Shown here: piece by piece, positions 1 through 45,171 of the stretch
Numbering within the stretch: position 1 is the first letter of the stretch
Layout of the letters: every line of letters begins with the position of its first letter
Sequence record: OP251154.1
Strand: one strand, 5' to 3'
DNA length: 45,171 nucleotides
Origin: Escherichia phage TR2
Position numbers and translations under genes: made by a program
The notes under the pieces: model-generated
The model's input: only the letters and a program-made list of their open reading frames with translations
Databases searched by the model: none
Told to the model about the DNA's origin: nothing

Positions 1-46
1 TTGTGACCTCCTTTGTTGATGTAAGATTATACCATATTACAGACGT

Positions 47-69
47 AAAAAAGCCCTCAAGAAGAGGGC
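47..69 (-). terminator. rho-independent terminator (minus strand)
   Basis: Inverted repeat GCCCTC-aagaa-GAGGGC at 53-69 preceded on plus strand by an A-run, giving a T-run on the minus strand. Confidence 0.45.
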
Positions 70-122
70 GAATTATCGAACAACAACGAGAGAGATGAAA
101 CAACCAGAGAGTAGAACTTCTT

Positions 123-305
123 TTACTTTCGCTCACGAACGTAAGTTACTAGGAATTTGTGGTAATCCGGGTCGGCACCAGACATTACCTTTACTTTCGC
201 TACCGCTTCCTCTGAGGACTCAGCGGTAACCGACGCGATAAATTCTTGCTGACAATTCTTACAGCTTCGACCCATTAAGCGGATTGAAAGCTTAACATCC
301 CACAT
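123..305 (-). CDS. hypothetical protein (60 aa)
   Basis: ORF track only; no recognisable motif. Confidence 0.3.
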   Translation of the reverse strand: MWDVKLSIRLMGRSCKNCQQEFIASVTAESSEEAVAKVKVMSGADPDYHKFLVTYVRERK

Positions 306-321
306 AATGAATCTCCTTTAT

Positions 322-397
322 TGGTGTTCCGCGCTGGACTCGAACCAGCAACTAAGACTTAGGAGGTCTTTGCGTTATCCTGTTACGCCAGCAGAAC
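322..397 (-). tRNA. tRNA-Arg (anticodon CCU, reads AGG)
   Basis: Manual cloverleaf on minus strand: acceptor GTTCTGC/GCGGAAC (one G-U), D-stem GCGT/ACGC with GG in loop, anticodon stem AAGAC/GTCTT, loop CT-CCT-AA, T-arm GCTGG-TTCGAGT-CCAGC, 3' ACCA. Confidence 0.8.
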
Positions 398-596
398 AAA
401 TATTTAAGTAGCGATTGCGCTATTTAAAGATTGCTGGTTACGCCTCCAGCGTCGAGTTTCTCGACCGGTTATTGAGGTTTGCGCCTTATCCTCTTTGGCC
501 AACTTGCCATGTACGCTACTTAATTAGCAATGGACTTTGTGTTGCGCTCCGTGCGCCGTTCTAGCTTGGCTAGCTCGTATGCCTACGAGATAAATA

Positions 597-863
597 CTAA
601 TACTTTCCTGTCAGTGATGCAATCTCTTTTTCATACCTAACGAAATCCAGCGTGCTTTTACAAACCATTAGGTCAACATTTGAGTTAACAATCTTCCCGC
701 AAACTGTACAGATTAGCTTTGTCCTACACCCATCCTGATACGAATCCTCAAACCAACTTATGCGTCGGAATAATCTATATTTATGCTTATGTAGAATTCC
801 GACCTTAAACATTAGTGACTTGATCTTATTCATAAAGGCTATTCCCATTCTCATCGTGGTCAA
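597..863 (-). CDS. hypothetical protein with CxxC motif; start uncertain
   Basis: ORF track; overlaps upstream ORF by 38 nt so the true start may be an internal Met (around 833-848). Confidence 0.35.
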   Translation of the reverse strand: MTTMRMGIAFMNKIKSLMFKVGILHKHKYRLFRRISWFEDSYQDGCRTKLICTVCGKIVNSNVDLMVCKSTLDFVRYEKEIASLTGKY

Positions 864-1062
864 CGCGACCTTTTCTATACCCAGCTATCCACACAAATTT
901 ATCCCTCGCAATTAGCGTAGACACAGGACCCCAAACCTGAGTAATCAGTGCTGCGACAACTTTATCGTCTTTCTTCTTTGCGCCCAACTTTCCGTACTCG
1001 TCGTTCAGCTTGTCAGCCTGGTGCTTAACTGCGTTGAAGTATGCATCTTCTAATCCAAACAT
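826..1062 (-). CDS. hypothetical protein (78 aa)
   Basis: ORF track; lies directly downstream of a promoter cassette with leader CAAACAACGAGAGGG before the ATG. Confidence 0.45.
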   Translation of the reverse strand: MFGLEDAYFNAVKHQADKLNDEYGKLGAKKKDDKVVAALITQVWGPVSTLIARDKFVWIAGYRKGRVDHDENGNSLYE

Positions 1063-1091
1063 TTTCTGCCCTCTCGTTGTTTGATTGGTTG

Positions 1092-1134
1092 ATTATATGG
1101 CATCAATGCCTGTCACGTTTAGCTATTCGTGCTG
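1092..1134 (-). promoter_or_regulatory. operator/-10 promoter cassette (CAGCA-N5-AGCTA operator, 22-nt spacer, TATAAT)
   Basis: Gene-orientation read: CAGCAcgaatAGCTA, 22 nt, TATAAT (plus 1092-1097 attata). Operator doubles as the C-terminal codons STNS-stop of the upstream ORF. Confidence 0.55.
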
Positions 1135-1277
1135 TCTACATCTGGCCCTCTATCAAAAGTTGCTAATACTTCGTCTGTATCGCCATCGCACTCAAACGTG
1201 TCACCGTATTTCTCATTGAAGTAGATTAAATCCTCAACAAATTCATCACATTTCGGGAATAAACATGTGTTAAGCAT
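1119..1277 (-). CDS. small Cys-containing hypothetical protein (52 aa)
   Basis: Manually translated minus ORF MLNTCLFPKCDEF...DSTNS, below the 60-aa track cutoff; ATG overlaps stop of upstream ORF. Confidence 0.4.
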   Translation of the reverse strand: MLNTCLFPKCDEFVEDLIYFNEKYGDTFECDGDTDEVLATFDRGPDVDSTNS

Positions 1278-1428
1278 TTTTCTTATCCTCGCCCTTATTT
1301 AGACCACGCTTTTCCTCACGCTCTTTCCAGATATTCATTAACTCAAAGTACATCATGGCAATCTCGCCAGTCTCAGCATCATCCATCATTCTCTTAGCCC
1401 ACTGGCTTGGTTTTTCGTAGTTATCCAT
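1270..1428 (-). CDS. small hypothetical protein (52 aa)
   Basis: Manually translated minus ORF MDNYEKPSQWAKRMMDD..., packed between neighbours. Confidence 0.4.
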   Translation of the reverse strand: MDNYEKPSQWAKRMMDDAETGEIAMMYFELMNIWKEREEKRGLNKGEDKKNA

Positions 1429-1446
1429 CTAATCGCATGCCTTAAA

Positions 1447-1581
1447 TTATAGTTCGTTAGAATGCGTTTTAGCATCGTCTACGGCTGCCGAAATAATGTA
1501 AATAATCGCGAAGCCCAGAGACCACAACAACCATGGTAAAGCCTCAACTAAAACCTCGTCAATCATAAGTTCCGTGTGCAT
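1447..1581 (-). CDS. small predicted membrane protein (44 aa)
   Basis: Manually translated minus ORF MHTELMIDEVLVEALPWLLWSLGFAIIYIISAAV... with one hydrophobic helix. Confidence 0.4.
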   Translation of the reverse strand: MHTELMIDEVLVEALPWLLWSLGFAIIYIISAAVDDAKTHSNEL

Positions 1582-1591
1582 CTTGTTTTCC

Positions 1592-1771
1592 TTAAATCTT
1601 GTTCAATTGCTCAAGAATTTCGTAAGCCAGTTCTCTAGCTTGCTCTTCTGTTAAGTGGATGGTGTGAACTTGAGGTTCGTCACGCATTCCGCAAGCCTGA
1701 GCAATGATGAATGTTGCGTAGCCGTCGGAGTGGTTAGCCTGAAGTTTTGGTTCTGATTGTCGGAATCTCAT
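1592..1771 (-). CDS. small hypothetical protein (59 aa)
   Basis: Manually translated minus ORF MRFRQSEPKLQANHSDGYATF...; ATGA start/stop overlap with upstream gene (1768-1771). Confidence 0.45.
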   Translation of the reverse strand: MRFRQSEPKLQANHSDGYATFIIAQACGMRDEPQVHTIHLTEEQARELAYEILEQLNKI

Positions 1772-1977
1772 TCTTCAATTACCTCGTATTCGCCTTCTTG
1801 CAAACTAATCTCGTTGCCGATTGTTACTAAATCAGTATCACGAATCGCCTGAACTGATAAGCTACCATCTTTATACTTACCGGAAACATCAACAATATCA
1901 CCAACCTGGAAACCGCAATCAGCAAGGCTAAGTTCGTCACCATCAGCAATGTCAACTTCAATAATCTTTATTCTCAT
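1768..1977 (-). CDS. hypothetical protein (69 aa)
   Basis: ORF track; first gene after a promoter cassette. Confidence 0.5.
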   Translation of the reverse strand: MRIKIIEVDIADGDELSLADCGFQVGDIVDVSGKYKDGSLSVQAIRDTDLVTIGNEISLQEGEYEVIEE

Positions 1978-2008
1978 CTCTATACTCCATCGTGTTGTCG
2001 ATGTGGTA

Positions 2009-2051
2009 ATTATGCCGGATTTCTCCGGCGATTGTTTAGCAATTCGTGCTA
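2009..2051 (-). promoter_or_regulatory. operator/-10 promoter cassette (TAGCA-N5-TGCTA, 22-nt spacer, CATAAT)
   Basis: Plus 2037-2051 TAGCAattcgTGCTA; -10 at plus 2009-2014; leader CATCGACAACACGA then ATG at 1977. Confidence 0.55.
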
Positions 2052-2531
2052 TTGTCCATTCAGGAGTAATTTAGCTTCCCGATAAAACTCCATCGCCGCC
2101 TCAACCTCTTCCTCGCTGTACCGCAAGTGGTATGGTAGTCTACTAGGATGCTTACCTTCGTAGACCTTGAAGTTAGGCTCCCAACACTCATTGAGTATTG
2201 CGGGGTGAACATAAACCTTATCGCCAATTAGACATGTAACATTCATCTTGTCGAGCTCTGGGATTAGCTTGTCCTTGATGAGCAACATCACTCCATTACG
2301 CCCAACAAAAGGCTTAACCTTTCGAGCTCCTTCATATACAGACCTGACACCAACCACTCCTTTCCCGTTAACTCCCATCTTCCTGATGATTTTAATTAGC
2401 ACACCAAGCTCATCACCTGAGTACACATCTGACGTATCAATCGAACCCCAGAATGGCGTTGACTGACGATACCCATTTGCATTTATTACGATTCTGACTG
2501 GCGAAAGTCCATCTTGCCTGGCGATATTCAT
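2049..2531 (-). CDS. internally truncated paralog of the P-loop replication protein at 5132..6715
   Basis: N-terminus (RIVINANGYRQSTPFW) and C-terminal ~70 aa (NGKGVVGVRSVYEGARKVKPF...TCLIGDKVY) match the ends of the 527-aa protein; central Walker-A region absent. Confidence 0.6.
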   Translation of the reverse strand: MNIARQDGLSPVRIVINANGYRQSTPFWGSIDTSDVYSGDELGVLIKIIRKMGVNGKGVVGVRSVYEGARKVKPFVGRNGVMLLIKDKLIPELDKMNVTCLIGDKVYVHPAILNECWEPNFKVYEGKHPSRLPYHLRYSEEEVEAAMEFYREAKLLLNGQ

Positions 2532-2572
2532 TACCTGCTATGCTGTTAGTTTGTCATCGTTAAAGTTAAACA

Positions 2573-3061
2573 TTATTTAATCTCCTCAATAATCAAACGA
2601 TAATCTTTAATTGCTTTCATTGCTGCTGCGAGCGCTTCACCTTCATACTCCGATAGGTCTGGCATGACTTTCGATATCTTAGCCTTGAATTCAGTTATTG
2701 CCTCCACCTTGATTGCGTCATTGGTCTTCTTCCTGATACCAATGTTGGCAGTTCCAGGGATCAGTTTGATAACCAGCCTCTTGCCATCTGATAGCTCTGT
2801 CACGCCGAATTGGCTTTTGCCGCTATCTTCATCATAGTAGTGAGTCGCCTTCATACCTGCGTCTCTCAACTCAGGCATGCGAGCTGTTGTGTTGTAGATG
2901 TATGAGCTCTTAAGCTTCTTAATGGAACCATCTTCACTGCCAATAATGCTTTCAATTTTCCTTAGTGAAACGCTGAATTGCTTATCTTCAGATTTTAGAG
3001 CCTGTTTTACCATCTCGCGAATCACTTGACCCAATGTTGCTTTCTCATTCATGTTTATCAC
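2573..3061 (-). CDS. hypothetical protein (162 aa)
   Basis: ORF track; sigma70-like TTGATT-17-TATGAT upstream on minus strand (around plus 3080-3110). Confidence 0.55.
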   Translation of the reverse strand: MINMNEKATLGQVIREMVKQALKSEDKQFSVSLRKIESIIGSEDGSIKKLKSSYIYNTTARMPELRDAGMKATHYYDEDSGKSQFGVTELSDGKRLVIKLIPGTANIGIRKKTNDAIKVEAITEFKAKISKVMPDLSEYEGEALAAAMKAIKDYRLIIEEIK

Positions 3062-3322
3062 TCCTCTCGTTTAGGTTGAATCCATCATATATCGACTTAC
3101 ACACGTAATCAAGTGTAATTTTTGGTAACTTTTAGGTGTGGTTACGCGAAATGGCATCCTAGCCAAGCTATAGCTAAATGTAGTTTGTGGTAACGCCTGT
3201 AACGCATAAATTGGGTGGGGTTGCCCAATACTGGCTATTTCTTCCATAAAATTGCAGATATGTACTCTGATAGGAAAAAACATATATATAGCAGAAGAGC
3301 ACCAGTTACATGACTTACATAC

Positions 3323-3350
3323 AATAATAATAATAATAATAATAATAATA
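3323..3350. repeat. (AAT)9 microsatellite followed by (AT)7 at 3359-3372
   Basis: Perfect trinucleotide repeat read directly; produces the spurious poly-Ile ORF 3252..3509. Confidence 0.9.
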
Positions 3351-3396
3351 GAAAGAAGATATATATATATATTAAGTACTTATAGTGTAAGTCTAG

Positions 3397-3422
3397 GCGT
3401 AGCTTCGCGTAACTCGCGTAAC
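3397..3422. promoter_or_regulatory. three phased iterons GCGTAGC/GCGTAAC/GCGTAAC
   Basis: Starts at 3397, 3407, 3416 (10- and 9-bp spacing); more GTAACGC/GGTTACG sites at 3126-3210 and 3453-3463. Confidence 0.5.
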
Positions 3423-3542
3423 GATAGTGGTTGGCTTACATCGCGCTACGCCGGTTACGTGTATGCGGCAAAATGGCTCGGCCAGAATAAAAATCAACTT
3501 GTATGGTAGTCCATCCACCATTCATTCACCCTCACATCAATA

Positions 3543-3636
3543 ATTGCAAATTCTGCAACAATCAAAAAAATCATTGCATCAGATGCAATATTGCTATATG
3601 TGCAATAATGAGATGAATCATTGCAATAACTGCAAT
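3543..3636. promoter_or_regulatory. array of three ATTGCA-N5-TGCAAT palindromic operator-like sites
   Basis: Sites at 3543-3559 (ATTGCAaattcTGCAAC), 3573-3589 (ATTGCAtcagaTGCAAT), 3620-3636 (ATTGCAataacTGCAAT); same GCA-N5-TGC core as the promoter operator. Confidence 0.5.
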
Positions 3637-3655
3637 AATACATAAACCCAACGAA

Positions 3656-3699
3656 TAGCACTTTTTGCTAATGACAAACATTGGTAACGAGACCATAAT
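3656..3699 (+). promoter_or_regulatory. operator/-10 promoter cassette for the plus-strand early operon
   Basis: TAGCActtttTGCTA at 3656-3670, 23-nt spacer, CATAAT at 3694-3699, leader CATCAACAACGAGGAGAG, ATG at 3727. Confidence 0.55.
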
Positions 3700-3726
3700 G
3701 AATCCATCAACAACGAGGAGAGAGAT

Positions 3727-3924
3727 ATGAAACTTAAAGACGAAGCGTATGAGCAGCTAAAGCAGGAATGCGCTCTGATTGGGTTGAACGAGATGTACAG
3801 CGATATGGTTTTGCGCGGCAAGATTGATATTGACCTCGCTAAGCAATTCCAGTCAGATGATGAGTATCTATGTTGTGATGGCTTGGGCTGTGACGAATGT
3901 TTACCCTGGCAAGGAATGAGATGA
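3727..3924 (+). CDS. hypothetical protein (65 aa)
   Basis: ORF track; first gene of plus-strand operon. Confidence 0.5.
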   Translation: MKLKDEAYEQLKQECALIGLNEMYSDMVLRGKIDIDLAKQFQSDDEYLCCDGLGCDECLPWQGMR

Positions 3925-4115
3925 TGAAAGTTAAGTGCTTAAATAATCTTAATGATGGAACCTGGGAATTTAGAAACGGAAAGCATTACATTTATGATGA
4001 AATTTATGGTTACGTAGTTGGTGACAACTTCAAACCAGTTTACTGCTACATTGATGATGGACGTGTCATTGCAGCAATTAAAAATAGGCTTATTTTTGAA
4101 ACAGTAGAAGGTTAG
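3921..4115 (+). CDS. hypothetical protein (64 aa)
   Basis: ORF track frame; start moved to ATG 3921 (ATGATGA overlap with upstream stop, AAGGAA SD). Confidence 0.5.
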   Translation: MMKVKCLNNLNDGTWEFRNGKHYIYDEIYGYVVGDNFKPVYCYIDDGRVIAAIKNRLIFETVEG

Positions 4116-4116
4116 C

Positions 4117-4320
4117 ATGAAACTACTTTGCACCAATATCATTAAAGACTTTAACGACGCGTTCAATAAGGGCTCTGAATACAACGCTACCGATTTCAAA
4201 GATGACATGTGCCTTGTTACCGGAGAGCGTCCACATAAGCATCACGACACGTTTCAGGCTCTTAAATGCCTTGATTACGTCGTCATCCCAGGAATCGCAA
4301 CTTTTAAGGTGATTGAATAA
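4117..4320 (+). CDS. hypothetical protein (67 aa)
   Basis: ORF track; tightly packed in operon. Confidence 0.5.
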   Translation: MKLLCTNIIKDFNDAFNKGSEYNATDFKDDMCLVTGERPHKHHDTFQALKCLDYVVIPGIATFKVIE

Positions 4321-4481
4321 TGCTATTACCATCTGAGATTAACTATTTTGATCTGGAAGTTATTAGTTCTTACAGCGGCAAGGGCTGGCCTTGCGGGGAA
4401 TGGTTCAACGAGGACTTGCTTGAATCTCACGAGATTATGCTTAAGGCGATTGAGAAGGCGAGAAATAGCACGAATTGCTAA
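4320..4481 (+). CDS. small hypothetical protein (53 aa)
   Basis: Manually translated MLLPSEINYFDLEV...ARNSTNC; ATG overlaps upstream stop; last codons are the operator sequence. Confidence 0.45.
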   Translation: MLLPSEINYFDLEVISSYSGKGWPCGEWFNEDLLESHEIMLKAIEKARNSTNC

Positions 4482-4508
4482 AGCCCTTCGGGGCTTTTGT
4501 TGTATAGT
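4466..4508 (+). promoter_or_regulatory. operator/-10 promoter cassette
   Basis: TAGCAcgaatTGCTA at 4466-4480, 22-nt spacer holding hairpin GCCCttcgGGGC plus T-run, TATAGT at 4503-4508, then CATCGAAACGAAA. Confidence 0.55.
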
Positions 4509-4540
4509 TTCCTCATCGAAACGAAAGAGAACAAGTAATC

Positions 4541-4705
4541 ATGTTTGACAACTTTTACGACGCGATGGAAGAGGCAGTTTTCAGGGCCTCGCTTGATGGA
4601 AAGATTTACGGTTTAGTTCAGAAAGTTGATAAGATTGTTGTGCGTATCGTGCGCAAATCAGTACCAAACAAATTCATGTGGACTACAAAAGAGAGGGCTG
4701 AATAA
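4541..4705 (+). CDS. small hypothetical protein (54 aa)
   Basis: Manually translated MFDNFYDAMEEAVFRASLDGK...; TAATG overlap with next gene. Confidence 0.45.
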   Translation: MFDNFYDAMEEAVFRASLDGKIYGLVQKVDKIVVRIVRKSVPNKFMWTTKERAE

Positions 4706-5058
4706 TGACTACTACCATAACTAAAAATTTCATTAGCAAAGACAACCAACTGTTTAAAGCTCGCGTTAAAGATGGTGTCGAGCAAATCAAGAAAGATGGC
4801 AAATGGGTTAATCTGGAAGAACGTGGTAAATACATTAAGACCAGAACGCTTTACGTGACACATGTTAACCACAAATCTGGCGTTAAGAAGTATTTCAAAG
4901 AAGGAAAGAGATACCAGGTGCTAATGCATAGCGGGATGGGTCAGTCTGCTGGTTACATTTACGACGAAGATGGTAATGCATGGCAGCTATATCGAAGCGA
5001 AGATGTTGGTTTCTACACTCTTTGCCAGACTTACCTATTTGAATCATCTTACAAATAG
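4705..5058 (+). CDS. hypothetical protein (117 aa)
   Basis: ORF track. Confidence 0.55.
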   Translation: MTTTITKNFISKDNQLFKARVKDGVEQIKKDGKWVNLEERGKYIKTRTLYVTHVNHKSGVKKYFKEGKRYQVLMHSGMGQSAGYIYDEDGNAWQLYRSEDVGFYTLCQTYLFESSYK

Positions 5059-5101
5059 CAGCACGAATTGATAATGCATTATAAGCGGCTGTTGATATAA
5101 T
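5059..5101 (+). promoter_or_regulatory. operator/-10 promoter cassette
   Basis: CAGCAcgaatTGATA at 5059-5073, 22-nt spacer, TATAAT at 5096-5101, ATG at 5132. Confidence 0.55.
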
Positions 5102-5131
5102 GGCCGCTCAGAAACAATACGGAGAGAAGTA

Positions 5132-6715
5132 ATGTTTGATTTCAACGAAGATAAACTATCTGTTGAACAAGTTATGGCGATTGCCGCGACCGACAACCTC
5201 CCACCGCTTCGCGTTGCCATTAATGCAAATGGCTATCGGCAGTCTCAATCATTCTGGAAAACACCTGTGGAGATTGACGCAGGTAATGACAAGTACCCTG
5301 TAATATCTCTAGGCAATGACATTGATGTTGTTGGTAAGCTCTCGGCAAATATTGCTCGCTCAGTTCAGTTCCCAGAGTCATCAGCATACATGCACTTTTT
5401 GGGTTGTGTGTCCGCTGCGATGCTAGGGCGCTTTACTGTTGAGTATCACGGAACCCAGCAGCCAACATCGCTTTACGTGGTAACTAGCCAGCCGCCATCT
5501 ACTGGTAAGTCAGCCATTAACTCTCTGTCAATTGCGCCAATGATTGCTGAGACTGAGCGTTTGAACGAGGTGCGTAAACGTGACCGCAAAAAGATTATGG
5601 CTAAGCTGTCTGCGCTAGCAAAAGAAATGAAACAGGAGAAGTCACCATCTGAGATGGCTTCACTGTTTGAGGAGAAGGAAGATTTAGAGGAAAAGCTCGA
5701 GAAGCTGTGCGATATCGTATTCCCGGTCTCAGATACTACGCCAGAAGGTCTTGCACGAATCAACAACCGCCAGGGTAACTTTGCGGTCATCTCGGATGAG
5801 GCAACAAGCGTCAACTCATTATTGGGCATGACATACGGTGATGGTTCCAAGAAAACGAACAGCGAGCTTGTACTTAAAGCGTGGGATGCTGGTAACGTAT
5901 CTATTGCCCGCGCTAACGCAGAAAACAACATGAGTTTCGTGGCAATGGGGTGCATCTCTGTAATTGCTCAGGATGAAACAATCAATGCGATTATGAATGC
6001 TGGTGCGCGTGGTATTGGTGTTTCCGAGCGTTTCCTTCTGGTGCGTGAAAAGTCATTTCTTGGAGACCGCGTGTTTGTTGATGAGAATGGCGATTCAACA
6101 TACGAGGCTATTGATGATGGTCTTAAAGCAGACTATTTCCGTCTCGTTCATGAAATTATGAATGAAGTTGAAGTGAAACTGACAGTAAGTGCGTCATCCA
6201 TGCGCTACCTTAACCGAGCTCGCCAGGAAATGGAACCGCATCTTGGTGATGGCGGTAAATATTCCCACACGATGTTACGTGGTGCTCTTGGTAAATTTGA
6301 TAAGCAAGCAATCCGTATTGCCTCAGTATTGCACGTTATTCGCAACTGGTTCGCACCGGCAGGGTCGAGTCCGCAGAAATCAAGAGAGATTGAGCTTGAA
6401 ACAATGCAAGAAGCGGTTATGATTTTCCACGAGTTAAGCAAGACTTATTTGTCGTCCGCTAGTGCTGCTGGTCATGCTGGTGATAATGCTGAAATGAATA
6501 AGCTGGTTGATATCCTGATTAAGCAAGGTAAGAATGGGAAGGGTGTTGTTGGCGTTCGCTCACTGTATGAAGCAGCACGCAAAGTTAAACCTTTTGAAGG
6601 ACAGGCTGGCGTAATGACTCGCATCAAGGACCACTTGGTTCCTATGCTTGATGAGAAAAACTATACATGCCTGATTGGTGATAAGATTTACATTAATCCG
6701 CGATTGTTGGGGTGA
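5132..6715 (+). CDS. putative replication initiator/helicase-like P-loop NTPase (527 aa)
   Basis: Walker-A-like TSQPPSTGKSA; has its own promoter cassette; N- and C-terminal segments duplicated in 2049..2531. Confidence 0.6.
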   Translation: MFDFNEDKLSVEQVMAIAATDNLPPLRVAINANGYRQSQSFWKTPVEIDAGNDKYPVISLGNDIDVVGKLSANIARSVQFPESSAYMHFLGCVSAAMLGRFTVEYHGTQQPTSLYVVTSQPPSTGKSAINSLSIAPMIAETERLNEVRKRDRKKIMAKLSALAKEMKQEKSPSEMASLFEEKEDLEEKLEKLCDIVFPVSDTTPEGLARINNRQGNFAVISDEATSVNSLLGMTYGDGSKKTNSELVLKAWDAGNVSIARANAENNMSFVAMGCISVIAQDETINAIMNAGARGIGVSERFLLVREKSFLGDRVFVDENGDSTYEAIDDGLKADYFRLVHEIMNEVEVKLTVSASSMRYLNRARQEMEPHLGDGGKYSHTMLRGALGKFDKQAIRIASVLHVIRNWFAPAGSSPQKSREIELETMQEAVMIFHELSKTYLSSASAAGHAGDNAEMNKLVDILIKQGKNGKGVVGVRSLYEAARKVKPFEGQAGVMTRIKDHLVPMLDEKNYTCLIGDKIYINPRLLG

Positions 6716-6718
6716 TAG

Positions 6719-7054
6719 ATGTTTCTACTCGACGTATACAAGTTCTGCGAAGGATACAGGAACTTCAACCGCCAGCACCTGGCAAGATTCATCTACAAGC
6801 ACAAGGATTGTGCAAGGATGGCTAAGGCCGCTGGAGTTGATGAAAGGTATTTTGCATCTAGTTGCTCGAAGGAGTTTATGGCGAGAATGCTTACGGCTGG
6901 TTATCTTGATGGAGTTAATGGCGTGTACTGGTCAAAGGGTTCAGGCAAGAGGCCATTCCAGTTTGAGTTTATGAGCCTTGAAGGTAAGTCTAGTGCTTAT
7001 GTTAATGAGATGATGAATATAGCAACCATGAGTGACGAAGAATTGTTTGCATAA
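6719..7054 (+). CDS. hypothetical protein (111 aa)
   Basis: ORF track; last gene before bidirectional terminator. Confidence 0.5.
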   Translation: MFLLDVYKFCEGYRNFNRQHLARFIYKHKDCARMAKAAGVDERYFASSCSKEFMARMLTAGYLDGVNGVYWSKGSGKRPFQFEFMSLEGKSSAYVNEMMNIATMSDEELFA

Positions 7055-7082
7055 AAATAGCCCCATTACGGGGCTTTTTTGT
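7053..7082. terminator. bidirectional rho-independent terminator
   Basis: A-run, GCCCC-attac-GGGGC hairpin, T-run; between convergent genes. Confidence 0.7.
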
Positions 7083-7452
7083 TTTTCCTGAATATTACCA
7101 AAAGCAGAATGATGATGATGCACAACATAATTCCACTTCCAACCCACGGGATTGCAGAAGAATCATTGTTTGTGATTTCAATCTTCTCAGCTGTGATTGT
7201 TGACGCTTTGATTGAGTTATCAGAAGTCTTCTTACCGCTTGAGCTATCAAGAGTGTCAACATTAGAGTTCTTCAACTCAGCCTTTGCATTGGAACTTGAA
7301 TCAACCTTGTTTGTCAGACCTACGCCAACCTTATTGTTCTCCGCTCCAGCCTGGGCGCTAATCTCTGGCTTACTGCCAATCAATCCGGTCAGTGCTGATG
7401 TTGCCGAACAACCAGAAAGAAGAATTGCCGCAGCAATTAATACAGTCTTCAT
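7066..7452 (-). CDS. unimolecular spanin (T1 gp11-like)
   Basis: N-terminal lipoprotein signal with lipobox LSGC plus C-terminal transmembrane helix (IMLCIIIILLLVIF); sits downstream of the endolysin. Confidence 0.6.
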   Translation of the reverse strand: MKTVLIAAAILLSGCSATSALTGLIGSKPEISAQAGAENNKVGVGLTNKVDSSSNAKAELKNSNVDTLDSSSGKKTSDNSIKASTITAEKIEITNNDSSAIPWVGSGIMLCIIIILLLVIFRKNKKAP

Positions 7453-7934
7453 TTACCAACCCCGCTTAAGCACAATTTAATCTCCTCGTTACGCCTGTTT
7501 ACGAGACCCTTGACTACCTTCAGCTTGCCATTTATTCGAGCCTTGTTCCACATCCCGAGAGCCTTGCAACCCTGCTCAACTTTACCCTGGTTAATCAGCC
7601 GTACAGCCGTTGACTTCCTCATTGCAGAACCGCCAACGTTATAACTAAAGCTGATTAACGCCGCCCTTGTTTCTGGTGAAATTGGATAGGTAACTGCATC
7701 CTGCACATACTTACCATGAATCTTAATGTGCCTCTCCAGCAAGTTACGGCACTCCCTTGCGCTGTATACTTTACCAACAATAACATCTGGGCCAGTCACA
7801 CCAGAACAAACCGTAGGTATGCCAGCAATATCCATATATGGCCTGTACTCTACACCCTCAACAAGCTCAATAACCGGCGCTGCGATGTATATTGCCGCTG
7901 CCGTCGCTGCACTAATTATCAGCCTTTGCTTCAT
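7449..7934 (-). CDS. SAR endolysin (lysozyme-like)
   Basis: N-terminal signal-anchor MKQRLIISAATAAAIYIAAP followed by a lysozyme-like domain; position within the lysis cassette. Confidence 0.7.
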   Translation of the reverse strand: MKQRLIISAATAAAIYIAAPVIELVEGVEYRPYMDIAGIPTVCSGVTGPDVIVGKVYSARECRNLLERHIKIHGKYVQDAVTYPISPETRAALISFSYNVGGSAMRKSTAVRLINQGKVEQGCKALGMWNKARINGKLKVVKGLVNRRNEEIKLCLSGVGK

Positions 7935-8152
7935 TACTTACTCCTTATCTTGATTGCTGTTTTTAAGTCTCCTGATTCAAGTGCTCGTCGAATCGCCTGG
8001 CTATCCTTAAACTTCCAGTAAGACCCCCATAACCCAAAAACGATAAGAGCTACAAGGCTGATTATTGCGACTGTGATTTGACCAGTTGCGGCGCCAGTTA
8101 CAGCAGCCCCGCCAGTTGATGCCGTGGCGGCGTTAAGTACTTCCCTCATGTG
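7934..8152 (-). CDS. putative holin (72 aa)
   Basis: Start set at internal Met (MREVLN...) with AAAGGTGA SD; one TM helix plus charged C-terminus; overlaps endolysin start. Confidence 0.5.
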   Translation of the reverse strand, partial: HMREVLNAATASTGGAAVTGAATGQITVAIISLVALIVFGLWGSYWKFKDSQAIRRALESGDLKTAIKIRSK

Positions 8153-8222
8153 ATCACCTTTAAATCCTAATTTGTCAATAGATAGTGTAAATATAATACA
8201 GTAGGCCAGTTCGGATTGTAAG

Positions 8223-8250
8223 CACAAAAAAGGGGAGCCAAAAGGCCCCC
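8223..8250 (-). terminator. rho-independent terminator (minus strand)
   Basis: Minus-strand read GGGGGGCC-tttt-GGCTCCCC followed by T7. Confidence 0.55.
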
Positions 8251-8277
8251 CACTTGTAAAACTATGTTTTTGATGTG

Positions 8278-8451
8278 TTAATCTGCGATAATAAATTCCA
8301 CCAAAGAGCCATCAATCGGCGCAAGGATGTGAGTCATATCGTCGCCATAAATCTTGTAGTAACCGCTACCAAGATGCTCGCCGCTGTATGGCTGATTCTC
8401 AGTAAACGGAAGCGTCTTTGAGTTGTTTTTCACGCAGTATAGTTTAGTCAT
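8278..8451 (-). CDS. small hypothetical protein (57 aa)
   Basis: Manually translated MTKLYCVKNNSKTLPFTENQ...; sits between promoter cassette and terminator. Confidence 0.35.
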   Translation of the reverse strand: MTKLYCVKNNSKTLPFTENQPYSGEHLGSGYYKIYGDDMTHILAPIDGSLVEFIIAD

Positions 8452-8482
8452 TTTTGAATCCTCTGTTGTTTTCGATTTGGTG

Positions 8483-8525
8483 ATTATACCTAATTGCTGT
8501 GGCGATTGTTTAGCGATTCGTGCTA
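8483..8525 (-). promoter_or_regulatory. operator/-10 promoter cassette
   Basis: Gene-orientation TAGCAcgaatCGCTA (plus 8511-8525), 22-nt spacer, TATAAT (plus 8483-8488); operator encodes NSTNR-stop of upstream kinase. Confidence 0.55.
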
Positions 8526-9064
8526 TTTATTGCATCAATCACTTTTTCTGTAGTTATTTTAATATCACCTTCAATAACATCAATATCAATTTCCCTTGCG
8601 CAGAGGCCGCTAATGTATGACCTACTATCTCCTTCGAAAGTGTAACCAGGTCTATGAAGCCTAACCAATGTAACCTCAACACCACTTTCAATTAGTGGCT
8701 CAATTTCACTTGCAAATCCACCATCTGAACAGATGTGGCAACCATTGCCAAGAGACTGAGCTAGCCTTTTACCGAAAACTTCATCACCAAAAACTGGCTT
8801 CATCACTGATTCGCTAATCCAAATCATAAATTGACGAACAGTCATTCCACCAAGAAATTCATGTGGTGATTCTTTGTACTCTCGATCATCGTAATTCTTA
8901 ATAAATCCATCAAACTCATCGCTTGATAGCATGCTCTTAGCCACATTAAACATAGGTGATTTGAAAGAAACCTTATCCCTGCAAATTCCAAGTTTAACAA
9001 TGATATCTGCAACTGTATCTTTTCCAGCACCTGGGGGTCCATTAAGGATGATTAACTTTTTCAT
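8510..9064 (-). CDS. deoxynucleoside monophosphate kinase-like P-loop kinase
   Basis: N-terminus MKKLIILNGPPGAGKDT resembles T4 gp1 dNMP kinase; Walker A. Confidence 0.6.
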   Translation of the reverse strand: MKKLIILNGPPGAGKDTVADIIVKLGICRDKVSFKSPMFNVAKSMLSSDEFDGFIKNYDDREYKESPHEFLGGMTVRQFMIWISESVMKPVFGDEVFGKRLAQSLGNGCHICSDGGFASEIEPLIESGVEVTLVRLHRPGYTFEGDSRSYISGLCAREIDIDVIEGDIKITTEKVIDAINSTNR

Positions 9065-9113
9065 TTTATTTACTCAATTTTAATGGGGCCATTTAAAACC
9101 CCATTGATTTTAT

Positions 9114-9662
9114 TTATTTAGAATTCAGATTTTCTACACCATGAGATTTAAGGCCGCTGTGAACATTATAACCATAATCACAAACCTGATAAGTGGTTAT
9201 CCCTAGAGACCTAAAGTGATTTATTACATTCGGGCTATCATCCCAGGCCGCCGTAATTCTTTCAATCCCAATTGAATTTAAGAATTCCTCTTTAATTATC
9301 GTATCCTTCCTGTTGTCCGAAGCTGATCGCATTACCATTACGTTGTATTTGCATCCATTTTTAGTAAGCCAATCAAGTGACTCATCTAGAACATGATCAG
9401 ACCTTCCTGTTAAAATGATTATGTATGCGCCGCTATCATAAATCGAATTCATTACGCTTATCGTATCATTAAATGGAGAATCAAATCTGCTTAGTGAGTT
9501 AAACTCAATCCACGACTCGGTAAGGTGAGGGTCAGTTTTTGGGAGCTTATCAAGTCTGTGAGCCCCGTCAGAAAGCGTTCCGTCATAATCAAAAATATAA
9601 ACTGGCTTACCTTTGAAGTCATTGTTAATTGATTTTTTTATCATTGAATATAGTTGTTTCAT
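9114..9662 (-). CDS. HAD-superfamily phosphatase (nucleotidase or PNK 3'-phosphatase-like)
   Basis: HAD motif I FDYDGTL and downstream ILTGR; co-transcribed with the kinase. Confidence 0.5.
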   Translation of the reverse strand: MKQLYSMIKKSINNDFKGKPVYIFDYDGTLSDGAHRLDKLPKTDPHLTESWIEFNSLSRFDSPFNDTISVMNSIYDSGAYIIILTGRSDHVLDESLDWLTKNGCKYNVMVMRSASDNRKDTIIKEEFLNSIGIERITAAWDDSPNVINHFRSLGITTYQVCDYGYNVHSGLKSHGVENLNSK

Positions 9663-9692
9663 TTTTGTTTACCATCTCGTTTGTGTTTGATT

Positions 9693-9735
9693 AATATACC
9701 CAGATTTCTCTGGGATTTCTTAACAAAAAGTGCTA
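9693..9735 (-). promoter_or_regulatory. operator/-10 promoter cassette
   Basis: Gene-orientation TAGCActttttGTTA (plus 9721-9735), spacer with hairpin CCCAGAgaaaTCTGGG, TATATT (plus 9693-9698). Confidence 0.55.
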
Positions 9736-9739
9736 TTTA

Positions 9740-10879
9740 TTACATTCCAGGTCGATAGATATGACGACCAACCTCGCCAAACTCTTTGTGATAAACAATC
9801 GCGGCAGCCTGACGATATGAGCGCCACCCCCCTCGTGCTGCATACGCATCCTTGCTTGCTAGTGCTGGATGTACTTCGTCAATACCAAGAGTGCACTCTG
9901 TTACTGTTGCGTGGTGAAAATGCCCGGAATGGCAATAAACGAACTCGCATTCACCAAAGTCTTTCCTGTAATCAGTTGCCATAGCTGCAAGTCTACCTTC
10001 CGCTTTCTTCATTGTGTGACCATGAGTGTAGCCAAGTAGTGTTGAGCCAAATCTTGTCTTGTGCATAATCGCAGGGCTTACATCAACAAAGACACGACTC
10101 TCATTTTCATAAAATGCAGCCATCGCAGCCCGAAGCCAGATCATGCCGCTTTGGTCATGATTTCCCTCGATAATTTGAATGTCAACACTTTTATGCTTTT
10201 TAAGCATCTTTTCTACAGCGCCACGAATTGATCTAATTGCGATGTAGACTAACTTAGCGTAACGGCTATCTTGGTCAAGGCAGTGGCCACTAGCTGGAGT
10301 TACCGCCTCAAGACCATCTGAGTGGAGATAATCACCGCCAACAAGGATGACTGCCTTTTCTGAAGCTGGCGAAACTGATATTGCATGGTCAAAGTATGAG
10401 CCCATTAGTTTTTCTGCCGTTGCCGTGTCATAATTTTCACCAGACTCGTGGCGATGGGCCATCATTCCAATATGTATGTCGAAAATTGGATACAGTGTCA
10501 TTAGGTCAGGGTTTGTATCTTTGCCTGAATGCTTAACTTCCTCACACTTTGGCAACTCAGAACAGAAAGCCTCTCGCGCTTGCTCGAGCATAATTTCAAG
10601 GCGTTCATTATCAACGCTCGTCTTAACCCAGCGCAGCTTCTCATTCCCATCCGCATCAATCATGGTTGAAGTACCCTTGACTAAATAGCCGTCCGGCACT
10701 AACTTCTTGATACCATCATTGCCATGCCCAAACAAACCACTCTTAGCTAACTTACTGCGACGAAGTTCAACGTTGCGAATGTTCATGTCGTACTTCTCCG
10801 CAATCGCCTTGTTAGTCATGCCGTTTTTAAGTTCTTCGATTAGCTGATCGTTGGTAATCTTTGCTACTGTCATTTTCAA
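9740..10879 (-). CDS. calcineurin-like metallophosphoesterase with N-terminal HTH domain
   Basis: Full motif set FDIH, GDYLHSD, GNHD, GYTHGH, GHFHH; N-terminal ~60 aa look like a helix-turn-helix. Confidence 0.65.
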   Translation of the reverse strand: MKMTVAKITNDQLIEELKNGMTNKAIAEKYDMNIRNVELRRSKLAKSGLFGHGNDGIKKLVPDGYLVKGTSTMIDADGNEKLRWVKTSVDNERLEIMLEQAREAFCSELPKCEEVKHSGKDTNPDLMTLYPIFDIHIGMMAHRHESGENYDTATAEKLMGSYFDHAISVSPASEKAVILVGGDYLHSDGLEAVTPASGHCLDQDSRYAKLVYIAIRSIRGAVEKMLKKHKSVDIQIIEGNHDQSGMIWLRAAMAAFYENESRVFVDVSPAIMHKTRFGSTLLGYTHGHTMKKAEGRLAAMATDYRKDFGECEFVYCHSGHFHHATVTECTLGIDEVHPALASKDAYAARGGWRSYRQAAAIVYHKEFGEVGRHIYRPGM

Positions 10880-10954
10880 ATCCTTAGTTCATCACGATAA
10901 AATATAAGATAGTAAAGCTAAACAGTGGTACTAATACTACTAGGGCGGCGTACT

Positions 10955-11206
10955 TCATACAACCTCCTTCAGCCAGTAATCAATTAAATTCGCACTAATT
11001 GCTAATTTCTCGTCCAGGTCAGTCATGCAGAGATTGCCGCACGCTGGCGAGTAATAAATCTGAACCCACTTTCCATCCTTCGTCTTCGCATTAACATCCG
11101 CATAGTCAGGAGGAAACCAATCAGCAATAGGTATCGCCCTAAACTTAGCACCACTACTCCCACTCACCAAATCATAATGCTCAGGCTGAAAATCTAATCC
11201 AAACAT
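10955..11206 (-). CDS. hypothetical protein (83 aa)
   Basis: ORF track. Confidence 0.4.
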   Translation of the reverse strand: MFGLDFQPEHYDLVSGSSGAKFRAIPIADWFPPDYADVNAKTKDGKWVQIYYSPACGNLCMTDLDEKLAISANLIDYWLKEVV

Positions 11207-11208
11207 AA

Positions 11209-11451
11209 CTAACCCTTCGTTATCTTAAATTTGAATCCCTGCTCTTTCAGGAACTCATTTGTGTCTATCGTTACGCCAGGCTTAACCCTGACATACTTGC
11301 GCGGCCTTTCATCCATGTACGTAAATTTACCGTTGAAAATAACGCTGATATCTTTTATATCAAAATACTTAGATATCATCTTAATGTCATCCTGAAGCCC
11401 AGCCTCTGCGCAGTGGGTCCATACCGCGGCCCTTCCTGTTTCAACTATCAT
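11209..11451 (-). CDS. hypothetical protein (80 aa)
   Basis: ORF track. Confidence 0.4.
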   Translation of the reverse strand: MIVETGRAAVWTHCAEAGLQDDIKMISKYFDIKDISVIFNGKFTYMDERPRKYVRVKPGVTIDTNEFLKEQGFKFKITKG

Positions 11452-11572
11452 AAGCCGTATGCCATTTTCAGGTATTCACGAGCGCACATCCATGACCATT
11501 GTGAATTATTCTTAACAGCGTCAATCGCATAAACCTGTGCAATCTCGAACATCTCTTTATCTAAGATTTTCA

Positions 11573-11794
11573 TTATTTAAAATCCTCTGGGCAATCTTTC
11601 TTCATCTCTGCAATGTCTGCAACCATTCGGTCGCGCCACGTTTCGATATCAGTTCGCAAGTAATCTTCCTCAAAACTATAATCCAGGCAACGAGCCAAAT
11701 CCCAAACATCACCTTTATATCCAGCCTTGTGCAACTCCTGCGATGCCATTGCCTGAAATAACTCCCACTGCTTGTCAAAGGTTAAAATCGCCAT
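11573..11794 (-). CDS. hypothetical protein (73 aa)
   Basis: ORF track. Confidence 0.4.
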   Translation of the reverse strand: MAILTFDKQWELFQAMASQELHKAGYKGDVWDLARCLDYSFEEDYLRTDIETWRDRMVADIAEMKKDCPEDFK

Positions 11795-11994
11795 TACTCA
11801 GATACCTCATCAAATTTCTCGCCAAACGCGTTTTTAACAGTTTCTAAATCGTCTTTGTAAGTTGGGCTGACTTCAAATGCGTAGTTAACATCTTCAACAT
11901 CAATAAGAATATAACCATCATCTGTGATAGCAAGTGAGTATTGGTAACCGGTCTTGCGTGATTCGTAGAATTTTCCAGTATAGATAGTAGCCAT
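11794..11994 (-). CDS. hypothetical protein (66 aa)
   Basis: ORF track; first gene after a promoter cassette. Confidence 0.45.
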   Translation of the reverse strand: MATIYTGKFYESRKTGYQYSLAITDDGYILIDVEDVNYAFEVSPTYKDDLETVKNAFGEKFDEVSE

Positions 11995-12032
11995 TTTCTT
12001 TCTCTCTTCGTGTGTTTCGTTTCGATGAAGTG

Positions 12033-12075
12033 ATAATACACCACTTCATCAATTCGTCTTTAGCAATTCGTGCTA
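12033..12075 (-). promoter_or_regulatory. operator/-10 promoter cassette
   Basis: Plus 12061-12075 TAGCAattcgTGCTA; -10 TATTAT (plus 12033-12038) inside inverted repeat GATGAAGTG/CACTTCATC; leader CATCGAAACGAAA. Confidence 0.55.
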
Positions 12076-12492
12076 TTTTCTAATCATCTCTGCGAATGCA
12101 GCAAGAAAACCATCTCTGCCGTAGGCAACTCCTGCGAAACCGCCTGATTCCCTTACGCTTTTTAGGAATGACTTTTGCTCATCACTTACTGGGCTAGCCT
12201 GTGTTTTCCCAGCCCTCTTTAGCTCTATTGCGCCAAATGGATAACTTCCTCGTAATGACTCAGGTATTAGAAATAGGCAGTCTGATACGCCTTTAAGAAG
12301 TCCTTTAGCCTGGTCTTTCCTTGCCTGACCAATGCTCTTCATTGATTCATTAACTGTGTGCCAGTAAACAACCTGCGGATAGTTATACTTAACCCAATCA
12401 GAGCAAAAGATTTGTTCGTCGTCTTCCTTCGGGCATGACTTCACCGGGCCGCCATAGAACTCGAGGTAGTCAGTTTTGTCTGTAACTTTCAT
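12073..12492 (-). CDS. VRR-NUC domain nuclease
   Basis: PD-(D/E)XK-like motifs (GVSDCLFL, GAIELKRAGK, SPVSDEQKSFL); ATGA overlap with helicase stop. Confidence 0.6.
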   Translation of the reverse strand: MKVTDKTDYLEFYGGPVKSCPKEDDEQIFCSDWVKYNYPQVVYWHTVNESMKSIGQARKDQAKGLLKGVSDCLFLIPESLRGSYPFGAIELKRAGKTQASPVSDEQKSFLKSVRESGGFAGVAYGRDGFLAAFAEMIRK

Positions 12493-14483
12493 AACAATTC
12501 TCCAAAATTCTTAAAAGCGATTATATCTTTACCTTTGCCGTTTTTTCTATGTGTAACCTGCACTGGTGCGCGGAACTTATCTACGTTCGCCATAATCATT
12601 CTCGCATTGCGAAGTCTGCCAATTCTTGTGGCTTCAGCGCGATTCTCTATATGAGCAAGGCAGAAGTTCTTCCATAGCACGCTGCAAACTCGATGGTCAG
12701 ACTCGGGGTTGAAGAATTCCCATGCATTAAACCGATCTCCGTTATGAGCCATGATATTGTACTTAACAACAATTCCGGTTTGATTCTTACTTAAGCCAAC
12801 TTGAAAATCATAAACAAGAAGGTAATCACCACGACGATACATCTTACCTGTAAGGTTAGCATTGGGGTCTTTAAGCATCTCTCCGCACTCTCGACAGACC
12901 TTCGCTGCTATATCATTGCGAGTCCCGCACCCTTTTTTGATAATAGCCTTTGTCTGCAGGTCTGTAATATCTTCACAAACTGTAAAAGTAAAGAAGTGCT
13001 CACATCTCTTTCCGTCAATCTTATTTCCGCATCTACGAGCAAAAGGCGAATTCTCGTATGAGCAAATTGGGCACACTCGAACCTCTGAATCACCATTGCG
13101 TGATGACTTAAACTTCTCGGCCTGAATCTCTTCAATTATTGGATCAAAGTAAAGTTCAGCCATATCATCAAGTGCGCCAGCAAAGTCCAGGACTAAGTGG
13201 TCATCCTTTTTCATACCAATTTCAATATGTTTCTTCTTGAGAATTCGCATTCCACGACCAAGAAGCTGAATCATTAATGTCAGGCTTCCAATCTTGCGGA
13301 GTATGACACTTGTGTCCCACGGAGGCACCGAAACGCCTGTGGTTAAGCATCCAATCTGAAAAATAATCTTGTACTTTCCGGTCTGGCATTCATCTAGAAT
13401 TTCCCTTCTCTTCTTCTCACCAGTGGAATCAGTGATTATCGCGTAAGGATAACCATCGGGTAGAGCAGCAGCCGCTTCATCGCAGTGCATTTTACCAGCG
13501 CAAGTTACCAGTGCGGCGTTACGTGTTTCAAGTATTTTGATAACGAACCCCATTATCTTTTGTGTCATCGTCTGGTTTTCGTGAATCTTTGCAGCCATTG
13601 CATCCATTTCTTTTTTGCTGAAATCCTTAACGCCATCACTTCCATCAGGTGCAAACTCGCTAAGGTCATAACCCAAATCACCAACCTCACCGTAAACAGT
13701 TGGAACAACGAATCCCAAATCAACCAGGTAACTGGTCGGAACTTGCATTACCGTCTTGCGCCAGAAGCCACGAATATTTGGGTTACTAACTACAATGTGG
13801 TCGTTGTTACGATACGGGCTACCAGTCAAGCCGAATATACGGAGCTCGCGACCATACTTCTCTTTGCAGCGGCGCTTCATTTCAGTGATGATTAGTGTGT
13901 ACTGCGCACGACCAGTTCCAAGCAATCCGGTATTCACTCCATCCTTGAAAACCATTTCGCCTTTCTTGGTGCTCATTTGCTCAAATGTCTCTTCGTTCTC
14001 TTCAGCTTCTACGATATCCATGTGGTCCACCATGTGTGCCTCATCTATTGCGATAACCGCAGGAACATAGTCACCAAGACCCTTAAACAATCCATTGGCA
14101 GCCGTTCCTTCACTAGCCACTATGGTTGGGTAATAAACTGATTTAACGTTAAGGCCAGCGCAATATACGCTATTACGAATGCCAAAGCTGCGAAGTTCTT
14201 CAGCGTTCTGACTGATAATTTCAGACTGGCGAGAAAGTACCATATAAGGAAGGCCAAGTTGCTCCATGCGTTTACCAATCATGGCAATAATGATTGTCTT
14301 GCCAGCCGATACAGACAGGTCTGCGATGAACGGAGCTTCGTACTTAGCAATATTCTTGCCGATTTGGTCGAATGTCACGCACTGGAATGGATACGGCGTA
14401 ATATCTCCAAACTGATAGTCTCTCTGAATCTGCTTAATCTTTTCTTGGTCAAAGTTTGCCACTAAGCGTTCTACTGGAAGCAT
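12489..14483 (-). CDS. SF2 ATP-dependent helicase with Cys-rich zinc-ribbon insert
   Basis: Walker A SVSAGKT, DEAH box IDEAHM, Cys cluster CPICS...CGNK...CRECG. Confidence 0.8.
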   Translation of the reverse strand: MLPVERLVANFDQEKIKQIQRDYQFGDITPYPFQCVTFDQIGKNIAKYEAPFIADLSVSAGKTIIIAMIGKRMEQLGLPYMVLSRQSEIISQNAEELRSFGIRNSVYCAGLNVKSVYYPTIVASEGTAANGLFKGLGDYVPAVIAIDEAHMVDHMDIVEAEENEETFEQMSTKKGEMVFKDGVNTGLLGTGRAQYTLIITEMKRRCKEKYGRELRIFGLTGSPYRNNDHIVVSNPNIRGFWRKTVMQVPTSYLVDLGFVVPTVYGEVGDLGYDLSEFAPDGSDGVKDFSKKEMDAMAAKIHENQTMTQKIMGFVIKILETRNAALVTCAGKMHCDEAAAALPDGYPYAIITDSTGEKKRREILDECQTGKYKIIFQIGCLTTGVSVPPWDTSVILRKIGSLTLMIQLLGRGMRILKKKHIEIGMKKDDHLVLDFAGALDDMAELYFDPIIEEIQAEKFKSSRNGDSEVRVCPICSYENSPFARRCGNKIDGKRCEHFFTFTVCEDITDLQTKAIIKKGCGTRNDIAAKVCRECGEMLKDPNANLTGKMYRRGDYLLVYDFQVGLSKNQTGIVVKYNIMAHNGDRFNAWEFFNPESDHRVCSVLWKNFCLAHIENRAEATRIGRLRNARMIMANVDKFRAPVQVTHRKNGKGKDIIAFKNFGELL

Positions 14484-14524
14484 TTTAAATATCCTGATAG
14501 TTCTTTAGTTCGTTGCATTGATGT

Positions 14525-14566
14525 ATAATAACAGCCATCGAACCCATTGTTTAACAAAAAGTGCTA
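14525..14566 (-). promoter_or_regulatory. operator/-10 promoter cassette for helicase operon, inside a divergent region
   Basis: Plus 14552-14566 TAACAaaaagTGCTA; minus -10 TATTAT at plus 14525-14530 (21-nt spacer) overlaps a plus-strand TATAAT at 14524-14529. Confidence 0.5.
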
Positions 14567-14579
14567 TTGAGGTAATGAG

Positions 14580-15062
14580 ATGTGTGAAATCGACAAGCGA
14601 ACTATTAACGGCAATAACGGAACCGTGCGCACAAAAGACAAAAAGCAACGCAAACGACCATCAGGCTACTACGTATTGAAAGATGAGGTAAAGGCTGGGC
14701 TACGTGCTCGCCTGGAGATGGTTCTTGATTTCTACGGTACAAAGGCGAACATCGCAAAGCAGTTAAATGTGTCCAACCAAGCTGTATCGGAATGGTTTAA
14801 CCGCGGTATGATTTCGGCTCGAGGGGCTCAGCGAGCACATAATGCGTACAAGCGAAATAAGGAGGGATTTCGAGCTACATTCTGCCGACCAGACCTGCAA
14901 TTCGACGGAAACGGAAAACCGCTAACACTTCGATGCAAGAAGCGCCATATGCTTCGCGTAGTTACCGATGCAGAACTAGCAACAAAGCCACCCTGTCGAC
15001 CATGGCGAAAGAATAAGGCCGCTAACGAGGCAGCGCGAAAAGCTAAAGAGCAAGGGAAATAG
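14580..15062 (+). CDS. putative HTH DNA-binding protein (Cro/YdaS-like)
   Basis: HTH-like segment KANIAKQLNVSNQAVSEWFNRG; basic C-terminal half; first gene of plus operon. Confidence 0.5.
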   Translation: MCEIDKRTINGNNGTVRTKDKKQRKRPSGYYVLKDEVKAGLRARLEMVLDFYGTKANIAKQLNVSNQAVSEWFNRGMISARGAQRAHNAYKRNKEGFRATFCRPDLQFDGNGKPLTLRCKKRHMLRVVTDAELATKPPCRPWRKNKAANEAARKAKEQGK

Positions 15063-15102
15063 CACGAATTGATAAACAGTGGCGCTATACATTGTGTATA
15101 GT
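15060..15102 (+). promoter_or_regulatory. operator/-10 promoter cassette
   Basis: TAGCAcgaatTGATA at 15060-15074, 22-nt spacer, TATAGT at 15097-15102. Confidence 0.55.
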
Positions 15103-15128
15103 GCCTTTATTGTTTATGGAGGGTGTAT

Positions 15129-15653
15129 ATGAAAGTTAATGATTTCGTTTATGTTGACGATGAATTTAAATTAAGATGGAAGAGTCGAGGTGCCGAACTC
15201 TTTAAAACAGATAGGTCATCAAAGATCTGGAATAGTAGGTTTGCAGGCAAGAAATGTGGATACATTAGGGATGACGGTTATCTTTCTTTTGAGTTCAAAG
15301 GACGAGCATACAGAAATCACAGGGTGATATGGGAGATTGTAACTGGTAATGAAATAGGTGATAACATGGAGATCGATCATATAGATCATAATACAACAAA
15401 CAACAATATTGAAAACCTTAGAGTTGTTGACAGGAAAGAGAATTGCAAAAATCAACCCATGATGCCCCACAACTCAAGTGGATTCACAGGTGTTTACTGG
15501 TGGTCAACGAGAAACAAATGGAGAGCCCGCATTGAATGTGATGGCAAGGTGAAAACAAAATCATTTGAAGACTTTAATGATGCTGTCGAGTGGAGAAAAG
15601 AAATGAACATAAATCTTGGCTTTCACAAGAATCATGGGGATAAGAAAAAATGA
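15129..15653 (+). CDS. HNH homing endonuclease with AP2 domain
   Basis: HNH motif IDHIDHN...IENLRVV and AP2-like SGFTGVYW...W.A.I; start set at ATG 15129 after GGAGGG. Confidence 0.8.
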   Translation: MKVNDFVYVDDEFKLRWKSRGAELFKTDRSSKIWNSRFAGKKCGYIRDDGYLSFEFKGRAYRNHRVIWEIVTGNEIGDNMEIDHIDHNTTNNNIENLRVVDRKENCKNQPMMPHNSSGFTGVYWWSTRNKWRARIECDGKVKTKSFEDFNDAVEWRKEMNINLGFHKNHGDKKK

Positions 15654-16573
15654 AAACTTATGATAAGAAAGAAGTATTGCCAAGAATGCTGGGGATGTGG
15701 AAAGATGCTCTAATAAATATCTGTGATGCACCTGCGAACTTCTTTAATGGCAAGCACCATCCATGCCTATACTGTGGAGGTCGGGATAGAGCTAGATGGA
15801 CTGATAACCTATCTATAAAAGGTGATGGCGGAAATATATGCAATCAGTGTGGGAACGACACTGGGATAGGATTAATGATGAAGCTTACTGGAATGAACTA
15901 CAGTGAGGCTATAAATACGCTTGGTGACTGGTTAAACCTGGTTCCAGTTGAGGTTGTAGCTAAAGCAAACAAAAGAGCATCAAGAACATCACCATACAAA
16001 ATGGGCGCTCAGATTGACCACGAAAGATGCTTAGAGATAATGGAAAGGACGGAAAGAGTAGAATCAACTCCACTCAGTACATACGAGGGTATCTATAGCG
16101 AGTTCGGCTTTGATGTTGGCAGGACGAAATCAGGAGAACTAATACACGCAGTGCCGTGCTTTATGGCTTATAGTGACGGCGTGTCAGAAGAAATGTGCAA
16201 TGTGATGTTTATCAATGAGGAAGGGGATGTTAGTTATGCTGCAAAAGATTATACTCGCCAATCTGTGGCTGTTATTGGTTCCCTTAAGGATAGTGAGTAC
16301 GCTTATCTGGTCGATAATTGGATTGATGGTGTTCGCGTTCATCTTGCTACTGGCAGTCGCTGCGTTCTTGTTTGCCACTCCAGCTACAACATGGAAATGG
16401 TTGCTTATGCGCTTAGAAACTACAAGTTACGCGTCGCTTGCACTCGCCACTCTTTTGATTTACTCGCCGTTGCTGATGATCGCAATCTTGATGTTGTAAT
16501 GCCAAATGATGATAATTTTTTCAAGTCAGGAATAAGAAAGCGCATATACAAGGCAAGCGAATTACTAGACTAA
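15650..16573 (+). CDS. putative DNA primase (zinc-ribbon N-terminus)
   Basis: Cys4 zinc ribbon HPCLYCGG...CNQCG at N-terminus; replication-module context. Confidence 0.5.
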   Translation: MKTYDKKEVLPRMLGMWKDALINICDAPANFFNGKHHPCLYCGGRDRARWTDNLSIKGDGGNICNQCGNDTGIGLMMKLTGMNYSEAINTLGDWLNLVPVEVVAKANKRASRTSPYKMGAQIDHERCLEIMERTERVESTPLSTYEGIYSEFGFDVGRTKSGELIHAVPCFMAYSDGVSEEMCNVMFINEEGDVSYAAKDYTRQSVAVIGSLKDSEYAYLVDNWIDGVRVHLATGSRCVLVCHSSYNMEMVAYALRNYKLRVACTRHSFDLLAVADDRNLDVVMPNDDNFFKSGIRKRIYKASELLD

Positions 16574-16597
16574 CCTCCTTCTGGAGGTTTTTTTATG
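16571..16597 (+). terminator. rho-independent terminator
   Basis: CCTCC-ttctg-GAGGT hairpin followed by T7. Confidence 0.7.
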
Positions 16598-16621
16598 CCT
16601 GAAAGATGATACAATCCAACT

Positions 16622-16636
16622 TATCAATTAGTGCTA
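16622..16636. promoter_or_regulatory. orphan operator copy TATCA-N5-TGCTA
   Basis: Palindrome 22 nt upstream of the tail-fibre ATG with no -10 at the canonical spacing in either orientation. Confidence 0.4.
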
Positions 16637-16658
16637 TTTTACAAACGGAGACTTTACA

Positions 16659-18155
16659 ATGGCAATTTATGATTCTGGCACAGCAAGCCTGGCAGCCAAC
16701 GGTACCGTAACTGGTACTGGAACCAACTGGATGGCTCCGCTTACTCTCATTCGTGTAGGCGCCACTATTGTGTTCAAAACTGAACCAGTGAAGATTTACA
16801 CTATCTCTGAAATTATCAGCGATACGCAGATTAATGTATACAACCCAAATTCTGAAACTGTTCCTGCTGGTACTGGTTACGCGATTCTAGCTCATGATGG
16901 GATTACCGTTCAGGGATTGGCACAGGATGTTGCGGAAACTCTGCGCTTCTACCAATCGAGAGAATCTGAGGTTGCAACAGCGGTTGATGTTTTTAAGGAT
17001 TTTAATCAGGATAAATTTGCAAGTGATGTAAATCAAGTAAATACGCAATATGGTGAGATTGTTAATATTGGAGCGCAGGTATCAAATGATGCAAATCAGG
17101 TAGCTTCTGATAAAGACGCAGCAGCGGCATCAGCGCAAGAAGCGGCAGGTTACGCTGACAGCATTAACCCAGGTCTACTTCTGGCTAAAAGCCAGAACCT
17201 GGCAGATCTGGAGAATAAGAAAACAGCAAGGAATAACCTTATGGTTCCTTATCTCTCCTCGTCTCCAATTCCGTCAGGCGTTAACATTGACTCGATTAGT
17301 GGAGTCGAAAATACTGGCATTTATTACCAAAACAACACAGCTAATGCGACCGTTGCCAATGGATATCCTGAAGAAACTGCTGGCACTCTTTTTGTTTACA
17401 GCGCTATAGCGAATGGTGTCAGGCATACTACGCAAGATTATATTCCTTCCAACAAACAAGGCATAACATACAGAAGACAGTACAACTTGGATTCTGGCAC
17501 ATGGAAATGGAGCGCGTGGCAAAGGTTTTTAAGCGTTGAGTCATTCAAAACAATACAGCCTGAGTTTGGTTCTGTTATTAGCGCTACGCGAAATGTAAAG
17601 TCATTCTCGTTAGAAGTGCATGAGCCTAATAGAAATGCCACCATCATGGCTTGGGGCAATAACAACGGAAGACCTTCTGTAGTTGAGTGCAAGCTAGATA
17701 ATGGCTTTCTTTGGTACGCACAACAAAACGCTGATGGAGGAAGGTATTTCGAAGTGAATGGGCCTATTAATGCTACGGCATTTAACCAAACATCTGACAG
17801 AGAAAAGAAAGATAACATTGAAGTTATCTCTGACGCGACTGTAAAGTTACGCATGATGAACGGTTACACCTATACCTTGAAATCTAATGGAATGCCTTAT
17901 GCTGGCGTAATCGCACAGGAGGTTCAAGATGCTATACCGGAAGCGTTTAGTGGTACTTTTGAATACATAGATGCTCACGGTGTAAACCCTGATGGAACTC
18001 CACTGCAACTGGAGAATAGGAGCTACATGGTTGACTATTCCGGCATTACTGGATTGCTTGTTCAGGTTGGGCGAGAGACGGATGATAGGGTGACTAAACT
18101 TGAAAGGGAAGTGGAGGAACTTAAAGCTATTGTGTCAACATTGATTAGCAAATAA
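16659..18155 (+). CDS. tail fibre with C-terminal intramolecular chaperone (peptidase S74-like)
   Basis: C-terminal ~120 aa (DREKKDNIEVISD...YAGVIAQEVQDAIPEAF...) match the autoproteolytic chaperone domain of phage fibres. Confidence 0.75.
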   Translation: MAIYDSGTASLAANGTVTGTGTNWMAPLTLIRVGATIVFKTEPVKIYTISEIISDTQINVYNPNSETVPAGTGYAILAHDGITVQGLAQDVAETLRFYQSRESEVATAVDVFKDFNQDKFASDVNQVNTQYGEIVNIGAQVSNDANQVASDKDAAAASAQEAAGYADSINPGLLLAKSQNLADLENKKTARNNLMVPYLSSSPIPSGVNIDSISGVENTGIYYQNNTANATVANGYPEETAGTLFVYSAIANGVRHTTQDYIPSNKQGITYRRQYNLDSGTWKWSAWQRFLSVESFKTIQPEFGSVISATRNVKSFSLEVHEPNRNATIMAWGNNNGRPSVVECKLDNGFLWYAQQNADGGRYFEVNGPINATAFNQTSDREKKDNIEVISDATVKLRMMNGYTYTLKSNGMPYAGVIAQEVQDAIPEAFSGTFEYIDAHGVNPDGTPLQLENRSYMVDYSGITGLLVQVGRETDDRVTKLEREVEELKAIVSTLISK

Positions 18156-18185
18156 AAAAGCCCCGAAAGGGGCTTTATCTTTTAT
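18153..18185. terminator. bidirectional rho-independent terminator
   Basis: A-run, GCCCC-gaaa-GGGGC, T-rich run; between convergent genes. Confidence 0.7.
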
Positions 18186-18604
18186 CAGAAAGGAATATTG
18201 TCAGCTTCAAACTGCTGTTGTGGCTGCGGCTGTCGTTGTTGCTGCTGCTGCTGTTGTTTTTTCTGCTGCTGCTGCCCACCTTCACCGCGCTGACTAAACT
18301 CAAGTCGAGGATTGTTCATATTAATGGTTACATACGTCTTACCATCTTTATCACGAACATCTACAGCCAAAGTTTCGCAACTTACGCTAACAACCTTACC
18401 TTCCTGAAACGCTTCGTCATACCATGCAAGCATTGACTCTTTTGCGAAGAAGGCGGCTCGATAGTTACTGTAATGCGCCTGTTCATCCTTATCCTTGTAG
18501 CGCTCACTCAAATCAACCGCGTACATTTTCCAGGTGCCATTTGCATTCTGACCTTCTTTAGTAAACGGAGCGCGACGGATAACACCAGTAATTACGTGAC
18601 TCAT
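18185..18604 (-). CDS. single-stranded DNA-binding protein
   Basis: OB-fold-like N-terminus, Gln-rich linker, acidic tail ending DNIPF. Confidence 0.8.
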   Translation of the reverse strand: MSHVITGVIRRAPFTKEGQNANGTWKMYAVDLSERYKDKDEQAHYSNYRAAFFAKESMLAWYDEAFQEGKVVSVSCETLAVDVRDKDGKTYVTINMNNPRLEFSQRGEGGQQQQKKQQQQQQQRQPQPQQQFEADNIPF

Positions 18605-18644
18605 TTTCTTTCTCTCTTAATGTTGGGGCCTAAGCCCCGTTAAA

Positions 18645-19295
18645 TTAGAATGTATCGATTTCTTGAGATTGTACTTCAGCCTTTTCTTCTTGAACAGCTT
18701 TTTGTGCAACCTGCTTAGGTTTCGCTGGGTTGAAGCCCGTCATTGCACTAGCCTCAATCTCTGCTTTTCGCTCGATTATGTGAGGTTCGAAAACTTTCCA
18801 ACCCGCCGCATCAAGAGACTGTTTAGCCTCTTTCCAAACATTGCGGAGCTCATCAAGATTACTGCACTTATCAAGATCACGTTTAAAGTCTTTAACGCCC
18901 TTAGCCGCGAGATTACCATCGTCATCTGCCTGGCTAAGACCTAACGCTGCTGTGATTCCGTAACGACGCGCATATGTAAGGGAGGATCCATAACCCTGAG
19001 CGTCTTGCTTACTGATTGGTACAATCATTAAGAAGCTAACCCACTCCCCAGATTCTGCATGAAACAACTTGGTTTCAACCTTTAGGCGGCTTGTTGATTC
19101 ATCATCGATTACGCTCTGGAACATCACCAAACCACACTCATCTAAACCTGGCTCAACGGCCGCTAGTACGTCTTCAAGGGTAGCGTACTTGTTTTTTAGG
19201 TGAGAGTTCTGCTTTGACTTTTCAGCCTTCGCAAATAGTGATTTAGCGGTGTGTAGCGCGTTTAAAATTGATTTGCATGATTCTGAAATTTGCAT
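18645..19295 (-). CDS. ERF-family single-strand annealing protein
   Basis: KNKYATLEDVL and SSLTYARRYGITAALGL resemble conserved blocks of P22 Erf; adjacent to exonuclease and SSB. Confidence 0.7.
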   Translation of the reverse strand: MQISESCKSILNALHTAKSLFAKAEKSKQNSHLKNKYATLEDVLAAVEPGLDECGLVMFQSVIDDESTSRLKVETKLFHAESGEWVSFLMIVPISKQDAQGYGSSLTYARRYGITAALGLSQADDDGNLAAKGVKDFKRDLDKCSNLDELRNVWKEAKQSLDAAGWKVFEPHIIERKAEIEASAMTGFNPAKPKQVAQKAVQEEKAEVQSQEIDTF

Positions 19296-19324
19296 ATATT
19301 AACCTATATCGTTTCAATGGGGCA

Positions 19325-19367
19325 ATGATAACCCACCAGTTAATTTTGTCTTTAGCAATTAGTGCTA
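19325..19367 (-). promoter_or_regulatory. operator/-10 promoter cassette
   Basis: Plus 19353-19367 TAGCAattagTGCTA, 22-nt spacer, TATCAT (plus 19325-19330), leader CATTGAAACGA. Confidence 0.55.
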
Positions 19368-19844
19368 TTTACCATGATTTTCATGGAAGCCGTGCTCTAT
19401 TTCAGCCTTGATCCTTGCTGCTTTTGCGTCATCAATATCAGAAAAGCATCCCAGGTGATAATCGCGGCCGTTTACTCTAATATTTGATACGTACTTCGAT
19501 AACCTTTCAACCCATGAAACACCAATAACTCCAGTTTTGTTATTGAATCTAATTGATTGATTCATTGCATTCCCTTGTTTTGTGACAAGCCTTAGGTTTT
19601 CTATTCTGTTATCTGACCTGTCGTGATTTATGTGATCAATAAACATTGCATCATCAATATCACCATTAATCATCTCCCACACAATCCTATGCGACTTGTA
19701 ATACTTACCATCAAACCTAACGTTTATGTAACCATTTGATGAATTTACATGGCCTGCAACCATGCCTTTCCTTGCTCTAGATCCGAAGTTTTTCGCCCAA
19801 ACTAGGTTGCCTGAATCGTATATAAAAACATCATTCCATCCCAT
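19365..19844 (-). CDS. HNH homing endonuclease with AP2 domain
   Basis: IDHINHDRSDNRIENLRLV plus AP2-like NKTGVIGVSW. Confidence 0.8.
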   Translation of the reverse strand: MGWNDVFIYDSGNLVWAKNFGSRARKGMVAGHVNSSNGYINVRFDGKYYKSHRIVWEMINGDIDDAMFIDHINHDRSDNRIENLRLVTKQGNAMNQSIRFNNKTGVIGVSWVERLSKYVSNIRVNGRDYHLGCFSDIDDAKAARIKAEIEHGFHENHGK

Positions 19845-19878
19845 AAAATACTACCTATTTAATTAATTTGGTTTTTAA

Positions 19879-19921
19879 ATATTAACCCATCCTTTGTTTT
19901 TGTTTTTAACAAAAAGTGCTA
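19879..19921 (-). promoter_or_regulatory. operator/-10 promoter cassette
   Basis: Plus 19907-19921 TAACAaaaagTGCTA, 22-nt spacer, TAATAT (plus 19879-19884). Confidence 0.55.
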
Positions 19922-20890
19922 TTTTATTAGCTCCTGGTACTGTTTAGATACCCAATCAGGGATTATTAACTCTTGCTCCGCTATTCCACCAGAGTATCCA
20001 GGCCATTTGTCAGTTTGCTTGCAGTTCTTGTAAACAGATAGCGCTTCGCAATATTGGAGCCTACCAATCCTTAAGTGCTCATCACTCAATGTGTACATCA
20101 TTGGAAGGTATGGCTCCTCTTTTTCCTGAGCCAGCAATCTAACCTTAACTTTTCTTTTCTCATTGAATGCCCTTACAAACAAATCTCTTTGTAAACTCAT
20201 TTTCAGTAAGTACATATGTTTACAGGCTAATCTTCCAAACTCATCTGGAGATGCGCTTGAGGTTGTTTTAAAGTCGGTAATGTAAACAACGCCATCAACA
20301 ACATCCACATGGTCAAGTCGAACCTTAACGCCGCATCCGAGAATCTCACCAAAGATTGATAACTCTTTCTGCGCGGTTGGTGAATTAATAACCGCATCGT
20401 ATGCCGGAATGTTGGTAAGAACCTCGCGCATTGAGATTACCTTGTCGTAATCCTTTGCGCTAACCAGTTCCTTGCCACTAATTAACGCCCCAGCGCTCTC
20501 CTGCTGCTCAATTAGCCATTTAACAGGCCAATCCTCACCAGACTTATACATCATCTCTACTAGCTCGTTATAGTCCTTCCCTGAGGTGCCAGAAACTCCA
20601 ACTTTTTTAAGCGCCGCCGATAAAGCAGTTTGGCTAGTAATCAATCCTTCCACTTCATCAAAGTCTGTGGCTCGCATGCAAGTGGAATCGAACACTTCAC
20701 GCTCAAGCATCATGCAGTGACTGAGAGTGCCAAACTTTAGTGCTGCGCTTGAGTTATTGCGCTGCTTAAATTTCCATTTAGCTGGAGAGGTTGCCAGAAT
20801 CTCAGCCAGTGAAGATCCAGAGATGTGATCTTGTTCTTCGTGATAAGCCTCGTTGCTAAGTTCGTCATTTGTATATACGGTGAATGTCAT
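19919..20890 (-). CDS. PD-(D/E)XK exonuclease (RecE/Cas4-like)
   Basis: ITDFKT D..K motif and C-terminal Cys cluster; partnered with ERF and SSB. Confidence 0.6.
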   Translation of the reverse strand: MTFTVYTNDELSNEAYHEEQDHISGSSLAEILATSPAKWKFKQRNNSSAALKFGTLSHCMMLEREVFDSTCMRATDFDEVEGLITSQTALSAALKKVGVSGTSGKDYNELVEMMYKSGEDWPVKWLIEQQESAGALISGKELVSAKDYDKVISMREVLTNIPAYDAVINSPTAQKELSIFGEILGCGVKVRLDHVDVVDGVVYITDFKTTSSASPDEFGRLACKHMYLLKMSLQRDLFVRAFNEKRKVKVRLLAQEKEEPYLPMMYTLSDEHLRIGRLQYCEALSVYKNCKQTDKWPGYSGGIAEQELIIPDWVSKQYQELIK

Positions 20891-20931
20891 TTTCTCAATC
20901 TCGTTTAATGCCCATAACTAGGCCGTGGCAA

Positions 20932-21426
20932 TCAAAATAAACCAAGTTGGAATCGTGCACCAACTTCCTCAATTAGCTTCCTAGCTTCCTTCTTCTGCCG
21001 CTTTCTTTCGGTCATTAGCTTGCTGCCTACTTTTCCGATCTGTTCTGAGTCATTGCATAATTCCGAAACCGCTTTTGTTGCCGCATTGAAATCACCAGTT
21101 AGTGCAATGGCTTTCACTTTACTAATTACATCCAAATCCTTAACTGCTTCTTCTAGTTGTTCCCAACGCTTAATGATCGCATAACGCATTTGAGCATTGT
21201 ATCCAGAAACCAGCGTTATTGTCAGGTCTTTTGGTAGATTGTAAATCTTCAATTTCTTGCCGTTTGGTCCATCATTAACAAAACTCAAAAATGAGTTCTG
21301 CTCTAAATTCAATGACTTAAGCATATTCTCTAAATCCCTGATGACGTTATTATGTCTCTTCCCTGTTAGTTCAGCAATCTCTCGGCTGCTCATTGTTTCA
21401 ACTTTCAGTTCTGTAATCTCTTTCAT
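20932..21426 (-). CDS. Rha-family phage regulatory protein
   Basis: SSREIAELTGKRHNNVIRDLENM matches the Rha N-terminal signature; start set at second Met with AAGGTGA SD. Confidence 0.55.
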   Translation of the reverse strand: MKEITELKVETMSSREIAELTGKRHNNVIRDLENMLKSLNLEQNSFLSFVNDGPNGKKLKIYNLPKDLTITLVSGYNAQMRYAIIKRWEQLEEAVKDLDVISKVKAIALTGDFNAATKAVSELCNDSEQIGKVGSKLMTERKRQKKEARKLIEEVGARFQLGLF

Positions 21427-21427
21427 C

Positions 21428-21625
21428 TCAGTCACCTTTAACCTTAACAATCTTAATAGCTTTCAAATCTTCTTCAGTGAAGTACCCGGTCAGACGTTCC
21501 TTGGCTTCTTCCTTTGTTTCAAATCTGTCTGCTTCAGATTTATGGACTGTATATCCAGCGGGTCCGCCAAAGTAGCAATCTCCGAATAGTGCGTTGTTTT
21601 TCTCTTTAATAATGAAATATGGCAT
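21428..21625 (-). CDS. hypothetical protein (65 aa)
   Basis: ORF track. Confidence 0.4.
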   Translation of the reverse strand: MPYFIIKEKNNALFGDCYFGGPAGYTVHKSEADRFETKEEAKERLTGYFTEEDLKAIKIVKVKGD

Positions 21626-21629
21626 ACGT

Positions 21630-22037
21630 TTATCCTTTGATGATTTTCACGTGTTCTGATGTTGTCTTTTCTATCCTTGCGCCTGTTTGCTCCCATTGTT
21701 TACCGTATGATAATTCGCAAAACCTAACAGCCATATCATGTGTAAGGAATATAGCCACGGGTGAATACGTTGGTAGTATAACCGTATGAGCATTCAATTT
21801 ATCAAACTTCTTCATCTCTATCTCTCTATGGTTGCGTGCTTTCGATGTGGTAATGATGCCGCATGCTTGCCACTCAGTCCAATTGGTTTCGCCAATCGTT
21901 GAATCAAGTATACGCGTATAATTCTGTAACCACGTGTAGATATGTGCATTGGTTACGTTTTTCACCACTTCAGCCCAGCCATAGCTCAATGTAAAAGGTG
22001 CGTATATCGTGTATACCGATTTTAGCGGAGGGTGCAT
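21630..22037 (-). CDS. hypothetical protein (135 aa); start uncertain
   Basis: ORF track; no SD before the annotated ATG, so it may be shorter. Confidence 0.35.
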   Translation of the reverse strand: MHPPLKSVYTIYAPFTLSYGWAEVVKNVTNAHIYTWLQNYTRILDSTIGETNWTEWQACGIITTSKARNHREIEMKKFDKLNAHTVILPTYSPVAIFLTHDMAVRFCELSYGKQWEQTGARIEKTTSEHVKIIKG

Positions 22038-22110
22038 GGGTATGGGTGGCGATCAATACTGTATAAAATCACATGATATAAAAATTATAACCGGAACACT
22101 CCAAAACAGT

Positions 22111-22277
22111 AGTTACATGATATACACAGTAATATATATAATAATAATAATAAAAGTAAAAGGTTGATATATATAGATATTTTAATGTAACTATGGCGTA
22201 ACTTTGCGTAACTGGGCGTATACGATTTCCCGCGGATGCATATGGTATACATCGAGTTACATCGGTTACGTGTAACC
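22111..22277. repeat. noncoding module B (homolog of module A at 3305..3466)
   Basis: TTACATGA, (AT)4(ATA)4, GATATATATAGATATTTT, iterons, ACATCG, palindrome GGTTAC-GT-GTAACC at 22264-22277. Confidence 0.7.
22196..22222. promoter_or_regulatory. three phased iterons GCGTAAC/GCGTAAC/GCGTATA
   Basis: Starts at 22196, 22206, 22216 (exact 10-bp spacing). Confidence 0.5.
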
Positions 22278-22304
22278 ATGATTTATGGGTAGACTTGAGA
22301 TAAA

Positions 22305-22347
22305 TAGCACGATTTGCTAAAGACAAGCTGCAATATTTGGGCATATT
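22305..22347 (+). promoter_or_regulatory. operator/-10 promoter cassette (weak -10)
   Basis: TAGCAcgattTGCTA at 22305-22319, 22-nt spacer, CATATT at 22342-22347. Confidence 0.45.
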
Positions 22348-22445
22348 GTGCGCATGACGGCAATGGTGCTGCCATCCAACCTAAATTTCAGGCTGGGAAC
22401 CAAAGTGATGGCTCAGATTTGAGCCATGAAAAAACCAGAAGAGAG

Positions 22446-22589
22446 ATGAAAATGAACCTAACTCTACTAAATGAAGATGTAAAAATGAACAGTTATCAGT
22501 TTTTGAATGAAGTTATCAACCCAGCGAGGTTAGTTGCCGGTGAATCTGATGTTCGGCACAATGACTTTGTTGAGAGGATAGAGGATTAG
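22446..22589 (+). CDS. small hypothetical protein (47 aa)
   Basis: Internal Met of ORF 22314..22589 after purine-rich SD; the 5' part of that ORF overlaps the promoter. Confidence 0.3.
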   Translation: MKMNLTLLNEDVKMNSYQFLNEVINPARLVAGESDVRHNDFVERIED

Positions 22590-22673
22590 CTTGAGGGGTT
22601 TGAGTTTGACTACGAAAGTTTCGTAATCAAAAGTGAGGGGAGAGGGGGTTATAGAAAGTCAATCAACTCACCA

Positions 22674-23129
22674 GTGCTTAATATGGAACAGATGCTTCTT
22701 GTTGGAATGCGTGAGTCAAAGTCTGTTCGCCGTGCGGTTCTTAATAAGCTTAAAGAGATGCAGTCCACCATCAACAAACAAACGGAAGTAATCAGCCAGA
22801 TGGTGAGTATTGATGAGCTAAAAGAAGCGCGCGTGATGCTTGGTGTGGCTAATGCGCAGAACGCTCACCTTAGCCAGCGAATCGTTGCGGAGCAGCGAAT
22901 CAATGAAATCCTCCTTATGGATAAGAACATTGACGAGAAGCTTGACCTTCTCGCTTGTGAAGCTCGGCAGTCTTGGGTATCACGTTCCGATGAAATGGAA
23001 GCAAGGTTTAGGTATGAAGCACAATGTTTCGCTCTTAAAGAGAAGACTGACGCACTGGCAGGATTGATCGAGAATAAACTTGGTATCGACATTAAGCCGT
23101 TGCTGGAAAGAAGCAGCACGAATAGCTAA
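22674..23129 (+). CDS. hypothetical coiled-coil protein (151 aa); start uncertain
   Basis: ORF track (GTG 22674 or ATG 22683); C-terminal codons SSTNS-stop are the next operator. Confidence 0.5.
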   Translation: MLNMEQMLLVGMRESKSVRRAVLNKLKEMQSTINKQTEVISQMVSIDELKEARVMLGVANAQNAHLSQRIVAEQRINEILLMDKNIDEKLDLLACEARQSWVSRSDEMEARFRYEAQCFALKEKTDALAGLIENKLGIDIKPLLERSSTNS

Positions 23130-23156
23130 AGACAAATTTCATTGGTGATGTACTAT
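23114..23156 (+). promoter_or_regulatory. operator/-10 promoter cassette
   Basis: CAGCAcgaatAGCTA at 23114-23128, 22-nt spacer, TACTAT at 23151-23156. Confidence 0.5.
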
Positions 23157-23185
23157 TTACAGGCAAACTCAAAAGGAGCAACAAG

Positions 23186-23446
23186 ATGAATAAGTCAGAA
23201 TTTATAGATAAGGTTAAGTTGGCAGGTTTGAAATTCAAAGTTGTTAGCGTTAGAGTCAATAAAGACAGGAACTACGGCCTCGAACAACAGTACTTCTCAC
23301 TTTGGCTGACTGGTTCAAATAGCTGCGACGAATCCTTAACTATGAGTGTTGACTGCATGCCACTACTTTTAAGATTCAAGTCACTGGAAAAGGCAATCAA
23401 TGAGAAGGATAAATATAACAGGTGGTTGAATAGCATTAATTGCTAA
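23186..23446 (+). CDS. hypothetical protein (86 aa)
   Basis: ORF track; C-terminal NSINC-stop encoded by the next operator. Confidence 0.5.
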   Translation: MNKSEFIDKVKLAGLKFKVVSVRVNKDRNYGLEQQYFSLWLTGSNSCDESLTMSVDCMPLLLRFKSLEKAINEKDKYNRWLNSINC

Positions 23447-23473
23447 AGACAAAACTCACAGTTGAGGTATGAT
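23431..23473 (+). promoter_or_regulatory. operator/-10 promoter cassette
   Basis: TAGCAttaatTGCTA at 23431-23445, 22-nt spacer, TATGAT at 23468-23473, then CATCGAAACGAAA. Confidence 0.55.
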
Positions 23474-23514
23474 TACTCCATCGAAACGAAATGCACATTC
23501 TAAGGAATAAGAAA

Positions 23515-23757
23515 ATGACTAACTTAATCAAACTTTCAATCATCGCCGCAGCAGCAATCATGATGGTGGGTTGCTCTTCTGGTCCTCGTCCTGACGGTTG
23601 GTGTGCAACGCAAGCAAACGGAGTATGCGTGGCTAAATGGAAAGGTGGAGTGGTTCTACCGGCTGGTGAAGTTGATGTGCGCTACGACGGCATTAAGATG
23701 AATGGTGGCGGTTACAGCGGGTCTGTTGCTGACCACGGCTCTAAGGAGTGGAAATAA
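23515..23757 (+). CDS. small lipoprotein (Cor/Llp-like superinfection-exclusion candidate)
   Basis: Signal peptide with lipobox (IMMVGCSS); ~80 aa; start set at ATG 23515 after AAGGA; overlaps start of next gene. Confidence 0.55.
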
Positions 23758-24713
23758 TGGGTCAAGGTATCTACATAAACCTTAATGATGGAAGGCCGGC
23801 AATGGAGATAACATCAGGTTTGAGAATTCCAAATGTGACAGGTTCAGTTCCAACGTCAGGTTTCAACTCAGCAAATGGAGGTTTAACTTTCGGTCTTACA
23901 CAAACTAGTGGATCAACTGCATTCATGCTTCCAATTAAAGCGGTTGATGTAGTTGTTTTTGGCGTAGTGCCTGAGGTTTATTACCTAAATGGATTCCAGC
24001 GTGTATCAGACTCACAGGGAAGGATAAATGTTAGTAACTTCAACGGTGCTAGAGGAAGGTTGATAAACTTCTCAGGTAACTGCCTTGAGATAACGGGTGC
24101 TGCAAGTGGGCAGGGAATTTTGGTTGCAAACTCAACTGACTTTGTTTCCATAACAACAAACTCAAGGATACTTACCGCTCAATATGTAGGGACTGTTACA
24201 GTAAATGGTAGTTACAAACTTCCAGTTACTGGAGTTCCTTTTGGGAGGTGGAGTGACCCGAATGTAACTGTTGAATTTGATGGGGACAGCATACTTTGCA
24301 GAAGCAACTCATATACTGGAATTGATAATGTTGGCGCATCTGTAACTATAGATCTCGTTATATTCAATAATACAGCTCCAGTTGGCGGACCTGGAATAAC
24401 TATAGTAAACCCAGCTGGTCAGGTTGTTTTCTCGACAGTTAAGCGTCCATTTGTTCTTGGTGGATTTCTACAGTTAACAAATTCATTCCAGTCAATAGGT
24501 GGTGGGTACTTCCCAATACTTAGAACCGGAGCATACACTCGGGTAACTGGTGGCTATAACAACCTCCGGTATAAAGGTGTCGTTATGTCTGGTGGCTCAG
24601 TTAGGAGTGAGTTCGGAAGCGTTATTGGTAACTACTCAACGAAAACAGGAGCACGGTTCCCATTCAACACAAATATAGCAATGTCACTCCCATACCTTCC
24701 AAACATGTATTAA
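23757..24713 (+). CDS. candidate receptor-binding protein (beta-rich, 318 aa)
   Basis: G/S/T/N/V-rich composition typical of fibre or RBP domains; coupled to the lipoprotein, convergent with gpJ-like gene; start at ATG 23757 after AAGGAG. Confidence 0.45.
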   Translation: MGQGIYINLNDGRPAMEITSGLRIPNVTGSVPTSGFNSANGGLTFGLTQTSGSTAFMLPIKAVDVVVFGVVPEVYYLNGFQRVSDSQGRINVSNFNGARGRLINFSGNCLEITGAASGQGILVANSTDFVSITTNSRILTAQYVGTVTVNGSYKLPVTGVPFGRWSDPNVTVEFDGDSILCRSNSYTGIDNVGASVTIDLVIFNNTAPVGGPGITIVNPAGQVVFSTVKRPFVLGGFLQLTNSFQSIGGGYFPILRTGAYTRVTGGYNNLRYKGVVMSGGSVRSEFGSVIGNYSTKTGARFPFNTNIAMSLPYLPNMY

Positions 24714-24744
24714 AGATAAAGCCCCTTTCGGGGCTTTTATTTTA
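24714..24744. terminator. bidirectional rho-independent terminator
   Basis: A-run, GCCCC-tttc-GGGGC, T-run; between the candidate RBP and gpJ-like gene. Confidence 0.7.
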
Positions 24745-27700
24745 GAACGTACCTACAACAACCCTCCCCCCATTCGCCAGGTTAACAGTGATCCCGTTTC
24801 CGTTAATCTGAACCGTGTTATTAGTGCCGTTGAATGCAAAGTTACCACTGTTGGCGTACAGACTACCCCTTACGGTTGCGTTACTAAACTCGGCGCTACC
24901 TGACTTATCAATCGACCATCCCTGAGATCCAGCAACGTAATTGTTAGACTGAATCCGGTTTCCAATCTTCGCGTTAGTGATTGAACCATCCTGGATTACT
25001 GCGCTCTGGATGAACACCTGATTATTCTCAACCACGAAAGGCAGTGACCACTGACCGGAACCTGAGCTAATGCCGTTACTGATTGCGAACCTGTTAGCAT
25101 CAAAGATAACCTGACTGCGAACATTGCCACCAGAACCGGCTAGCTCCATGCTCATTCCAGAACTGTATTCAACACCATTGTATTTAAGTCCAAGTTTAAC
25201 CCCGTACTGCGCACCAATTGAATCAGCGGTAACGTAGGTGTCCAGCTTCTCATTTAGAGCGGCCTCATTATCACCAAGCCTTGCTGATAATGCAGTGTCA
25301 GCAGTGGTTCTTGCTTGAGTTTCTTCCGCAAGTGCAACGTCAATCCTTGTAAGAGATGCAACAACCTCATCGTCTATCTGTGCTTTAAGCTGCGTAAGAG
25401 CCTCTACACGAGCCTTTTTCTCATCGGCGATAAGATTCACTGCCTGAACAAATTCAGCCTTCCTCTTGCCGTTTTCCTTTGTCATTCTTCGAACGTCACC
25501 TTCATTCGCGAGGGCGTTCTCAATAATTGATTCAGCTTGCGCCTGTATAGCAGAGTTCTTTTCTATGGCATTCTGTTGGAGATACTTGAACCCCTCAGAG
25601 TTCTCTATATCAACCTTTATTTCGCCAATGATAGATTCCACATTATCACTTGCCATTCCACGCACAAAGTCAGTCCACGGAGAGGCGTTACCAATCTTGT
25701 CGATTAGTCGCGCCCTGTACCAGATGACCTTACCTGCAGGTAATGTAGTGTGCCAATACTCGTAGCTCGGGTAAGGAACTAGTGTTAACAAGCTGGCATT
25801 CTCTGGAGAGTAAGTGCCATCACCATTGTCGGCTACTTGCTGCAATTCAGTATATGACGTATCGGCCGAGTTCTCAGGGAAGCCCCACTTAACCCTAATA
25901 CCAAATACTTCATCATCTGAAGCCGTGATTACAGTTGGTGCAGACGGTGTTCCAATTTTACCTGTAAGGCTAGCCGAAGCAATGTCAGACCATGCAGAAA
26001 CGTTTTCAGTATCAGAAACAGCCCTTACGCGAACCTGATAAATTCCAGCATAGATACCTTCAATATCAATCTCTGTATTCGCTGTGCGCGGTACGTTAAT
26101 CCAGTTTCCATTCTCCTTTCTCCATTGGACTGTGTAGGTCTTAGCGTATTGAACCTTATCCCAGGTGATTATCATTGTTTCAACTGATAAACCCTGCACA
26201 ACCTTGCTGTAGCTGCTCACCTGAACATTCTCTGGCGCCAGTAATGTATCTGGTTCAACGATTGACGTTGGTCTGTCCTGAATGTTTACGCCGTAATCAA
26301 TCTCGTCGTATTTGTTCGGGTCGTACTCAACTGCCGTAATCGTGTAGCCAAAAGCATCATCTCCATCGCTATCAGCTTTTTGAATCCCGGTAACAACATA
26401 CTGCTGAAGCGCCAGATTTTCCTTATCAATCGCGAACACAGTATCCGGCTGAGGAGTAAAGCTAAAAGCTGTGTTAAGTTGCAGCGTCATTCCATCTTCA
26501 GATACAGATGCAATTGTCCTGTACTCAGGCATGCCGTCAGGCTTGTTAATTAGAATCCTGTCGCCAGCAGCAGCATCAATTTTAAACGGCACAAAAACCT
26601 GTAACCCACTCACTGACTCGATGCGACCAGAGAGGTTGAGGGTGTAGTTGCTAGACCAGGCCTGGTCATTAACCGCAATCACCTCACCAATCATAGGTAT
26701 CATCCCTTCCAGACCTGTAGTGAAGCTGACTGTCTCACTGCGGAGGTTTGTCTTTAACAGCCATCGACCACGGCGGTTTGCTTCACTCCTGCGAGTGCAC
26801 CCAATGGCTGTCAGGTCAACCGGGTTGTAACCGAAACGCCTTGTTGCCTCCAGTTCGAATACTGGCTCAACATCCTGTTGGTATGAGTTTTCAACGTCAT
26901 CAAACTGAACGTTAGCGACTGTGTACAGTGACTTGTCGCTACCAAACGTGCGGTTAAACAGACCATCAACAACGTTGTCGTTGGTAAAGACGTATGAAGG
27001 CTGGCGTGGCTTATCGACAACAATCCCTATCTGCTCGCCATCATAAAAGGTTAACCCACGGAAGATAGAGCAAATGTCACGGATTACCTGATACGCTTCA
27101 ACCTTCTGCTGAATAACAACGTCGCACAGGTATCTAGGCTCCATCCCACCCTTGCCATCTGGAACCATCTGGTCACAGAACTGCGCAGCTTCATACAGAC
27201 CCCACTTATCAATCGTGATACCAAGCTCACGCTGGTCCAGACCGTAACGCTGATTCGTTACCAGATCGTAAAGAACCCAGGCTGGGTTGTTGGAGTAAGC
27301 CATCTTAAATGTTCCGTTCCAGGTTCCGCTATAAGTCCTTGTCTCTGGGTTGTAGTTGGTCGGAACGCGAATCAACTTCCACCTCTTCTTGATTGAAATC
27401 GTCGGGATTCCGTTAGGGAAGAGGTCAGAACTAAACTCAACGTAAACCAGCGCTGTAAGTGGGTAGCGGAACTTGGCGTCGATTACTTCCTGATAGGTCG
27501 TAATTTGCATGTCGTTAACCAGCGTCGAACTTTCTGAATCTGCCGTGATCTTACGAACCCTCACCAACGCACTCGAGAACTCAGCAGGAAGATTAACCCT
27601 AATGCTCCTGTCGTATCCGCTGGTTGTCTTGCCATTAGCCACGCCTCGAGTGTATTCAGTGTATGTAGCGCCATCAACGGACAGGTCAATCGCATACTCG

Positions 27701-28128
27701 CAAGATGTTCCGTTCAGGTCGCCATTGTTCTCTTGTTTAATTAATCGAGGCCAGAACAGCTTAACCCTGATTGCTGATAGCTGAGTGTTGTTAACGGCAA
27801 TGATGTAAGGTGTTGAGTTGGATATTTCCCTGTTAACCTGCACCTCTGAGTTCGCGCCCTCTAGCCCGGCAATGTAGTCCTGACTCTGTGTGCCTGGGCG
27901 AAATTCTGCCGTTACACCCTCGTAGTTGTATGTTCCATTCTGATTCTGAACCGGAACGTCAGCGAGATACAGATCCTTTAGTGAGAACGAATTATCGACC
28001 TCGCCATCAGAAACGGCCAGTAAAACCTTAACCTTGTTTACAGATATTAGGTTGTCAGGTTGCTCTACAGGCTGGTGCTGCTTCGGTTGCCCGCCCTTAC
28101 TGCCGTAAATTTTAATGTCCTGCGCCAT
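24742..28128 (-). CDS. central tail fibre / host-specificity protein (lambda gpJ-like)
   Basis: 1128 aa; last gene of the gpM-L-K-I-J syntenic block. Confidence 0.8.
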   Translation of the reverse strand: MAQDIKIYGSKGGQPKQHQPVEQPDNLISVNKVKVLLAVSDGEVDNSFSLKDLYLADVPVQNQNGTYNYEGVTAEFRPGTQSQDYIAGLEGANSEVQVNREISNSTPYIIAVNNTQLSAIRVKLFWPRLIKQENNGDLNGTSCEYAIDLSVDGATYTEYTRGVANGKTTSGYDRSIRVNLPAEFSSALVRVRKITADSESSTLVNDMQITTYQEVIDAKFRYPLTALVYVEFSSDLFPNGIPTISIKKRWKLIRVPTNYNPETRTYSGTWNGTFKMAYSNNPAWVLYDLVTNQRYGLDQRELGITIDKWGLYEAAQFCDQMVPDGKGGMEPRYLCDVVIQQKVEAYQVIRDICSIFRGLTFYDGEQIGIVVDKPRQPSYVFTNDNVVDGLFNRTFGSDKSLYTVANVQFDDVENSYQQDVEPVFELEATRRFGYNPVDLTAIGCTRRSEANRRGRWLLKTNLRSETVSFTTGLEGMIPMIGEVIAVNDQAWSSNYTLNLSGRIESVSGLQVFVPFKIDAAAGDRILINKPDGMPEYRTIASVSEDGMTLQLNTAFSFTPQPDTVFAIDKENLALQQYVVTGIQKADSDGDDAFGYTITAVEYDPNKYDEIDYGVNIQDRPTSIVEPDTLLAPENVQVSSYSKVVQGLSVETMIITWDKVQYAKTYTVQWRKENGNWINVPRTANTEIDIEGIYAGIYQVRVRAVSDTENVSAWSDIASASLTGKIGTPSAPTVITASDDEVFGIRVKWGFPENSADTSYTELQQVADNGDGTYSPENASLLTLVPYPSYEYWHTTLPAGKVIWYRARLIDKIGNASPWTDFVRGMASDNVESIIGEIKVDIENSEGFKYLQQNAIEKNSAIQAQAESIIENALANEGDVRRMTKENGKRKAEFVQAVNLIADEKKARVEALTQLKAQIDDEVVASLTRIDVALAEETQARTTADTALSARLGDNEAALNEKLDTYVTADSIGAQYGVKLGLKYNGVEYSSGMSMELAGSGGNVRSQVIFDANRFAISNGISSGSGQWSLPFVVENNQVFIQSAVIQDGSITNAKIGNRIQSNNYVAGSQGWSIDKSGSAEFSNATVRGSLYANSGNFAFNGTNNTVQINGNGITVNLANGGRVVVGTF

Positions 28129-28176
28129 ATCACATTATCCTGTTTTGTTTTCGACTGTTTGTGCCATTCTACACTA

Positions 28177-28206
28177 AATAAAAAACCCGCACTAGGCGGG
28201 CTTTGA
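28177..28206 (-). terminator. rho-independent terminator (minus strand)
   Basis: Minus-strand read GCCCGCC-tagt-GCGGGC followed by T6. Confidence 0.55.
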
Positions 28207-28207
28207 T

Positions 28208-28783
28208 TTATGCAATATCTTGAGCGTAACTGCCGGCGCTAAATACAGAGCCGCCAACGCTTCGGTAGCCATAAGGTAGGCATACTGGATAACCAGCCGC
28301 GACGGTGTTAACCGCAGAGCCAAATGCATATGAAGCCCTGTTTTGTGCGGACTCCTGGTTTCTAAGTCCCGTTGCCTGCGGTGAAAGCAACTGAGCAATA
28401 CCGCCAGCAGCAAGTGAAATGCCAGCACCAAGAACAGCCGTTGCAATACCACCAGTAAAGAAGAAGCTAGCACCAATTAGTGCGGCCCCCAAAACAGTCT
28501 GGAACAGCCCACCACTCTTTCGGCCCTGAGGGATTGGCATGATGCGAATCTCCTTTACGGCCTTAAAGTCTTTAATGCGATGTTCGTTAAGGTTCTTGCC
28601 GTCCGCGAAGATTGCAAACCTGGTATTCTGCCCGACATGGCTCTGCATAAACTCTTTGAATGCTGGAATGTTCACAGATAATGCCCTTAACGCCTCAGGG
28701 ACTGACTCAACGCAAAGTTCATGAATCTTTCCGTACTTCCTGCCAAGAGATAAGCCCAATTTAATTTTAATCAGTCTCTGCAT
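28208..28783 (-). CDS. tail assembly protein (lambda gpI-like)
   Basis: Position after the gpK-like gene; Gly/Ala-rich hydrophobic C-terminus; start set at internal Met with AAGGAG SD. Confidence 0.55.
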   Translation of the reverse strand: MQRLIKIKLGLSLGRKYGKIHELCVESVPEALRALSVNIPAFKEFMQSHVGQNTRFAIFADGKNLNEHRIKDFKAVKEIRIMPIPQGRKSGGLFQTVLGAALIGASFFFTGGIATAVLGAGISLAAGGIAQLLSPQATGLRNQESAQNRASYAFGSAVNTVAAGYPVCLPYGYRSVGGSVFSAGSYAQDIA

Positions 28784-29513
28784 TGTAGTTTGCTCCTTCT
28801 GGTAAATCTTTGTGGCGAACAATGCGAACCGTACGCTCGCGCCAATAATCACTATAGGTATCAACTTTACTCATCTTCCCGTAAAGATGGTGCAAGAATT
28901 TGTTATCGCCAATATAGATTCCTGCGTGATTCGTGGTCTCACTTTGAATCTGCATCATAATCATGGAGCCAACAGGAATATCATCAGTTTCTAGTAGCTC
29001 AAATCCTTCCTTAATCCAATTGTCATCATATATATTTTCACCATACTCCTTGTTCCACCACGGGTAATTAACGCGGTAGTCAGCCAGTTTGACGCCGTGT
29101 TTTGCGTGGAATGCCATAATCAACCCCCAGCAATCAAAGCTACCCAAACCCCACGGCCTTCCTGCTAACGGCATGTCCTCTGGCTCAAGGATTCGCATAT
29201 CACCCTCAGGGTAACTAACAATTACATAAGGAATCTCGCACTCATTGCAACTGCATATATCTGCTGGACTAGGTCTGGTGGTGGCCCCATCCCCAGTGTG
29301 TGAGTGGACAATGTACACAACTCGCTCCTCATCGCTAATCTTCATGTACCCACTGGCATCAAGAATGAATTCATTCTCAGGGTCTTTAGATGTGTTAGTG
29401 ATTCGATGGTACTTCTGAGCCATACCTTTTTGGGTTACTACTCCGCAACATTCATTAGGGTAATCCTCTTTGGCGTGGCGCATGATTTCTAATTTAACTT
29501 TTGGTGTTAGCAT
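28767..29513 (-). CDS. tail tip assembly protein (lambda gpK-like, MPN/JAB plus NlpC/P60)
   Basis: HSHTGDGATTRPSPADICS JAMM-like motif and Cys/His peptidase-like C-terminus; start set at second ATG after ATTGGAG RBS. Confidence 0.7.
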   Translation of the reverse strand: MLTPKVKLEIMRHAKEDYPNECCGVVTQKGMAQKYHRITNTSKDPENEFILDASGYMKISDEERVVYIVHSHTGDGATTRPSPADICSCNECEIPYVIVSYPEGDMRILEPEDMPLAGRPWGLGSFDCWGLIMAFHAKHGVKLADYRVNYPWWNKEYGENIYDDNWIKEGFELLETDDIPVGSMIMMQIQSETTNHAGIYIGDNKFLHHLYGKMSKVDTYSDYWRERTVRIVRHKDLPEGANYNAETD

Positions 29514-29551
29514 TTTGTCTCCAATAAAAAAGGCCAATCTCTCGATTGACC
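29514..29551 (-). terminator. hairpin plus T6 fused to RBS (GGCC-T6-ATTGGAG) before the gpK-like gene
   Basis: Minus-strand read GGTCAATCgagaGATTGGCC, TTTTTT, ATTGGAGACAAA, ATG. Confidence 0.45.
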
Positions 29552-29577
29552 TAGTTTAACACTAATCTTGCTTTGTT

Positions 29578-29787
29578 TTAATCGATATGAGTAAAAATAC
29601 AATCATGGTCCGCAATTAAGCTTAGCATTGATGACTCAGGAAGGTATTCAAGGTGTAGCTTTGTTCCCATGTCATCTTTTATGAATAATTCTGACTCATC
29701 TCCATCGAGATTTAAAGTGTAGATATCACCAATAGTCAAATTCCAGTATTCGCTAGATCTTACGCATTCAATAAATTTACTTTTCAT
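29578..29787 (-). CDS. hypothetical protein (69 aa) inserted between gpL-like and gpK-like genes
   Basis: ORF track; own promoter cassette upstream. Confidence 0.4.
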   Translation of the reverse strand: MKSKFIECVRSSEYWNLTIGDIYTLNLDGDESELFIKDDMGTKLHLEYLPESSMLSLIADHDCIFTHID

Positions 29788-29817
29788 TTCTGTATCCTAT
29801 CGTTTGTGTAAAGTAAC

Positions 29818-29859
29818 TATATACCATCCCTGGCAGTTTGTATTTATCAAAAAATGCTA
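29818..29859 (-). promoter_or_regulatory. operator/-10 promoter cassette
   Basis: Plus 29845-29859 TATCAaaaaaTGCTA, 21-nt spacer, TATATA (plus 29818-29823), leader CACAAACGA. Confidence 0.5.
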
Positions 29860-30615
29860 TTAGTTCTGATTATTCTTAGCTTGTAAACTTGCGGAGGCAC
29901 ACCCCCCAAATGATAGCTGGTTGTTTTCACCAAACCTCAACTTACAGGCATCAACAGTTCCGGCGCAAAAATCTAACCCAGGGTCATCAACCGGATTATT
30001 GTCTTTGTCGAAGTAGCGATTCCCAGCATAATCGCAACCGTTGCCACTGCGATACCATCCACGAGAAGCAAAGTAACATACTGACTGGACTAGCCTCGCT
30101 GGAATATAGATACCATCCATATCAATTGGGCTAGATAACTCAAAAGAGGCAGTCTTGTAGTCAACCTGCTTTGGACGCTCAATAAAGTAAACCATCTTAC
30201 GATAATCGCCATCTGCAATGCTGCCATCATCATTGATATTATCCCTGATAGTAACCCAGATTGTTACCTTCGCCTGAACCATGCCATTGTACTGACGGAT
30301 TAGCGAGGAAACAGCCTGGTCAACGTTTGATAAAGTTAGCGTGAGCTTGTTTGCTTTTCCATCAGATGTAAGGTTGATGCCGCTAATGCCGAAAGGTCTG
30401 GCTCCATACTCTTCGCCACGAAATGTAATTGTCTTGGCTGGTAGTGGCTGACCAGATGCCTGGGCTTGCATGATTTCTTCAGGCGTGTATGAGATATTCT
30501 CCCCATGAAACCTGTAAACCCTTGCGCCGAACTTGCTGCCATCAACCTCAATAAGCGTAACCACTTCACCAGGGAAAAGTGATTGAAGTTGGTTTTCAAA
30601 CTTTACACTTGCCAT
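29860..30615 (-). CDS. minor tail protein (lambda gpL-like)
   Basis: Synteny TMP-M-L-K-I-J; size close to gpL; C-terminal Cys cluster. Confidence 0.65.
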   Translation of the reverse strand: MASVKFENQLQSLFPGEVVTLIEVDGSKFGARVYRFHGENISYTPEEIMQAQASGQPLPAKTITFRGEEYGARPFGISGINLTSDGKANKLTLTLSNVDQAVSSLIRQYNGMVQAKVTIWVTIRDNINDDGSIADGDYRKMVYFIERPKQVDYKTASFELSSPIDMDGIYIPARLVQSVCYFASRGWYRSGNGCDYAGNRYFDKDNNPVDDPGLDFCAGTVDACKLRFGENNQLSFGGCASASLQAKNNQN

Positions 30616-30650
30616 ACTCTCTCCAATAAAAAAGGCCCTCTATGGGCCTT
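30616..30650 (-). terminator. hairpin plus T6 fused to RBS before the gpL-like gene
   Basis: Minus-strand read GGCCCatagaGGGCC, TTTTTT, ATTGGAGAGAGT, ATG. Confidence 0.5.
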
Positions 30651-30653
30651 AGT

Positions 30654-31004
30654 TTAACTCATTGAGGTGAAAACTTCAGTAAATTGCATACTAACAGTCT
30701 GAACTTCTTTCGTGCTTGGCGAGACGCTAATGCTATCCTGCTGAATAACGAACAGTTTTAACTCACCCTGCGGCGTAGTCCACGCGAAAGGTTTTACGAT
30801 GTGATCGAAGCAGAAGTTCATTACTGCTTCCCACTCACGACCAACGTAGCTAACCGTATACGTCCTTTTATTCGTTCTGTAGCCTCCAGTACCACGCTGC
30901 TGAAATCCATTCCCAAATGAGACAACCCTAACATTGTTGGCGTTAGTAAATGAAGAGCCGCCATTGAGAACGTTCAAGCACCAGTTAAAAGTTTGCAATG
31001 CCAT
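30654..31004 (-). CDS. minor tail protein (lambda gpM-like)
   Basis: 116 aa directly downstream of the tape measure gene; synteny. Confidence 0.6.
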   Translation of the reverse strand: MALQTFNWCLNVLNGGSSFTNANNVRVVSFGNGFQQRGTGGYRTNKRTYTVSYVGREWEAVMNFCFDHIVKPFAWTTPQGELKLFVIQQDSISVSPSTKEVQTVSMQFTEVFTSMS

Positions 31005-31035
31005 TTAAAATCCTTAGTGGCCGAAGCCACATTAA

Positions 31036-34008
31036 TTAATTATAACCTCGCAAGAAAGCAAAGGCCCTGCCACCCTGCTGGAATGACTTGCTGATTTCCT
31101 CAGCCACGATAACCTTGACTCCAGATTCTATCGCCTTAGCATCATTACCGCCACCGATTCCAGAATTCACGTTAACAGTGATTCCGCTTACATTAACATT
31201 TGTACCGCCAACAACTCCACCATTAGCATAGCCAGAAGGCCCACCAACAGCGCCACCATTGGCATAACCTCGCATCAGCTTGTACAGGTTCTTAACGCCA
31301 ATCCTGTTGGTTGCTTCTTTGGTGAAAACAAATTCACCTTTGTGCACCGTTCCAGCAGGTTGATACTTCCCACCGTCACCAGTGTAGCCGCCGCCAGCAA
31401 ATCCAAGCGCACTACCAATTGAACCAATTGCGCCGCCAGTGCCACCAAAGCTACTCAAACTTGACTCAATAGCCTTAACAATCAGAAGCTGTGTCGCAAT
31501 CTTCGCAATCATTTTGAGGATGCTTACCGTGAACTCCCTGAAATTAGTCTCACCAGTGGTTACAAGGTTTGTAATCTGGTCGGTAATTCCATCAAAAGCT
31601 GCGACAGTCAAATCCTTAGCAATTTGGTTGAAGTCAGTGTACTTCTCAGTTAAGTCAGCAAGCGTTGAAGTTACACCAGCTTGCCAGTCTGACCTTAGGT
31701 TATCTTCCTGCCTGTAGTATTCTTTTCTTGCTTCCAGCAGATTCTGGAAATCAACATCATCTACAGATCCACCTTTGTTTAACTGATTGGACTCTAGCGC
31801 CTGAAGTTCTCTTGCCCTTTGCCGCTCCCTTTCGGATAGACCAGCAGCAAGTGAAACATTCTTCGCCTCATTGGTAATCTGTATTGTCTTCTTAAGGTTG
31901 TCATCAAGTAACTTGTTTGACCGCTCCTGAAGAACGATTCGGTCACCAAGTTCAGCCTTCTGTTTAGCTTGCTCAAGAATGATATCCTTCTGCGCTAGCA
32001 GTTTGGCTTGAGACTTAGTCAGGCTACCATCAGCATATCTTTGTTCAAGTATTGCAAACTTAGCTTCTTCCTGGAATAGCTGCTTTCGTTCGTTACTTAT
32101 TACATCATTTATCGTCCTATGCTCTTGCAAAGCCTTTAACTGAGCCTGAAGTGCAAGAACACCAGATTCATAAGATAAAGTTAAATCCATTTCTTCTTTT
32201 ACTGCCTTATTCCTCTCGCTCCTCGATTTCTTTATTGCATCAAGCTCGTCTGCTAGCGCTTTCTTCCTTGCTCCGAACTCCTTATCTGTTGATGCATTAT
32301 TCCCGCTCAGGTTAGTGTTATTGTTGCTCTCGACATAACCAAGTTCACCCTTCCTGATTCTCGCGTCTCGCTCAGCTATGCTTTTAGCTAACTCAATGTT
32401 TTGCTTCTTGGCAGCATCGACAATCTTTTGCTGCTCAGCGATTGCTTCATTGCCTAAATCGCCAAGTCCCGGGATTGACTGAAGCGTCTTGGTTGCAGCG
32501 ATAGCAAATTCACCAAGAAGAATGTCGCCTGAGTTTATGAACGACCTTATCTGCTCAATCGTCCCAGCAACAACGTCAGTTATTAAGTTAAGAGCACCAA
32601 GTGTCCTTTTGCCGATATCATCCCAAATATTACTTACAAACTTCCTGAAGCTATTCCATGCACTTTCTAGCGGATTGAGGCTTAGTGCAACATCTTCTAG
32701 CCTGTTTTCCATAACGTTAGCAAATAACTCAGTAGCTGCTGTTACAGCCTCAGTCTCTCCCGCTGTCTTCCTTAAGTTCTCTATGTGTTTTAACTGCCCA
32801 CTTTGAAGGAAGTTAAATTGCTTATCAAGCTCAGCAAGGCCTTTAACAGGGTCTTTTGTAATTTGGTCAAAGTACCCGAGAATGGTCTTTGAATCGGTTG
32901 ATGTTACTGCCGCCCACTGCGCTGTTGCCTTAGTTATCTTGTCTATCTGCGTAAGAGTTAGGTTTCCGTTTGCCACAAGGCTATTGGCTATTTCCTGAAT
33001 AAGTCCGCGAGTAGCTAGTGTTGATCTCTCAATTCCATCAACAACCTGATTTATCTGCGCTGTAGACGTGATAGTTGAGTTGCCAACCAACGTTATCGTA
33101 GATGCTAGTCCTCGAGCATTCTTATCGGCCTGATAAGCCGCAACACCCAAAGCGCCAAGAGCCAGGCCTAGAGTCCCAACAACTGCTGTTAATGGGTTAA
33201 TGGCTGCCAGTGCAAACCTTGCTGTATTTCCAATACCGCCAAAACTATCCTTAATCTGCCCACCCTGTTGGATTGCAACAAGCCAGACTGGCATGCCGCT
33301 AGCAAGGGAAGTTCCGATATCTGTAATCTGAGCGGGTAGCTGGCGAATCGCTTGCTTGTACTGACCGGCGCTTAAACCTGACTTAAGAAAAGCGGAACTC
33401 TGCTTCTGCAACTGAATAGCAGATGCCTCGGCAGCCTTACCAATCCTGTCGATAATAGGCGCAGCTTGGTCACTAACCCCTAGCTGAGCAGCCTTAAGCT
33501 GAAGCAGTTCAGTCCTTGTAAGGCTTGCTGCATTCGCCTCGTTCTCAAGAGATTGAATGAACTTTTGCGCCGCTGCTGTTGCCTTTTCTTTGTCTATTGA
33601 TGCCTGGAGTGCAGCCCGACCTTCCTCGCTAAGAGCAGCTTTAGACCTGTTGAGCTTATTGATTTGAGTTTCAATAACAGAGCCAAGCCTGAAGAATTCT
33701 TCATCAGGAACTATCCCAGATTCAAATGCTTTGTCTAATTCAGTTGCTGCCTTCTGCAACTTCTGGAATTTAGCGGCAGTTGGGTCTATGGCTTTCTGAA
33801 GTGATGCGAAAGATTTGCGCTGTTCCTCAAGCTGCCTTGCAGTGTCCCTTGCTTGAGTCTTGGCTACAAGCTCGGCGTTGATGAAGCTATTGATTCCCGT
33901 TGCAGCTTGCTCGTTTGCTTGCCTGAATTTCTGTAATGATTGCGTACCCTTATCGACCTGAGCGACGTCGACGGCTAGCGTGATACCAGCAATTTCGTTA
34001 GTTGCCAT
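31036..34008 (-). CDS. tail tape measure protein
   Basis: 990 aa, long coiled-coil segments and Gly-rich C-terminus; follows chaperones, precedes gpM-like gene. Confidence 0.85.
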   Translation of the reverse strand: MATNEIAGITLAVDVAQVDKGTQSLQKFRQANEQAATGINSFINAELVAKTQARDTARQLEEQRKSFASLQKAIDPTAAKFQKLQKAATELDKAFESGIVPDEEFFRLGSVIETQINKLNRSKAALSEEGRAALQASIDKEKATAAAQKFIQSLENEANAASLTRTELLQLKAAQLGVSDQAAPIIDRIGKAAEASAIQLQKQSSAFLKSGLSAGQYKQAIRQLPAQITDIGTSLASGMPVWLVAIQQGGQIKDSFGGIGNTARFALAAINPLTAVVGTLGLALGALGVAAYQADKNARGLASTITLVGNSTITSTAQINQVVDGIERSTLATRGLIQEIANSLVANGNLTLTQIDKITKATAQWAAVTSTDSKTILGYFDQITKDPVKGLAELDKQFNFLQSGQLKHIENLRKTAGETEAVTAATELFANVMENRLEDVALSLNPLESAWNSFRKFVSNIWDDIGKRTLGALNLITDVVAGTIEQIRSFINSGDILLGEFAIAATKTLQSIPGLGDLGNEAIAEQQKIVDAAKKQNIELAKSIAERDARIRKGELGYVESNNNTNLSGNNASTDKEFGARKKALADELDAIKKSRSERNKAVKEEMDLTLSYESGVLALQAQLKALQEHRTINDVISNERKQLFQEEAKFAILEQRYADGSLTKSQAKLLAQKDIILEQAKQKAELGDRIVLQERSNKLLDDNLKKTIQITNEAKNVSLAAGLSERERQRARELQALESNQLNKGGSVDDVDFQNLLEARKEYYRQEDNLRSDWQAGVTSTLADLTEKYTDFNQIAKDLTVAAFDGITDQITNLVTTGETNFREFTVSILKMIAKIATQLLIVKAIESSLSSFGGTGGAIGSIGSALGFAGGGYTGDGGKYQPAGTVHKGEFVFTKEATNRIGVKNLYKLMRGYANGGAVGGPSGYANGGVVGGTNVNVSGITVNVNSGIGGGNDAKAIESGVKVIVAEEISKSFQQGGRAFAFLRGYN

Positions 34009-34045
34009 ATTGTCTCCATAATAAAAAAGCCACCCCGAAGGATGG
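34009..34045 (-). terminator. hairpin (UUCG loop) plus T6 fused to RBS before the tape measure gene
   Basis: Minus-strand read AGCCATCC-ttcg-GGGTGGCT, TTTTTT, ATTATGGAGACAAT, ATG. Confidence 0.55.
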
Positions 34046-34297
34046 CTATTTCTTGGCGTTCATCATATCTAAGGCTTTAGCCTCAAGTATTCTGATATCG
34101 TTAAGTACCATTTCTTCATCATCTATTTTATAGACTTTGAACAAGAATGGAAGGCAATTATAATCAAGGCCTGTGGCACCGCAAGCACCTACTCGCCATT
34201 GTGTCGACATAGCACAGTACACATCCCAGCTTTGCATCATTGTTTCATCGAAGTGTAACTCTTCAGGCTCCTCACCTTCATAATCGGAACGTTTCAT
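34046..34297 (-). CDS. putative tail assembly chaperone (gpT-like position)
   Basis: Acidic 83-aa protein directly upstream of the tape measure gene. Confidence 0.4.
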   Translation of the reverse strand: MKRSDYEGEEPEELHFDETMMQSWDVYCAMSTQWRVGACGATGLDYNCLPFLFKVYKIDDEEMVLNDIRILEAKALDMMNAKK

Positions 34298-34359
34298 TCC
34301 GATAGCTTCGAGTTCGGCATCCGTTGGCGGTGACTGGTATTGTAAGTATACTGCGCGTT

Positions 34360-34674
34360 TTAGTTTTTTACTCGCTGCCCTGCAAGTGCTTTCATGTAGC
34401 TATCCATTAGCGATGGAACTGCACCAGGGAAAAGGTTTGCAAACTCATCGACGTTCTCATCGTTAAATGGTTCTTCTAAATCCCAGTCAGAGCAGATTTC
34501 GCTAATCAATTCCTTAGTGCTGAAGTTTTCACGATTAAGAATCTCCTGTAACTCAGATGATTTCTTGTGCTTAACTGTTAAGACTACTTCTGCGTCCTCT
34601 CCATTCGCAAGCTGAAACTTAACTGGAAGTTTAAAGTCAGGAAGCGCCTTAAGTGAAAGTTTGAATTTTGCCAT
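34360..34674 (-). CDS. putative tail assembly chaperone (gpG-like position)
   Basis: Acidic 104-aa protein between the major tail region and the tape measure gene. Confidence 0.4.
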   Translation of the reverse strand: MAKFKLSLKALPDFKLPVKFQLANGEDAEVVLTVKHKKSSELQEILNRENFSTKELISEICSDWDLEEPFNDENVDEFANLFPGAVPSLMDSYMKALAGQRVKN

Positions 34675-34709
34675 CTCGTTATCTCCTTTGTTTATGTTGA
34701 ATGATTATA

Positions 34710-34958
34710 TTACTTTGATTCGTTTTTTACAATGTTGTGAGCAACTTCGGTGCACACTTCGCGACCATAGTGCAGAATCTGGTTTGTCTTATCGCCAGCT
34801 ACTTTTTCACAATGCGAATATGCACTATTAAATTCATGTTCATACTTTATTGCATCAGAGTTTGCGGTTGCGCCACCAGTTGGGTTGACAATCTGAATTG
34901 CCAGGTAGAAAGCACCAAGAGCAGCAGTAAGTTTGATGATATTTTTAACGTTGTTCAT
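34710..34958 (-). CDS. small secreted protein with signal peptide (82 aa)
   Basis: N-terminal hydrophobic signal-like segment IIKLTAALGAFYLAIQIV; co-transcribed with membrane peptide from its own promoter. Confidence 0.45.
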   Translation of the reverse strand: MNNVKNIIKLTAALGAFYLAIQIVNPTGGATANSDAIKYEHEFNSAYSHCEKVAGDKTNQILHYGREVCTEVAHNIVKNESK

Positions 34959-34976
34959 TTTGTTTTCTCTCTCGTT

Positions 34977-35117
34977 TTAGCGATTACGCAGCGCTATCAC
35001 AATTAAAGCAAGCACAGCAGATACGAAGTAAGTGCCTATGGCTGCACCTAATGATACCCAAAAGGTTAGACCTGTAGCATAATAGAAAAAAGCGGTCAGC
35101 ATACCAATTAAAATCAT
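34977..35117 (-). CDS. small hydrophobic membrane protein (46 aa)
   Basis: Start set at internal Met MILIGMLTAFFYY...; two hydrophobic helices. Confidence 0.4.
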   Translation of the reverse strand: MILIGMLTAFFYYATGLTFWVSLGAAIGTYFVSAVLALIVIALRNR

Positions 35118-35156
35118 TTTGCTTACCTCTATAATCCATCTCGTTTCGATAAAGTA

Positions 35157-35199
35157 ATAATAGCAAATCCCTGCCACACGTCTTTAACAAAAAGTGCTA
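35157..35199 (-). promoter_or_regulatory. operator/-10 promoter cassette inside the tail module
   Basis: Plus 35185-35199 TAACAaaaagTGCTA, 22-nt spacer, TATTAT (plus 35157-35162), leader ATCGAAACGAG. Confidence 0.55.
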
Positions 35200-35203
35200 T
35201 CAA

Positions 35204-35225
35204 TAAAAAACCCTCCGAAGAGGGT
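35204..35225 (-). terminator. rho-independent terminator after the major tail gene
   Basis: Minus-strand read CCCTC-ttcg-GAGGG followed by T6. Confidence 0.6.
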
Positions 35226-35230
35226 TAATT

Positions 35231-35890
35231 TTATACTAGCTCAGAAGCCACAGAACTCAGCCTACCACGGATGGATACCGCGATGGATACCGTTTCGATT
35301 TCGTTAACACCAATGCTCGGGGTGTCGTTGAAAGAGATAGTGCCAGACTGAAGTCGCATCTCACTAGCGCGAGGCACGAACAGACGGATAGCAACAACCT
35401 GACCAGACTCATCATAGTTACGCAGAATCGGATATACCGGGTTGGTGTATTCGTGCGCGAACGTGTAGGTGTTAGTTACCGCAGACTTATAGGTTGGAAT
35501 CTTTTGCTCGCGGTCATCAGATAAACACTGGAAGTTAACGAACTGCTGTTCGCCGCCGTCAGTGGATACATCCTGAACACAAGGAACTTCAAACCAGCTA
35601 AGAATCTTAACTACTTCACCAGTTAAACCGGCTGGAAACTTAGTGTTGTTGGAGGTATCAATACCTTCAACAGTTACGTCCGAACCAGATACCGCAGTGA
35701 CACGAACTTGCTTATCAGCCAGAAGTGTTGAAGCTGAGCTGGTGAACAGCAGGTAATCCCCGCGCGCAATACCTGTGGCGTCGGACAAAGTTAAAACAGG
35801 AGCAACAGCATTGGTAATTGCTGTTACGTCGATAGTATTACCCCTAGTGCCCTCTACGAAGACCTGGGTGCCATTGCTGAGATGGGCCAT
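35231..35890 (-). CDS. putative major tail protein
   Basis: 219 aa, position between head-tail joining genes and chaperones; followed by strong terminator. Confidence 0.5.
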   Translation of the reverse strand: MAHLSNGTQVFVEGTRGNTIDVTAITNAVAPVLTLSDATGIARGDYLLFTSSASTLLADKQVRVTAVSGSDVTVEGIDTSNNTKFPAGLTGEVVKILSWFEVPCVQDVSTDGGEQQFVNFQCLSDDREQKIPTYKSAVTNTYTFAHEYTNPVYPILRNYDESGQVVAIRLFVPRASEMRLQSGTISFNDTPSIGVNEIETVSIAVSIRGRLSSVASELV

Positions 35891-35901
35891 ATATTTTCCT
35901 T

Positions 35902-36300
35902 TTAGTCAAGACGAACATAGAAACGAACTGGAATAAACCAGCCAGATTTTGACTTCACTACCGGGTGAACTACTCCGCCCTCATAAATGTAGCCTGTGTC
36001 AAGCATTGTACCATCAAGCATTGATTCTGCCAATTGATTCGCCAACCTCCTTGCGCTATCAACACCATCACCTGGTGAGAAAAATACAGAGACCTGAACC
36101 ATGCCGACATAGTATTTGCACTTGCGACTCAAGCTATAGGTTACGGTATCGGCCTCAGTGTAGTCGTACTTCAGCCACATACCGCCATTACTTGGAGGAG
36201 AGAATGCTACGTTTTCGTAGGAGATTGGATACCTGACTGGAAACGTTTTAACCAAATCAGTCACAAACCTCCTTGATGCTAAAGATAGCTCATACTGCAT
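35902..36300 (-). CDS. putative tail terminator / tail completion protein
   Basis: Position and size only. Confidence 0.4.
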   Translation of the reverse strand: MQYELSLASRRFVTDLVKTFPVRYPISYENVAFSPPSNGGMWLKYDYTEADTVTYSLSRKCKYYVGMVQVSVFFSPGDGVDSARRLANQLAESMLDGTMLDTGYIYEGGVVHPVVKSKSGWFIPVRFYVRLD

Positions 36301-36746
36301 TATCGTTTACTCCTCGCTTCAGCAACGGCTTCCTCAAAGTATCGACCAAGTCTGATATTAACTACACCAAGTACACCTGCTGGCGCTTGCTGCGATGCAC
36401 CGTATTCAAGATCTGACGCATAATCTAGCCTGTTGGTTATGTAGATAACCTTTGTTGCTGGTGAGTTAGCTACTGCTCTGGCTTGTCTTGCAAGGTACCT
36501 TTTTGTATCACCGCCAGTCTTGTCGTAATCATTTAACGACTGTACTGCTGGTGAGTTTGCTGTAATCTGCCAGTTAGCCTTAAACCTACCAGTATCAACA
36601 GGAGATAAATCAACAATGGCGTTAGCTGCTTTAATTACAGTGCCTGAAACAATTTCAGAAAAACCATCATCAGCTCTTGAAATCCAGTCATTGATAGAGT
36701 TCGTGAATGTAGCTAAGCCACCAACATTATTAGCCATAAGCAGCAA
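36300..36746 (-). CDS. putative neck / head-tail joining protein
   Basis: Position and size only. Confidence 0.4.
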   Translation of the reverse strand: MLLMANNVGGLATFTNSINDWISRADDGFSEIVSGTVIKAANAIVDLSPVDTGRFKANWQITANSPAVQSLNDYDKTGGDTKRYLARQARAVANSPATKVIYITNRLDYASDLEYGASQQAPAGVLGVVNIRLGRYFEEAVAEARSKR

Positions 36747-37113
36747 TCCTCCTCAGAATTGGCCTGTATGCGACTACAGTACCTGTTGGTTTCACTGGTC
36801 TCGGGTCGACTACAGTGTAAGTTTCATCGTCCACAATAATCCTGTAGCCCTGTAAGATTGGGACTTCGGAAGTGAAGATTCCACGCTTATCGCCAAACTG
36901 AATATACTCACCATCAATATCTCTGGTTTTAATCTCCCTCACCAGCCCCTTGATTAATGCAGTGCCGCCAGATACAGGAACCTCGACACCATCGACAATC
37001 TCCACCCCACCTTTACCAGTTTCCATGGTAAACGTACCATCGCCATCACTAAAGATATTGATTCCCGTTCGCATTAATGATTCGATTTGAGAGTAATTCA
37101 TCGGCAACCGCAC
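36730..37113 (-). CDS. putative head closure protein
   Basis: Position and size only. Confidence 0.4.
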   Translation of the reverse strand: MRLPMNYSQIESLMRTGINIFSDGDGTFTMETGKGGVEIVDGVEVPVSGGTALIKGLVREIKTRDIDGEYIQFGDKRGIFTSEVPILQGYRIIVDDETYTVVDPRPVKPTGTVVAYRPILRRIAAYG

Positions 37114-37508
37114 CCACGCCCACCGGACGTAACCAATCCAAAGCCACCACCTTTCTTACGCAGAAGGTTCCAGTACAGACGACCCCACGGGGTGGAAGTC
37201 AGTGCTGATTGTGATTGAGACGTTGATTCATAGCTGATAGAGAACTCACCACTCAGTGAGTAACTTGCCACCTTCTTACCGTAATCATCCAAAGACTCAT
37301 TCTGCTTAAGTGCACCATCAAGAAAGGCAATGTGCATAGTGTACAGTGCCAGTGCCTTGTAAGCATCATCACCAAACTTACTGGTACAGATGTAAAGCTT
37401 GGCTAGCTCAAGCCATACGTCAAGTGTTTCATCAGAAACATTCTTAAGGGCAGGAACTAATGACCTCATGAATGCTAATGCTTGTTCGTTCATATTACCT
37501 CCATACAA
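37098..37508 (-). CDS. putative head-tail adaptor
   Basis: Position and size only. Confidence 0.4.
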   Translation of the reverse strand: MYGGNMNEQALAFMRSLVPALKNVSDETLDVWLELAKLYICTSKFGDDAYKALALYTMHIAFLDGALKQNESLDDYGKKVASYSLSGEFSISYESTSQSQSALTSTPWGRLYWNLLRKKGGGFGLVTSGGRGCGCR

Positions 37509-37534
37509 AAACGGACGCCGAAGCGCCCATTTTG

Positions 37535-37780
37535 TTATTTGTACTCGTTGCCAGTCTCGGCTTCAGAGATGGTCTTTGGTTCTTTGCGTTTTTTCTGACT
37601 GTTGATTTCTTGCGCCACTTCTTTAGTTGCCTTGTAGTCACCTTCAATGGTGAGTTTACCTTCAGCAATCAGGCGTTTCAGTCCATCACAAAGCTCACTT
37701 GCTTCAATTGTGTCGCCAGGTAAGTATTTAGCACCTTTATAAACAATCATGCACGCGCCAGTGTGTTCTAACTTAATCAT
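37535..37780 (-). CDS. hypothetical protein (81 aa)
   Basis: ORF track; TATAAT directly abutting an operator half-site upstream (plus 37809-37828). Confidence 0.4.
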   Translation of the reverse strand: MIKLEHTGACMIVYKGAKYLPGDTIEASELCDGLKRLIAEGKLTIEGDYKATKEVAQEINSQKKRKEPKTISEAETGNEYK

Positions 37781-37810
37781 TACTTGCTCCTTTTATTAAT
37801 TGATGATTGA

Positions 37811-38419
37811 TTATAGCACTAAACAATCGCCTTCGTGAACCCCATTGGCGTTTCCGTACTCGCCGAATATTTCTTTACACCAACTGTCGTAACACTCCTT
37901 AGCCTCTTCAATTGTGTCAAACCTTTTAGCCATCCTTACATCTCCGCAATCCTTTTGTATCTGGGCTTTCCACTTCACCCTTGATTTATCGTAGCTAACA
38001 CCTTTAAATCCACTCTTGTTCCTTTTGTATAGGCTCGTATTCATCATGTTCTCACTTCGAGTAACAACCCTTAGGTTTTCCACCCTATTGTTTAATGAGT
38101 TACCATCAATGTGATCTATCTCACCTGTCGGCCAACTCCTGTGATGATAAAACCACTTTAACTTATGCATTGAAACGTGAAACTTCTTCCCGGAAACTTT
38201 AATACATAGCTTCCACATCTTACTTTCTGGGCATGTTGGGTTTGGAGTGAATTCACCTCCAGCAACCTTTCCGGCGTACCTTGAATTCCATACATTTGTA
38301 AACCTATCATTTCCCGGCTTTACTTTCCATGTCATAACGGGACTTTCAGAATCTGATTCAAGTCTTGATGTTAGCTCTTCGTGAGTTAGTAGTTCTTCAA
38401 TTTTCATTTTCGCCTCCAT
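37811..38419 (-). CDS. HNH homing endonuclease with AP2 domain
   Basis: IDHIDGNSLNNRVENLRVV plus AP2-like KSGFKGVSY...W.A.I. Confidence 0.8.
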   Translation of the reverse strand: MEAKMKIEELLTHEELTSRLESDSESPVMTWKVKPGNDRFTNVWNSRYAGKVAGGEFTPNPTCPESKMWKLCIKVSGKKFHVSMHKLKWFYHHRSWPTGEIDHIDGNSLNNRVENLRVVTRSENMMNTSLYKRNKSGFKGVSYDKSRVKWKAQIQKDCGDVRMAKRFDTIEEAKECYDSWCKEIFGEYGNANGVHEGDCLVL

Positions 38420-38435
38420 TGTTTTGATGGAAACA

Positions 38436-38478
38436 AAAATACCACCTTTCGGTGGTATTGTTTTGTCATTTAGTGCTA
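38436..38478 (-). promoter_or_regulatory. operator/-10 promoter cassette with embedded terminator hairpin (weak -10)
   Basis: Gene-orientation TAGCActaaaTGACA (plus 38464-38478), 22-nt spacer holding ATACCACCgaaaGGTGGTAT, TATTTT, leader CATCAAAACAA. Confidence 0.4.
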
Positions 38479-39423
38479 TTAGGCAAAGGTAATTCCTTTG
38501 ATAGCTGCCACTGTAAGAGGGCGATATAAAATCAAACCTGTCGCCTTAGAGGTTACAGGGAAGCGGAAGTGAAGATCACGAGGCTGACCAGGTAAAACGT
38601 TTGTAACTTCCGGAATCTCGATGCTCATGTTGAGCGGATCCTTTTCAAACGCCAGCGCAGCTTTACCGCCAGCACCATCGTAGTTATCCAGGACCTGCAT
38701 AAAGCGCAGGGTTACACCTGGGTTGTTACGAGTAAACAACTCGCCATAGCTCAGGGTTGTATTATCAACAAGGCGCTGCATTACACGGCGAGCGGAAGCT
38801 GGCAGCAGAATGTCAGTTACATGGTGGAAGCCCTGTGTGCTGGTTTCTACAGCATCAATCATTGCGGTAACGTCGTTAACCGCGTTAATTGGATTGCTCC
38901 AGTTTGGAGTTGCAACAACGTTGTTGATGTTCGGCTGGTTAAATACGCTTACGATGCCGTGAGGTGCAGAGCCAGACCATACCAGTTTATCAAGCAGGTT
39001 GTCGTGAGCTTCAAAAGCCAAAGCCTGTTTGCGAGCGGACAGTGACTGACCAGTAGCAGCGCCAACTTTAATCTCATCAACTGAGATCATAAACGCATTA
39101 CCGAAGCGGAATACTTTACCCTGCTTCTCGGTCATGAAAGCATCAACCATCGGCAGGTCGTCAGAGTAATCAGCGATGATCTGAGCAATACCAACACCAT
39201 CGAACTCATTGTATTCGAAGTATTTCGCGTGACCAGGGATTTCGTTGGTTACTGGGAAGATGTTGACAACTGAGTTGTCTGCGTATTCTTTTTCGTAAGC
39301 GCGATTCAGTGATGCGGTTAACTGCTTAACGGTCCAGATACCAGCAGCATCAGCCTTATCTACGCCCATTTGCTCTAGGTGAGCGGTGATTTTTGCTTGT
39401 TCTGCATCAAATTTAATGGCCAT
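38479..39423 (-). CDS. major capsid protein
   Basis: 314 aa in canonical position after portal, protease/scaffold and decoration candidates. Confidence 0.7.
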   Translation of the reverse strand: MAIKFDAEQAKITAHLEQMGVDKADAAGIWTVKQLTASLNRAYEKEYADNSVVNIFPVTNEIPGHAKYFEYNEFDGVGIAQIIADYSDDLPMVDAFMTEKQGKVFRFGNAFMISVDEIKVGAATGQSLSARKQALAFEAHDNLLDKLVWSGSAPHGIVSVFNQPNINNVVATPNWSNPINAVNDVTAMIDAVETSTQGFHHVTDILLPASARRVMQRLVDNTTLSYGELFTRNNPGVTLRFMQVLDNYDGAGGKAALAFEKDPLNMSIEIPEVTNVLPGQPRDLHFRFPVTSKATGLILYRPLTVAAIKGITFA

Positions 39424-39513
39424 TCTTGTTTATTCCTTTTCAGTTAGGTATGTACGAGTCAATTATACACTAGTTTGAGGACCGCGCAATGATTCTATCA
39501 TGACCAAGCGGAA

Positions 39514-39545
39514 GGTATAAAAAAACCTCCCGAAGGAGGTTGTTT
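39514..39545 (-). terminator. rho-independent terminator upstream of the capsid gene
   Basis: Minus-strand read CCTCC-ttcg-GGAGG followed by T7; candidate TTGCGC-16-TATAAT promoter at plus 39462-39489. Confidence 0.55.
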
Positions 39546-39565
39546 ATTTGTGCATTCAGATTTTG

Positions 39566-40060
39566 TTAAGCCACAGTTGAGTCTGCGGATTGAATCAGCT
39601 GAACTTCAACCAGTGCGCCATCAACGCTTTCACTAGCTGATACATAGCCACCAGCAAATGTGAAACCAGTTCCCCAGGTAGAACGTCCCACTTTAGCGGC
39701 AACAACGCCACTTTCATTTACGAAAACCTTGTCACCAAATGCCGGAGCAGCTGCAAGAGTAGTGCGAACCCAAATACGACCAGAAGTCATTACGTTAACT
39801 GCCTCAAGGCCGCGAGCCTGACCATCTGGAGTCTCATAATGAGATTTAACAACAACGCCGTAAGGTTTAATTGCAGTTCCTGATATAGCCGGAAGGGCAA
39901 CAACCTTGTGACCATCTACTGGCTGAGCGGTGCTAACACCTACGAATGTTCCAACCGGGATTCTAGTGGCAGCAGTACCACCAACCACACAAGCACCATC
40001 GATATTATACAGGGAAGTATCAGCTACCATACCTGCCAGAGCTACAGAACGAATTGCCAT
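39566..40060 (-). CDS. capsid-associated protein (possible decoration protein)
   Basis: 164 aa, Gly/Val/Ala-rich, between protease/scaffold and capsid genes. Confidence 0.4.
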   Translation of the reverse strand: MAIRSVALAGMVADTSLYNIDGACVVGGTAATRIPVGTFVGVSTAQPVDGHKVVALPAISGTAIKPYGVVVKSHYETPDGQARGLEAVNVMTSGRIWVRTTLAAAPAFGDKVFVNESGVVAAKVGRSTWGTGFTFAGGYVSASESVDGALVEVQLIQSADSTVA

Positions 40061-40071
40061 TATCTATCTCC

Positions 40072-41184
40072 TTACTTTTTAATTTTAGCCAGACGAGCAC
40101 GTGGGTCTAATTTCTTAGGTTCGTCAGCTTTGTCAGATTTGTCGGAAGCTACGGTAGCTTTACGAACTTCAGCCATTTTATCAGAATCCTTGGCAATGTC
40201 GAACGCTGCGTCGATGTATGCGTCGGATTTATCAGCAACATCAAGGCCGGAAACTTCTTTAACGTAAGCTACTTTGATGCCTTTAGCATCCAGACCATCA
40301 GTCTTAATTCCAACCTCTGCGGCTACAGTAACCAGAGCGGCAAGTGCTTCAGCGTCGGCTTTAGCAGCTTTAACGGCTTTCTCGATTTCAGCAGGCATCG
40401 CGTCTACTTTAGCCTTCAGCGCATCACGCTCAGCTTCAATGCAGTCGGCTTTGGTTTTAGCGTCAACTGCATCTTTTTTAATAGCTTCAATGTGTGCGGC
40501 AACTTCTGGAGCGATTTCGAACTCCTGGGCGCCATCCAGTTTAATCTTAACCATTTCTTTAACATCCTCTTTAATAGAATCAACGCTGTCAGTATACGGG
40601 TTTTCCTGTTCTGCGTCCATATTCAATTTTGCAACACCTGCGCGACCTTTGTATACCATTGCAACGTGATTAACAATAATGTTAGTTTGCAGTGCATCAA
40701 AACGAACCCAGTCAGGTGGAATTTCATCTTGGGACTCGTAATCACCATCCAACTTGTATTCACCAGTCTCATTACTCCCCCAACCTGGAGACTCAACATC
40801 AACAGTCGAGTAGCCTACAGATAACTCGGCGGCAATGCCAGATTTAGCTTTCTCGATTGATTCCTTGTCGTAAACGGTTAGTGGAACTACCACGTTCGAA
40901 TCCTGACGCATTGCTGAGCCAGACACTGAGCCTACAACTACCTGCTTGGCATTATCAACGTTAACAAACACGTGGCCTAAGGTAATCGGCTTGCCCTGAT
41001 AACTTGCAAGAGAATCAGCTTTAAAGACCTCTGAAGCTGGCCTAAATTCGCGTCGTTCCGAGCCATCTGGCAGGTAGTATGATTGCACGCCTACGCGAGC
41101 AACCACAGGTGTATCTACCAGGAATCCGTTTTCGTCAAATCGCGCTTTAACTTTTGCACTGTCATAACGAATTTTAGCTTTCAA
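40072..41184 (-). CDS. putative prohead protease / scaffold protein
   Basis: Globular N-terminal domain plus Ala/Lys/Glu/Asp-rich coiled-coil C-terminal half; follows portal. Confidence 0.5.
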   Translation of the reverse strand: MKAKIRYDSAKVKARFDENGFLVDTPVVARVGVQSYYLPDGSERREFRPASEVFKADSLASYQGKPITLGHVFVNVDNAKQVVVGSVSGSAMRQDSNVVVPLTVYDKESIEKAKSGIAAELSVGYSTVDVESPGWGSNETGEYKLDGDYESQDEIPPDWVRFDALQTNIIVNHVAMVYKGRAGVAKLNMDAEQENPYTDSVDSIKEDVKEMVKIKLDGAQEFEIAPEVAAHIEAIKKDAVDAKTKADCIEAERDALKAKVDAMPAEIEKAVKAAKADAEALAALVTVAAEVGIKTDGLDAKGIKVAYVKEVSGLDVADKSDAYIDAAFDIAKDSDKMAEVRKATVASDKSDKADEPKKLDPRARLAKIKK

Positions 41185-42448
41185 TTACAATCTCCTCTTT
41201 TGGTGATTCTTCTTGTGCGGGCTGCTCAGTTACAATCGAACCTTCACCAATCTTAACCTCAGGGGCTAATGCGCGCAAGGTATCTCGTGCTTCATCTGCG
41301 TCCATTACTCCGTTAGTGATGAGAGTGGCGATTGAATCAACGTTATTCTTCAGTATTTCAGCGCGGTCCTTCTTCGATTCCTGAGCTAGCGGATTAAACT
41401 CAACTGACCATTCCTGCTCGGTTGTGATGAACGGGATTAAAAAAACAAGAACAGGGAGTAATTCTTCATTTCTCTTGCGGTCGATTAGTTTATGGAATGT
41501 CTCCAATGCTGTGTTTTGGCTTGATGACAAACCACCAACGTTACGGCCTTTGAGGATGATTTCATGAATACCACTCAGAGCAACAATCCTGTCGAATTTC
41601 TTATCCAGGAATCCATCAATCCCACCAATATCCGAGTTCAGAACACTGTACTCTTCAGACTCTGCATCAATACCAATCGCGCGACCAACGCCGGAATTAT
41701 CATCAACCTGAGCCAGCCTTAACCTTGCCGCACCAAAACCTTCTGCGTCGTCACACAATTCAGCAAGCCCCTTCGCCTTCCATACCGCCTGTTGCTTACG
41801 GCGCAATAACTGGGTTGCCAGTTTCTCGCACGTCTGATAATCCTTGATTGCCTCCAGTAGGTCAGGAACCAGAACGCTAGCACCCCACCCATCATTGCCG
41901 AGACGCAATGAGCTAGGAATCTTCTCTCCATCCATAATGTGAACTCGAGAGTAATGCACATCATAAAACGTGGAGCTACCTTCAGGTGTTATGCGGTACG
42001 TTAGTGGTTTTCCAAATCGAACATTGCGAGGATTCTCCTCCTTCGCTTGCACCCTCACCTGACTGCGATCGTATACTCGAAGCGATTCAAGTTCAGCACC
42101 TTCACGTACCGGACTAGTTAGCGCACGATTATCCTTAACGATAGCCACAATAGCTGAGCCGCCGAACAACCTCGCCCATGACCATGCGTCAGAGATTGAC
42201 TCGTTGACCTTTAGGTAATCCCACCTTGACCAGAATTCACCCTCGTTATCAATGCCATCAATATGGAAACCTGCGGCGATTGCTGTCTCTGGGATGGTAT
42301 CGACGATGCGGCGAACCAGTGAGTTAGACACGTAAAGTGAATCGGCGAATGGTGGCGCAAGGTAAGTGTTGCCGAATTGCCCGTAAATCTCGCTACCATC
42401 ACTAGTTCCACCCAGGAACTGCGTGGCGTATGAATCTGCTTTTACCAT
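41174..42448 (-). CDS. portal protein
   Basis: Follows large terminase; size fits; start set at second ATG (MVKADSY) after ATTGGAG RBS. Confidence 0.75.
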   Translation of the reverse strand: MVKADSYATQFLGGTSDGSEIYGQFGNTYLAPPFADSLYVSNSLVRRIVDTIPETAIAAGFHIDGIDNEGEFWSRWDYLKVNESISDAWSWARLFGGSAIVAIVKDNRALTSPVREGAELESLRVYDRSQVRVQAKEENPRNVRFGKPLTYRITPEGSSTFYDVHYSRVHIMDGEKIPSSLRLGNDGWGASVLVPDLLEAIKDYQTCEKLATQLLRRKQQAVWKAKGLAELCDDAEGFGAARLRLAQVDDNSGVGRAIGIDAESEEYSVLNSDIGGIDGFLDKKFDRIVALSGIHEIILKGRNVGGLSSSQNTALETFHKLIDRKRNEELLPVLVFLIPFITTEQEWSVEFNPLAQESKKDRAEILKNNVDSIATLITNGVMDADEARDTLRALAPEVKIGEGSIVTEQPAQEESPKEEIVIES

Positions 42449-42497
42449 TTTCTTGCTCCAATAAAAAAGCCCCATTTAAGAGGCTAGTTTATCACGC
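42449..42497 (-). terminator. weak hairpin plus T6 fused to RBS before the portal gene
   Basis: Minus-strand read AGCCtcttaaatgGGGCT, TTTTTT, ATTGGAGCAAGAAA, ATG. Confidence 0.35.
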
Positions 42498-44069
42498 TTA
42501 TTTAATTCCTGCTAATCGCATCATTCTCGCTTTAGGGTCTTCTGCGATGTTCAGTACCAGGTTGACAGCCATCGTCAAACAGTCTATCTGGTCATCGTGC
42601 GAGTGAGAATCATCTGCCGTAAATGCTGCAATCTCTGTTAGCAATCCGTTAAGCCAATTTGCTGACTCCGGCAGGATAACGTTGCCAGCCTTAATCTGAG
42701 GAAGTGCACTCATTACGCGAGTCAGCTTGTCGTTATCTGGCACGTATGGCTCGATAGGCGTTCGCATAACCCTTCCTGCTGATTGAATCAGACCTATACC
42801 AGATGCTTTCTTCTCGATGATGATTTTACGAAGGATACCATCTGTCTGATTGGATGCCCTTGCCATCCTCTCGAAGTCTAATAGCTCTGCCTCTAGCTCT
42901 GGCGCCTCCCATTTACCACGTCGCTGGTCTAACAGGTAAATCTTGCCATCCTTATAGCCCCAGAGTTGCAGTACACTAAAGTCACTGTAGCTTTTAGTGG
43001 TCATCGCGGTATCAAGCGTCATGAACCTGTAATCGTACTTAGCTGGCGGTCGCAGGGTGTCACTAATGCGCTGGAGCCAGTCTACGTTAATCAGGTTGCC
43101 ACCTAGAGCTACAGGCTCCTGAGCATATTGACTAAGGAATGTGTAAGGATCAGCATCACGCATGGCTATCAAGTCTTCTATTGATTCCTTTGCTGGGAAG
43201 TAGCTGTAATACTTAACCCCATCGCGCTCTACAAATGGCGAAGAAAGAACGTCATCTATAAACTGCTGCCTAATCCATTCAGGAAGCGTGTCGGCGTATT
43301 CTTCCGTGACTATTGCTGGAATTTTAACTACGTCGAATTTTATCCCCATCTGCCCGGACTCCATGAAGTGACTAGTGTCAAGAACATGAAGCCTTTGCTG
43401 AACGGCTAATATTGGAGTCTCTTTTCCCTTAACTGAACTCGCCCTTCGTGAGCGAATTGTGTTCTTGAGAAGCATATTAACAGCCTCCCTCCTTACATTA
43501 CTAAGCGCATCATCTGGCTTCAGCGGGTCATCAAGCATTATGCATCCACTGTAATCATCGGTCATGTAACCACCACGCGAACCAGTCACCTGTCCAGCCA
43601 TTGCCTTAGATATCGATTCAAACCTCACCTTTCCATCTTCATCTAGAACCTGAATCTCATCATCCCTGCAAGTCCCAAATGAGCAAGGCCAAAGTTCCTG
43701 AAACTCCTTTGACTTAATCAGGTCGCGCACACGCTTTGAGTTACGCTTAACCAATGAGTCAGAGAACGACAAACTAAGATTTCTAACCTTCTTAATCTTG
43801 ATCATGCTATATACAGGGAAATGTATACTAAAGAGCTCGGTTTTGGCTGATCCAGGAGCTACGTTTATGATGGTATCCTTTCTCTTACCATCAAGAATCT
43901 CATCTATGACACGACAAAGGTATTTAGCATGCCAATTCATTTTGAATCTCTCGCCTTGCGTTATCTGAAAGAAGCACCGCAAGAACCCTTCGAAACTATG
44001 CTCAGAGATTGCCTTTATAGCCATCTTTTCAGCGTGAGTCAGTTCATCCCAGACTATTAATTCACTCAT
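42498..44069 (-). CDS. terminase large subunit
   Basis: N-terminal ATPase Walker-A-like NVAPGSAKT and C-terminal nuclease acidic motifs (DQIDCLTMA); followed by portal. Confidence 0.85.
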   Translation of the reverse strand: MSELIVWDELTHAEKMAIKAISEHSFEGFLRCFFQITQGERFKMNWHAKYLCRVIDEILDGKRKDTIINVAPGSAKTELFSIHFPVYSMIKIKKVRNLSLSFSDSLVKRNSKRVRDLIKSKEFQELWPCSFGTCRDDEIQVLDEDGKVRFESISKAMAGQVTGSRGGYMTDDYSGCIMLDDPLKPDDALSNVRREAVNMLLKNTIRSRRASSVKGKETPILAVQQRLHVLDTSHFMESGQMGIKFDVVKIPAIVTEEYADTLPEWIRQQFIDDVLSSPFVERDGVKYYSYFPAKESIEDLIAMRDADPYTFLSQYAQEPVALGGNLINVDWLQRISDTLRPPAKYDYRFMTLDTAMTTKSYSDFSVLQLWGYKDGKIYLLDQRRGKWEAPELEAELLDFERMARASNQTDGILRKIIIEKKASGIGLIQSAGRVMRTPIEPYVPDNDKLTRVMSALPQIKAGNVILPESANWLNGLLTEIAAFTADDSHSHDDQIDCLTMAVNLVLNIAEDPKARMMRLAGIK

Positions 44070-44071
44070 TG

Positions 44072-44578
44072 TTACGCTCTCGTATTTAGGTAGCCTTTAT
44101 TTTCAGAGCCATGATTTTCATGATATCCGTTCAATTTGTCATACTGCGACCTTGCCAATGCAGCCTCCTCTATAGTGTCCTTGTAGCATATGAAGACTGT
44201 TTTACCAAACTCTCTAGCCTGAACAAGCCATCTATTCTCTCTTTTGCACCAGCTTACACCGTTTATTCCGCTTTTATTTCTTGATGATAGTGATCTGTTA
44301 TTTGAGTTCTCTTTATTGCTTACTAACCTTAAGTTCTCTATTCTATTGTCACTTCTATTTTGGTTTATGTGATCTATGTGCATGCCTTTAGGGATTGCTC
44401 CATTGTGCATCTCCCACACCACCCTGTGACACCTGTATGCTTTTTGTCTATACTTTAGTATCACATAGCCAAATTTATCAACTCTTCCGGCCACCTCTCC
44501 AACCTTTGATACATTTGCTACTTTTACCTTTCTTATTAAAAGCCCGTCTCTATATTCAAAAATATCATGCCAATTCAT
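44072..44578 (-). CDS. HNH homing endonuclease with AP2 domain, between small and large terminase genes
   Basis: IDHINQNRSDNRIENLRLV plus AP2-like NKSGINGVSW. Confidence 0.8.
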   Translation of the reverse strand: MNWHDIFEYRDGLLIRKVKVANVSKVGEVAGRVDKFGYVILKYRQKAYRCHRVVWEMHNGAIPKGMHIDHINQNRSDNRIENLRLVSNKENSNNRSLSSRNKSGINGVSWCKRENRWLVQAREFGKTVFICYKDTIEEAALARSQYDKLNGYHENHGSENKGYLNTRA

Positions 44579-44606
44579 ATGATCACCTCGCTAGTTTGTT
44601 GGGCCC

Positions 44607-44649
44607 ATTATCTCATTGATTGGGCCTCTTCTTTTAACAAAAAGTGCTA
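44607..44649 (-). promoter_or_regulatory. operator/-10 promoter cassette
   Basis: Plus 44635-44649 TAACAaaaagTGCTA, 22-nt spacer with GGGCCCA/TGGGCC inverted repeat, GATAAT (plus 44607-44612). Confidence 0.5.
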
Positions 44650-45171
44650 CAGCTTACTAATCACAGACTCCAGCGCTTCCTTCATCGTGCCAACGTCGTT
44701 AGCTGAAGAGTTATTGCTTATAGTAATCTCCTGCGGCTTATCGATGCCAAGTTCTTTGGAAATCATGCCAGGGTTAACAATGCCAGACGCTGCCAGCTGA
44801 TACTTCTGCTCGCGAATCACGGAATCAATGAATGCAATTACCTCGTCATAACCCTCCGACTTCCTCCATTTCTCTATTGCGCTATGGGTAACACCGCAGT
44901 AAAGGCAGAATCCTGTTAGTGTGAAGACTCGTGGCTTGTGCACCAGATTCTCGGTTACGACACCCTGGAAGCTGGCTGTCTCAATTGCCTTGATTGCCTG
45001 GCTCTCAGCCCATGAGAAGTATTTCACGGCCAGGTCGAATAGCTGCTCTGGGGTCATTATTCGGTTTTTGGACAGAGTTGTAATGTCAGAATACTTTTTG
45101 TTGTACATGGCTTTGAAGTTGCCAGAGCGAATCTTTTCTTGCGCCTGGCTGGTGAAGTTTTCGTCTTTCAT
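44647..45171 (-). CDS. putative terminase small subunit
   Basis: 174-aa ORF directly upstream of HNH and large terminase; start codon sits at the window edge (45169-45171). Confidence 0.5.
   Translation of the reverse strand: MKDENFTSQAQEKIRSGNFKAMYNKKYSDITTLSKNRIMTPEQLFDLAVKYFSWAESQAIKAIETASFQGVVTENLVHKPRVFTLTGFCLYCGVTHSAIEKWRKSEGYDEVIAFIDSVIREQKYQLAASGIVNPGMISKELGIDKPQEITISNNSSANDVGTMKEALESVISKL

Follow-up and report, generated by a model that had tools for sequence, protein, structure and literature searches.

We analyzed a stretch of 45,171 nucleotides, referred to here as the window, which carries a single tRNA gene on the minus strand close to its first base. Read along that strand, a run of small ORFs (3061 to 597) is followed by a spacer (596 to 398), the tRNA gene (397 to 322), a 60-aa ORF, a terminator, the promoter-like motif TGGTATAAT and the terS gene. 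The features of this locus are listed below in minus-strand order, with the basis for each given in parentheses.

3084-3112, minus strand: candidate sigma-70 promoter TTGATT-17-TATGAT, a weak match (consensus scan, 9/12 matches).
597-863, minus strand: last small ORF of the minus-strand run ahead of the tRNA (ORF list; TR3 annotation).
398-596, minus strand: leader or spacer, about 200 nt long, non-coding and rich in hairpins (RNA fold, RNAalifold, no credible ORF).
322-397, minus strand: tRNA-Arg(CCU) gene, 76 nt (ARAGORN; Rfam RF00005; cloverleaf with compensatory changes; identity to the annotated tRNA-Arg of TR1 and TR3).
123-305, minus strand: conserved 60-aa ORF, homologue of T1 ST56 and CEB_EC3a gp70 (ORF list, protein comparison).
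53-69, minus strand: intrinsic terminator GCCCTC-ttctt-GAGGGC followed by T6, which ends the unit holding the tRNA (terminator scan).
26-34, minus strand: extended -10 promoter-like motif TGGTATAAT (sequence and five-phage alignment).
44647-45171, minus strand: terS, small terminase, first gene of the late packaging and structural operon and anchor for the comparison of loci (TR3 annotation).

ARAGORN, run over all 45,171 bases of the window, called a single tRNA-Arg with the anticodon cct at 322-397. A covariance model search with Rfam matched RF00005 at 325-397, scoring 59.3 bits where the gathering threshold is 29 (E = 1.9e-10, model positions 1-71 of 71), and RF00005 was the sole Rfam family to reach its gathering score in the window. 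The original prediction, made from the letters alone, was of a well-formed tRNA with anticodon CCU and the only tRNA in the window; both points were borne out by these searches. Its location and identity were right, and the strand, which it had left unstated, is the minus strand, with the anticodon CCT at 363 to 361 and an encoded 3' CCA at 324 to 322.

The cloverleaf is canonical, with stems of 7, 4, 5 and 5 bp, G18 and G19 in place, a variable loop of 4 nt and the discriminator base A73. The acceptor stem (GUUCUGC/GCGGAAC) contains a single wobble pair, U5-G68; the D stem is GCGU/ACGC with the D loop AACAGGAUA, in which A20 follows G18 and G19; the anticodon stem AAGAC/GUCUU closes the 7-nt loop CUCCUAA, and the T arm reads GCUGG-UUCGAGU-CCAGC. 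Alignment of 12 phage homologues showed that pairs 2-71, 12-23, 27-43, 28-42 and 49-65 had changed on both sides with pairing kept, each appearing as two different Watson-Crick pairs. Nineteen of the 21 stem pairs had no non-standard combination among these homologues, while pair 3-70 had one and pair 13-22, which is naturally variable, had five. The identity elements of E. coli ArgRS are A20, C35, U36 or G36, and A73 or G73. The set is complete in the window tRNA (A20, the anticodon C34 C35 U36, and A73), and A20, C35, U36 and A or G at position 73 are kept in all 12 homologues. These results demonstrate that 322-397, which matches RF00005 as an elongator class I tRNA, is a real arginine tRNA gene with a structure far beyond chance.

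The tRNA is closely packed with its downstream neighbor, the ribosome binding site of the 60-aa ORF (AAGGAG) beginning 7 nt past the CCA. The 60-aa protein shares 82% amino acid identity with gp70 of CEB_EC3a and 41% with T1 ST56 (E = 5e-13), and its gene marks the downstream edge of the slot in which the tRNA lies. The terminator at 53-69 is kept in all five aligned phages and is annotated at the matching place in CEB_EC3a and T1. Between the terminator and the terS ribosome binding site AAGGAGG (13 to 7) sits TGGTATAAT, and the terS start codon lies beyond the circular junction, at 45171. The 10-nt block ATGGTATAAT could be aligned without gaps across all five phages; its one variable base is position 3 of the -10 hexamer of the motif, where three of the five have C instead of T, and the other nine are invariant. 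We infer that TGGTATAAT is a putative late promoter for terS.

On the upstream side, TR3 labels 237 nt of the ORF at 597-863 as a 'transcriptional repressor'. Searches of the three small ORFs neighboring the tRNA against Pfam gave no matches, so that neither this label nor the GenBank label 'DUF3667' of the 60-aa ORF was reproduced. The candidate promoter at 3084-3112 lies in a divergent intergenic region where the small-ORF operon of the minus strand (3061 to 123) begins. The consensus scan found promoter-like sites in 1-3400 to be no more numerous than in shuffled sequences, and it returned no promoter match within 398-700, next to the tRNA. A conserved TTGCAT-N17-TAnTAT just upstream of the spacer fits only about 7 of 12 consensus positions and is unproven as a promoter. 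By its position the tRNA seems to be the last gene but one in the operon ahead of the late packaging operon, and it would be co-transcribed with the small ORFs. The same slot synteny of the T1-like (Drexlerviridae) locus was found in the five-phage alignment and in the annotations of TR3, CEB_EC3a and T1.

The spacer at 398-596 has a predicted folding energy of -57.5 kcal/mol (z = -2.73 against shuffled sequences). RNAalifold, applied to the spacer together with those of five UCU-bearing relatives (described below), gave 40 pairs, 8 of them with double-sided changes. The ORF list held no credible ORF within 398-596. The possibility that this interval contains a further tRNA, intact or degenerate, or some known RNA family was rejected, since the Rfam scan of 398-596 at E <= 10 returned only noise (snoRNA, plastid and sar families, E > 2). 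The spacer is possibly a precursor leader of the tRNA or a co-transcribed stable RNA, and it may be needed for expression of the tRNA or have a function of its own.

Over its first 3 kb the window is 100% identical to TR3; identity is 99.6-99.8% with Rao1 and CY1 and 94.7% with TR1. These are all siphoviruses of E. coli, and TR3 is classed in the Drexlerviridae, Braunvirinae. For 12,000-36,999 there was no identical record, the best being TR3 (93.6% over 74% of the query) and Rao1 (88% over 79%), which indicates that the window is a mosaic member of the TR3-like group. These matches place the window among the T1-like coliphages (Drexlerviridae, Braunvirinae), near TR3, Rao1 and CY1, and at about 45 kb it is a complete genome. 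Because it begins directly upstream of the terS start (45171, minus strand), it looks like a whole circularly permuted genome that was opened at terS.

The tRNA is 100% identical to the GenBank-annotated tRNA-Arg of TR1 and TR3. A BLAST search with the tRNA found about 36 T1-like coliphage records with a homologue that is 93-100% identical over all 76 nt, and four further records, the Opt-79/Phleasolo group, at 82%, making 40 records of the CCU-type tRNA in total, all of them T1-like siphoviruses. Carriers of the near-identical gene include Rogue1, JK06, phiEB49, AHP24/AHS24/AHP42/AKS96, Sf12, Sd1, C119, e4/1c and TR1/TR3. The Rogue1 paper described an arginyl-tRNA "recognizing the rare codon AGG" (Kropinski et al., 2012; PMC3496638), and one arginyl-tRNA apiece was reported for four more phages (Niu et al., 2014; PMC4070988). 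The tRNA-Arg(CCU) of T1-like coliphages is therefore an already known feature, annotated in TR3 and TR1 and described in 2012 for Rogue1, for which the codon reading was published as well. The gene of the Rogue1/JK06 group is the same one, with the same anticodon and the same position ahead of a small conserved ORF, the terminator and terS. The window copy differs from five other aligned CCU copies in having A27-U43 instead of G27-C43, and its flanks are of the Braunvirinae type, closer to those of CEB_EC3a than to those of phiKP26.

A pattern search with the T arm and acceptor stem shared by these genes recovered 11 viral contigs, in which ARAGORN called five tRNAs with anticodon CCU (76 nt) and six with anticodon UCU (77-78 nt). 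Identity between the two types is 73-78%, and within either type it is 92% or more. The UCU type occurs in CEB_EC3a/Guelphvirus, an Rtp-sized relative, the vB_EcoS series and MSK, where it is a homologous gene in the same slot. Both types share the phage-specific acceptor stem GNUCUGC/GCGGANC and the T arm CUGGUUCGAnUCCAG, and the UCU-bearing relatives share with the window the structured upstream leader and the downstream ORF. The UCU type has one extra nucleotide in the D region, which is absent from the 77-nt Rtp-sized copy, and one in the variable loop. Its anticodon reads both AGA and AGG, and its phages prefer AGA over AGG. In T1 the genes ST57 and ST56 are only 22 nt apart and a scan of the whole genome found no tRNA, which indicates that the slot is empty there.

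The host tRNA with the same anticodon, argW, decodes AGG only, as the phage tRNA would, and resembles it in the loop CUCCUAA, the D-loop motif GGAUA with A20, A73 and the 4-nt variable loop. Nevertheless, the two are only 62-67% identical and differ in all four stems, and argW is a prophage attachment site while the phage gene is not. An origin by capture of argW was rejected, because this identity is lower than that between the CCU gene and the phage UCU allele (73-78%). Between the UCU type and E. coli argU, identity is 76-82%, and the D arm, anticodon arm and variable region are almost the same. Searched with BLAST against 5,426 complete E. coli genomes, the window tRNA matched nothing better than three 35-nt stretches (E = 7), and we rejected capture from the host on this ground; the gene is not a recent host capture. 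The CCU gene is instead probably an anticodon-shifted relative of an argU-like phage gene. A search with the UCU allele of the T1-like slot matched 606 phage records at E <= 1e-5, showing it to be one of a very widespread set of argU-like phage tRNAs. Other coliphage argU-like tRNA-Arg genes are of the UCU type, many of them in multi-tRNA clusters or temperate phages; the argN/argO genes of Stx phages and the tRNA-Arg of large myoviruses such as Felixounavirus follow the same strategy, an arginine tRNA for the AGR codons, which enterobacteria seldom use.

E. coli uses AGG less than almost any other codon, and the host tRNA that reads it is very scarce. We counted codons in genes called identically everywhere, as greedy longest non-overlapping ORFs of at least 100 aa, with no gene finder. 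AGG was the top arginine codon of the window (169 of 11,631 codons in 43 genes, or 14.5 per 1000 and 28.6% of arginine), AGA reached 9.0 and CGG 1.5 per 1000. The same counting in a 50-kb sample of E. coli MG1655 gave 1.1 per 1000 for AGG, which made up 2% of arginine codons, and 2.0 per 1000 for AGA. The premise that AGG is rare in the host was thus confirmed, and the phage uses it about 13-fold above the host level. Four tandem AGG-AGG pairs occur in late genes, two of them in 35902-36300, one in 36730-37113 and one in terL (42498-44069); in E. coli, ribosomes are prone to stall or shift frame at such pairs if the matching tRNA is in short supply. AGG was not enriched at gene starts, where the first 25 codons had it at 9.8 per 1000, compared with 14.4 overall. 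Its spread across the genes of the window was very uneven (chi-square 134, df 45, p = 9e-11). AGG-poor genes included those for the major capsid protein (0 of 11 arginines), the DUF3987 helicase (0 of 27) and a helicase (1 of 38), and AGG-rich ones the tape measure gene (25 of 42), the endolysin gene (7 of 11) and the ORF at 37811-38419 (9 of 11).

We then compared codon usage among relatives. With terS as the anchor, 22 related loci were recovered; most of the loci scored as having no tRNA were scanned about 9 kb on each side of terS, and T1 over its whole genome. Eight CCU-bearing genomes or loci had AGG at 10.0-14.5 per 1000, a median AGA of 7.7 per 1000 and an AGG/(AGG+AGA) ratio of 0.48-0.73. 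In four UCU-bearing ones AGG was 6.8-10.6 and AGA 9.5-12.4 per 1000, with a ratio of 0.37-0.46. The 17 loci in which no tRNA was detected had AGG at 2.2-7.1 and a median AGA of 5.6 per 1000, and AGR codons made up about 18% of their arginine codons, compared with about 40% in the tRNA-bearing ones. The G+C content was similar in all groups (0.44-0.50). Whole genomes gave AGG/AGA values per 1000 of 14.5/9.0 for the window (CCU), 7.0/11.9 for CEB_EC3a (UCU) and 5.0/7.1 for T1 (none). The genome-wide preference for AGG or AGA follows the allele carried. This pattern fits the decoding rules, in that UCU serves AGA and AGG and both rise, while CCU serves AGG alone and AGG rises. Independent lineages are few: the CCU carriers form roughly two clades, the UCU carriers belong to a few genera, and the tRNA-less loci to one large T1 clade. 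The effective sample behind this correlation is therefore small.

The contrast was also seen gene by gene. A tail protein with 84% amino acid identity is encoded with 20 AGG and 5 AGA codons in the window, and with 4 AGG and 19 AGA codons in CEB_EC3a; terL and the genes for the tape measure, portal and minor tail proteins showed the same contrast. At conserved arginine sites in 34 orthologue pairs, AGG in the window stood opposite AGA in CEB_EC3a 33 times and the reverse was found 4 times (binomial p = 1e-6). Against T1, AGG in the window stood opposite CGN 40 times and the reverse was found 5 times (p = 8e-8). A general mutational bias toward G over A could be rejected as the source of the AGG richness, because the other two-codon purine-ending boxes are unshifted. 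Their share of G at the third position was 0.54 in the window and 0.56 in CEB_EC3a for AAR, 0.49 and 0.53 for GAR, 0.65 and 0.67 for CAR, and 0.45 and 0.46 for TTR. Only the AGR box differed (0.62 and 0.37).

We consider it very likely that 322-397 on the minus strand is a functional phage tRNA-Arg(CCU) that supplies decoding of AGG, a case of classical codon compensation. That the tRNA might offset codon bias had been suggested in the original prediction, and this gained support from the roughly 13-fold excess of AGG, from the way AGG usage tracks the presence of a tRNA, and from the flip between AGG and AGA that is linked to the anticodon. The expected course of events is as follows. Transcription would run along the minus-strand operon of small genes, presumably early ones, with the tRNA at its 3' end, upstream of the terminator and the putative late promoter of terS; the tRNA would then be excised by host RNase P and the 3' processing enzymes; no CCA addition would be needed, since the CCA is encoded. 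Host ArgRS would charge it, given that the identity elements are present, and the charged tRNA would decode AGG only. AGG is served by a scarce tRNA in the host yet is the top arginine codon in the phage, so the phage would bring its own supply. CCU is one of two alleles of a single phage tRNA-Arg gene in the conserved slot of T1-like phages, ahead of the ST56-like ORF, the terminator and terS. Expression, processing, charging and any fitness effect of the tRNA are here predicted from sequence. Either direction of cause may hold, the tRNA permitting AGG to drift upward or AGG richness selecting for the tRNA. The tRNA-less T1-like phages still use AGG at 2-6 times the host level and grow well, suggesting that the tRNA is helpful, an optimizer rather than a strict need.

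The original prediction had also raised the idea that the phage tRNA replaces a host tRNA depleted by an anticodon nuclease. The cutting enzyme could be a nuclease or toxin of the retron, PARIS, PrrC or colicin D type, which the phage copy would evade by its different sequence. Such a role has precedents. The tRNAs of other phages have been shown to rescue infection from PARIS and from retron effectors (PMC11464382, PMC11555353), retron Eco2 cuts host tRNA-Arg among other tRNAs (PMC12916289), and colicin D targets tRNA-Arg isoacceptors (PMC10264068). The divergence of the acceptor, D, anticodon and T stems from argW, at 62-67% identity, would also be in keeping with it. However, the signature proposed for escape tRNAs is an anticodon loop changed relative to that of the host (van den Berg et al., 2023; PMC10264068), and here the loop CUCCUAA and the G at position 39 are those of argW, while the loop of the UCU allele, CUUCUAA, is that of argU. 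The escape signature in the loop is therefore absent, and the D and anticodon arms of the UCU allele are almost identical to those of the host, the opposite of what escape predicts. Moreover, the anticodon alternates in step with codon use, which supply and demand explains and defense does not, and a single rare-codon tRNA is unlikely to be the sole target of a nuclease. The proposal found no positive support, and we regard counter-defense as improbable. Counter-defense could in principle act alongside codon compensation.

We think it slightly less probable again that the tRNA serves as a translational timer, which would gate the AGG-rich genes (tail, lysis, terminase) and leave the AGG-free ones (replication, SSB, Erf, major capsid) independent of it. 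The very uneven use of AGG among genes and the position of the tRNA at the end of a presumed early operon, right before the late operon, would suit such a role. But the AGG-poor genes of the window are also short of AGR codons in CEB_EC3a and in the tRNA-less T1 (major capsid 0/0, SSB 0/0, Erf 0/0-1, helicases low). The genes that avoid AGR in the window, CEB_EC3a and T1 are those for the major capsid, SSB, Erf, two helicases and a regulator. Because the avoidance is common to CEB_EC3a and T1, the pattern predates the CCU tRNA and is independent of it, and it looks like ordinary gene-specific codon selection. In addition, the small ORFs upstream of the tRNA contain AGG themselves, and the major capsid and protease genes are late and yet AGG-poor, indicating that AGG content does not follow timing.

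That the gene is a non-functional passenger, either an attP-like tRNA relic or a hitch-hiking pseudogene, is very unlikely: host argW and argU are prophage integration sites, abutted by CPS-53 and DLP12, and the slot is a mosaic that varies among relatives, but the gene is full-length with an intact cloverleaf and CCA, its stems show compensatory changes, and the tRNA is 93-100% conserved while its flanks have diverged to 42-66%, with no homology in E. coli genomes able to support site-specific integration and no integrase among the 72 annotated CDS of the near-identical TR3, a member of a virulent family. A tRNA-derived attP or integration module was rejected on the same two counts, namely that the host genomes (5,426) held no tRNA match and TR3 no integrase.

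The comparison of flanks bears on how the alleles are distributed. The window and CEB_EC3a are 68% identical in the spacer, 78% in the downstream ORF, 77% in the terminator and promoter region and 82% in the tRNA. The corresponding values for the window and phiKP26 are 42%, 50%, 62% and 95%. The flanks are thus CEB_EC3a-like but the tRNA is phiKP26-like, which suggests that the CCU and UCU alleles have been exchanged by recombination at the slot; an ancient polymorphism is the alternative explanation for this local discordance. Going further, and only tentatively, one might see the slot as an exchangeable cassette, in which CCU and UCU swap, extra tRNAs sometimes join, and the AGG/AGA usage of the genome is then re-tuned, with the leader at 398-596 as a possible undescribed non-coding RNA. 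If this were true, T1-like phages would be a tractable natural experiment on the co-evolution of tRNAs and codons.

A single arginine tRNA for AGR codons is textbook phage codon compensation, and the feature alone matters little. The comparative evidence is unusually clean, with no tRNA, UCU or CCU at one locus across sister lineages of one family, and T1-like phages provide a simple setting in which to ask if codon use is driven by a phage tRNA or comes before it. What is added here is modest, namely the CCU/UCU alternation with AGR-specific re-tuning, the evidence for allele exchange and the conserved structured leader. On the practical side, the AGG-rich late genes are predicted to be poorly expressed in standard E. 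coli strains without rare-codon tRNAs, and deletion or swapping of the tRNA is a plausible handle to attenuate or tune therapeutic T1-like phages.

Additional tRNAs were seen next to the tRNA-Arg gene in three relatives. Sd1 has a tRNA-Trp(CCA) just upstream of it, phiEB49 has a tRNA-like 'Val(AAC)' just downstream, and in CEB_EC3a a second, unannotated tRNA (41.3 bits) follows the tRNA-Arg(UCU).

We examined the slot that tRNA-Arg(CCU) occupies, upstream of the small ORF, the terminator and the small terminase gene terS, in the related phages, and found that in some of them it holds a further tRNA-like element beside tRNA-Arg:
L004 (phage CEB_EC3a, NC_047812) 4746-4844, second tRNA just past tRNA-Arg(UCU), matched by Rfam RF00005
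L009 (phage Sd1) 8566-8639, tRNA-Trp(CCA), 5 nt upstream of tRNA-Arg
L011 (phage phiEB49) 3275-3351, 'tRNA-Val(AAC)' call, 1 nt downstream of tRNA-Arg

The second tRNA of CEB_EC3a scored 41.3 bits on RF00005 (threshold 29), and its variable region is enlarged by an insert of about 27 nt. RefSeq has no annotation for it, and ARAGORN did not call it. Its anticodon loop, CUUAUAC, contains the anticodon UAU, which would decode AUA, a rare codon for Ile. In phiEB49 there is also an insertion of about 400 nt ahead of the small ORF. In its behaviour, the slot resembles a variable tRNA cassette.

ARAGORN also called a tRNA-Arg gene on an IMG/VR contig of 46,219 bp:
L038 104-180, tRNA-Arg(UCU)

According to a published comparison, Rtp has no tRNA-Arg gene (PMC8421802). 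If the contig is Rtp (NC_007603), a tRNA-Arg gene is present there but unannotated.

The region ahead of tRNA-Arg(CCU) in the window is non-coding and structured:
398-596, minus strand, spacer, about 200 nt long, that precedes tRNA-Arg(CCU)

This spacer forms many hairpins (fold z = -2.73) and is kept in five UCU-bearing relatives; at least two of the hairpins show double-sided compensatory changes, for example CUAGC/GCUAG, GCCAC/GUGGC and CCAUC/GAUGG. A search of the Rfam families with the spacer gave no match. It may serve as the leader of a precursor, or else represent a stable phage RNA that has not been described before.

A short conserved motif lies on the other side of the slot, between the terminator and terS:
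26-34, minus strand, extended -10-like motif TGGTATAAT, immediately following the terminator and preceding the ribosome-binding site of terS

The motif is kept, with one variable position, in all five aligned T1-like phages, and is likely a constitutive or late promoter of the packaging operon. Two small ORFs on the minus strand, 123-305 and 597-833, have TR3 orthologues that GenBank names 'DUF3667 domain-containing protein' and 'transcriptional repressor'. These names look unreliable; a Pfam scan of both ORFs at E <= 0.01 reproduced neither label.

Analysis of codon usage by gene revealed that AGG is nearly absent (0-1 among 6-38 Arg codons) from six window genes:
5132-6715, DUF3987-helicase
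12489-14483, helicase
14580-15062, regulator
18185-18604, SSB-like
18645-19295, Erf
38479-39423, major capsid

AGA is likewise shunned in all of them but the helicase gene at 12489-14483, and the orthologues of the six genes in CEB_EC3a and T1 show the same avoidance. The window's four HNH endonuclease genes, on the other hand, are rich in AGG and AGA, as exemplified by the gene at 44072-44578, which has 4 AGG, 12 AGA and no CGN codons.

In the collection of phage records, no record gave a collinear, near-identical match over the whole of 12000-36999, the best matches being TR3 (93.6% over 74%) and Rao1 (88% over 79%), whereas the first 3 kb of the window are 100% identical to TR3. Within the TR3/Rao1/CY1/ES group, this genome is mosaic.

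Follow-up and report, generated by a model that had tools for sequence, protein, structure and literature searches.

Repeated promoter cassettes of Escherichia phage TR2 carry an upstream box that matches the E. coli marbox

Escherichia phage TR2, a T1-like coliphage, contains a set of stereotyped predicted promoters that have an upstream box instead of a -35 element. The centre of this box lies near -41, where class II activators bind, and such stereotyped promoters imply one common DNA-binding factor. Judged by its sequence, the box matches the asymmetric E. coli marbox, with a position and orientation like those in host class II promoters. On balance, we think it somewhat probable that the cassettes are class II mar/sox/rob-type σ70 promoters served by host Rob, MarA or SoxS, which are E. 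coli activators of stress response and antibiotic resistance; for the bulk of its transcription the phage may thus depend on one of these host proteins and not on a regulator of its own.

Copy number and architecture of the cassettes

The whole stretch of DNA analysed here (45,171 nucleotides, record OP251154.1; the window) is a complete Drexlerviridae genome, to which phages Rao1 and TR1 are 98-99.8% identical. The pattern AATAGCAC-nnn-TTGnTAAA occurs 20 times within the window, and the 20-mer AATAGCACGAATTGCTAAAG has nine occurrences with at most three mismatches, compared to 0.02 expected. A position matrix identifies 20 strong sites in the window (position and strand): 1117-, 2034-, 3654+, 4464+, 5057+, 8508-, 9718-, 12058-, 14549-, 15058+, 16619-, 19350-, 19904-, 22303+, 23112+, 23429+, 29842-, 35182-, 38461- and 44632-. 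Nineteen of these are co-oriented with the next gene and are followed by a -10-like hexamer 18-20 nt 3' of the 20-mer (19 nt in 16 copies, 18 nt in one, 20 nt in two). An earlier note on this DNA had described at least 19 sites of one architecture, with a spacer of 22 nt in 16 copies when counted from TGCTA; this agrees with our count, as 22 nt from TGCTA equals 19 nt after the 20-mer. The common architecture holds for 19 sites, but not for the box at 16619-16638, which is antisense to its neighbours and lacks a proper -10. The parts are as follows.

1085..1136, minus strand: cassette with box 1117-1136, TATAAT and predicted +1; 5' of gene 826-1062
2002..2053, minus strand: cassette with box 2034-2053, CATAAT and a spacer hairpin; 5' of gene 1768-1977
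3654..3706, plus strand: cassette with box 3654-3673 and CATAAT at 20 nt; gene 3727-3924; first promoter of the rightward early operon, with no same-strand gene upstream
4464..4515, plus strand: cassette with consensus box, TATAGT, leader ATCGAAACGA and a terminator-like hairpin in the spacer; gene 4541-4705
5057..5108, plus strand: cassette (TGATATAAT); 5' of the DUF3987 replication gene 5132-6715
8476..8527, minus strand: cassette with TATAAT; 5' of gene 8278-8451 and the holin/endolysin/spanin genes
9686..9737, minus strand: cassette with TATATT; 5' of the polynucleotide kinase gene 9114-9662
12026..12077, minus strand: cassette with consensus box, TATTAT, leader ATCGAAACGA and the -10 inside a hairpin; gene 11794-11994
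14518..14568, minus strand: cassette of a divergent intergenic region, with TATTAT at 18 nt; helicase gene 12489-14483
14580..15062, plus strand: conserved Cro/P22 C2-like HTH protein, the main phage-encoded rival candidate as reader of the box
15058..15109, plus strand: cassette with TATAGT; 5' of HNH gene 15123-15653 and the primase gene
16607..16615, plus strand: extended -10 (TGATACAAT) past the primase terminator; putative promoter of the tail-fibre gene 16659-18155
16619..16638, minus strand: reverse-oriented box without a proper -10, covering roughly +1 to +20 of the tail-fibre promoter, where an operator would lie; kept in ACG-M12 and T1
19318..19369, minus strand: cassette with TATCAT; 5' of the ERF recombinase gene 18645-19295
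19872..19923, minus strand: cassette with TAATAT; 5' of HNH gene 19365-19844
22303..22354, plus strand: cassette with CATATT and a long leader (about 100 nt) ahead of a small rightward ORF near 22450
23112..23163, plus strand: cassette with TACTAT; 5' of gene 23186-23446
23429..23480, plus strand: cassette with TATGAT and leader ATCGAAACGA; genes 23491-23757 and 23748-24713
29809..29861, minus strand: cassette with TATAGT at 20 nt, inside the tail region; small gene 29578-29787
35150..35201, minus strand: cassette with TATTAT and leader ATCGAAACGA, past the tail-tube gene; small ORFs and tail chaperone genes
38429..38480, minus strand: cassette with a terminator hairpin in the spacer and TATTTT; HNH gene 37811-38419; TR1 lacks both this cassette and this gene
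39492..39500, minus strand: box-less extended -10 (TGATAGAAT) past a terminator; major capsid gene
44600..44651, minus strand: weaker cassette (TGTAGCAC..., TGAGATAAT); HNH gene 44072-44578 and the large terminase gene
26..34, minus strand: box-less promoter of the small terminase gene (terminator, TGGTATAAT, cassette-like leader); the gene starts at 45171, across the record junction

The earlier note had proposed a matrix and a scan of related phages. In a profile of 83 boxes from five phages, the same spacing between box and -10 is kept in 66. The -10 hexamer has A2 in 71/83 and T6 in 72/83 copies; the predicted +1 is an A in 58/83 and is preceded by C in 49/83. The distance from motif start to start codon, partly counted by hand and checked against ORF ends, is 71-86 nt in 18 of the 19 cassettes. 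A search for a usable -35 at the cassettes found none, the best -35-like hexamers scoring 4/6 at 16 or 18 bp; the earlier note had seen no -35 hexamer at 17 bp. In the window at large, σ70 promoters with -35 and -10 show no excess (57 vs 44 ± 7; 34 vs 34 ± 6), and the best match in a canonical σ70 promoter search was 10/12.

Cassettes lie directly 5' of all four HNH genes, the ERF gene, the helicase gene and the DUF3987 gene, confirming these assignments. The accompanying statement that core structural genes have no cassettes needs qualification: cassettes do front inserted genes, and four such cassettes are located within the structural region. In most cases the box shares bases with the stop codon of the gene upstream and is followed by a hairpin or terminator.

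The latter arrangement might suggest that the box acts in RNA, as a hairpin UAGCA-N5-UG(C/U)UA at the 3' end of upstream transcripts that serves for processing or protein binding; G5 could pair with the C or U at position 15 in 76/83 copies. The stem would be weak, however (5 bp with two G-C pairs), compensatory covariation is absent, an Rfam search gave no match, and the fixed distance to the -10 would go unexplained. The first promoters of the divergent regions (3654+ and 14549-) carry the box with no same-strand transcription upstream. Given its presence there, the box is a DNA rather than an RNA element, and we consider a role in RNA exceedingly improbable.

The repeat has already been published for TLS, T1, Rtp and Rogue1, as 21-nt direct repeats (German, Kropinski et al. 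2024, PMC11447400). The TLS-type repeat is the same element: aaATAGCACnnnTTGnTAAAA, in about 20 copies with G, T and A central subtypes, is oriented with transcription and lies about 76 nt upstream of start codons (PMC11447400). Its function was left open, with a stoperator, an enhancer site or a UP element as possibilities, and the marbox, the fixed -10 distance and the reverse copies at late promoters are not mentioned (PMC11447400).

Asymmetry of the box

The consensus of the box is an asymmetric 20 bp, ATAGCAC-www-TTGyTAAA-n. In the 83 boxes, G5, C6, A7 and G14 never vary, only A or T is seen at positions 10-11, position 15 has C, T or A in 81/83 and position 16 T or C in 80/83, and positions 17-19 are AAA. 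The core shows some dyad symmetry: 10 bp separate its half-sites, and four of its five pairs are complementary in 86-100% of copies (71-83/83). The fifth pair joins the invariant G5 to the variable position 15 (C, T, A or G) and is complementary in only 49/83 (59%). Beyond these five pairs, positions 1 and 19, 2 and 18, and 8 and 12 are conserved on both sides, yet they are complementary to each other in only 8, 1 and 0 of the 83 copies. Every promoter-associated copy in the five phages has the same orientation. Dyad symmetry is thus not conserved in both half-sites, as it would be in a class II operator of the CRP or lambda CI type, and a palindromic operator for a dimeric regulator, as put forward in the earlier note, is not supported. 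The perfect palindrome TAGCA-N5-TGCTA does occur, but in 7 of the 20 copies and not in the rest. A σ54 promoter (TGGCAC-N5-TTGCW, with GG at -24 and GC at -12) does not fit either: the phage has TAGCAC-N3-TTGC, with A for the first G in 82/83 copies, the spacing is 2 nt short, and there is a conserved -10 hexamer at a fixed distance.

UP elements are A/T tracts at -40 to -60 without invariant G or C. The box spans -50 to -31 and has only A/T at its centre, which would suit a factor-independent element, UP-like or in direct contact with RNA polymerase, that boosts promoters lacking a -35. Against this, GCAC and G14 are invariant in 83/83 copies, and such an element cannot account for late promoters that have the same box within them or further downstream, in one orientation or the other. 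We regard this explanation as improbable, even though a UP element is among the possibilities listed by the TLS authors (PMC11447400).

The stoperators of mycobacteriophage L5 are asymmetric, oriented repressor sites that block elongation between genes. They are bound by a monomer and, like the phage box, recur many times between genes with a set orientation; stoperators were also considered by the TLS authors, and a few boxes do lie at operator or roadblock positions of late promoters. Stoperators repress and have no tie to a -10, whereas the distance from the phage box to the -10 hexamer is fixed in 75/83 copies and the -35 is missing, as in a promoter element. At the first promoters of divergent regions there would be nothing upstream to stop. 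Furthermore, we take the phage, by analogy with T1, to be virulent and without an immunity repressor. We consider a stoperator-like function very unlikely.

Match to the E. coli marbox

The published E. coli marbox, GCAnnWWnTGnnAAA, is non-palindromic and oriented (PMC12052159); a stricter form, GCAHWWWWTGYYAAA, is bound by a MarA monomer (PMC6900184). The MarA paralogues SoxS and Rob also recognise the E. coli marbox. There are 13 exact matches to GCAnnWWnTGnnAAA in the window, compared to 1.17 in shuffles, and six exact matches to the stricter form, compared to 0.04 expected. All 20 cassette boxes match GCAnnWWnTGnnAAA with at most one mismatch (13 exact, seven with one), and the 83-site profile agrees with the marbox position by position.

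The geometry agrees as well. Class II marbox promoters have a forward box over the -35 region, centred near -41, no -35 element and a canonical -10 (PMC10268841); the micF box is at -41.5 (PMC9638938). In MG1655, micF has ACAGCACTGAATGTCAAAAC, 18 nt, and then TAGAAT. In 16 of 19 phage copies, 18 nt separate the marbox 20-mer from the -10 hexamer, exactly as in micF, and the box centre falls at -40.5 when counted from the predicted +1. This bears out the class II activator position named in the earlier note, with the box centre near -41. A matrix built from phage boxes only gives its top score to the experimentally known box in both the micF and the marRAB region (about 1e-6 per site). In the fumC, mdaB and zwf regions, the top site is likewise the box named in the literature, which is not so for inaA (five of six regions overall).

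The E. coli class II mar/sox/rob promoters thus share with the cassettes the consensus, the GCAC and AAA recognition elements, the forward orientation and the absence of a -35. The phage boxes are much nearer to the consensus than the host boxes, with a median of about 30 bits compared to 12 for micF and mar and <4 for fumC, mdaB and zwf. Unlike the host regulon, the phage has some 20 boxes in 45 kb, as the main promoter type of a virulent phage.

Candidate binding proteins

A six-frame phmmer search of the window for an AraC-type protein gave a best E value of 1.2, and tblastn on six Drexlerviridae genomes gave 0.47. Drexlerviridae are absent among the listed phage matches to MarA or to gp47 of Pantoea phage PSKM. 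Given that there is no AraC-type protein in the phage, a host factor is likelier than the dedicated phage regulator proposed earlier.

PSKM is a myovirus with head and replication genes common to T1-like phages. It has about ten identical cassettes and encodes a MarA-sized AraC-family protein, gp47 (HTH_18, 50 bits; 28% identity to MarA). When gp47 is aligned with MarA, the helix-3 motif W..QR, which we take to be DNA-contact residues of MarA, is replaced by C..GE. The link between gp47 and the box is circumstantial.

Three proteins in the window had been named as candidate regulators. The supposed HTH-phosphoesterase at 9740..10879 gives only a weak, sub-threshold match to the calcineurin-like phosphoesterase family; a T1 gene likened to it by size and map position is annotated as an SbcD-like exonuclease. 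In place of the Rha-like protein (20932-21450), the near-identical TR1 has an annotated HNH endonuclease, so that the Rha-like gene looks accessory.

The third candidate, the P22_Cro-type HTH protein at 14580-15062, deserves closer attention. In line with the dimeric regulator of the earlier note, it could read the pseudo-palindrome TAGCA-N5-TGyTA near -42 as a dimer; it would then activate through σ region 4, like lambda CI from OR2 at PRM. The 10-bp separation of the half-sites and the largely complementary core pairs would fit such a dimer. The protein is kept in T1 (55% identity), in PSKM (40%) and in every genome that carries cassettes, which counts against a host factor, and its gene has a box-less TATAAT of its own. 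However, its recognition helix varies (NQAVSEW, HAVVSEW, IQVVQQW, NQTVQGW, FSGVRSW) between phages in which the box consensus is the same. A dimer would also leave unexplained the single orientation of the promoter copies, the invariance of G5 opposite a variable partner, and the flanks (AA at 1-2, AAA at 17-19, C8/T12), which are complementary in at most 8/83 copies. The gene is located mid-genome in the replication module, whereas the earliest operons are already box-dependent, and no strong factor-independent promoter is evident for this scheme. Finally, the exact marbox match and the micF geometry would be mere coincidence. We consider the Cro-like protein an unlikely reader of the box.

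Proposed mode of action

We infer that the box is bound by a monomeric activator with two HTH motifs, of the MarA/SoxS/Rob type, one HTH reading GCAC and the other TAAA. The box would lie forward at -50 to -31 in place of the -35, 18 bp from a good -10 that often has a G at -14, and contact of the activator with RNA polymerase would replace -35 recognition. Transcripts are predicted to start at the A of CAT and to carry the conserved leader ATCGAAACGA. Because there is no AraC-type phage gene and the box is found at all early promoters, the first ones in both divergent control regions included, the factor would most likely come from the host, namely constitutive Rob, to whose action MarA and SoxS would add under stress. 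A few boxes lie across the start or the spacer of a late promoter, for example that of the tail-fibre gene here and those of TerS and the capsid gene in T1; at these the same protein would repress. The core structural genes would otherwise depend on box-less extended -10 promoters.

T1-like phages grow fast on unstressed laboratory cells. Without stress, MarA and SoxS are scarce and Rob is largely sequestered in aggregates (PMC10268841), which speaks against a host activator. A Keio single-deletion screen with the T1-like phage LL5 returned only receptor, LPS, tolC, ppiB and secB genes, and rob, marA and soxS are never mentioned in the main text of that paper (PMC7229145). Their absence indicates that no single one of the three is essential. 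It could be explained by redundancy among Rob, MarA and SoxS or by a phage factor, and is compatible with the Cro-like protein as reader.

More tentatively, we propose that hardly any promoter of the virulent Drexlerviridae, or of the related Dibbivirus myoviruses, is self-sufficient. Their early/middle programme would run through host MarA/SoxS/Rob at super-consensus class II marboxes. Late promoters would be kept down by boxes that are reversed or overlap them, until phage DNA replication dilutes the activator or the activator is degraded. This scheme is possible but doubtful. If true, infection speed and yield would depend on the stress state of the host, as set by bile, salicylate, oxidants or antibiotics that induce mar/sox/rob.

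Relation to other phage promoters

In lambda PRM, CI at OR2 exerts class II activation by a phage HTH dimer, from a site near -42 with a weak -35. The cassettes resemble PRM in having an activator site near -42 in a phage that encodes a C2/Cro-like HTH protein. They differ in that the lambda operators are symmetric and few, whereas the box is asymmetric, strictly oriented and present in about 20 copies, and in that the recognition helix of the phage HTH protein does not track the site.

The middle promoters of T4 depend on a MotA box, centred at -30 and 11-13 bp from the -10, and on σ appropriation by AsiA. They too are a phage-wide class in which a TGCT-containing box replaces the -35 above a good -10. 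The cassettes are not MotA-box promoters, as their TGCTA ends 22 bp from the -10, compared to 11-13 bp for the MotA box. No MotA or AsiA homologue is named in the record annotations or in Pfam scans of some 20 window proteins.

The PeSL elements of T4-type phages are mobile promoter cassettes with ordinary σ70 early promoters that include a -35. As in PeSL, a stereotyped promoter and hairpin is repeated together with inserted accessory and homing-endonuclease genes; unlike PeSL, the phage cassettes have an activator box in place of the -35.

Promoter cassettes in the TR2 genome

At 45,171 bp, the window holds the complete genome of a T1-like phage (Drexlerviridae, Braunvirinae). Over the compared stretch it has 99.8% identity to Rao1, 98.7% to TR1 and 75-80% to ACG-M12, and it is collinear with TR1 as annotated. 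Phages of the T1 type are both classic and abundant, and they find use in phage therapy. An Rfam scan of the window returned one tRNA-Arg and nothing besides; an RNA family was rejected as a reading of the box described below. At the position of TR1's HNH gene, the window carries a Rha-family regulatory gene (20932-21450, minus strand) that looks like an accessory insertion.

The 20-mer AATAGCACGAATTGCTAAAG occurs nine times in the window at three or fewer mismatches (0.02 expected), and a position matrix finds 20 strong sites, 19 of them directed at the next gene. The stereotyped promoter repeat claimed by the earlier note is therefore real. A -10-like hexamer follows the 20-mer after 18-20 nt, with 19 nt in 16 of the 19 copies; this is the 22-nt spacer of the earlier note, which was counted from TGCTA. 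The absence of a -35 was also borne out: none matches the cassette hexamers, and a scan of the first 40 kb showed no enrichment of canonical -35/-10 promoters anywhere, which disposes of hidden canonical promoters as an explanation. In 18 of the 19 cassettes, motif start and start codon are 71-86 nt apart (distances partly counted by hand and checked against ORF ends). The box at 16619-16638 is an antisense copy without a proper -10. All four HNH genes, ERF, the helicase and DUF3987 stand directly behind cassettes, as previously described; the accompanying statement that the cassettes spare the core structural genes needs amending, since the structural region holds four, each ahead of inserted genes. 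The stop codon of the upstream gene falls within or abuts the box in 14 of 20 cases (for example 15060-15062, 12073-12075, 4479-4481 and 8510-8512), either as TAG at box positions 3-5 or as TAA at positions 16-18 or 0-2. No bases are left to spare between genes and promoters.

Several familiar elements were considered and set aside. TTGCTA as a displaced -35 would leave a spacer of 22 bp, over-long for sigma-70. A sigma-54 promoter (TGGCAC-N5-TTGC) differs from the phage TAGCAC-N3-TTGC in its GG, which is missing here, and in spacing, which is 2 nt short. The T4 MotA box lies 11-13 bp from the -10, compared with 22 bp here. An RNA hairpin is disfavoured by the lack of covariation and by boxes present where nothing upstream is transcribed.

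The repeat itself is already published and is not new. A 2024 re-annotation of phage TLS described a 21-nt direct repeat, aaATAGCACnnnTTGnTAAAA, present in 21 copies oriented with transcription, about 76 nt ahead of start codons and with central subtypes G, T and A; it was also seen in T1, Rtp and Rogue1, only three sigma-70-like promoters were identified in TLS, and for the function the authors considered stoperators, enhancer-binding sites and UP elements without choosing among them (PMC11447400). We found the same cassettes in T1 (about 23 copies), ACG-M12 (about 21), two Klebsiella weberviruses and the Pantoea myovirus PSKM (genus Dibbivirus, outside Drexlerviridae), which has about 10 in its early region. 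Multi-copy hits of a box scan in IMG/VR were confined to 40-60 kb T1-like contigs among the matches listed. To our knowledge, annotators of T1-like phages have found almost no recognisable promoters since the T1 genome appeared in 2004, and our literature search found no transcript-start map or promoter-related transcriptome for any T1-like phage.

Relation of the box to the E. coli marbox

The earlier note had read the box as a palindromic operator, TAGCA-N5-TGCTA, but the palindrome is perfect in only 7 of 20 copies. We aligned 83 boxes from five genomes to obtain a box profile. G5, C6, A7 and G14 are invariant; A4, C8, T12, A17 and A18 are nearly so; positions 10-11 are only A or T, and position 15 is C, T or A in 81 of 83 boxes. 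Across the dyad from the invariant G5, a pairing base is present in just 59% of copies, and the conserved flanks (AA at 1-2, AAA at 17-19, C8/T12) show complementarity in no more than 8 of 83. The phage box is an asymmetric element.

The E. coli marbox has been given as 5'-GCAnnWWnTGnnAAA-3', "not a palindrome" and with "a specific orientation" (PMC12052159), and also as GCAHWWWWTGYYAAA, to which MarA binds as a monomer (PMC6900184). The first form has 13 exact matches in the window, compared with 1.17 in dinucleotide shuffles, and the stricter GCAHWWWWTGYYAAA has 6, compared with 0.04 expected. All 13 exact matches are cassettes, and the remaining seven boxes are off by one mismatch. An older 20-mer form, AYnGCACnnWnnRYYAAAYn, is reportedly that of Martin et al. 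(1999). Judged by sequence, the 83-box phage profile is that of the E. coli marbox. The repeat was known before; we found no earlier paper that makes this link, nor any that connects Rob, MarA or SoxS with T1-like phages.

The geometry agrees as well. Class II marbox promoters have a forward box over the -35 region, centred near -41, with no -35 and a normal -10 (PMC10268841); for the micF box the centre is at -41.5, and in cryo-EM one SoxS molecule occupies that box (PMC9638938). The MG1655 micF promoter consists of ACAGCACTGAATGTCAAAAC, 18 nt and TAGAAT. When the 20-mer of the earlier note is shifted by one base to give the marbox 20-mer, its distance to the hexamer is the same 18 nt in 16 of 19 copies in the window and in 66 of 83 overall. 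Position -14 is G in 63 of 83 copies. The class II reading of the earlier note was thus right.

We then ran a matrix trained on the 83 phage boxes alone over E. coli regions with known boxes. The micF and mar boxes were top-ranked, at about 1e-6 per site, as were the literature-named fumC, mdaB and zwf boxes; in the inaA region the known box was not ranked first. Host boxes score far below phage boxes on this matrix, and the phage boxes are therefore super-consensus.

Candidate readers of the box

The mechanism with the best support, which we favour with moderate confidence, is a class II promoter of the mar/sox/rob type, and host Rob, MarA or SoxS would most likely serve it. Of these, Rob is constitutive and the other two are induced by stress. 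Because all early operons are box-dependent, including the first promoters of both divergent control regions, and no strong promoter that could work without the factor is evident, the simplest answer is a host protein.

Against the host model, unstressed cells support good growth of T1-like phages. Rob is mostly sequestered without inducers (PMC10268841), and the main text of a Keio single-gene screen with the T1-like phage LL5 does not report rob, marA or soxS (PMC7229145). The screen result fits redundancy of the three genes and, equally, a phage factor. The main rival is that the box is read by the conserved, phage-encoded Cro/P22 C2-like HTH protein at 14580-15062 (plus strand). We consider this unlikely: its recognition helix varies (NQAVSEW, HAVVSEW, IQVVQQW, NQTVQGW, FSGVRSW), whereas those genomes share one box consensus. 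With an asymmetric box and a variable helix, the palindrome, dimer and dedicated phage regulator of the earlier note are not supported. The TATAAT of the Cro-like gene (plus strand) and the TATTAT of the helicase cassette (minus strand) overlap at 14524-14531, and do so in T1 as well; these two promoters should exclude each other.

A phage MarA homologue was also sought as the box reader and none was found. Six-frame phmmer of the window with MarA gave no AraC-type protein (best E 1.2), none of 23 window proteins scanned against Pfam, a set that covered every unassigned ORF of at least 100 aa, was AraC-type, and tblastn found none in five other Drexlerviridae genomes. When MarA or gp47 of PSKM was searched against 50,697 phage records by tblastn, no Drexlerviridae were among the matches listed. 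PSKM is a myovirus with T1-like head and replication genes, and its gp47 (36886-37296), which lies amid cassettes, is a MarA-sized AraC-family protein (HTH_18 50 bits, 28% identity to MarA) of the kind missing from the tested Drexlerviridae genomes. Its support for an AraC-type box reader is circumstantial, because the residues that we take to be the helix-3 contacts of MarA differ in gp47. The product of 6719-7054 is a homologue of T1 gp70 (52% identity), which gave zero matches in a PDB sequence search; judged by sequence only, our guess for the window protein is a single winged helix, most likely tied to replication, and not a two-HTH protein.

Box-less promoters and boxes in operator positions

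The following features concern late promoters.

26-34, minus strand: promoter of the small terminase (TerS); terminator, TGGTATAAT and cassette-like leader, no box; the gene starts across the record junction
37810-37818, minus strand: head-tail gene promoter; terminator hairpin, then extended -10 TGCTATAAT, no box
39492-39500, minus strand: capsid promoter; terminator hairpin, then TGATAGAAT, no box
16607-16615: tail-fibre promoter TGATACAAT; reverse box 16619-16638 at about +1 to +20
Reverse or overlapping boxes at late promoters: window 16607-16638; T1 8345-8380, 15062-15089 and 34890-34945; a further comparison genome (L001) 32097-32116

A terminator with an extended -10 and no box is a second predicted promoter type, found before the small terminase, capsid and head-tail genes. 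The tail-fibre promoter and its reverse box are kept in ACG-M12 and T1. In T1, a forward box overlaps the TerS promoter (TGgTAAAAT), and the spacer of the capsid promoter (TTGACG-N16-TATTAT) is a reverse box. These boxes look like operator sites, suggesting repression by the same factor. MarA represses from boxes overlapping the core promoters of rob, purA and hdeA. Since the late-promoter boxes sit in operator positions, one and the same factor may switch on about 19 promoters and restrain a few late ones. Of the functions proposed for the repeat, a UP element is hard to square with this dual placement, and the fixed distance to the -10 argues against a stoperator.

Implications

The class II marbox reading provides a concrete promoter model for T1-like phages. 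It is directly testable, as it names purified, well-studied proteins and a mar/sox/rob triple mutant exists. Should host Rob, MarA or SoxS turn out to drive the cassettes, the drug-tolerance regulon of enteric bacteria would also feed a lytic phage; salicylate, bile salts and paraquat should then alter the outcome of infection, which bears on phage-antibiotic combinations, and engineers would have in the cassettes a set of compact, strong and inducible promoter-terminator modules. Should the reader be a phage protein instead, its site and geometry would be exact copies of those of the host, which would also be worth knowing.

Further observations

Hairpins lie within the spacer or enclose the -10 (for example window 12030-12058, 15078-15105 and 38438-38459; many in T1), their arms differing in sequence between copies; the hairpin z score falls under -1.5 in 42-86% of each genome's cassettes. 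Some of the hairpins are intrinsic terminators with a T-tract that also serves as the -10. The conserved predicted transcript start ATCGAAACGA often runs on into GAGATGG (for example leaders 4515-4525, 12016-12026 and 35140-35150), and together these could possibly form a 5'-terminal hairpin, CAUC...GAUG.

The structural-region cassettes (29842, 35182, 38461, 44632) all have a T- or A-type central triplet (CACTTTT, CACTAA), and those of the early arm are mostly G type (CACGAAT). HNH genes bring their own cassette (window 38429-38480 with HNH 37811-38419; TR1 30772 with HNH 30248-30718), and each of these units is present in one phage and missing from the near-identical other.

Four true palindromes, TTGCA-N5-TGCAA, lie within 92 bp in the divergent early control region (3544-3635); three are exact and are the genome's only exact copies, and two more stand right at the beginning of the T1 record. 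We considered them as an operator for the Cro-like protein; a pac site is more likely, as TR1 annotates pac there and the T1 record starts there, and the cluster probably represents terminase-binding repeats.

Follow-up and report, generated by a model that had tools for sequence, protein, structure and literature searches.

Why would a phage keep, alongside its likely replicative helicase, a second gene that encodes both ends of this helicase and none of its motor? The question is raised by two genes of Escherichia phage TR2 (OP251154.1), whose 45,171-nucleotide sequence we refer to as the window. A small gene at 2049..2531 on the minus strand encodes 160 amino acids and ends in TAG; a larger gene at 5132..6715 on the plus strand encodes 527 amino acids. 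The initial annotation, made from the letters alone, took the small product for a domain-deleted paralog of a 527-aa replication initiator, encoded on the opposite strand, and suggested that it could serve as a dominant-negative or specificity subunit. Over positions 1500-7100, the window matches Escherichia phage TR3 (PP069512.1; Drexlerviridae, Braunvirinae) with 100% identity and CY1_Cui-2023 with 99.7%. In TR3, the 160-aa product is deposited as hypothetical protein WVX92986.1 and the 527-aa product as 'DUF3987 domain-containing protein'. We refer to the small protein as mini.

The 527-aa protein is a likely replicative helicase

The larger gene encodes a DUF3987 protein of the MCM-like helicase superfamily SF6. 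Its residues 81-432 match PF13148 (DUF3987) with E=1.4e-40, above the gathering score. This AAA+ core (5372..6427, plus strand) contains the Walker A motif GKS at 5504-5512, whose residues G125, K126 and S127 are invariant; E223 is invariant too, and the adjoining D222 nearly so. The AlphaFold model is confident (pLDDT 88, pTM 0.86) and finds its best Foldseek matches in MCM2-7 subunits (E down to 4e-6, TM about 0.35). The core is preceded by an N-module, residues 1-45 (5132..5266, plus strand), modelled as three short helices (11-21, 25-33 and 36-41), and followed by a C-terminal winged-helix (WH) domain, residues 448-527 (6473..6712, plus strand), in which the model runs alpha-beta-alpha-alpha-beta-beta over residues 451-521. 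It is the combination of PF13148, Walker A/B, an MCM-like AAA+ fold and a C-terminal wHTH that places the protein among the DUF3987/SF6 helicases.

DUF3987 proteins have been described as SF6 helicases that are distant kin of MCM and carry a C-terminal wHTH (PMC4889955), and a distant relative, a PriCT-DUF3987 protein, was shown to be a 5'-3' helicase (PMC11724360). Because the phage genome encodes a separate primase and no polymerase, the 527-aa protein is likely its replicative helicase. The protein is thus a replication protein, as first supposed, but 'replicative helicase of the DUF3987/SF6 type' describes it better than 'initiator': an initiator role would be an analogy to the Rep proteins of SaPIs, not a result. 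The literature that we searched defines no replication origin for any T1-like phage.

Mini joins both ends of the helicase and lacks its ATPase core

Which parts of this helicase recur in mini? BLASTP finds two blocks, in agreement with the N- and C-terminal segments noted at the outset. Mini residues 1-28 (2448..2531, minus strand), which include the motif INANGYRQS..FW, align to helicase residues 15-42 (E=2e-11), and mini residues 37-113 (2193..2423, minus strand) align to helicase residues 448-526 with 61% identity (E=2e-29). Compared with 500 shuffles, the N block scores 96 versus 26+/-4 (z=17) and the C block 246 versus 30+/-5 (z=44). The matching stretches are not of low complexity, and profile-profile alignment of the two families by hhalign gives the C block a probability of 99.6%. 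This block represents the C-terminus of the helicase, but not, as had been assumed, that of mini, which continues for another 47 residues (114-160; 2052..2192, minus strand). The tail carries a family-wide terminal amphipathic helix, EEVE.A..FYR.AK.LL, and is among the best-conserved parts of the protein in the close family. Against the helicase it scores at the background of the 500 shuffles, and tblastn detects no counterpart in the helicase or in the rest of the window; derivation of the tail from another gene of a TR3-type genome was rejected on this ground.

The absence of a Walker A core from mini was borne out. There is no DUF3987 match, no P-loop and no GKS/T in its sequence, so that neither PF13148 nor Walker A/B, the marks of a DUF3987/SF6 helicase, is present. 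Having no DUF3987 domain, no Walker A/B and no lid, mini is predicted to be incapable of binding ATP or of acting as an ATPase or helicase. The protein has no Pfam match at E<=0.1 and its segments have none at E<=10; the modules and the tail likewise retrieve nothing from Pfam (E<=10), NCBIfam or PDB sequence searches.

Do the shared segments adopt a common fold? The predicted model of mini is weak (pLDDT 55), and its secondary-structure elements still mirror those of the helicase model one for one. The WH modules of the two models have the alpha-beta-alpha-alpha-beta-beta order in common, and in predicted structure the shared C-module shows the alpha1-beta1-alpha2-alpha3-beta2-beta3 topology and superposes on known WH domains. 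Foldseek searches with the weak mini model returned no significant match; the non-significant ones were almost all winged-helix proteins. The WH module of mini is basic (+6, pI 9.8), as is that of the helicase, and the N-modules and tails of minis are mostly acidic.

Mini is a full-length member of phrog_7327 (PHROGs v4), a family without a function annotation, which it matches with E=4.6e-64 (residues 1-160 against positions 15-179 of a 179-position profile). The match leaves out the first 14 positions, which represent a severed leader, described below. When this leader is restored, the N-terminal homology extends from the first residue, mini 1-69 aligning to helicase 1-73 with E=6e-16. Alignments of nine genome pairs show the same layout: helicase residues 1-45 are fused almost directly to residues ~448-527, colinear from Met1, followed by the private tail. 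This architecture of N-module, WH and tail is kept in phrog_7327 relatives down to 33% identity. Set against the DUF3987 helicases at large (PF13148; phrog_2373), mini shares their N-terminal 45-70 residues and C-terminal WH and has the lineage-specific residues of its own subfamilies' helicases, whereas it is without the DUF3987 domain, Walker A/B and lid, adds a conserved tail of its own and has evolved 5-8 times faster. BLASTP, shuffles and hhalign all point the same way: the small gene is, as judged by homology, a paralog of the helicase that has kept both terminal modules and lost the ATPase core by deletion, as originally proposed.

Names attached to genes in and around this family call for caution. 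The mini homolog of UDF157lw (CDS 1036-1596) is deposited as 'HEPN domain-containing protein', for which Pfam and NCBIfam give the family no support. A 69-aa ORF downstream of mini (1768-1977, minus strand) is named 'methyltransferase' in TR3, TR1 and CY1, a name that looks unreliable. Two distant proteins, P0281 (222 aa) and P0283 (185 aa), have the winged helix of the helicase type at their C-terminus and different N-terminal parts, that of P0281 with a GVGKT P-loop. Both could be assembly fragments or further shortened derivatives of the helicase.

A severed leader and recurrent nonsense codons

The family reading frame starts 42 nt upstream of the 160-aa ORF, and its codon 12 is TAG in this genome. 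The severed leader (2538..2573, minus strand) consists of an ATG at 2573-2571, opening 11 sense codons (MFNFNDDKLTA), and the TAG at 2540-2538; its ATG overlaps the TAA of the upstream DUF7174 gene as TAATG, and GAGGAG lies 8 nt upstream of the ATG. The conserved Met15, 6 nt past the leader TAG, is the first residue of the 160-aa ORF. Most homologs are about 174 aa long and start with MFDFNEDKLT.EQVM, the counterpart of helicase residues 1-14. The length of 160 aa therefore holds for the ORF as read, which represents an N-terminally cut form of a ~174-aa family protein.

How common are such interruptions? The TAG at codon 12 is also found in CY1 and in four SRA-derived contigs (L002-L005), and these four contigs have a second TAG at codon 44. 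Two other lineages (L015 and L016) carry TAG at codon 6 and codon 7. Leader ambers thus occur in frame in three independent lineages, at codons 12, 6 and 7, and in each case the conserved Met15 lies downstream. In TR1, the mini gene is uninterrupted and the helicase nearly identical to that of TR3. In the Veterinaerplatzvirus clade, for example vB_EcoS-12397II (L008), a TGA at codon 141 truncates the tail, and an intact tail is still in frame downstream, which looks like a recent nonsense mutation. The vB_EcoS-12397II lineage makes up most of 43 records from E. coli DSM 12242. Frameshifted fragments also occur among the database matches to the family.

All four early stops are amber, for which chance gives about 1 in 8 to 1 in 16; chance, read-through or growth on supE laboratory hosts may account for it. 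We found no suppressor tRNA, the only tRNA gene of the genome being tRNA-Arg(CCT), and rejected reading of the ambers by a phage suppressor tRNA. The 187-aa protein P0001 assigned to contigs L002-L005 is a gene-caller artefact in which three TAGs, including the true stop, were read as Gln (code-15-type); under table 11 these loci do not yield that protein.

On the simplest reading, mini can do without its first 14 residues, and nonsense codons among them are nearly neutral because translation would re-initiate at Met15. By this route, 6 nt after the stop, we infer that the 160-aa product arises. In the helicase model, residues 1-5 are of low confidence and residues 1-10 are non-helical. Taken over several lineages, the nonsense codons show that the phages can do without the mini gene itself, at any rate on their isolation hosts.

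Mini occupies a variable slot in the leftward early operon

Mini belongs to a narrow family. An exhaustive profile search of 1.84 billion representatives returned only 47 matches: full-length minis in about ten clusters at 50% identity, the helicases of Drexlerviridae and some fragments. In the phage collection searched, 111 records contain mini, 129 contain DUF7174 and 406 contain a helicase with the matching WH. The carriers of mini are Braunvirinae, Rogunavirinae and Nouzillyvirus; the helicase alone is found in T1- and TLS-type phages. We found no paper in the literature searched that derives phrog_7327 from helicase termini, and the Druantia/Zorya preprint contains nothing on the mini gene.

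In every genome inspected, mini directly follows DUF7174 in a leftward early operon, and the helicase gene lies in the opposing rightward operon. The partner, DUF7174 (PF23796; phrog_4841), extends over 2573..3061 on the minus strand and shares bases of its stop codon with the ATG of the mini leader. Mini is thus, by its gene order, the second cistron of the leftward early operon, with translation presumably coupled to that of DUF7174 via TAATG. DUF7174 is as variable as mini: it is less than 60% identical in 113 of the 129 records, and the copy in the window is only 35% identical to that of BEK1-1, whose helicase is nearly the same. A PDB sequence search found no relative of DUF7174, and other resources offer no structural or functional annotation of it. 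The whole mini locus sits among small hypervariable early genes. In Shigella phage Sd1 (L017), an unrelated 67-aa ORF (6189-6392) fills the slot after DUF7174 and keeps only the MFDLDE start of the mini family, which suggests recombination at the start of the gene and a slot for swappable cargo.

An ancient duplication followed by independent exchange

How old is the duplication? Within TR3, mini and the homologous helicase segments are 61-62% identical in nucleotides, their longest common word is 11 nt, dS is saturated and dN is about 0.34. The saturated dS combined with a dN of about 0.34 implies that constraint has acted on the shared modules ever since the duplication, which these values date as ancient and without recent conversion. 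Among phages, omega is 0.12-0.24 for mini and 0.02-0.04 for the helicase and its termini. By this measure mini is a genuine accessory gene under purifying selection, and it evolves 5-8 times faster than the helicase.

Does mini follow the helicase of its own genome? In nine genomes, helicase termini are 85-100% identical and minis 39-82%. The own-minus-other identity computed from these matrices is about 0 for both modules, so minis show no excess likeness to their own helicase; even AKS96-type minis, which look more helicase-like, do not favour their own helicase over others. On the basis of this zero difference, the saturated dS and the shared words of at most 11 nt, we rejected own-genome co-evolution or gene conversion. 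Between TR3 and TR1, dS is 0.006 for the helicase and 0.82 for mini; between UDF157lw and AKS96, the helicase has a dS of 0.06 and mini a dN of 0.53. Such divergent minis next to near-identical helicases indicate that the mini locus has been exchanged independently.

In a neighbour-joining tree of the WH (75 columns, no bootstrap), all minis group with the helicases of the mini-bearing subfamilies, apart from the other Drexlerviridae helicases. Minis and these helicases share the derived states CLIGDK.Y and NGKGVVG.RS. This pattern fits a single duplication in the lineage from which Braunvirinae, Rogunavirinae and Nouzillyvirus descend, followed by acceleration of the small copy.

Seven hexamers in the divergent early intergenic region

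The two early operons diverge from an intergenic region of 665 bp with 64% AT. It contains seven ATTGCA/TGCAAT hexamers in both orientations (3543..3636), a candidate protein-binding array that could comprise terminase sites (pac) or origin iterons. Seven copies in 94 bp compare with about 1 per kb genome-wide, and the position of the array is conserved in BEK3, 12397II, p111, AKS96, BEK1-1 and TR1, relatives that span Braunvirinae, Rogunavirus (AKS96) and Nouzillyvirus (p111). The array coincides with the record ends of several relatives. The pac of TR1 has been placed in this region, at 3,615 bp (PMC10450929), and the hexamers may accordingly serve the terminase. Any link between the array and mini is speculative. 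Next to the array, at 3671-3699, is the most promoter-like site of the rightward operon; the promoter scan as a whole found 11 sites versus 9.7 expected in shuffled sequence, and the terminator scan likewise did not rise above shuffled sequence.

Other features of the same region are an (AAT)9 run and (TA)n runs at 3270-3375, a perfect 10-nt inverted repeat, GTTACGCGAA/TTCGCGTAAC, at 3141-3150/3404-3413 with its arms 253 nt apart, and further CGCGTAAC-like copies.

Discussion

What could a helicase without a motor be good for? Our preferred reading, held tentatively and at somewhat less than even confidence, is that mini is an accessory competitor or modulator of helicase loading or of the timing of initiation. 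The helicase gene was duplicated, and an internal deletion of ~400 codons then removed the linker, the AAA+ core and the lid, leaving the three-helix N-module fused to the WH domain, with a new tail that ends in the conserved amphipathic helix. The product would be unable to join the helicase ring but retains, under selection, the two peripheral modules that face the surroundings of the helicase. Because these modules are kept and the parts for ATP and ring formation are gone, mini would most likely occupy the same ligand as the helicase termini, and would do so early in infection. This ligand could be DNA held by the basic WH, as in SaPI Rep, a loading or priming partner, or both; by competing for it, mini would tune the loading of the helicase or the moment of initiation. 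Mini would accordingly be an exchangeable accessory modulator and not an essential subunit. Against this reading stands the behaviour of the alleles, which do not covary with the resident helicase and are swapped independently, unlike a tightly matched regulator. The helicase termini are so conserved (85-100%) that any mini allele might work. The WH of mini evolves several-fold faster than that of the helicase, and the ancestral ligand may therefore have been lost.

An obligate specificity subunit, one of the two roles first suggested, fits poorly. Mini is absent from most Drexlerviridae with the same helicase architecture (111 versus 406 records), an unrelated gene fills its slot in Sd1, several lineages carry nonsense codons, and alleles of mini move between phages irrespective of the helicase, without covarying with it inside a genome.

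The properties that sit awkwardly with a matched regulator are those expected of a gene directed at the host. Mini could be a decoy that mimics the helicase termini and titrates a host factor or an immune sensor, or it could serve another task in host takeover. Its place among small hypervariable genes of an early operon with an equally variable partner, the swapping of its fast-evolving alleles between phages with near-identical helicases, the unrelated gene in the Sd1 slot and its dispensability in isolates all speak for such a role. We nevertheless regard it as somewhat unlikely. No defence system is known to sense DUF3987 helicases; Retron-Eco11, which is triggered by helicases, responds to the SF2 helicases UvsW and D10, and a link to helicase-triggered retron defence was rejected for this reason. 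Omega of mini is well below 1, with no diversifying selection at the level of the whole gene, and the motifs that mini shares with the helicase are core-fold and basic-loop residues, as mere retention of the fold would also leave. A bolder reading, in our view rather improbable, would have mini define a class not described before: a stand-alone, horizontally exchangeable mimic of the helicase termini that licenses or throttles a self-loading MCM-like helicase at an iteron-type origin, or acts as a decoy that protects the helicase from a host sensor. In that case the leader ambers would be due not to neutral decay but to selection, acting on dosage or on the extreme N-terminus with its likeness to the helicase.

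Could mini have left the helicase behind altogether and become a winged-helix transcription factor of the divergent early promoters or of the early-to-middle switch? The WH is basic and belongs to the commonest bacterial DNA-binding fold, the hexamer array adjoins the best promoter candidate at 3671-3699 for the rightward operon, and mini would be expressed from the opposite early operon. A pure DNA-binding role leaves unexplained, however, why selection retained the helicase N-module from Met1; the promoter scan did no better than on shuffled sequence, and the array may be pac. We judge this neo-functionalisation to be unlikely.

Decay to a non-functional relic of the duplication, at least in the TR3 lineage, is less likely still. 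It would account for the TAG at codon 12 in TR3 and CY1, the second TAG at codon 44 in the four SRA-derived contigs, the TAG at codon 6 or 7 in two further lineages, the TGA at codon 141 in the Veterinaerplatzvirus clade and the frameshifted fragments. A non-functional copy of this age would be unrecognisable, though, and the family combines saturated dS with an omega of 0.12-0.24, keeps its architecture, including the private tail, down to 33% identity and is present in 111 records across three taxa; every leader amber, moreover, has the conserved Met15 downstream, so that most of the protein is preserved. Very unlikely, finally, is the classical dominant-negative of the initial annotation, which would co-assemble with helicase protomers and poison the hexamer: mini does share both helicase termini, and the C-terminal domains of SaPI Rep are mobile and contact neighbouring protomers (PMC9371898), but mini has nothing of the AAA+ core, from which the ring and the inter-subunit ATP sites are built, and an early poison of the phage's own conserved and presumably core helicase would be costly.

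How does mini, as the putative modulator of loading, compare with known systems? The nearest systems characterised so far are the SaPI Rep proteins of staphylococcal islands, self-loading MCM-like helicases that read hexanucleotide iterons through their C-terminal WHD; these iterons lie in both orientations about an AT-rich stretch (PMC9371898). The likeness of the present system to SaPI Rep/PriRep5 and SCCmec Cch (PMC9371898) consists of the predicted WH structure and the seven-hexamer array, which is equally explained as pac; unlike the SaPI array, that of TR3 is not immediately downstream of the helicase gene. A parallel in concept is provided by motor-less or shortened co-products of replication or transposition initiators. 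HSV-1 OBPC (the C-terminal DNA-binding part of UL9), phiX174 A*, T7 gp4B and Tn5 Inh are modulators of this kind, nested in-frame products identical in sequence to their parent. We know of no separate motor-less WHD paralog described for SaPI Rep-type systems. Like the nested products, mini is a second polypeptide, presumably made in the same infection, that contains recognition modules and misses part of the catalytic capacity. Unlike them, it does not stem from an internal in-frame start in its parent: it is a separate, diverged gene, 2.6 kb away on the opposite strand and 61-62% identical in nucleotides, with an internal deletion, a tail of its own and independent horizontal exchange. Shortened initiator co-products acting as modulators are thus known; a separate, ancient, internally deleted and horizontally exchanged paralog would be new.

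T1-like phages (Drexlerviridae) occur in abundance and pose a major contamination problem in industrial E. coli fermentations. As a natural excision of the two peripheral modules of their helicase, mini offers a probe for the ligands of these modules, be they origin DNA, primase or host factors. Should it prove inert on laboratory hosts, it would be just one more variable early gene, with its ancestry known. If it modulates the loading of the helicase or shields it, a new regulatory or counter-defence principle would emerge. The evolutionary anatomy of the gene, as read from its homologies, is clear, and makes mini a clean example of how a core replication gene can give rise to a fast-evolving accessory gene through internal domain deletion.

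Follow-up and report, generated by a model that had tools for sequence, protein, structure and literature searches.

Where does a T1-like phage begin to copy its DNA? T1 belongs to the classic set of seven T phages, and T1-like phages are notorious contaminants of laboratories and fermenters. The question is raised by a noncoding locus in Escherichia phage TR2 (OP251154.1), a complete T1-like coliphage genome of 45 kb (Drexlerviridae, Braunvirinae) whose entire 45,171 nucleotides form the window analysed here. No origin was identified in the T1-like phages TLS (PMC11447400) and SU57 (PMC7718038); the TLS authors sought lambda-type iterons and found none (PMC11447400). In the library that we searched, there was nothing relevant on a mapped T1 origin, on TSS data, on a pac sequence or on the function of DUF3987.

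Here, we describe two homologous modules of short repeats and A/T-rich DNA in this genome. On balance, our analysis favors reading module A, and probably module B, as a replication origin of the self-loading initiator helicase type. What is new in this proposal is a pair of precise candidate origins for the T1-like phages together with a candidate initiator from the uncharacterised DUF3987 family, a candidate regulator in the form of a 160-aa paralogue of that protein, and a comparative signature that spans the family. If the proposal is true, the self-loading helicase type of origin extends from staphylococcal islands to a virulent enterobacterial phage family, DUF3987 acquires a function, and a minimal replicon for engineering T1-like phages comes within reach.

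Results

Two homologous modules place short repeats around an A/T core

Both modules are noncoding, and one lies in each of the two large divergent intergenic gaps of the genome. A distance of 1.7 kb separates module A, in a divergent promoter gap, from the gene for a DUF3987 helicase downstream of it; module B stands at the head of the exonuclease VIII / Erf / SSB operon, and the helicase gene is about 15 kb away. The two share a plan in which a pair of YGTA-type repeats is followed by an A/T tract of about 65 bp, four opposed repeats, a variable spacer and three inverted repeats. The repeats have a common core of approximately RYGTA(A/G/T), 5-7 bp long, in a unit of 9-12 bp; there are nine such sites in module A and nine or ten in module B.

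Module A opens with the left repeat pair GTTACAT / CTTACAT (3305-3320, minus strand, reading ATGTAAC / ATGTAAG on that strand), with the two copies 9 bp apart. The A/T core (3323-3372, plus strand) comprises (AAT)9, the purine-rich block AGAAAGAAG and (AT)7; Tandem Repeats Finder delimits (AAT)9.3 at 3323-3350, and direct reading places (AT)7 at 3359-3372. Next come four phased repeats, GTGTAAG, GCGTAGC, GCGTAAC and GCGTAAC (3385-3422, plus strand), whose GTA cores are 12, 10 and 9 bp apart; GCGTAGC is at 3397-3403 and the two GCGTAAC copies are at 3407-3413 and 3416-3422, giving steps of 10 and 9 bp. Between this four-copy array and the three-copy array is the spacer (3423-3434) that comparison of relatives shows to be variable, and the three inverted repeats CTTACAT, GCTACGC and GTTACGT (3435-3463, minus strand) are 10 and 9 bp apart.

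In module B, the left repeat pair is GTTACAT / ATATACAC (22112-22127, minus strand), as defined by the sequence and by comparison of relatives. Its A/T core (22128-22184, plus strand) contains a TA run, (AAT)4, AAAAGTAAAAGG and TGATATATATAGATAT. The four phased repeats are ATGTAAC, GCGTAAC, GCGTAAC and GCGTATAC (22185-22223, plus strand; 11, 10 and 10 bp apart), and the three inverted repeats are GTATACAT, GTTACAT and GTTACGT, with an overlapping GTGTAAC (22245-22277, minus strand).

These maps confirm and enlarge the original prediction, which had picked out (AAT)9, (AT)7 and a three-repeat array of GCGTAGC/GCGTAAC at 10/9-bp phasing. All of these are present at the coordinates it gave; the true array is larger, with 2 + 4 + 3 sites in module A. 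The further GTAAC/GTTAC copies that it noted close by are found at 3126, 3141, 3190-3204 and 3454, and the homologous module that it placed 18.8 kb away is module B (22112-22277), with the same repeat type and order. The homology between the modules covers about 410 bp (3050-3463 against 21862-22274), with a local alignment score of 157 compared with 30 +/- 4 for shuffles, and stops at the three-copy array of module A, GGTTACGTGTA. Its left block in module A (3050-3304) includes the promoter-proximal region of the leftward operon and carries extra GTAAC-type sites at 3096, 3126, 3141, 3190 and 3198. The homologous left block of module B (21862-22111) is made up of short conserved motifs with variable spacers between them. 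An over-extended 135-aa ORF overlaps this block of module B.

The A/T cores are the least stable duplexes in the genome

Calculated in 60-bp windows, duplex stability reaches its genome-wide minimum at the two A/T tracts, with -53.2 kcal/mol for the window that holds the module A core (3324-3383) and -55.6 kcal/mol for that of module B (22130-22189). The next-weakest window is at -64.3 kcal/mol, and the genome mean is -80.5 kcal/mol (s.d. 4.7). The cores take the two lowest places in the 45-kb genome whether windows of 40, 60 or 100 bp are used. In TR3, CEB_EC3a and T1 (other subfamily), the two equivalent positions are likewise the two least stable.

The combination of tract and repeats is beyond chance. 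A caution applies to GCGTAAC, which occurs 19 times genome-wide against 3.6 expected from dinucleotide shuffles, an excess that is smaller (19 against 7-9) with order-3/4 Markov models. The densest clusters of RYGTAAC per 100 bp contain six copies at module B and three at module A, compared with a mean of 1.7 and a maximum of four in shuffles; thus, only the module B cluster exceeds every shuffle. 

Other signals were sought at the same time. We found no DnaA box within one mismatch, and GATC occurs zero times and once in the two gaps, with no cluster and no copy inside the module repeats; a DnaA-dependent origin of the oriC type was rejected on the lack of DnaA boxes and of a GATC cluster. 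A single match to the IHF consensus lies in module B (22157-22169), and no other IHF site was found. GC skew merely tracks gene orientation and is uninformative as an origin marker. We also rejected a structured RNA or ssDNA element: a tRNA is the sole Rfam match in the window, and the predicted folds of the two modules are no more stable than those of shuffles (z-scores of -0.75 and +0.85).

Cores are kept while spacers drift among close relatives

The length of the A/T tract is identical in all seven relatives compared for module A and in six of the seven compared for module B, the exception being one phage with a 3-bp deletion in the tract. The left repeat pair of module A is invariant save for one position (seven phages). 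Between phages whose flanks are only 80-90% identical, there is little or no change in the repeat cores or anywhere in the A/T core; the 3-nt spacers within the arrays and the inter-array spacer vary freely, and the modules are better conserved than adjoining coding sequence. We count this retention of cores amid drifting spacers as probable selection, which strengthens the origin reading. The label "microsatellite" that the locus had been given is misleading because the tracts are almost length-invariant among relatives; a hypervariable or phase-variable microsatellite was rejected, there being no repeat-number polymorphism other than the 3-bp deletion in module B. In relatives whose helicases are 90-93% identical, position A has GTATAC-type rather than GTAAC-type sites, and so the pairing of helicase and repeat remains putative.

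A similar arrangement recurs near the helicase gene in distant relatives

In six relatives with a helicase identity of 35-53%, arrays again flank an A/T or trinucleotide tract. In five of them, the tract is in the gap that heads the helicase operon (in one, 5.4 kb upstream of the gene), and in the sixth it is just downstream of the helicase gene. The repeats themselves differ and include GGTAACA, TGTAAG, ACGCCCAC, TGGGGT and TTCGCCC. A seventh contig breaks off within an extreme A/T tract, about 600 bp short of the gene on its upstream side; the short stretch of gap that it includes has no element.

Among 80 Drexlerviridae loci, there are 53 in which an extreme A/T tract (dG above -62) forms the 60-bp window of lowest stability, and all windows above this threshold in the position table lie upstream of the helicase gene, at a distance of 1.6-5.6 kb. 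Of the 27 loci without an extreme tract, 25 are interrupted by the end of the record. Inverted 7-mers flank the A/T tracts at 43 of the 53 loci, compared with about 24 at random positions, in what is too permissive a test. Trinucleotide runs of at least four units occur in only 30 of the 53 related elements, and in none of the TLS-like elements whose sequence was inspected. The tract that is (AAT)9 here is matched by (AAC)12, (AAT)6 and (TAG)4 in distant relatives, and clear trinucleotide runs are always on the helicase-coding strand.

A DUF3987 helicase is the candidate initiator

The proposed initiator is the DUF3987 helicase of 527 aa (5132-6715, plus strand). Its model shows an MCM-like AAA+ ATPase core followed by a winged helix at the C terminus (aa ~448-527). 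The model has fold matches to MCM, Cch (5dgk) and PriRep (7ola); at the level of sequence, it has no detectable similarity to solved Rep or Cch chains. Among relatives, with one close pair left out, identity is 23-47% in the winged helix and 36-61% in the ATPase core, and this faster divergence of the winged helix is as expected of a specificity domain. In distant relatives, winged-helix similarity does not cluster by repeat type.

A second gene (2049-2531, minus strand) encodes a 160-aa "mini" paralogue that retains the N-terminal ~36 aa and the winged helix (61% identity) and lacks the ATPase. It might act at the putative sites of the helicase, either in competition with it or as a regulator. 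The primase is encoded separately (15650-16573), and in the T1 record the primase of that phage is annotated as resembling P4-family alpha proteins. Scans of 20 proteins against Pfam and PHROG, a set that included the replication genes and those flanking the modules, brought up no other recognisable initiator; specifically, these scans found no O/P or Rep homologue and no initiator of the O/RepA/TrfA type.

Discussion

From the layout of the modules, their conservation pattern, their duplex instability, their recurrence near the helicase gene in distant relatives and the modelled fold of the helicase, we infer the identity of the repeat-binding protein, melting of the tract and a start of replication at the modules. 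In the mechanism that we propose, the winged helix of the DUF3987 helicase would bind the short YGTA-type repeats, which share one face of the DNA by virtue of their phasing at approximately 10 bp and have opposed orientations across the A/T core. Oligomers assembled on both flanks would then melt the A/T tract of 50-65 bp, the weakest duplex in the genome, and the helicase would load itself onto the melted tract, where the separate phage primase and the host polymerase would begin synthesis. The 160-aa paralogue, having a winged helix and no ATPase, could compete for the repeats and tune firing.

This proposal borrows its logic from the origins of staphylococcal pathogenicity islands (SaPIs), which have 6-12 penta- or hexanucleotide iterons around an AT-rich center, with at least two opposed iterons per side that are read by the winged helix of the Rep helicase (PMC9371898). 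SaPIbov1-type Rep and Cch (SCCmec) are MCM-like AAA+ helicases with a C-terminal winged helix (PMC9371898). An origin of this type is further defined by a helicase that can melt the AT-rich DNA in the absence of ATP and support autonomous replication, and by iterons that co-vary with the winged helix. Module A resembles these origins in its 2 + 4 (+3) short-core repeats at 9-12 bp, opposed across an A/T core, and the phage has both an AAA+ helicase with a modelled C-terminal winged helix and a separate primase. The differences are several: the helicase here belongs to Pfam DUF3987; the SaPI origin is immediately downstream of rep, whereas module A is upstream of the helicase gene; a second homologous copy is present at a distance of 18.8 kb; there is an additional inverted three-repeat array; the A/T core is strictly conserved, with a trinucleotide period over part of it; and the host of the element is a virulent Gram-negative siphophage rather than a satellite.

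Lambda and plasmid origins also have repeats beside an AT-rich unwinding region. Their iterons, however, are direct and 17-22 bp long, and the initiator that binds them is not itself a helicase but brings in host DnaB; in lambda, the O gene contains the ori. In the present phage, the arrays are opposed, with 5-7 bp cores, and O/P and Rep homologues are absent from the scans. The original prediction of an iteron origin beside a melting tract is thus the best-supported reading in view of the instability, the conservation, the retained layout in distant relatives and the helicase, but its description as a "classic iteron" layout is inexact because short cores spaced at approximately 10 bp are SaPI-like.

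Several considerations count against an origin. The homology between modules A and B continues into the promoter-proximal block, which fits duplication of a regulatory unit equally well, and both modules sit in divergent promoter regions. Module B is far from the helicase gene, unlike SaPI origins and rep. The winged helices of distant relatives do not group by repeat type, and a simple unwinding element needs no strictly conserved trinucleotide tract. Finally, the terminal redundancy of the T1 GenBank record is in the same intergenic gap as module A, which implies that the first packaging cut is there too.

In a rival reading, which the original prediction also raised, the modules are transcription-control hubs, with the repeats as operator or enhancer sites through which a phage DNA-binding protein co-regulates the divergent early operons at both loci and the A/T tract as an UP-element, a bend or a promoter. 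We regard this as unlikely, while noting what speaks for it: both large divergent gaps are occupied, approximately 250 bp of the A/B homology reaches the leftward gene starts, and the A/T tracts contain weak sigma-70-like matches. In addition, a 21-nt element (ATAGCAC...TTGnTAAA) found upstream of most other operons is absent from both leftward operons, which may therefore share a different promoter type. Candidate regulators are a Rha/Roi-type protein beside module B, a Cro-like 160-aa protein (14580-15062) and the helicase paralogue; Rha/KilA/Roi-type regulators adjoin module B in many relatives, but these neighbouring genes vary in type and presence. The geometry also argues against a hub, as 210-290 bp separate the arrays from the best promoter candidates and likewise from the two start codons, and the spacers between the arrays and the promoter-proximal blocks are poorly conserved. 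Sigma-70 promoter matches are not commoner than in shuffles, and control of transcription does not account for the fact that each genome examined has its two weakest duplexes here.

The strictly conserved trinucleotides invite a more elaborate version of the origin reading. Bacterial oriC reportedly contains DnaA-trio elements (Richardson et al. 2016), and the tracts here are alike in being trinucleotides with a middle A that adjoin repeats which are putative initiator sites: (AAT)9 is 3'-AAT-5', (TAG)4 in one relative is 3'-GAT-5', and another relative has (AAC)12. In contrast to DnaA-trios, there are no DnaA boxes, and the initiator would be an MCM-clade ATPase. The tracts may be more than A/T filler: once docked on the repeats at either side, the AAA+ initiator could assemble into oligomers along them as a single-strand binding track, in a phage-encoded, MCM-like analogue of the bacterial trios. 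A parallel for the duplication comes from satellite phage P4, in which ori and crr share 8-bp iterons and are approximately 4.5 kb apart, and in which alpha combines primase, SF3 helicase and an iteron-reading winged helix in one polypeptide. Modules A and B are likewise two separated cis elements with the same repeats and could act jointly, either in the way that ori and crr do or as twin origins. The phage differs from P4 in its separate primase, its MCM-like helicase and the 18.8 kb between the elements. The full combination of a trio-like track for an MCM-clade initiator, an ori/crr pair or twin origins, and a competing paralogue is a speculative one to which we give little weight.

It is improbable, in our assessment, that the modules are origins that fire by another route, either from a transcript primer (an R-loop of the T4 oriF/oriG type, or a T7-type transcript) or as a recombination-dependent entry site, with the repeats binding an accessory factor instead of the helicase. 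It is unproven that the winged helix pairs with the repeats, promoter-like hexamers (GTTACA-N18-AATAAT) stand directly upstream of the A/T tract, the core includes the purine-rich AGAAAGAAG, and module B heads the operon of exonuclease VIII, Erf and SSB, all of which would suit such a route. Against this, an (AAU)n transcript would make a very weak RNA:DNA hybrid, the promoter matches are weak (9/12), and opposed phased arrays across the family are neither needed nor explained.

A further possible role for module A is that of all or part of a packaging initiation (pac) site, to which the small terminase would bind. The T1 RefSeq record begins in the module A gap, with 1-2800 annotated as a terminal repeat, and the Rtp and CEB_EC3a records open in the same gap. 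The end that PhageTerm gave for SU57 lies in untranslated sequence, with small ORFs after it (PMC7718038). The four + three arrays of module A, around a variable spacer of 12-22 bp, are also reminiscent of a known pac. That of P1, a single site in its genome at which terminase cuts between the arrays, has four and three short repeats, with Dam sites in them, on either side of a short central spacer. We nonetheless consider this role very unlikely. The module repeats have no Dam sites (GATC), an extreme A/T tract is adjacent, and there are two homologous modules 18.8 kb apart, compared with the one known pac in T1. Position 1 of T1 and of Rtp is outside the module, in a separate block of TGCAAT repeats (3545-3640), and record starts may merely follow the T1 convention. 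Moreover, the layout persists in relatives with different families of terminase (Terminase_3, Terminase_6 and Terminase_2 small subunit).

The reading that module A has no specific function, whether as a hypermutable A/T microsatellite in which the GTAAC repeats arose by chance or as a piece of an 85-aa ORF, is effectively refuted by the comparative data: TR3 annotates an 85-aa CDS across module A and the ORF is present in the window (3252-3509), but it is broken or shortened in five of six relatives and annotated in no record besides TR3, so that we rejected it as coding, and the tract is almost invariant in length, nearly so in sequence, and part of a module conserved better than the adjacent coding sequence.

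Two homologous modules in divergent gaps

The window is a complete T1-like coliphage genome (Drexlerviridae, Braunvirinae) of 45,171 bp with about 116 related records, and the region around module A shares 100% identity with Escherichia phage TR3 and 99.7% with CY1. The small-terminase gene lies at the window end on the minus strand, with base 1 just upstream of that gene. Module A (3305-3466) lies in a divergent gap of 665 bp (gap A, 3062-3726), with minus-strand genes to its left (a DUF7174 protein, a 160-aa protein, small ORFs and tRNA-Arg, then the terminase genes) and, to its right on the plus strand, small ORFs and the gene for a 527-aa DUF3987 'helicase' (5132-6715). Module B (22112-22277) sits in the other large divergent gap (gap B), from which a leftward operon encodes a Rha-like protein, exonuclease VIII, an HNH endonuclease and Erf. 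A 135-aa ORF bordering this gap (21630-22037, minus strand) probably starts too far upstream; in two relatives (ES and 12210I) its CDS start is annotated at about 21813-21815. Since the 220 bp thereby added have their homologue in non-coding DNA of gap A, gap B truly spans about 21816-22445.

The (AAT)9 and (AT)7 tracts of the original prediction are present in module A, as (AAT)9.3 at 3323-3350 and (AT)7 at 3359-3372, as are the phased repeats at 3397 (GCGTAGC), 3407 and 3416 (both GCGTAAC), spaced by 10 and 9 bp, and more GTAAC/GTTAC sites on either side. The proposed homologous copy 18.8 kb away, module B, also exists, but the homology exceeds the 160 bp originally marked: local alignment pairs 3050-3463 with 21862-22274 (score 157 vs 30 ± 4 for shuffles), and the duplicated unit is thus about 410 bp and takes in DNA just upstream of the leftward genes. 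Both modules hold more elements than had been described, in a five-part order: two sites in one orientation (GTTACAT and CTTACAT in module A); an A/T core, roughly 65 bp from one flanking site to the next; four sites turned the other way, 9-12 bp apart (GTGTAAG, GCGTAGC, GCGTAAC and GCGTAAC in module A); a 12-22 bp spacer; and three sites inverted again (CTTACAT, GCTACGC and GTTACGT in module A). The sites have in common a repeat core of about RYGTA(A/G/T), and GTATAC variants occur among those of module B. The A/T core of module B has at its centre a match to the IHF consensus (TATCAACCTTTTA, minus strand, 22157-22169), which is invariant among module-B relatives and is the sole one in a scan of both gaps, module A having no equivalent.

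Instability and conservation of the A/T cores

In a nearest-neighbour calculation of duplex stability, no other windows of the genome are as unstable as the two A/T cores, whether 40, 60 or 100 bp are taken; the 60-bp values are -53.2 and -55.6 kcal/mol, with the next window at -64.3 and a genome mean of -80.5 (sd 4.7). The equivalent positions rank first and second in instability in TR3, CEB_EC3a and T1, the last of which belongs to a different subfamily. We aligned module A from seven phages and module B from seven, with flanks only 80-90% identical. The entire A/T core and each repeat core are invariant or nearly so, and substitutions fall mostly in the 3-nt spacers that separate the cores and in the spacer between arrays; poorly conserved DNA borders the module on both sides, and neighbouring small ORFs are less conserved than the module itself. 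The label 'microsatellite' did not hold up: the tracts are almost length-invariant, with one 3-bp deletion among the 14 sequences, and on this comparison they are constrained sequence rather than slippage-prone filler. The module pattern exceeds chance in duplex stability, conservation and tract-length invariance. Genome-wide, GCGTAAC occurs 19 times vs 3.6 expected from dinucleotide shuffling, but this excess is largely lost under order-3/4 Markov models (7-9 expected), and scattered single sites are given no weight.

Recurrence of the element among relatives

An A/T-rich or trinucleotide tract with flanking short repeats recurs in six of seven distant contigs encoding helicase homologues (35-53% identity). 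Its position is the gap heading the helicase operon in five contigs, among them L038, where it is 5.4 kb upstream of the helicase gene; in L042 it is just downstream of that gene. L040, the remaining contig, breaks off within an extreme A/T tract some 600 bp before the helicase gene, on its upstream side, and no element was found in the short gap available there. The flanking repeats vary by lineage: GGTAACA three times beside an A/T tract (L036), TGTAAG/CTTACA with (AAC)12 (L037), ACGCCCAC with (TA)7 ... (AAT)6 (L038), TGGGGT/ACCCCA with an A/T tract (L039), TTCGCCC/GGGCGAA with an A/T tract (L041), and ACCCCA/TGGGGT with (TAG)4 plus TA runs (L042). Perfect long trinucleotide runs lie on the helicase-coding strand at 5390-5425 of L037 (AAC), 7838-7852 of L042 (TAG) and ~344-361 of L038 (AAT). 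T1 has the same element order as the window phage, with GCGTAAT replacing GCGTAAC.

Of 80 Drexlerviridae loci taken from IMG/VR, 53 have an extreme A/T tract (dG above -62) as their least stable 60-bp window, and windows that weak all lie 1.6-5.6 kb upstream of the helicase gene among the loci with tabulated positions. Nearly all of the other 27 loci (25/27) are cut short at the record end, several because the record opens at this gap. TLS-like phages have the element, with TGAACA/TGTTTA-type repeats, in contrast to the published report that no iterons were found in TLS (PMC11447400). A constant layout with lineage-specific repeats is the pattern that an origin read by a cognate initiator would be expected to show.

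A candidate origin of the self-loading-helicase type

Against the PDB, the DUF3987 protein gave no informative sequence match. Its AlphaFold model, built with 34 homologues, is confident (pLDDT 89.5, pTM 0.87) and has the predicted domain plan of self-loading initiator helicases. In those enzymes, a C-terminal winged helix reads penta- or hexanucleotide iterons, 6-12 per origin, and the origins have an AT-rich centre with at least two iterons per side in opposite directions (PMC9371898); modules A and B match this description almost point for point. Taking the observed layout, constraint, extreme instability and family-wide recurrence together with the modelled helicase fold, we infer, with somewhat more confidence than doubt, that module A serves as a replication origin of this type and that module B probably does too. 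In this model, the winged helix would bind the phased repeats flanking the A/T core, oligomers would melt the core, and the helicase would load and hand over to the phage primase, a separate protein (15650-16573), and to host polymerase.

Within the helicase homologues, the winged helix diverges faster than the ATPase core (23-47% vs 36-61% identity, one close pair left out). The winged helices of the distant relatives do not cluster by repeat type, and some phages with 90-93% identical helicases have GTATAC-type, not GTAAC-type, sites at position A. The 160-aa protein (2049-2531, minus strand), encoded on the opposite side of module A from the helicase gene, is a paralogue comprising only the helicase N-terminal ~36 residues (46% identity) and the winged-helix domain (61% identity), without the ATPase; it is found in CEB_EC3a and absent from T1, and it could compete with the helicase for the same DNA sites.

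In the searchable literature we found no origin reported for the T1-like phages studied and no description of the modules. The kind of element is known (short opposed iterons, AT-rich centre, winged-helix helicase), and the modules would, if the origin reading is true, be a new example of it, from a classic phage family whose helicase belongs to an uncharacterised family. This case stands out by its second copy, its third array (again inverted), a helicase paralogue that lacks the ATPase, and strictly conserved trinucleotide tracts. These tracts resemble DnaA-trios, but a functional 'trio' role has a low probability since only 30 of the 53 related elements contain such tracts and none of the inspected TLS-like ones does.

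Alternative readings

The modules might instead be transcription-control hubs, a less likely but viable reading. They occupy divergent promoter gaps, the A/B homology reaches the leftward genes, and neither leftward operon leaving the modules is preceded by the 21-nt ATAGCAC...TTGnTAAA element found before most other operons; however, the arrays are 210-290 bp from the best promoter candidates, with variable DNA between them and the promoter-proximal blocks. The 21-nt element (ATAGCACnnnTTGnTAAA) has 18 sites in the window vs 0.5 expected (for example 2035-2052, 3655-3672, 4465-4482, 12059-12076 and 22304-22321), is oriented with transcription wherever compared with the ORF map, and matches a repeat described in the TLS paper, which lists its function as an open question (PMC11447400). 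Shuffled sequences yield sigma-70-like matches at least as often as the two gaps do. The various readings can coexist; a bound initiator could also regulate the flanking promoters. Less probable is a variant of the origin reading in which transcription or recombination triggers firing.

That module A is a pac site is rather improbable. The T1 record begins in the gap A equivalent with a 2.8-kb terminal repeat, but position 1 of both T1 and Rtp falls in a separate TGCAAT-repeat block, there are two modules per genome, and the layout is kept across different terminase families. This block (about eight TGCAAT/ATTGCA copies, 3545-3640, with a 30-bp unit twice at 3581-3639) lies between module A and the rightward promoter, is conserved among relatives and has no counterpart at module B; since the T1 and Rtp GenBank records start within its equivalent, it may be the pac or terminase-binding region. 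The idea that the modules have no specific function is effectively refuted by the comparative data.

Other identities were rejected. The only Rfam match in the window is the tRNA, and the modules show no stable RNA fold (z-scores -0.75 and +0.85). Module A is not a gene either, as the 85-aa ORF annotated there in TR3 is interrupted or truncated in five of six relatives and annotated in no other record. A DnaA-type origin was rejected, with neither a DnaA box within one mismatch nor a GATC cluster.

Additional observations

Many deposited genomes and metagenomic contigs start or end in or beside the module (ZL19, CEB_EC3a, Sf12, Rao1, T1, Rtp and the L040 IMG/VR contig), which is partly the T1 numbering convention; at least one metagenomic assembly, that of L040, stops inside the extreme A/T tract. 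Right of module B, a Rha/anti-repressor-type gene (PHROG 8235, plus strand) appears to be split by an in-frame stop into a 47-aa N-terminal piece (22446-22589) and a 151-aa C-terminal piece (22674-23129), and is probably either a pseudogene or the product of a sequencing error; relatives have an intact Roi/Rha/KilA-type gene at this position, or none. Three HNH endonuclease genes are inserted between core genes: between terS and terL (44072-44578), upstream of the primase gene (15123-15653) and between Erf and exonuclease VIII (19365-19844). Their presence differs between the window and TR3, which probably explains some of the difference in length.

Follow-up and report, generated by a model that had tools for sequence, protein, structure and literature searches.

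In HSV-1 oriS and in the core origins of polyomaviruses and papillomaviruses, inverted sites for the initiator helicase flank an (AT)-rich spacer, and the length of this spacer matters. The pac site of phage P1 carries hexamer repeats on both sides of the cleavage region, beside bendable DNA. In bacterial contingency loci, which include the (TA)n tract between the -35 and -10 elements of Haemophilus hif and the tetranucleotide repeats in Neisseria and Haemophilus genes, the repeats differ in length between close isolates. T1-like phages often contaminate E. coli fermentations and are also included in therapy collections.

The origins of Staphylococcus aureus pathogenicity islands (SaPIs) carry 6–12 iterons of five or six nucleotides around a central AT-rich region; at least two iterons lie on each side, and the two sets face in opposite directions (PMC9371898). 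The self-loading Rep helicase binds them through its C-terminal winged helix, and two of its hexamers are thought to load flanking the AT region (PMC9371898). According to two genome papers, no origin has been found in T1-like phages (PMC7718038, PMC11447400), and our literature search found no paper that identifies an origin of these phages and none that describes the modules analyzed below. Here, we interpret the (AAT)9-GAAAGAAG-(AT)7 segment of a T1-like phage as an AT-rich core that melts readily within a conserved site of nucleoprotein assembly; this core would most likely be the DNA-unwinding element of an origin. This assignment is derived from comparative sequence analysis, and we hold it with slightly less than even confidence.

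The repeat tracts and the two modules

The window analyzed here is a 45,171-nucleotide stretch of DNA (OP251154.1) from Escherichia phage TR2, a lytic T1-like siphovirus of E. coli (Drexlerviridae, Braunvirinae). Over positions 2500–4500, the window matches Escherichia phage TR3 at 100% identity and CY1 at 99.5%. A non-coding gap of 665 bp (3062–3726) lies between two divergent operons, which run leftward from 3061 and rightward from 3727. Within the gap, a perfect trinucleotide tract, (AAT)9.3 (3323–3350, 28 nt), and a perfect dinucleotide tract, (AT)7 (3359–3372, 14 nt), make up the left and right parts of the AT-rich core of module A and are separated by the purine spacer GAAAGAAG (3351–3358). 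Read together with the last A of the AAT tract (3350), the spacer becomes AGAAAGAAG, which is found in 11 of 13 module A variants and has AAGTAAAAGG as its type 2 counterpart.

The AAT tract was recovered by TRF with 100% matches, and a direct scan identified the AAT and AT tracts as the longest tri- and dinucleotide runs of the window. In first-order Markov shuffles, the longest trinucleotide run reached at most 15 nt (300 shuffles of the whole window) or 16 nt (2000 shuffles of the gap), compared with the 28 nt observed, so that the AAT tract is much too long to be a chance occurrence. At 14 nt, the AT run reaches but does not exceed the maximum of the same shuffles of the whole window and the AT-rich gap and, taken alone, is only marginal. 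The next-longest AT-only trinucleotide run of the window is a 16-nt ATA run, (ATA)5.3, located at 22138–22153 inside a second module, module B. Imperfect (TGC)n and tandem repeats of 18–21 nt also occur at 18212–18275, within a minus-strand open reading frame (18185–18604). The initial annotation had singled out perfect (AAT)9 and (AT)7 tracts of unusual length, with a shorter version in module B, and had placed them in a regulatory region between the leftward gene 2573–3061 (−) and an "iteron array" that corresponds to the TGCAAT array at 3532–3655. The tracts, their location and the shorter (ATA)5.3 version were all confirmed, with unusual length clear for AAT and marginal for AT, and the setting is a non-coding regulatory or initiation region between divergent operons.

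An open reading frame across the tracts (3252–3509), which would encode a poly-Ile repeat, is interrupted by stop codons in most relatives; a coding repeat was thus ruled out, and the AAT and AT repeats are non-coding. A search for a known RNA family at the locus with Rfam gave sub-threshold chance matches only. The (AAT)n tract could presumably also be read as a series of NATWAT hexamers, a unit proposed for Fur binding, or as TAA triplets resembling a "DnaA-trio", and both readings are speculation on our part; neither a Fur box nor a DnaA box context was found around (AAT)n.

In module A, two YGTAAS hexamers precede the AT core, which is followed by four hexamers of opposite orientation and then by another three that are inverted again. 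The left hexamers, GTTACA (3305–3310) and CTTACA (3314–3319), lie 9 bp apart on the (−) strand, opposite in orientation to the right-hand sites. The right sites (3386–3422, +) are TGTAAG at 3386, GCGTAGC at 3397 and GCGTAAC at 3407 and 3416, spaced by roughly 9–12 bp. To the right of these four sites, a third set in inverted orientation (3435–3459, −) consists of CTTACA at 3435, GCTACGC at 3445 and GTTACG at 3454. The left and right sites contain a perfect 8-bp inverted repeat formed by GACTTACA (3312–3319) and TGTAAGTC (3386–3393), and a second perfect 8-bp inverted repeat, GGCGTAGC/GCTACGCC, is found at the 3435–3459 sites.

Module B (22112–22270) is a paralogue of module A in the gap 22038–22445 and contains a 59-bp AT core (22127–22185). 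Its sites are laid out as in module A, in the order GTTACA, TATACA, core, TGTAAC, CGTAAC, CGTAAC, CGTATAC, GTATACA, GTTACA and GTTACG. Module A has nine sites of the YGTAAS type, and module B has nine or ten. The hexamers cluster at 10 and 7 per 200 bp in the two modules, compared with no more than 4 elsewhere in the genome, with a motif that was defined post hoc from these regions.

Module A and the genes to its left form a mosaic unit, as observed when window positions 3062–3480 are compared with the phages TR1, 12210I, phiA2-1 and IME542. To the right of about 3480, TR1 is near-identical to the window and carries scattered substitutions only. The TR1 module A has other site types (GTATAC and CGTAAA), another core variant and another variant of the neighboring DUF7174 protein (34% identity). 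The module A core of 12210I resembles the module B core of the window, a likeness in sequence that suggests exchange between modules.

Length, conservation and stability of the AT-rich core

The homologous region was collected from 13 GenBank phages and from assembled contigs that encode the neighboring DUF7174 protein. Core length, defined as the stretch between the flanking TTACATA and YGTAAG, was compared among 13 distinct variants of the window's core type. The 28- and 14-nt tracts and the 64-bp core are unchanged in 10 of the 13 module A variants, in which the aligned region is about 70–84% identical to the window. Differences inside the tracts of these ten equal-length variants are point substitutions (AAT to ATT). 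In the three exceptions (L027, L031 and L039/L040), the AAT tract is longer by 3 nt and the AT tract is shorter by 2 or 4 nt (12 or 10 nt), which yields cores of 65, 65 and 63 bp. The net change is 1 bp, and the core remains at 64 ± 1 bp, with interruption patterns that differ among the three loci. Three haplotypes of the window's clade, found in GenBank isolates and sequencing runs from three accession series, all carry (AAT)9 and (AT)7. Moreover, the module B core measures 59 bp in all nine phages examined, which represent at least four genera, and 42 of 43 near-identical Veterinaerplatzvirus isolates share a record length of 44,219 bp. In IMG/VR, a variable-gap pattern scan returned three loci only, all with a match length of 69 nt and all duplicates of GenBank phages, and a metagenome scan with the DUF7174 alignment returned two loci only.

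These lengths bear on a proposal of the initial annotation, namely that the repeats may constitute a contingency locus. In such a phase-variable locus, slippage of (AAT)n and (AT)n would reset the spacing of regulatory elements and switch the neighboring genes within phage populations. Like described contingency loci, the locus combines perfect short tandem repeats with a non-coding control region whose spacing would depend on their number, and perfect repeats of nine and seven units can slip in principle. Some length changes did occur during evolution, and the cores of TR1 and phiA2-1 are one ATA unit apart. In addition, four Logan contigs (L020, L021, L024 and L025; independent assemblies, one of 37 kb) end at (AAT)9 or no more than 6 nt past it, at the window equivalent of 3349–3356. 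These breaks could reflect read length heterogeneity, but they are equally explained by coverage loss in DNA that is 92–100% AT. Contingency loci differ in length between close isolates, whereas the length here is conserved or compensated: it is equal in most variants and throughout the window's clade, it is invariant in module B, and total genome length is shared by nearly all of the near-identical isolates. A comparison of repeat numbers among relatives had been set beforehand as the test of the proposal, and the polymorphism that it uncovered is slight and in every case compensated to a net 1 bp. By this comparison the contingency locus is largely refuted, and we assign it a very low probability.

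One element of the proposal survives. A change in repeat number would alter the spacing between the flanking elements, and this spacing is evidently important, given that no uncompensated length change was seen; the use of such changes as a switch did not find support. Because length is unchanged or compensated among relatives, the combined tract length is, as far as the alignments indicate, kept constant by selection and not exploited for variation. The repeats can apparently slip over evolutionary time, and the distance that they span appears to be under purifying selection, which is the opposite of a contingency locus. Core length does differ between module types (57–67 bp), and no universal helical phasing can thus be assigned to the cores.

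Conservation of the tracts also argues against their being neutral low-complexity DNA without a function of its own, a reading that draws on the frequency of AT-rich simple sequence in non-coding phage DNA. In ten relatives with 68–84% overall identity, the tracts are 95% identical, compared with 92% for the left sites, 90% for the right sites and 42–75% for the neighboring non-coding DNA, and they are thus the best-conserved part of the 3062–3726 gap. With this conservation, the compensated lengths, the duplication of the structure and a position that is kept as far as T1, neutral DNA is the least probable of the explanations considered.

By nearest-neighbor dG, duplex stability in the 45-kb window is lowest at the two module cores (z = 5.7 and 5.2, with the next segment at 3.7), and they rank as the least stable at every scan size tried. 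In phage T1, the least stable segments (208–277 and 30000–30069; z = 6.1 and 5.8) are homologous to modules A and B, respectively. The first is located between the left end of the genome, where the terminal repeat starts, and the first gene, and the second is located between cor and the exonuclease VIII gene. The T1 cores consist of (TA)n runs and a T8 run without a long AAT run and are flanked by sites of the GCGTAAT/TGTAAC type. Rogunavirinae retain the (ATA)n part but lack the (AT)n part. Given these counterparts in T1 and Rogunavirinae, an extreme-AT core between inverted hexamer arrays appears to be ancient in Drexlerviridae, T1 included, and the perfect microsatellites are one lineage's version of it.

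Neighboring genes, promoters and the packaging site

A DUF3987 MCM-like replicative helicase is encoded at 5132–6715 (+). Six small genes separate it from module A, which lies 1.4 kb to its left, and module B is about 15 kb away. In the predicted structural model (pLDDT 87), the best structural match is to MCM subunits, and the C-terminal end adopts a winged-helix topology. This model and the family literature make the helicase a candidate initiator; the DUF3987 family is classed among the SF6 replicative helicases with a C-terminal wHTH (PMC4889955). PDB sequence searches with the helicase and with the DUF7174 profile gave no significant match. The helicase did not match the SaPI Rep structures, and membership in the SaPI Rep group is therefore not claimed for it.

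Two genes to the left of module A encode further candidates. The first (2049–2531, −) encodes a 160-aa mini-helicase, which sequence comparison identifies as an internally deleted paralogue of the helicase without the ATPase domain. Mini-helicase residues 1–55 are 46% identical to helicase residues 15–73, and residues 37–113 are 61% identical to the C-terminal winged helix of the helicase (residues 448–526). The mini-helicase may compete with the helicase for its DNA sites or regulate it there. Its gene is also conserved beside that of DUF7174 in TR1 and 12210I, where it encodes 176 and 140 aa, respectively. The second gene, that of the DUF7174 protein (2573–3052, −; open reading frame to 3061), encodes 159 residues from the ATG at 3052, and its product is a candidate binder of the module A sites. 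The predicted DUF7174 fold contains an N-terminal winged-helix-like part and two long helices.

The DUF7174 gene variant is co-inherited with the type of site in module A. TR1, which carries GTATAC and CGTAAA sites in module A, encodes a helicase 99.6% identical to that of the window, while the DUF7174 proteins are 34% and the mini-helicases 71% identical. In this comparison, no co-variation of the helicase C-terminal domain with the module A site type was found; the helicase is near-identical in TR1 despite the other site type, and its winged helix thus does not co-vary with the module A sites. The co-variation of DUF7174 and the mini-helicase with site type could be mere linkage.

Module B is flanked by a Rha-family gene and an anti-repressor-like gene. 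Paralogy between DUF7174 and a 135-aa gene to the left of module B was considered, and none was found. The anti-repressor/KilA-like gene to the right of module B (22446–23129, +) is a 684-nt frame with a single in-frame TAG at codon 48 (22587–22589), and its CY1 homologue is annotated as a single CDS of the same 684 nt. The TAG codon could be a nonsense mutation, a sequencing error or a sign of growth on a suppressor host.

T1-like phages contain a family of 21-nt intergenic repeats with the consensus aaATAGCACnnnTTGnTAAAA (PMC11447400), the function of which is described as an open question in the TLS paper. The microsatellites do not match this consensus, and separate copies of the 21-nt repeat are located downstream of the modules at 3655 and 22304. 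The pattern ATAGCAC-N5-TTGNTAA occurs in twelve copies in the window, at 3655, 4465, 15059 and 22304 on the (+) strand and at 35200, 19922, 19368, 16637, 14567, 12076, 9736 and 2052 on the (−) strand. Most 21-nt copies run into a -35-like hexamer of the AAGACA/ATGACA type and then a -10-like hexamer, an arrangement suggesting that the repeat may be an upstream promoter element or an activator site. At 3655–3699 (+), the promoter scan identified a rightward promoter that combines an ATAGCAC-N5-TGCTAA repeat with the -35 hexamer ATGACA, a 17-bp spacer and the -10 hexamer CATAAT.

The positions of the modules would also suit a transcriptional control hub, in which the hexamer arrays serve as operators or activator sites for a phage regulator of the divergent early operons. 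The regulator would be DUF7174 or the Rha or anti-repressor-like proteins encoded beside module B, and the AT core would supply promoter or UP-element DNA or, as a flexible spacer, allow the arrays to be bridged. Each module occupies a junction between divergently transcribed blocks, and the genome has three such junctions in all. DUF7174, in addition to its winged-helix-like fold and its co-inheritance with site type, has a homologue named "predicted transcriptional regulator" in one database source. Sigma-70-like matches (9 of 12 positions) pair GTTACA or CTTACA as the -35 hexamer with AATAAT within the tract as the -10 hexamer, and other annotators predicted promoters inside the module B core. 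However, promoter-like matches in the core are weak and no commoner than in shuffles (5 versus 3.8 ± 2.2 and 4 versus 3.1 ± 1.9), and better promoters lie outside the module A core in both directions, at 3671–3699 (10 of 12 matches) and at 3112–3084. The third divergent junction (about 14484–14579) has ATAGCAC promoters but no such module. A control hub also leaves unexplained why the cores are the two least stable segments in both TR2 and T1. A literature search for transcription start-site data for Drexlerviridae found none. On balance, a control hub is an unlikely explanation, although it retains appreciable weight.

Module A is also close to the packaging site. A conserved block, AATAAAAATCAACTTGTATGGTAGTC (3486–3515), contains the probable pac site, at which the first headful cut would be made at about 3513/3514. 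The TR1 pac position determined by PhageTerm (3615; PMC10450929) corresponds by alignment to window position 3514, and the terminus of the Rao1 record corresponds to 3513. This places the probable cut ~140 bp rightward of (AT)7. Farther to the right, an array of about eight TGCAA(T/C) repeats (3532–3655), which the TR1 record labels the initial packaging site, is a candidate terminase recognition region.

Module A might accordingly be an accessory part of an extended pac site, comparable to P1 pac or SPP1 pacL/pacR, where the terminase or a helper would bind the phased hexamers and the AT core would bend. The short distance to the cut fits such a role, as does the cut sequence TTGTATGGTAGTC, which is an 85% inverted copy of the left module site and its flank GACTTACATACAA. 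Many database records, moreover, begin or end in the 3062–3726 gap. Module B shares the architecture of module A but contains neither the conserved AATCAACTTGTATGGTAGTC block nor a TGCAAT array, so that the module is separable from pac, and no packaging start has been reported at module B. A packaging role is therefore improbable. The locus resembles P1 pac in its flanking hexamers, its bendable DNA and the proximity of module A to the cut, and it differs from P1 pac in that module B has the same structure without pac sequences and in that the hexamers are not Dam sites.

A candidate origin and its counterparts in known systems

The length constraint, the conservation, the low duplex stability, the site architecture and the SaPI-like layout together lead to the reading of the AT-rich core as a candidate origin. 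In the proposed mechanism, a phage DNA-binding protein would occupy the phased hexamers on both sides of the core, and the C-terminal winged helix of the MCM-like DUF3987 helicase is the candidate for this binder. The DUF7174 protein and the ATPase-less helicase paralogue would act as co-factors or regulators. The low-stability core between the hexamers would then melt, and helicase hexamers would load on either side of it, in the manner suggested for SaPI Rep. Slippage variants that alter the spacing of the site arrays would be selected against or would require compensating changes.

A more elaborate scheme is possible and is held more tentatively than the assignment of the core itself. In this scheme, Drexlerviridae would have two paralogous origins, each with a fixed-length, extreme-AT core between 6-bp iterons of opposed orientation, at which the DUF3987 helicase would load itself. 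DUF7174 and the mini-helicase would set specificity or limit initiation, and origin A would be coupled to pac.

The anatomy of the modules, their conservation and their low duplex stability favor the origin reading, under which binding, melting and initiation would be expected at the modules. Several observations weigh on the other side. The helicase has no PDB match to SaPI Rep and is nearly invariant in TR1, core length differs among module types (57–67 bp), and the helicase gene is not adjacent to either module. Furthermore, divergent early promoters must be located in the same places as the modules, and the pac cut is ~140 bp from module A, which leaves a transcriptional or packaging role some weight. 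The GC-skew profile of the window is dominated by gene orientation and is uninformative on the position of an origin.

The analysis provides two precise candidate origins for T1-like phages and a short list of candidate binding proteins. If true, the origin reading would give a position for the T1-like origin and extend the SaPI-Rep style of initiation to lytic coliphages. If it is wrong, module A would still be a family-wide conserved control element next to the pac site. The locus is also a clear example of perfect microsatellites that appear to be held at a fixed combined length by selection and do not act as mutational switches, and it cautions that not every long perfect repeat in a control region is a contingency locus.

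Among known origins, those of phage lambda and of iteron plasmids (RepE, Pi and RepA) differ from the modules, in which the sites are 6–7 bp long, located on both sides of the core and inverted. HSV-1 oriS and the polyomavirus and papillomavirus core origins resemble the modules in plan, with inverted sites around an AT-rich spacer of constrained length. They belong, however, to eukaryotic viruses with unrelated proteins, and their spacers are much shorter, at about 18 bp in oriS, and lack a triplet repeat.

The SaPI Rep origins show both likenesses and differences. A SaPI origin lies directly downstream of its rep gene, whereas module A is upstream of the helicase gene and module B is distant from it. 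No sequence homology is detectable between the phage helicase and the SaPI Rep structures, and binding and melting at the phage modules are proposed from sequence. The phage system further differs in having two modules per genome, in belonging to a lytic E. coli siphovirus and in encoding the additional DUF7174 protein and ATPase-less paralogue. SaPI Rep is a self-loading AAA+ helicase with a C-terminal winged helix, and the MCM-like helicase encoded near module A, with its predicted C-terminal winged helix, would be its counterpart. The number of sites in each module (nine in module A; nine or ten in module B), counted with the post hoc motif, falls within the range of 6–12 iterons of SaPI origins. 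Two (−) sites, the 64-bp core and four (+) sites in module A, and a similar arrangement in module B, reproduce the central AT region with at least two opposed iterons on each side. As in the SaPI Rep origins (Ubeda 2007, 2012; Qiao 2022, PMC9371898), two sets of short iterons are thus arranged around a central AT-rich region.

Follow-up and report, generated by a model that had tools for sequence, protein, structure and literature searches.

The window, by which we mean the whole 45,171-nucleotide stretch of DNA analyzed here, is a complete Rtp/T1-like coliphage genome (Drexlerviridae, Braunvirinae). The terS gene stops exactly at the window edge (45171), and thus the window represents the whole genome opened at terS. 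Positions 3000 to 4200 share 100% identity with Escherichia phage TR3 (Drexlerviridae, Braunvirinae) and also have relatives in Rtp, DTL, T1, and some 130 further records. This part of the genome includes a 665-bp intergenic region between two divergent operons. The leftward operon (start 3061) heads toward terS and the structural genes, and the rightward early operon (start 3727) heads toward the gene for a DUF3987 helicase. An array of four 17-bp palindromes, which we call P1 to P4, lies inside this intergenic region together with a promoter and several other features (Table 1).

Other parts of the intergenic region and the genome bear on how the array might be used. The terminase subunits are of the type associated with pac sites and headful packaging: TerS is a member of the P22 gp3 family, and Terminase_6C is found in TerL. 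Between terS and terL (44072-44578, minus strand) lies a gene for an HNH_3 endonuclease that has a weak AP2-like domain, as is also the case in Rtp, unlike T1. This protein is probably a homing endonuclease, and its presence shows no correlation with that of the palindromes. On the far side of the array from the early operon, an AT-rich stretch is flanked by GTAACGC/GCGTAAC repeats (3140-3148, 3189-3205, 3407-3423, and 3453-3461), and the T1 AT-rich core is surrounded by ATTACGC and by three GATTAACAC repeats. The stretch in the window is possibly a DNA-unwinding element or a replication origin region. No CRP, DnaA, or IHF boxes were found in positions 3060-3730. GATC is rare in the whole window (53 sites versus about 176 expected from its length) and is absent from the 3060-3730 intergenic region.

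Table 1. Positions of the palindrome array, its neighboring elements, and the proteins considered as binders (window coordinates)
Feature	Position	Strand	Sequence	Description
AT-rich stretch	3250-3375	none		GC 0.22-0.24; (AAT)9 at 3323-3349, (TA)7 at 3360-3373
Terminus zone	3468-3527	-		Genome termini or record ends of relatives; inferred first pac cut
Box beside P1	3523-3542	-	TATTGATGTGAGGGTG (minus strand)	Counterpart of GATTGTGAG(A/G)GGG
Whole array	3543-3636	none		Two tandem 47-bp units, 3543-3589 and 3590-3636
P1	3543-3559	none	ATTGCAAATTCTGCAAC	ATTGCA-AATTC-TGCAAC; imperfect, right arm TGCAAC
P1-P2 linker	3560-3572	none	AATCAAAAAAATC	13 bp, A-tract; direct repeat of the linker at 3607-3619
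P2	3573-3589	none	ATTGCATCAGATGCAAT	ATTGCA-TCAGA-TGCAAT; perfect
P3	3590-3606	none	ATTGCTATATGTGCAAT	ATTGCT-ATATG-TGCAAT; one mismatch, abuts P2
P3-P4 linker	3607-3619	none	AATGAGATGAATC	13 bp
P4	3620-3636	none	ATTGCAATAACTGCAAT	ATTGCA-ATAAC-TGCAAT; perfect; center at about -78 from the predicted transcription start
P4-DR linker	3637-3655	none		19 bp, conserved; majority frequency 0.93
DR element core	3656-3670	+	TAGCACTTTTTGCTA	One of 18 copies in the window
Sigma-70-like promoter	3671-3699	+		ATGACA at 3671-3676, 17-bp spacer, CATAAT at 3694-3699; predicted to drive the 3727 operon
First gene of the rightward early operon	3727-3924	+		65 aa, phrog_9053, no HTH detected
gp23-like regulator (T1)	14580-15062	+		Cro-type HTH; candidate reader of DR and/or palindromes
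TerS	44647-45171	-		Pfam GP3_package (P22 gp3 family), E 1.7e-12; candidate pac-region reader

A first-pass annotation of this DNA had described three tandem ATTGCA-N5-TGCAAT palindromes, corresponding to P1, P2, and P4, with centers about 30 and 47 bp apart. These positions and distances are correct, but a fourth palindrome (P3) had been overlooked, and the given form holds without a mismatch only for P2 and P4 among the three. The four centers are at 3551, 3581, 3598, and 3628. Because P3 abuts P2, the spacing is 30/17/30 bp, and the array therefore consists of two tandem 47-bp units. Each unit is composed of a palindrome, a 13-bp linker, and a second palindrome, and the linkers of the two units are direct repeats (AATcAaAaaAATC and AATgAgAtgAATC). 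The half-sites of each 17-bp dyad sit one helical turn (11 bp) apart, and the arms of P2 reach 7 bp (ATTGCAT/ATGCAAT).

The palindromes are real and non-random, and chance is ruled out as their source. All three exact copies of TTGCA-N5-TGCAA in the 45 kb are inside the array. When up to one mismatch is allowed, the window holds 15 matches compared to 3.6 +/- 2.0 expected, a number reached in 0 of 100 shuffles, and four of these 15 fall within 93 bp. We also considered whether the array region, which is located upstream of the predicted promoter, might form a structured RNA. The best Rfam match (E 0.21) is below the gathering score, and the predicted fold is not unusually stable (z-score -1.9).

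The promoter cassette proposed in the first-pass annotation (3656-3699) is confirmed in all its parts, from the DR core through the -35 and -10 hexamers to the ribosome binding site and the ATG at 3727. The element that had been called a promoter operator is likewise real, but it is the known 21-nt direct repeat (DR) of the T1 family. This repeat (aaATAGCACnnnTTGnTAAAA) has been reported for TLS and T1, with proposed roles as a stoperator, an enhancer, or an UP-element (PMC11447400). The window has 18 copies of the arrangement TAGCAC-N3-TTGCTA with AAGACA-like -35 and -10 hexamers after it, always in the orientation of transcription, and the DR copies abut a -35 hexamer. The DR and the dyads share the GCA-N5-TGC geometry that had been pointed out previously (TAGCA-N5-TGCTA versus TTGCA-N5-TGCAA). 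However, the DR is directional, genome-wide, and present in all lineages examined, whereas the TTGCA dyads are symmetric, are confined to one locus in the window, and are absent from the TLS-type, F-type, and G-type lineages. Furthermore, the dyads do not overlap the promoter. Their centers are at about -78, -108, -125, and -155, and P4 ends at 3636, while the -35 hexamer starts at 3671.

T1 carries a second DR (positions 104-118) just to the right of its palindromes and pointing at them. At the usual distance from this copy there is no recognizable -10 hexamer, an indication that the DR can serve as a protein-binding site independent of a promoter.

Conservation of the module extends well beyond close relatives. 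Across the entire module, no indel interrupts the alignment of 19 distinct relatives (Braunvirinae, Rogunavirinae, and Nouzillyvirus), and the spacing of the dyads is thus invariant. Majority-base frequencies among these relatives are 0.85-0.99 for the eight half-sites, 0.69-0.88 for the four 5-bp spacers, 0.82-0.93 for the linkers (0.86 for the linker between P1 and P2), and 0.99 for the DR element. P1 is the most degenerate of the dyads, with a core of TTGC-N7-GCAA. Half-sites that are better conserved than the spacers between them are a signature of protein-binding dyads. Judged by this pattern, the palindromes look like sequence-specific protein-binding sites within a larger constrained module. 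In more distant genera, only window positions 3522-3675 (box, palindromes, and DR) are retained at ~85% identity, and both flanks diverge.

We then surveyed the family using 57 IMG/VR loci that were anchored on TerS and that are partial loci. A common frame is evident in these loci, consisting of the DR, lineage-specific repeats, a GATTGTGAG/G-rich or GATT-repeat box, and an AT-rich region. The box, in its GATTGTG/G-rich or GATT-repeat form, is present in all Drexlerviridae lineages examined, including those that are free of these palindromes. Pairs of TTGCA dyads 30-31 bp apart fill the variable slot, with two pairs in the lineage of this phage and one pair in T1-like phages. Distant lineages (L070 and L081-84, whose TerS proteins are 44-49% identical) also carry a TTGCA dyad pair at the same slot. 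In place of the TTGCA dyads, TLS-like phages have two copies of AGACCGATTGGTCT and GATC-containing repeats, F-type phages have ATTATTCC/GGAATAAT, and G-type phages have five copies of GTAATC.

Several details of these slots are worth recording. No TTGCA dyads are present in the last 135 bp and first 60 bp of TLS, or in the TLS-type loci L077 and L078. The TLS-type order, beginning near the DR, is two abutting AGACCGATTGGTCT palindromes, three (C/T)GATCA(C/G) repeats, and phased GATT(T/G) at the mapped pac. The arrangement recalls P1 pac with its Dam-sensitive hexamer repeats. Inverted repeats of the form ATTATTCC(A)...GGAATAAT were noted in T1 (about -75 to -30 of the record junction) and in L053, L059, and L072. 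In T1-like phages they lie between the DR and the TTGCA dyads, and they are the sole repeat family of the F-type lineage. In addition to its intergenic pair, L084 carries a second perfect dyad pair (GTTGCAGCATTTGCAAT and ATTGCACTAAATGCAAT, 31 bp apart, positions 14041-14089) in a MuF-like head-morphogenesis gene ~4 kb downstream of terS. This second pair is also found in L081 and L082 and is missing from the related L083.

We also looked for the module outside of these phages. No satellite or prophage copies were found in 5,426 E. coli genomes. When 185k bacterial genomes were searched for two perfect dyads separated by 14-17 bp, at least 120 matches turned up. These are scattered, and most belong to unrelated metagenome-assembled genomes or to repeat families. 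Among those listed, a single match is from Enterobacterales (Serratia), and it looks like coding sequence. The palindrome sequences were not found in the published literature searched, a search that did not extend to the Rtp and T1 genome papers.

The array lies next to the mapped ends of related genomes. Headful packaging is documented for T1, TLS, SU57, and the Rtp-like phage MSK. The MSK terminus was assigned by PhageTerm to position 36,862 in the forward direction (MSK paper), which maps 38 bp beyond the P1 homolog, or to window position ~3506. The SU57 authors describe a PhageTerm-supported end in this UTR and place T1 pac in the corresponding region, and the SU57 pac is given as “not identified” in the SU57 paper. 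The record of SU57 ends at window ~3489, and other record ends map to 3515 (Rao1), ~3471 (CEB_EC3a), and ~3468 (ZL19). An equivalent end at ~3526 for L051-type phages was inferred from T1 coordinates rather than from an alignment, and the starts of the L051, L058, and L085 records lie shortly after the G-rich box next to the last palindrome. The distance from the last dyad or box out to these seven record ends is 10-75 bp. Several record starts follow the T1 convention and are not independent measurements. The Rtp record junction falls inside the P3 homolog. In TLS, pac has been restriction-mapped to the same intergenic region, and its sequence was assigned by a 6-bp resemblance to P22 pac within the restriction-mapped fragment (PMC11447400).

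The T1 record (NC_005833), with an annotated terminal repeat_region at 1..2800 (a 2.8-kb terminal repeat), starts with GTTGCATGGTGTGCAAC-13 bp-GTTGCTTAGAATGCAAT, which is exactly one 47-bp unit (positions 1-47). In T1, the distance from the dyads to the DR is ~90-130 bp, compared with just 10 bp to the box and the record start. Because the termini of relatives cluster 16-75 bp to the left of P1, the array abuts the packaging start, as mapped to this locus through those relatives.

Older genetic work on T1 is relevant to this location. Liebeschuetz and Ritchie reportedly found in 1986 that a cloned T1 pac fragment directed packaging or raised plasmid transduction, and Drexler is said to have observed in 1984 that T1 can begin packaging between the lambda genes P and Q. 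We found no TTGCA-N5-TGCAA in the lambda P-Q interval with up to one mismatch. The best short matches between the T1 pac region and lambda positions 39.5-44.6 kb fall on T1 palindrome A. They are TTGTTGCATGGTG, a 13-mer in gene P (39898-39910), and AATGCGTGGTGTGCAAC in ninG (42838-42854, 14/17). Matching 13-mers appear in 3% of shuffles and 11-mers are common, and these matches are not significant alone. We consider them a lead, not evidence, for the classical “esp-lambda” T1 packaging start, for which they are candidate sites.

Which protein might read the dyads was addressed by examining candidates encoded by the phage. The first-pass annotation had raised the possibility of a paralog of the protein that recognizes the promoter element. 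This idea is not borne out: the ORFs screened include a single detected HTH protein, the gp23-like regulator, for which the genome holds no paralog, and Pfam and PHROGs searches revealed no HTH gene in the flanking operons among those ORFs (some short ORFs were left out of the screen). The gp23-like regulator does not co-vary with the palindromes: its recognition helix differs among the phages that bear them and fails to set these lineages apart from those that lack them. TerS does not track the palindromes either, and its clades do not split these lineages. For example, in an alignment judged by eye, the TerS of L081-84 (palindromes present) looks nearer to that of L063/66/73 (palindromes absent) than to that of this phage. 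Nor does the DUF3987 helicase track the palindromes; its C-terminal domain resembles that of TLS, which lacks palindromes, and not that of T1, which has them.

Checking every window ORF for its presence or absence in T1, Rtp, and TLS also yielded no protein that tracks the palindromes. Two small, non-overlapping, uncharacterized proteins (8278-8451 and 10955-11206) are shared with T1 and Rtp and have no TLS match, and four other ORFs with this distribution look like spurious overlapping frames.

The second gene of the leftward early operon (2049-2531, minus strand) encodes a 160-aa “mini” paralog of the DUF3987 helicase (5132-6715, plus strand). Residues 1-55 match helicase residues 15-73 (46% identity), and residues 37-113 match the helicase C-terminal domain (residues 448-526; 61% identity, E 2e-29). 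Only these terminal regions of the helicase are matched, and thus the paralog carries the terminal domains without the ATPase core. T1, TLS, and Rtp have no separate copy of this protein. The small protein might regulate the DNA- or partner-binding function of the helicase or compete with it.

The placement of the array between the early promoter and a T1-like first cut points to the pac region rather than to a simple promoter operator. Our preferred interpretation, which we hold tentatively and to which we assign somewhat less than an even chance, is that the dyads are the binding sites of a dimeric or oligomeric protein and form the recognition or architectural half of the pac region. We infer the binding, the membership of the bound protein in the packaging machinery, and the following order of events. 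Late in infection, a protein would assemble on the two tandem 47-bp units, with the small terminase (P22 gp3 family) as the first candidate and an accessory factor as the second. The A-tract linker and the adjoining GATTGTGAG-type box may help shape the DNA. The first cut, by TerL, would follow at window ~3468-3527, which is 16-75 bp leftward of P1. From there, headful packaging would run leftward to lower coordinates, toward the terminase and structural genes, and the palindromes and the early promoter would stay on the unpackaged side of the first cut.

This pac interpretation is supported by the recurrence of a TTGCA pair, 30-31 bp apart, in the corresponding position of T1-like loci and of one very distant lineage (TerS 44-48% identical). 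Other observations count against it. The TerS phylogeny does not track the palindromes, and the TLS-, F-, and G-type lineages hold other repeats at the array position. The record starts set by convention, and the lambda P-Q interval with no TTGCA-N5-TGCAA site, also weigh against it. Because the GATTGTGAG/GATT-repeat box is present in every lineage examined, it is a more parsimonious target than the dyads for a conserved TerS. We know of no P22-family small terminase that reads dyad-symmetric sites. Moreover, the co-conservation of the dyads with the promoter element would fit a regulatory role equally well.

A regulatory role is the main rival, possible in our judgment but unlikely. According to this alternative, cooperative binding of a phage-encoded HTH dimer to the four dyads controls the early promoter, whether by upstream repression, looping, or activation. 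Either the Cro-type gp23-like regulator or a small protein that escaped detection would be responsible. The dyads have the size expected for an HTH dimer, with conserved half-sites and variable spacers, and a 17-bp length with an 11-bp distance between half-sites is the classic layout of HTH-dimer operators such as those of lambda, 434, and P22. The genome does encode a Cro-like HTH protein, and the half-sites of the dyads and the DR differ at one base (TAGCA versus TTGCA), so a protein that reads the DR might also bind the dyads. The palindromes and the DR promoter are also conserved as one block that includes the 19-bp linker. In addition, other lineages place different lineage-specific dyads beside the same DR, as in TLS, where two copies of AGACCGATTGGTCT are located 8 bp from it. 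This pattern looks like the co-evolution of a regulator with its operators.

The multi-operator switch envisioned by the first-pass annotation thus has some merit in that the dyads look protein-binding, but the dyads and the promoter hexamers do not overlap or abut, and the locus coincides with the mapped pac. Dyads are present at only one of the 18 DR promoters, and in T1 they are far closer to the box and record start than to the DR. Neither flanking operon provides a cognate HTH regulator among the ORFs screened, and gp23, without a paralog, has a recognition helix that does not follow the distribution of the palindromes. The second perfect pair inside a head-morphogenesis gene of a distant lineage is also difficult to reconcile with the control of an early promoter.

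Roles in packaging and in transcription are not mutually exclusive. Occupancy of the dyads by a late packaging protein or by a host factor (e.g., CytR) might silence or redirect the early promoter and also nucleate the terminase cut. We regard such a dual-purpose switch as improbable. If true, it would mean that small terminases of the P22 gp3 type have a new class of pac recognition, based on dyads, and the T1 pac sequence would be identified at last.

We judge it very unlikely that the array is instead part of a replication origin. In that case, an initiator such as the DUF3987 helicase encoded 1.5 kb downstream would use the eight TTGCA half-sites in the manner of iterons, together with the (AAT)9/(TA)7 region 170-290 bp leftward. 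P4 alpha-type initiators bind short repeats in both orientations, and the tandem 47-bp units, the A-tract, and the nearby stretch of 22-24% GC flanked by GTAACGC repeats would suit such a role. The helicase also has an unannotated C-terminal domain that recurs in the stand-alone 160-aa paralog. However, this domain is like that of palindrome-free TLS rather than its T1 counterpart, and searches for DnaA and IHF sites found none. The terminus zone also lies between the AT-rich region and the array, which are >170 bp apart. No origin has been mapped in this family, and none was found in TLS (PMC11447400).

We give scarcely any weight to a host factor as the reader of the dyads, the most specific candidate being E. 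coli CytR. The CytR half-site is (G)TTGCA(TT), and the protein accepts TGCAA-N2-3-TTGCA and AYGTGCAAC-N10-13-GTTRCATT (PMC3454398). These rules fit the half-sites of the array (TTGCA/TGCAA), the N2 gap at the P2/P3 junction (TGCAA-TA-TTGCT), and the 13-bp gaps of P1/P2, P3/P4, and T1 PalA/PalB. A host reader would also more easily explain why the palindromes are patchy relative to every phage protein tree tested. However, the match is limited to a 5-6-bp core (the pentamer being the only part in common), and octamer positions 7-8 are not conserved. The unit strictly conserved in every lineage is TTGCA-N5-TGCAA, whose polarity is opposite to that of CytR operators. Natural CytR operators depend on CRP (PMC3454398), but positions 3400-3730 hold no CRP-like site even with up to three mismatches, and so lack the CRP sites ~52-53 bp apart of a CytR/CRP operator. 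Finally, no matching module was found among the 5,426 E. coli genomes.

The pac interpretation, were it to hold, would address an old problem. T1 is a classic pac-type generalized transducer and a notorious contaminant of laboratories and fermenters. Its pac site was cloned decades ago. A conserved dyad module with fixed spacing that abuts mapped termini offers a concrete, mutable candidate for a recognition or assembly element, and the array makes both the long-undefined T1-family pac and the early-control region directly testable. Defining the pac element would permit hundreds of Drexlerviridae genomes to be opened and annotated correctly and would aid the engineering of T1-like vectors or transduction-defective therapeutic phages. 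Whether small terminases of the P22 family are able to recognize dyad repeats could then be tested as well. Should the sites turn out to be operators instead, early transcription in this family would have its first defined regulator sites.

As far as can be judged from its sequence, the array is a familiar kind of feature, namely a set of repeated dyads that bind protein. It resembles the lambda operators OR1-3 and OL1-3, read by cI and Cro, in having multiple adjacent 17-bp dyads by an early promoter, in its divergent control region, and in half-sites that are better conserved than spacers. Unlike these operators, the array is off the promoter and has no adjacent repressor gene, and the phage is virulent. 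The 30/17/30 bp spacing also puts neighboring dyads on different helix faces.

Among packaging sites, pac of the P22/Sf6 type is a single asymmetric site of ~22 bp inside the small-terminase gene. The phage studied here is like P22 and Sf6 in its GP3_package TerS family, its headful mechanism, and first cuts that are imprecise over tens of base pairs. It differs in that the site is in a divergent intergenic region 3.5 kb from terS (8.4 kb in T1), and the array is dyad-symmetric, repeated, and without sequence similarity to GAAGATTTATCTGAAGTCGTTA. Multipartite terminase recognition sites are known from lambda cosB (R3-R2-R1 plus IHF), the SPP1 pacL/pacR boxes, and the hexamer repeats of P1 pac. 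Compared to these sites, the array has 17-bp dyads in two tandem 47-bp units and no IHF site or GATC. The TerS of this phage is of the P22 gp3 family, with a phylogeny that does not track the dyads, and terminase binding is only putative. Like cosB, pacL/pacR, and P1 pac, however, the array combines short repeated elements, fixed spacing, and bent or A-tract DNA, and it would be located tens of base pairs from the first cut made by a TerS/TerL enzyme.
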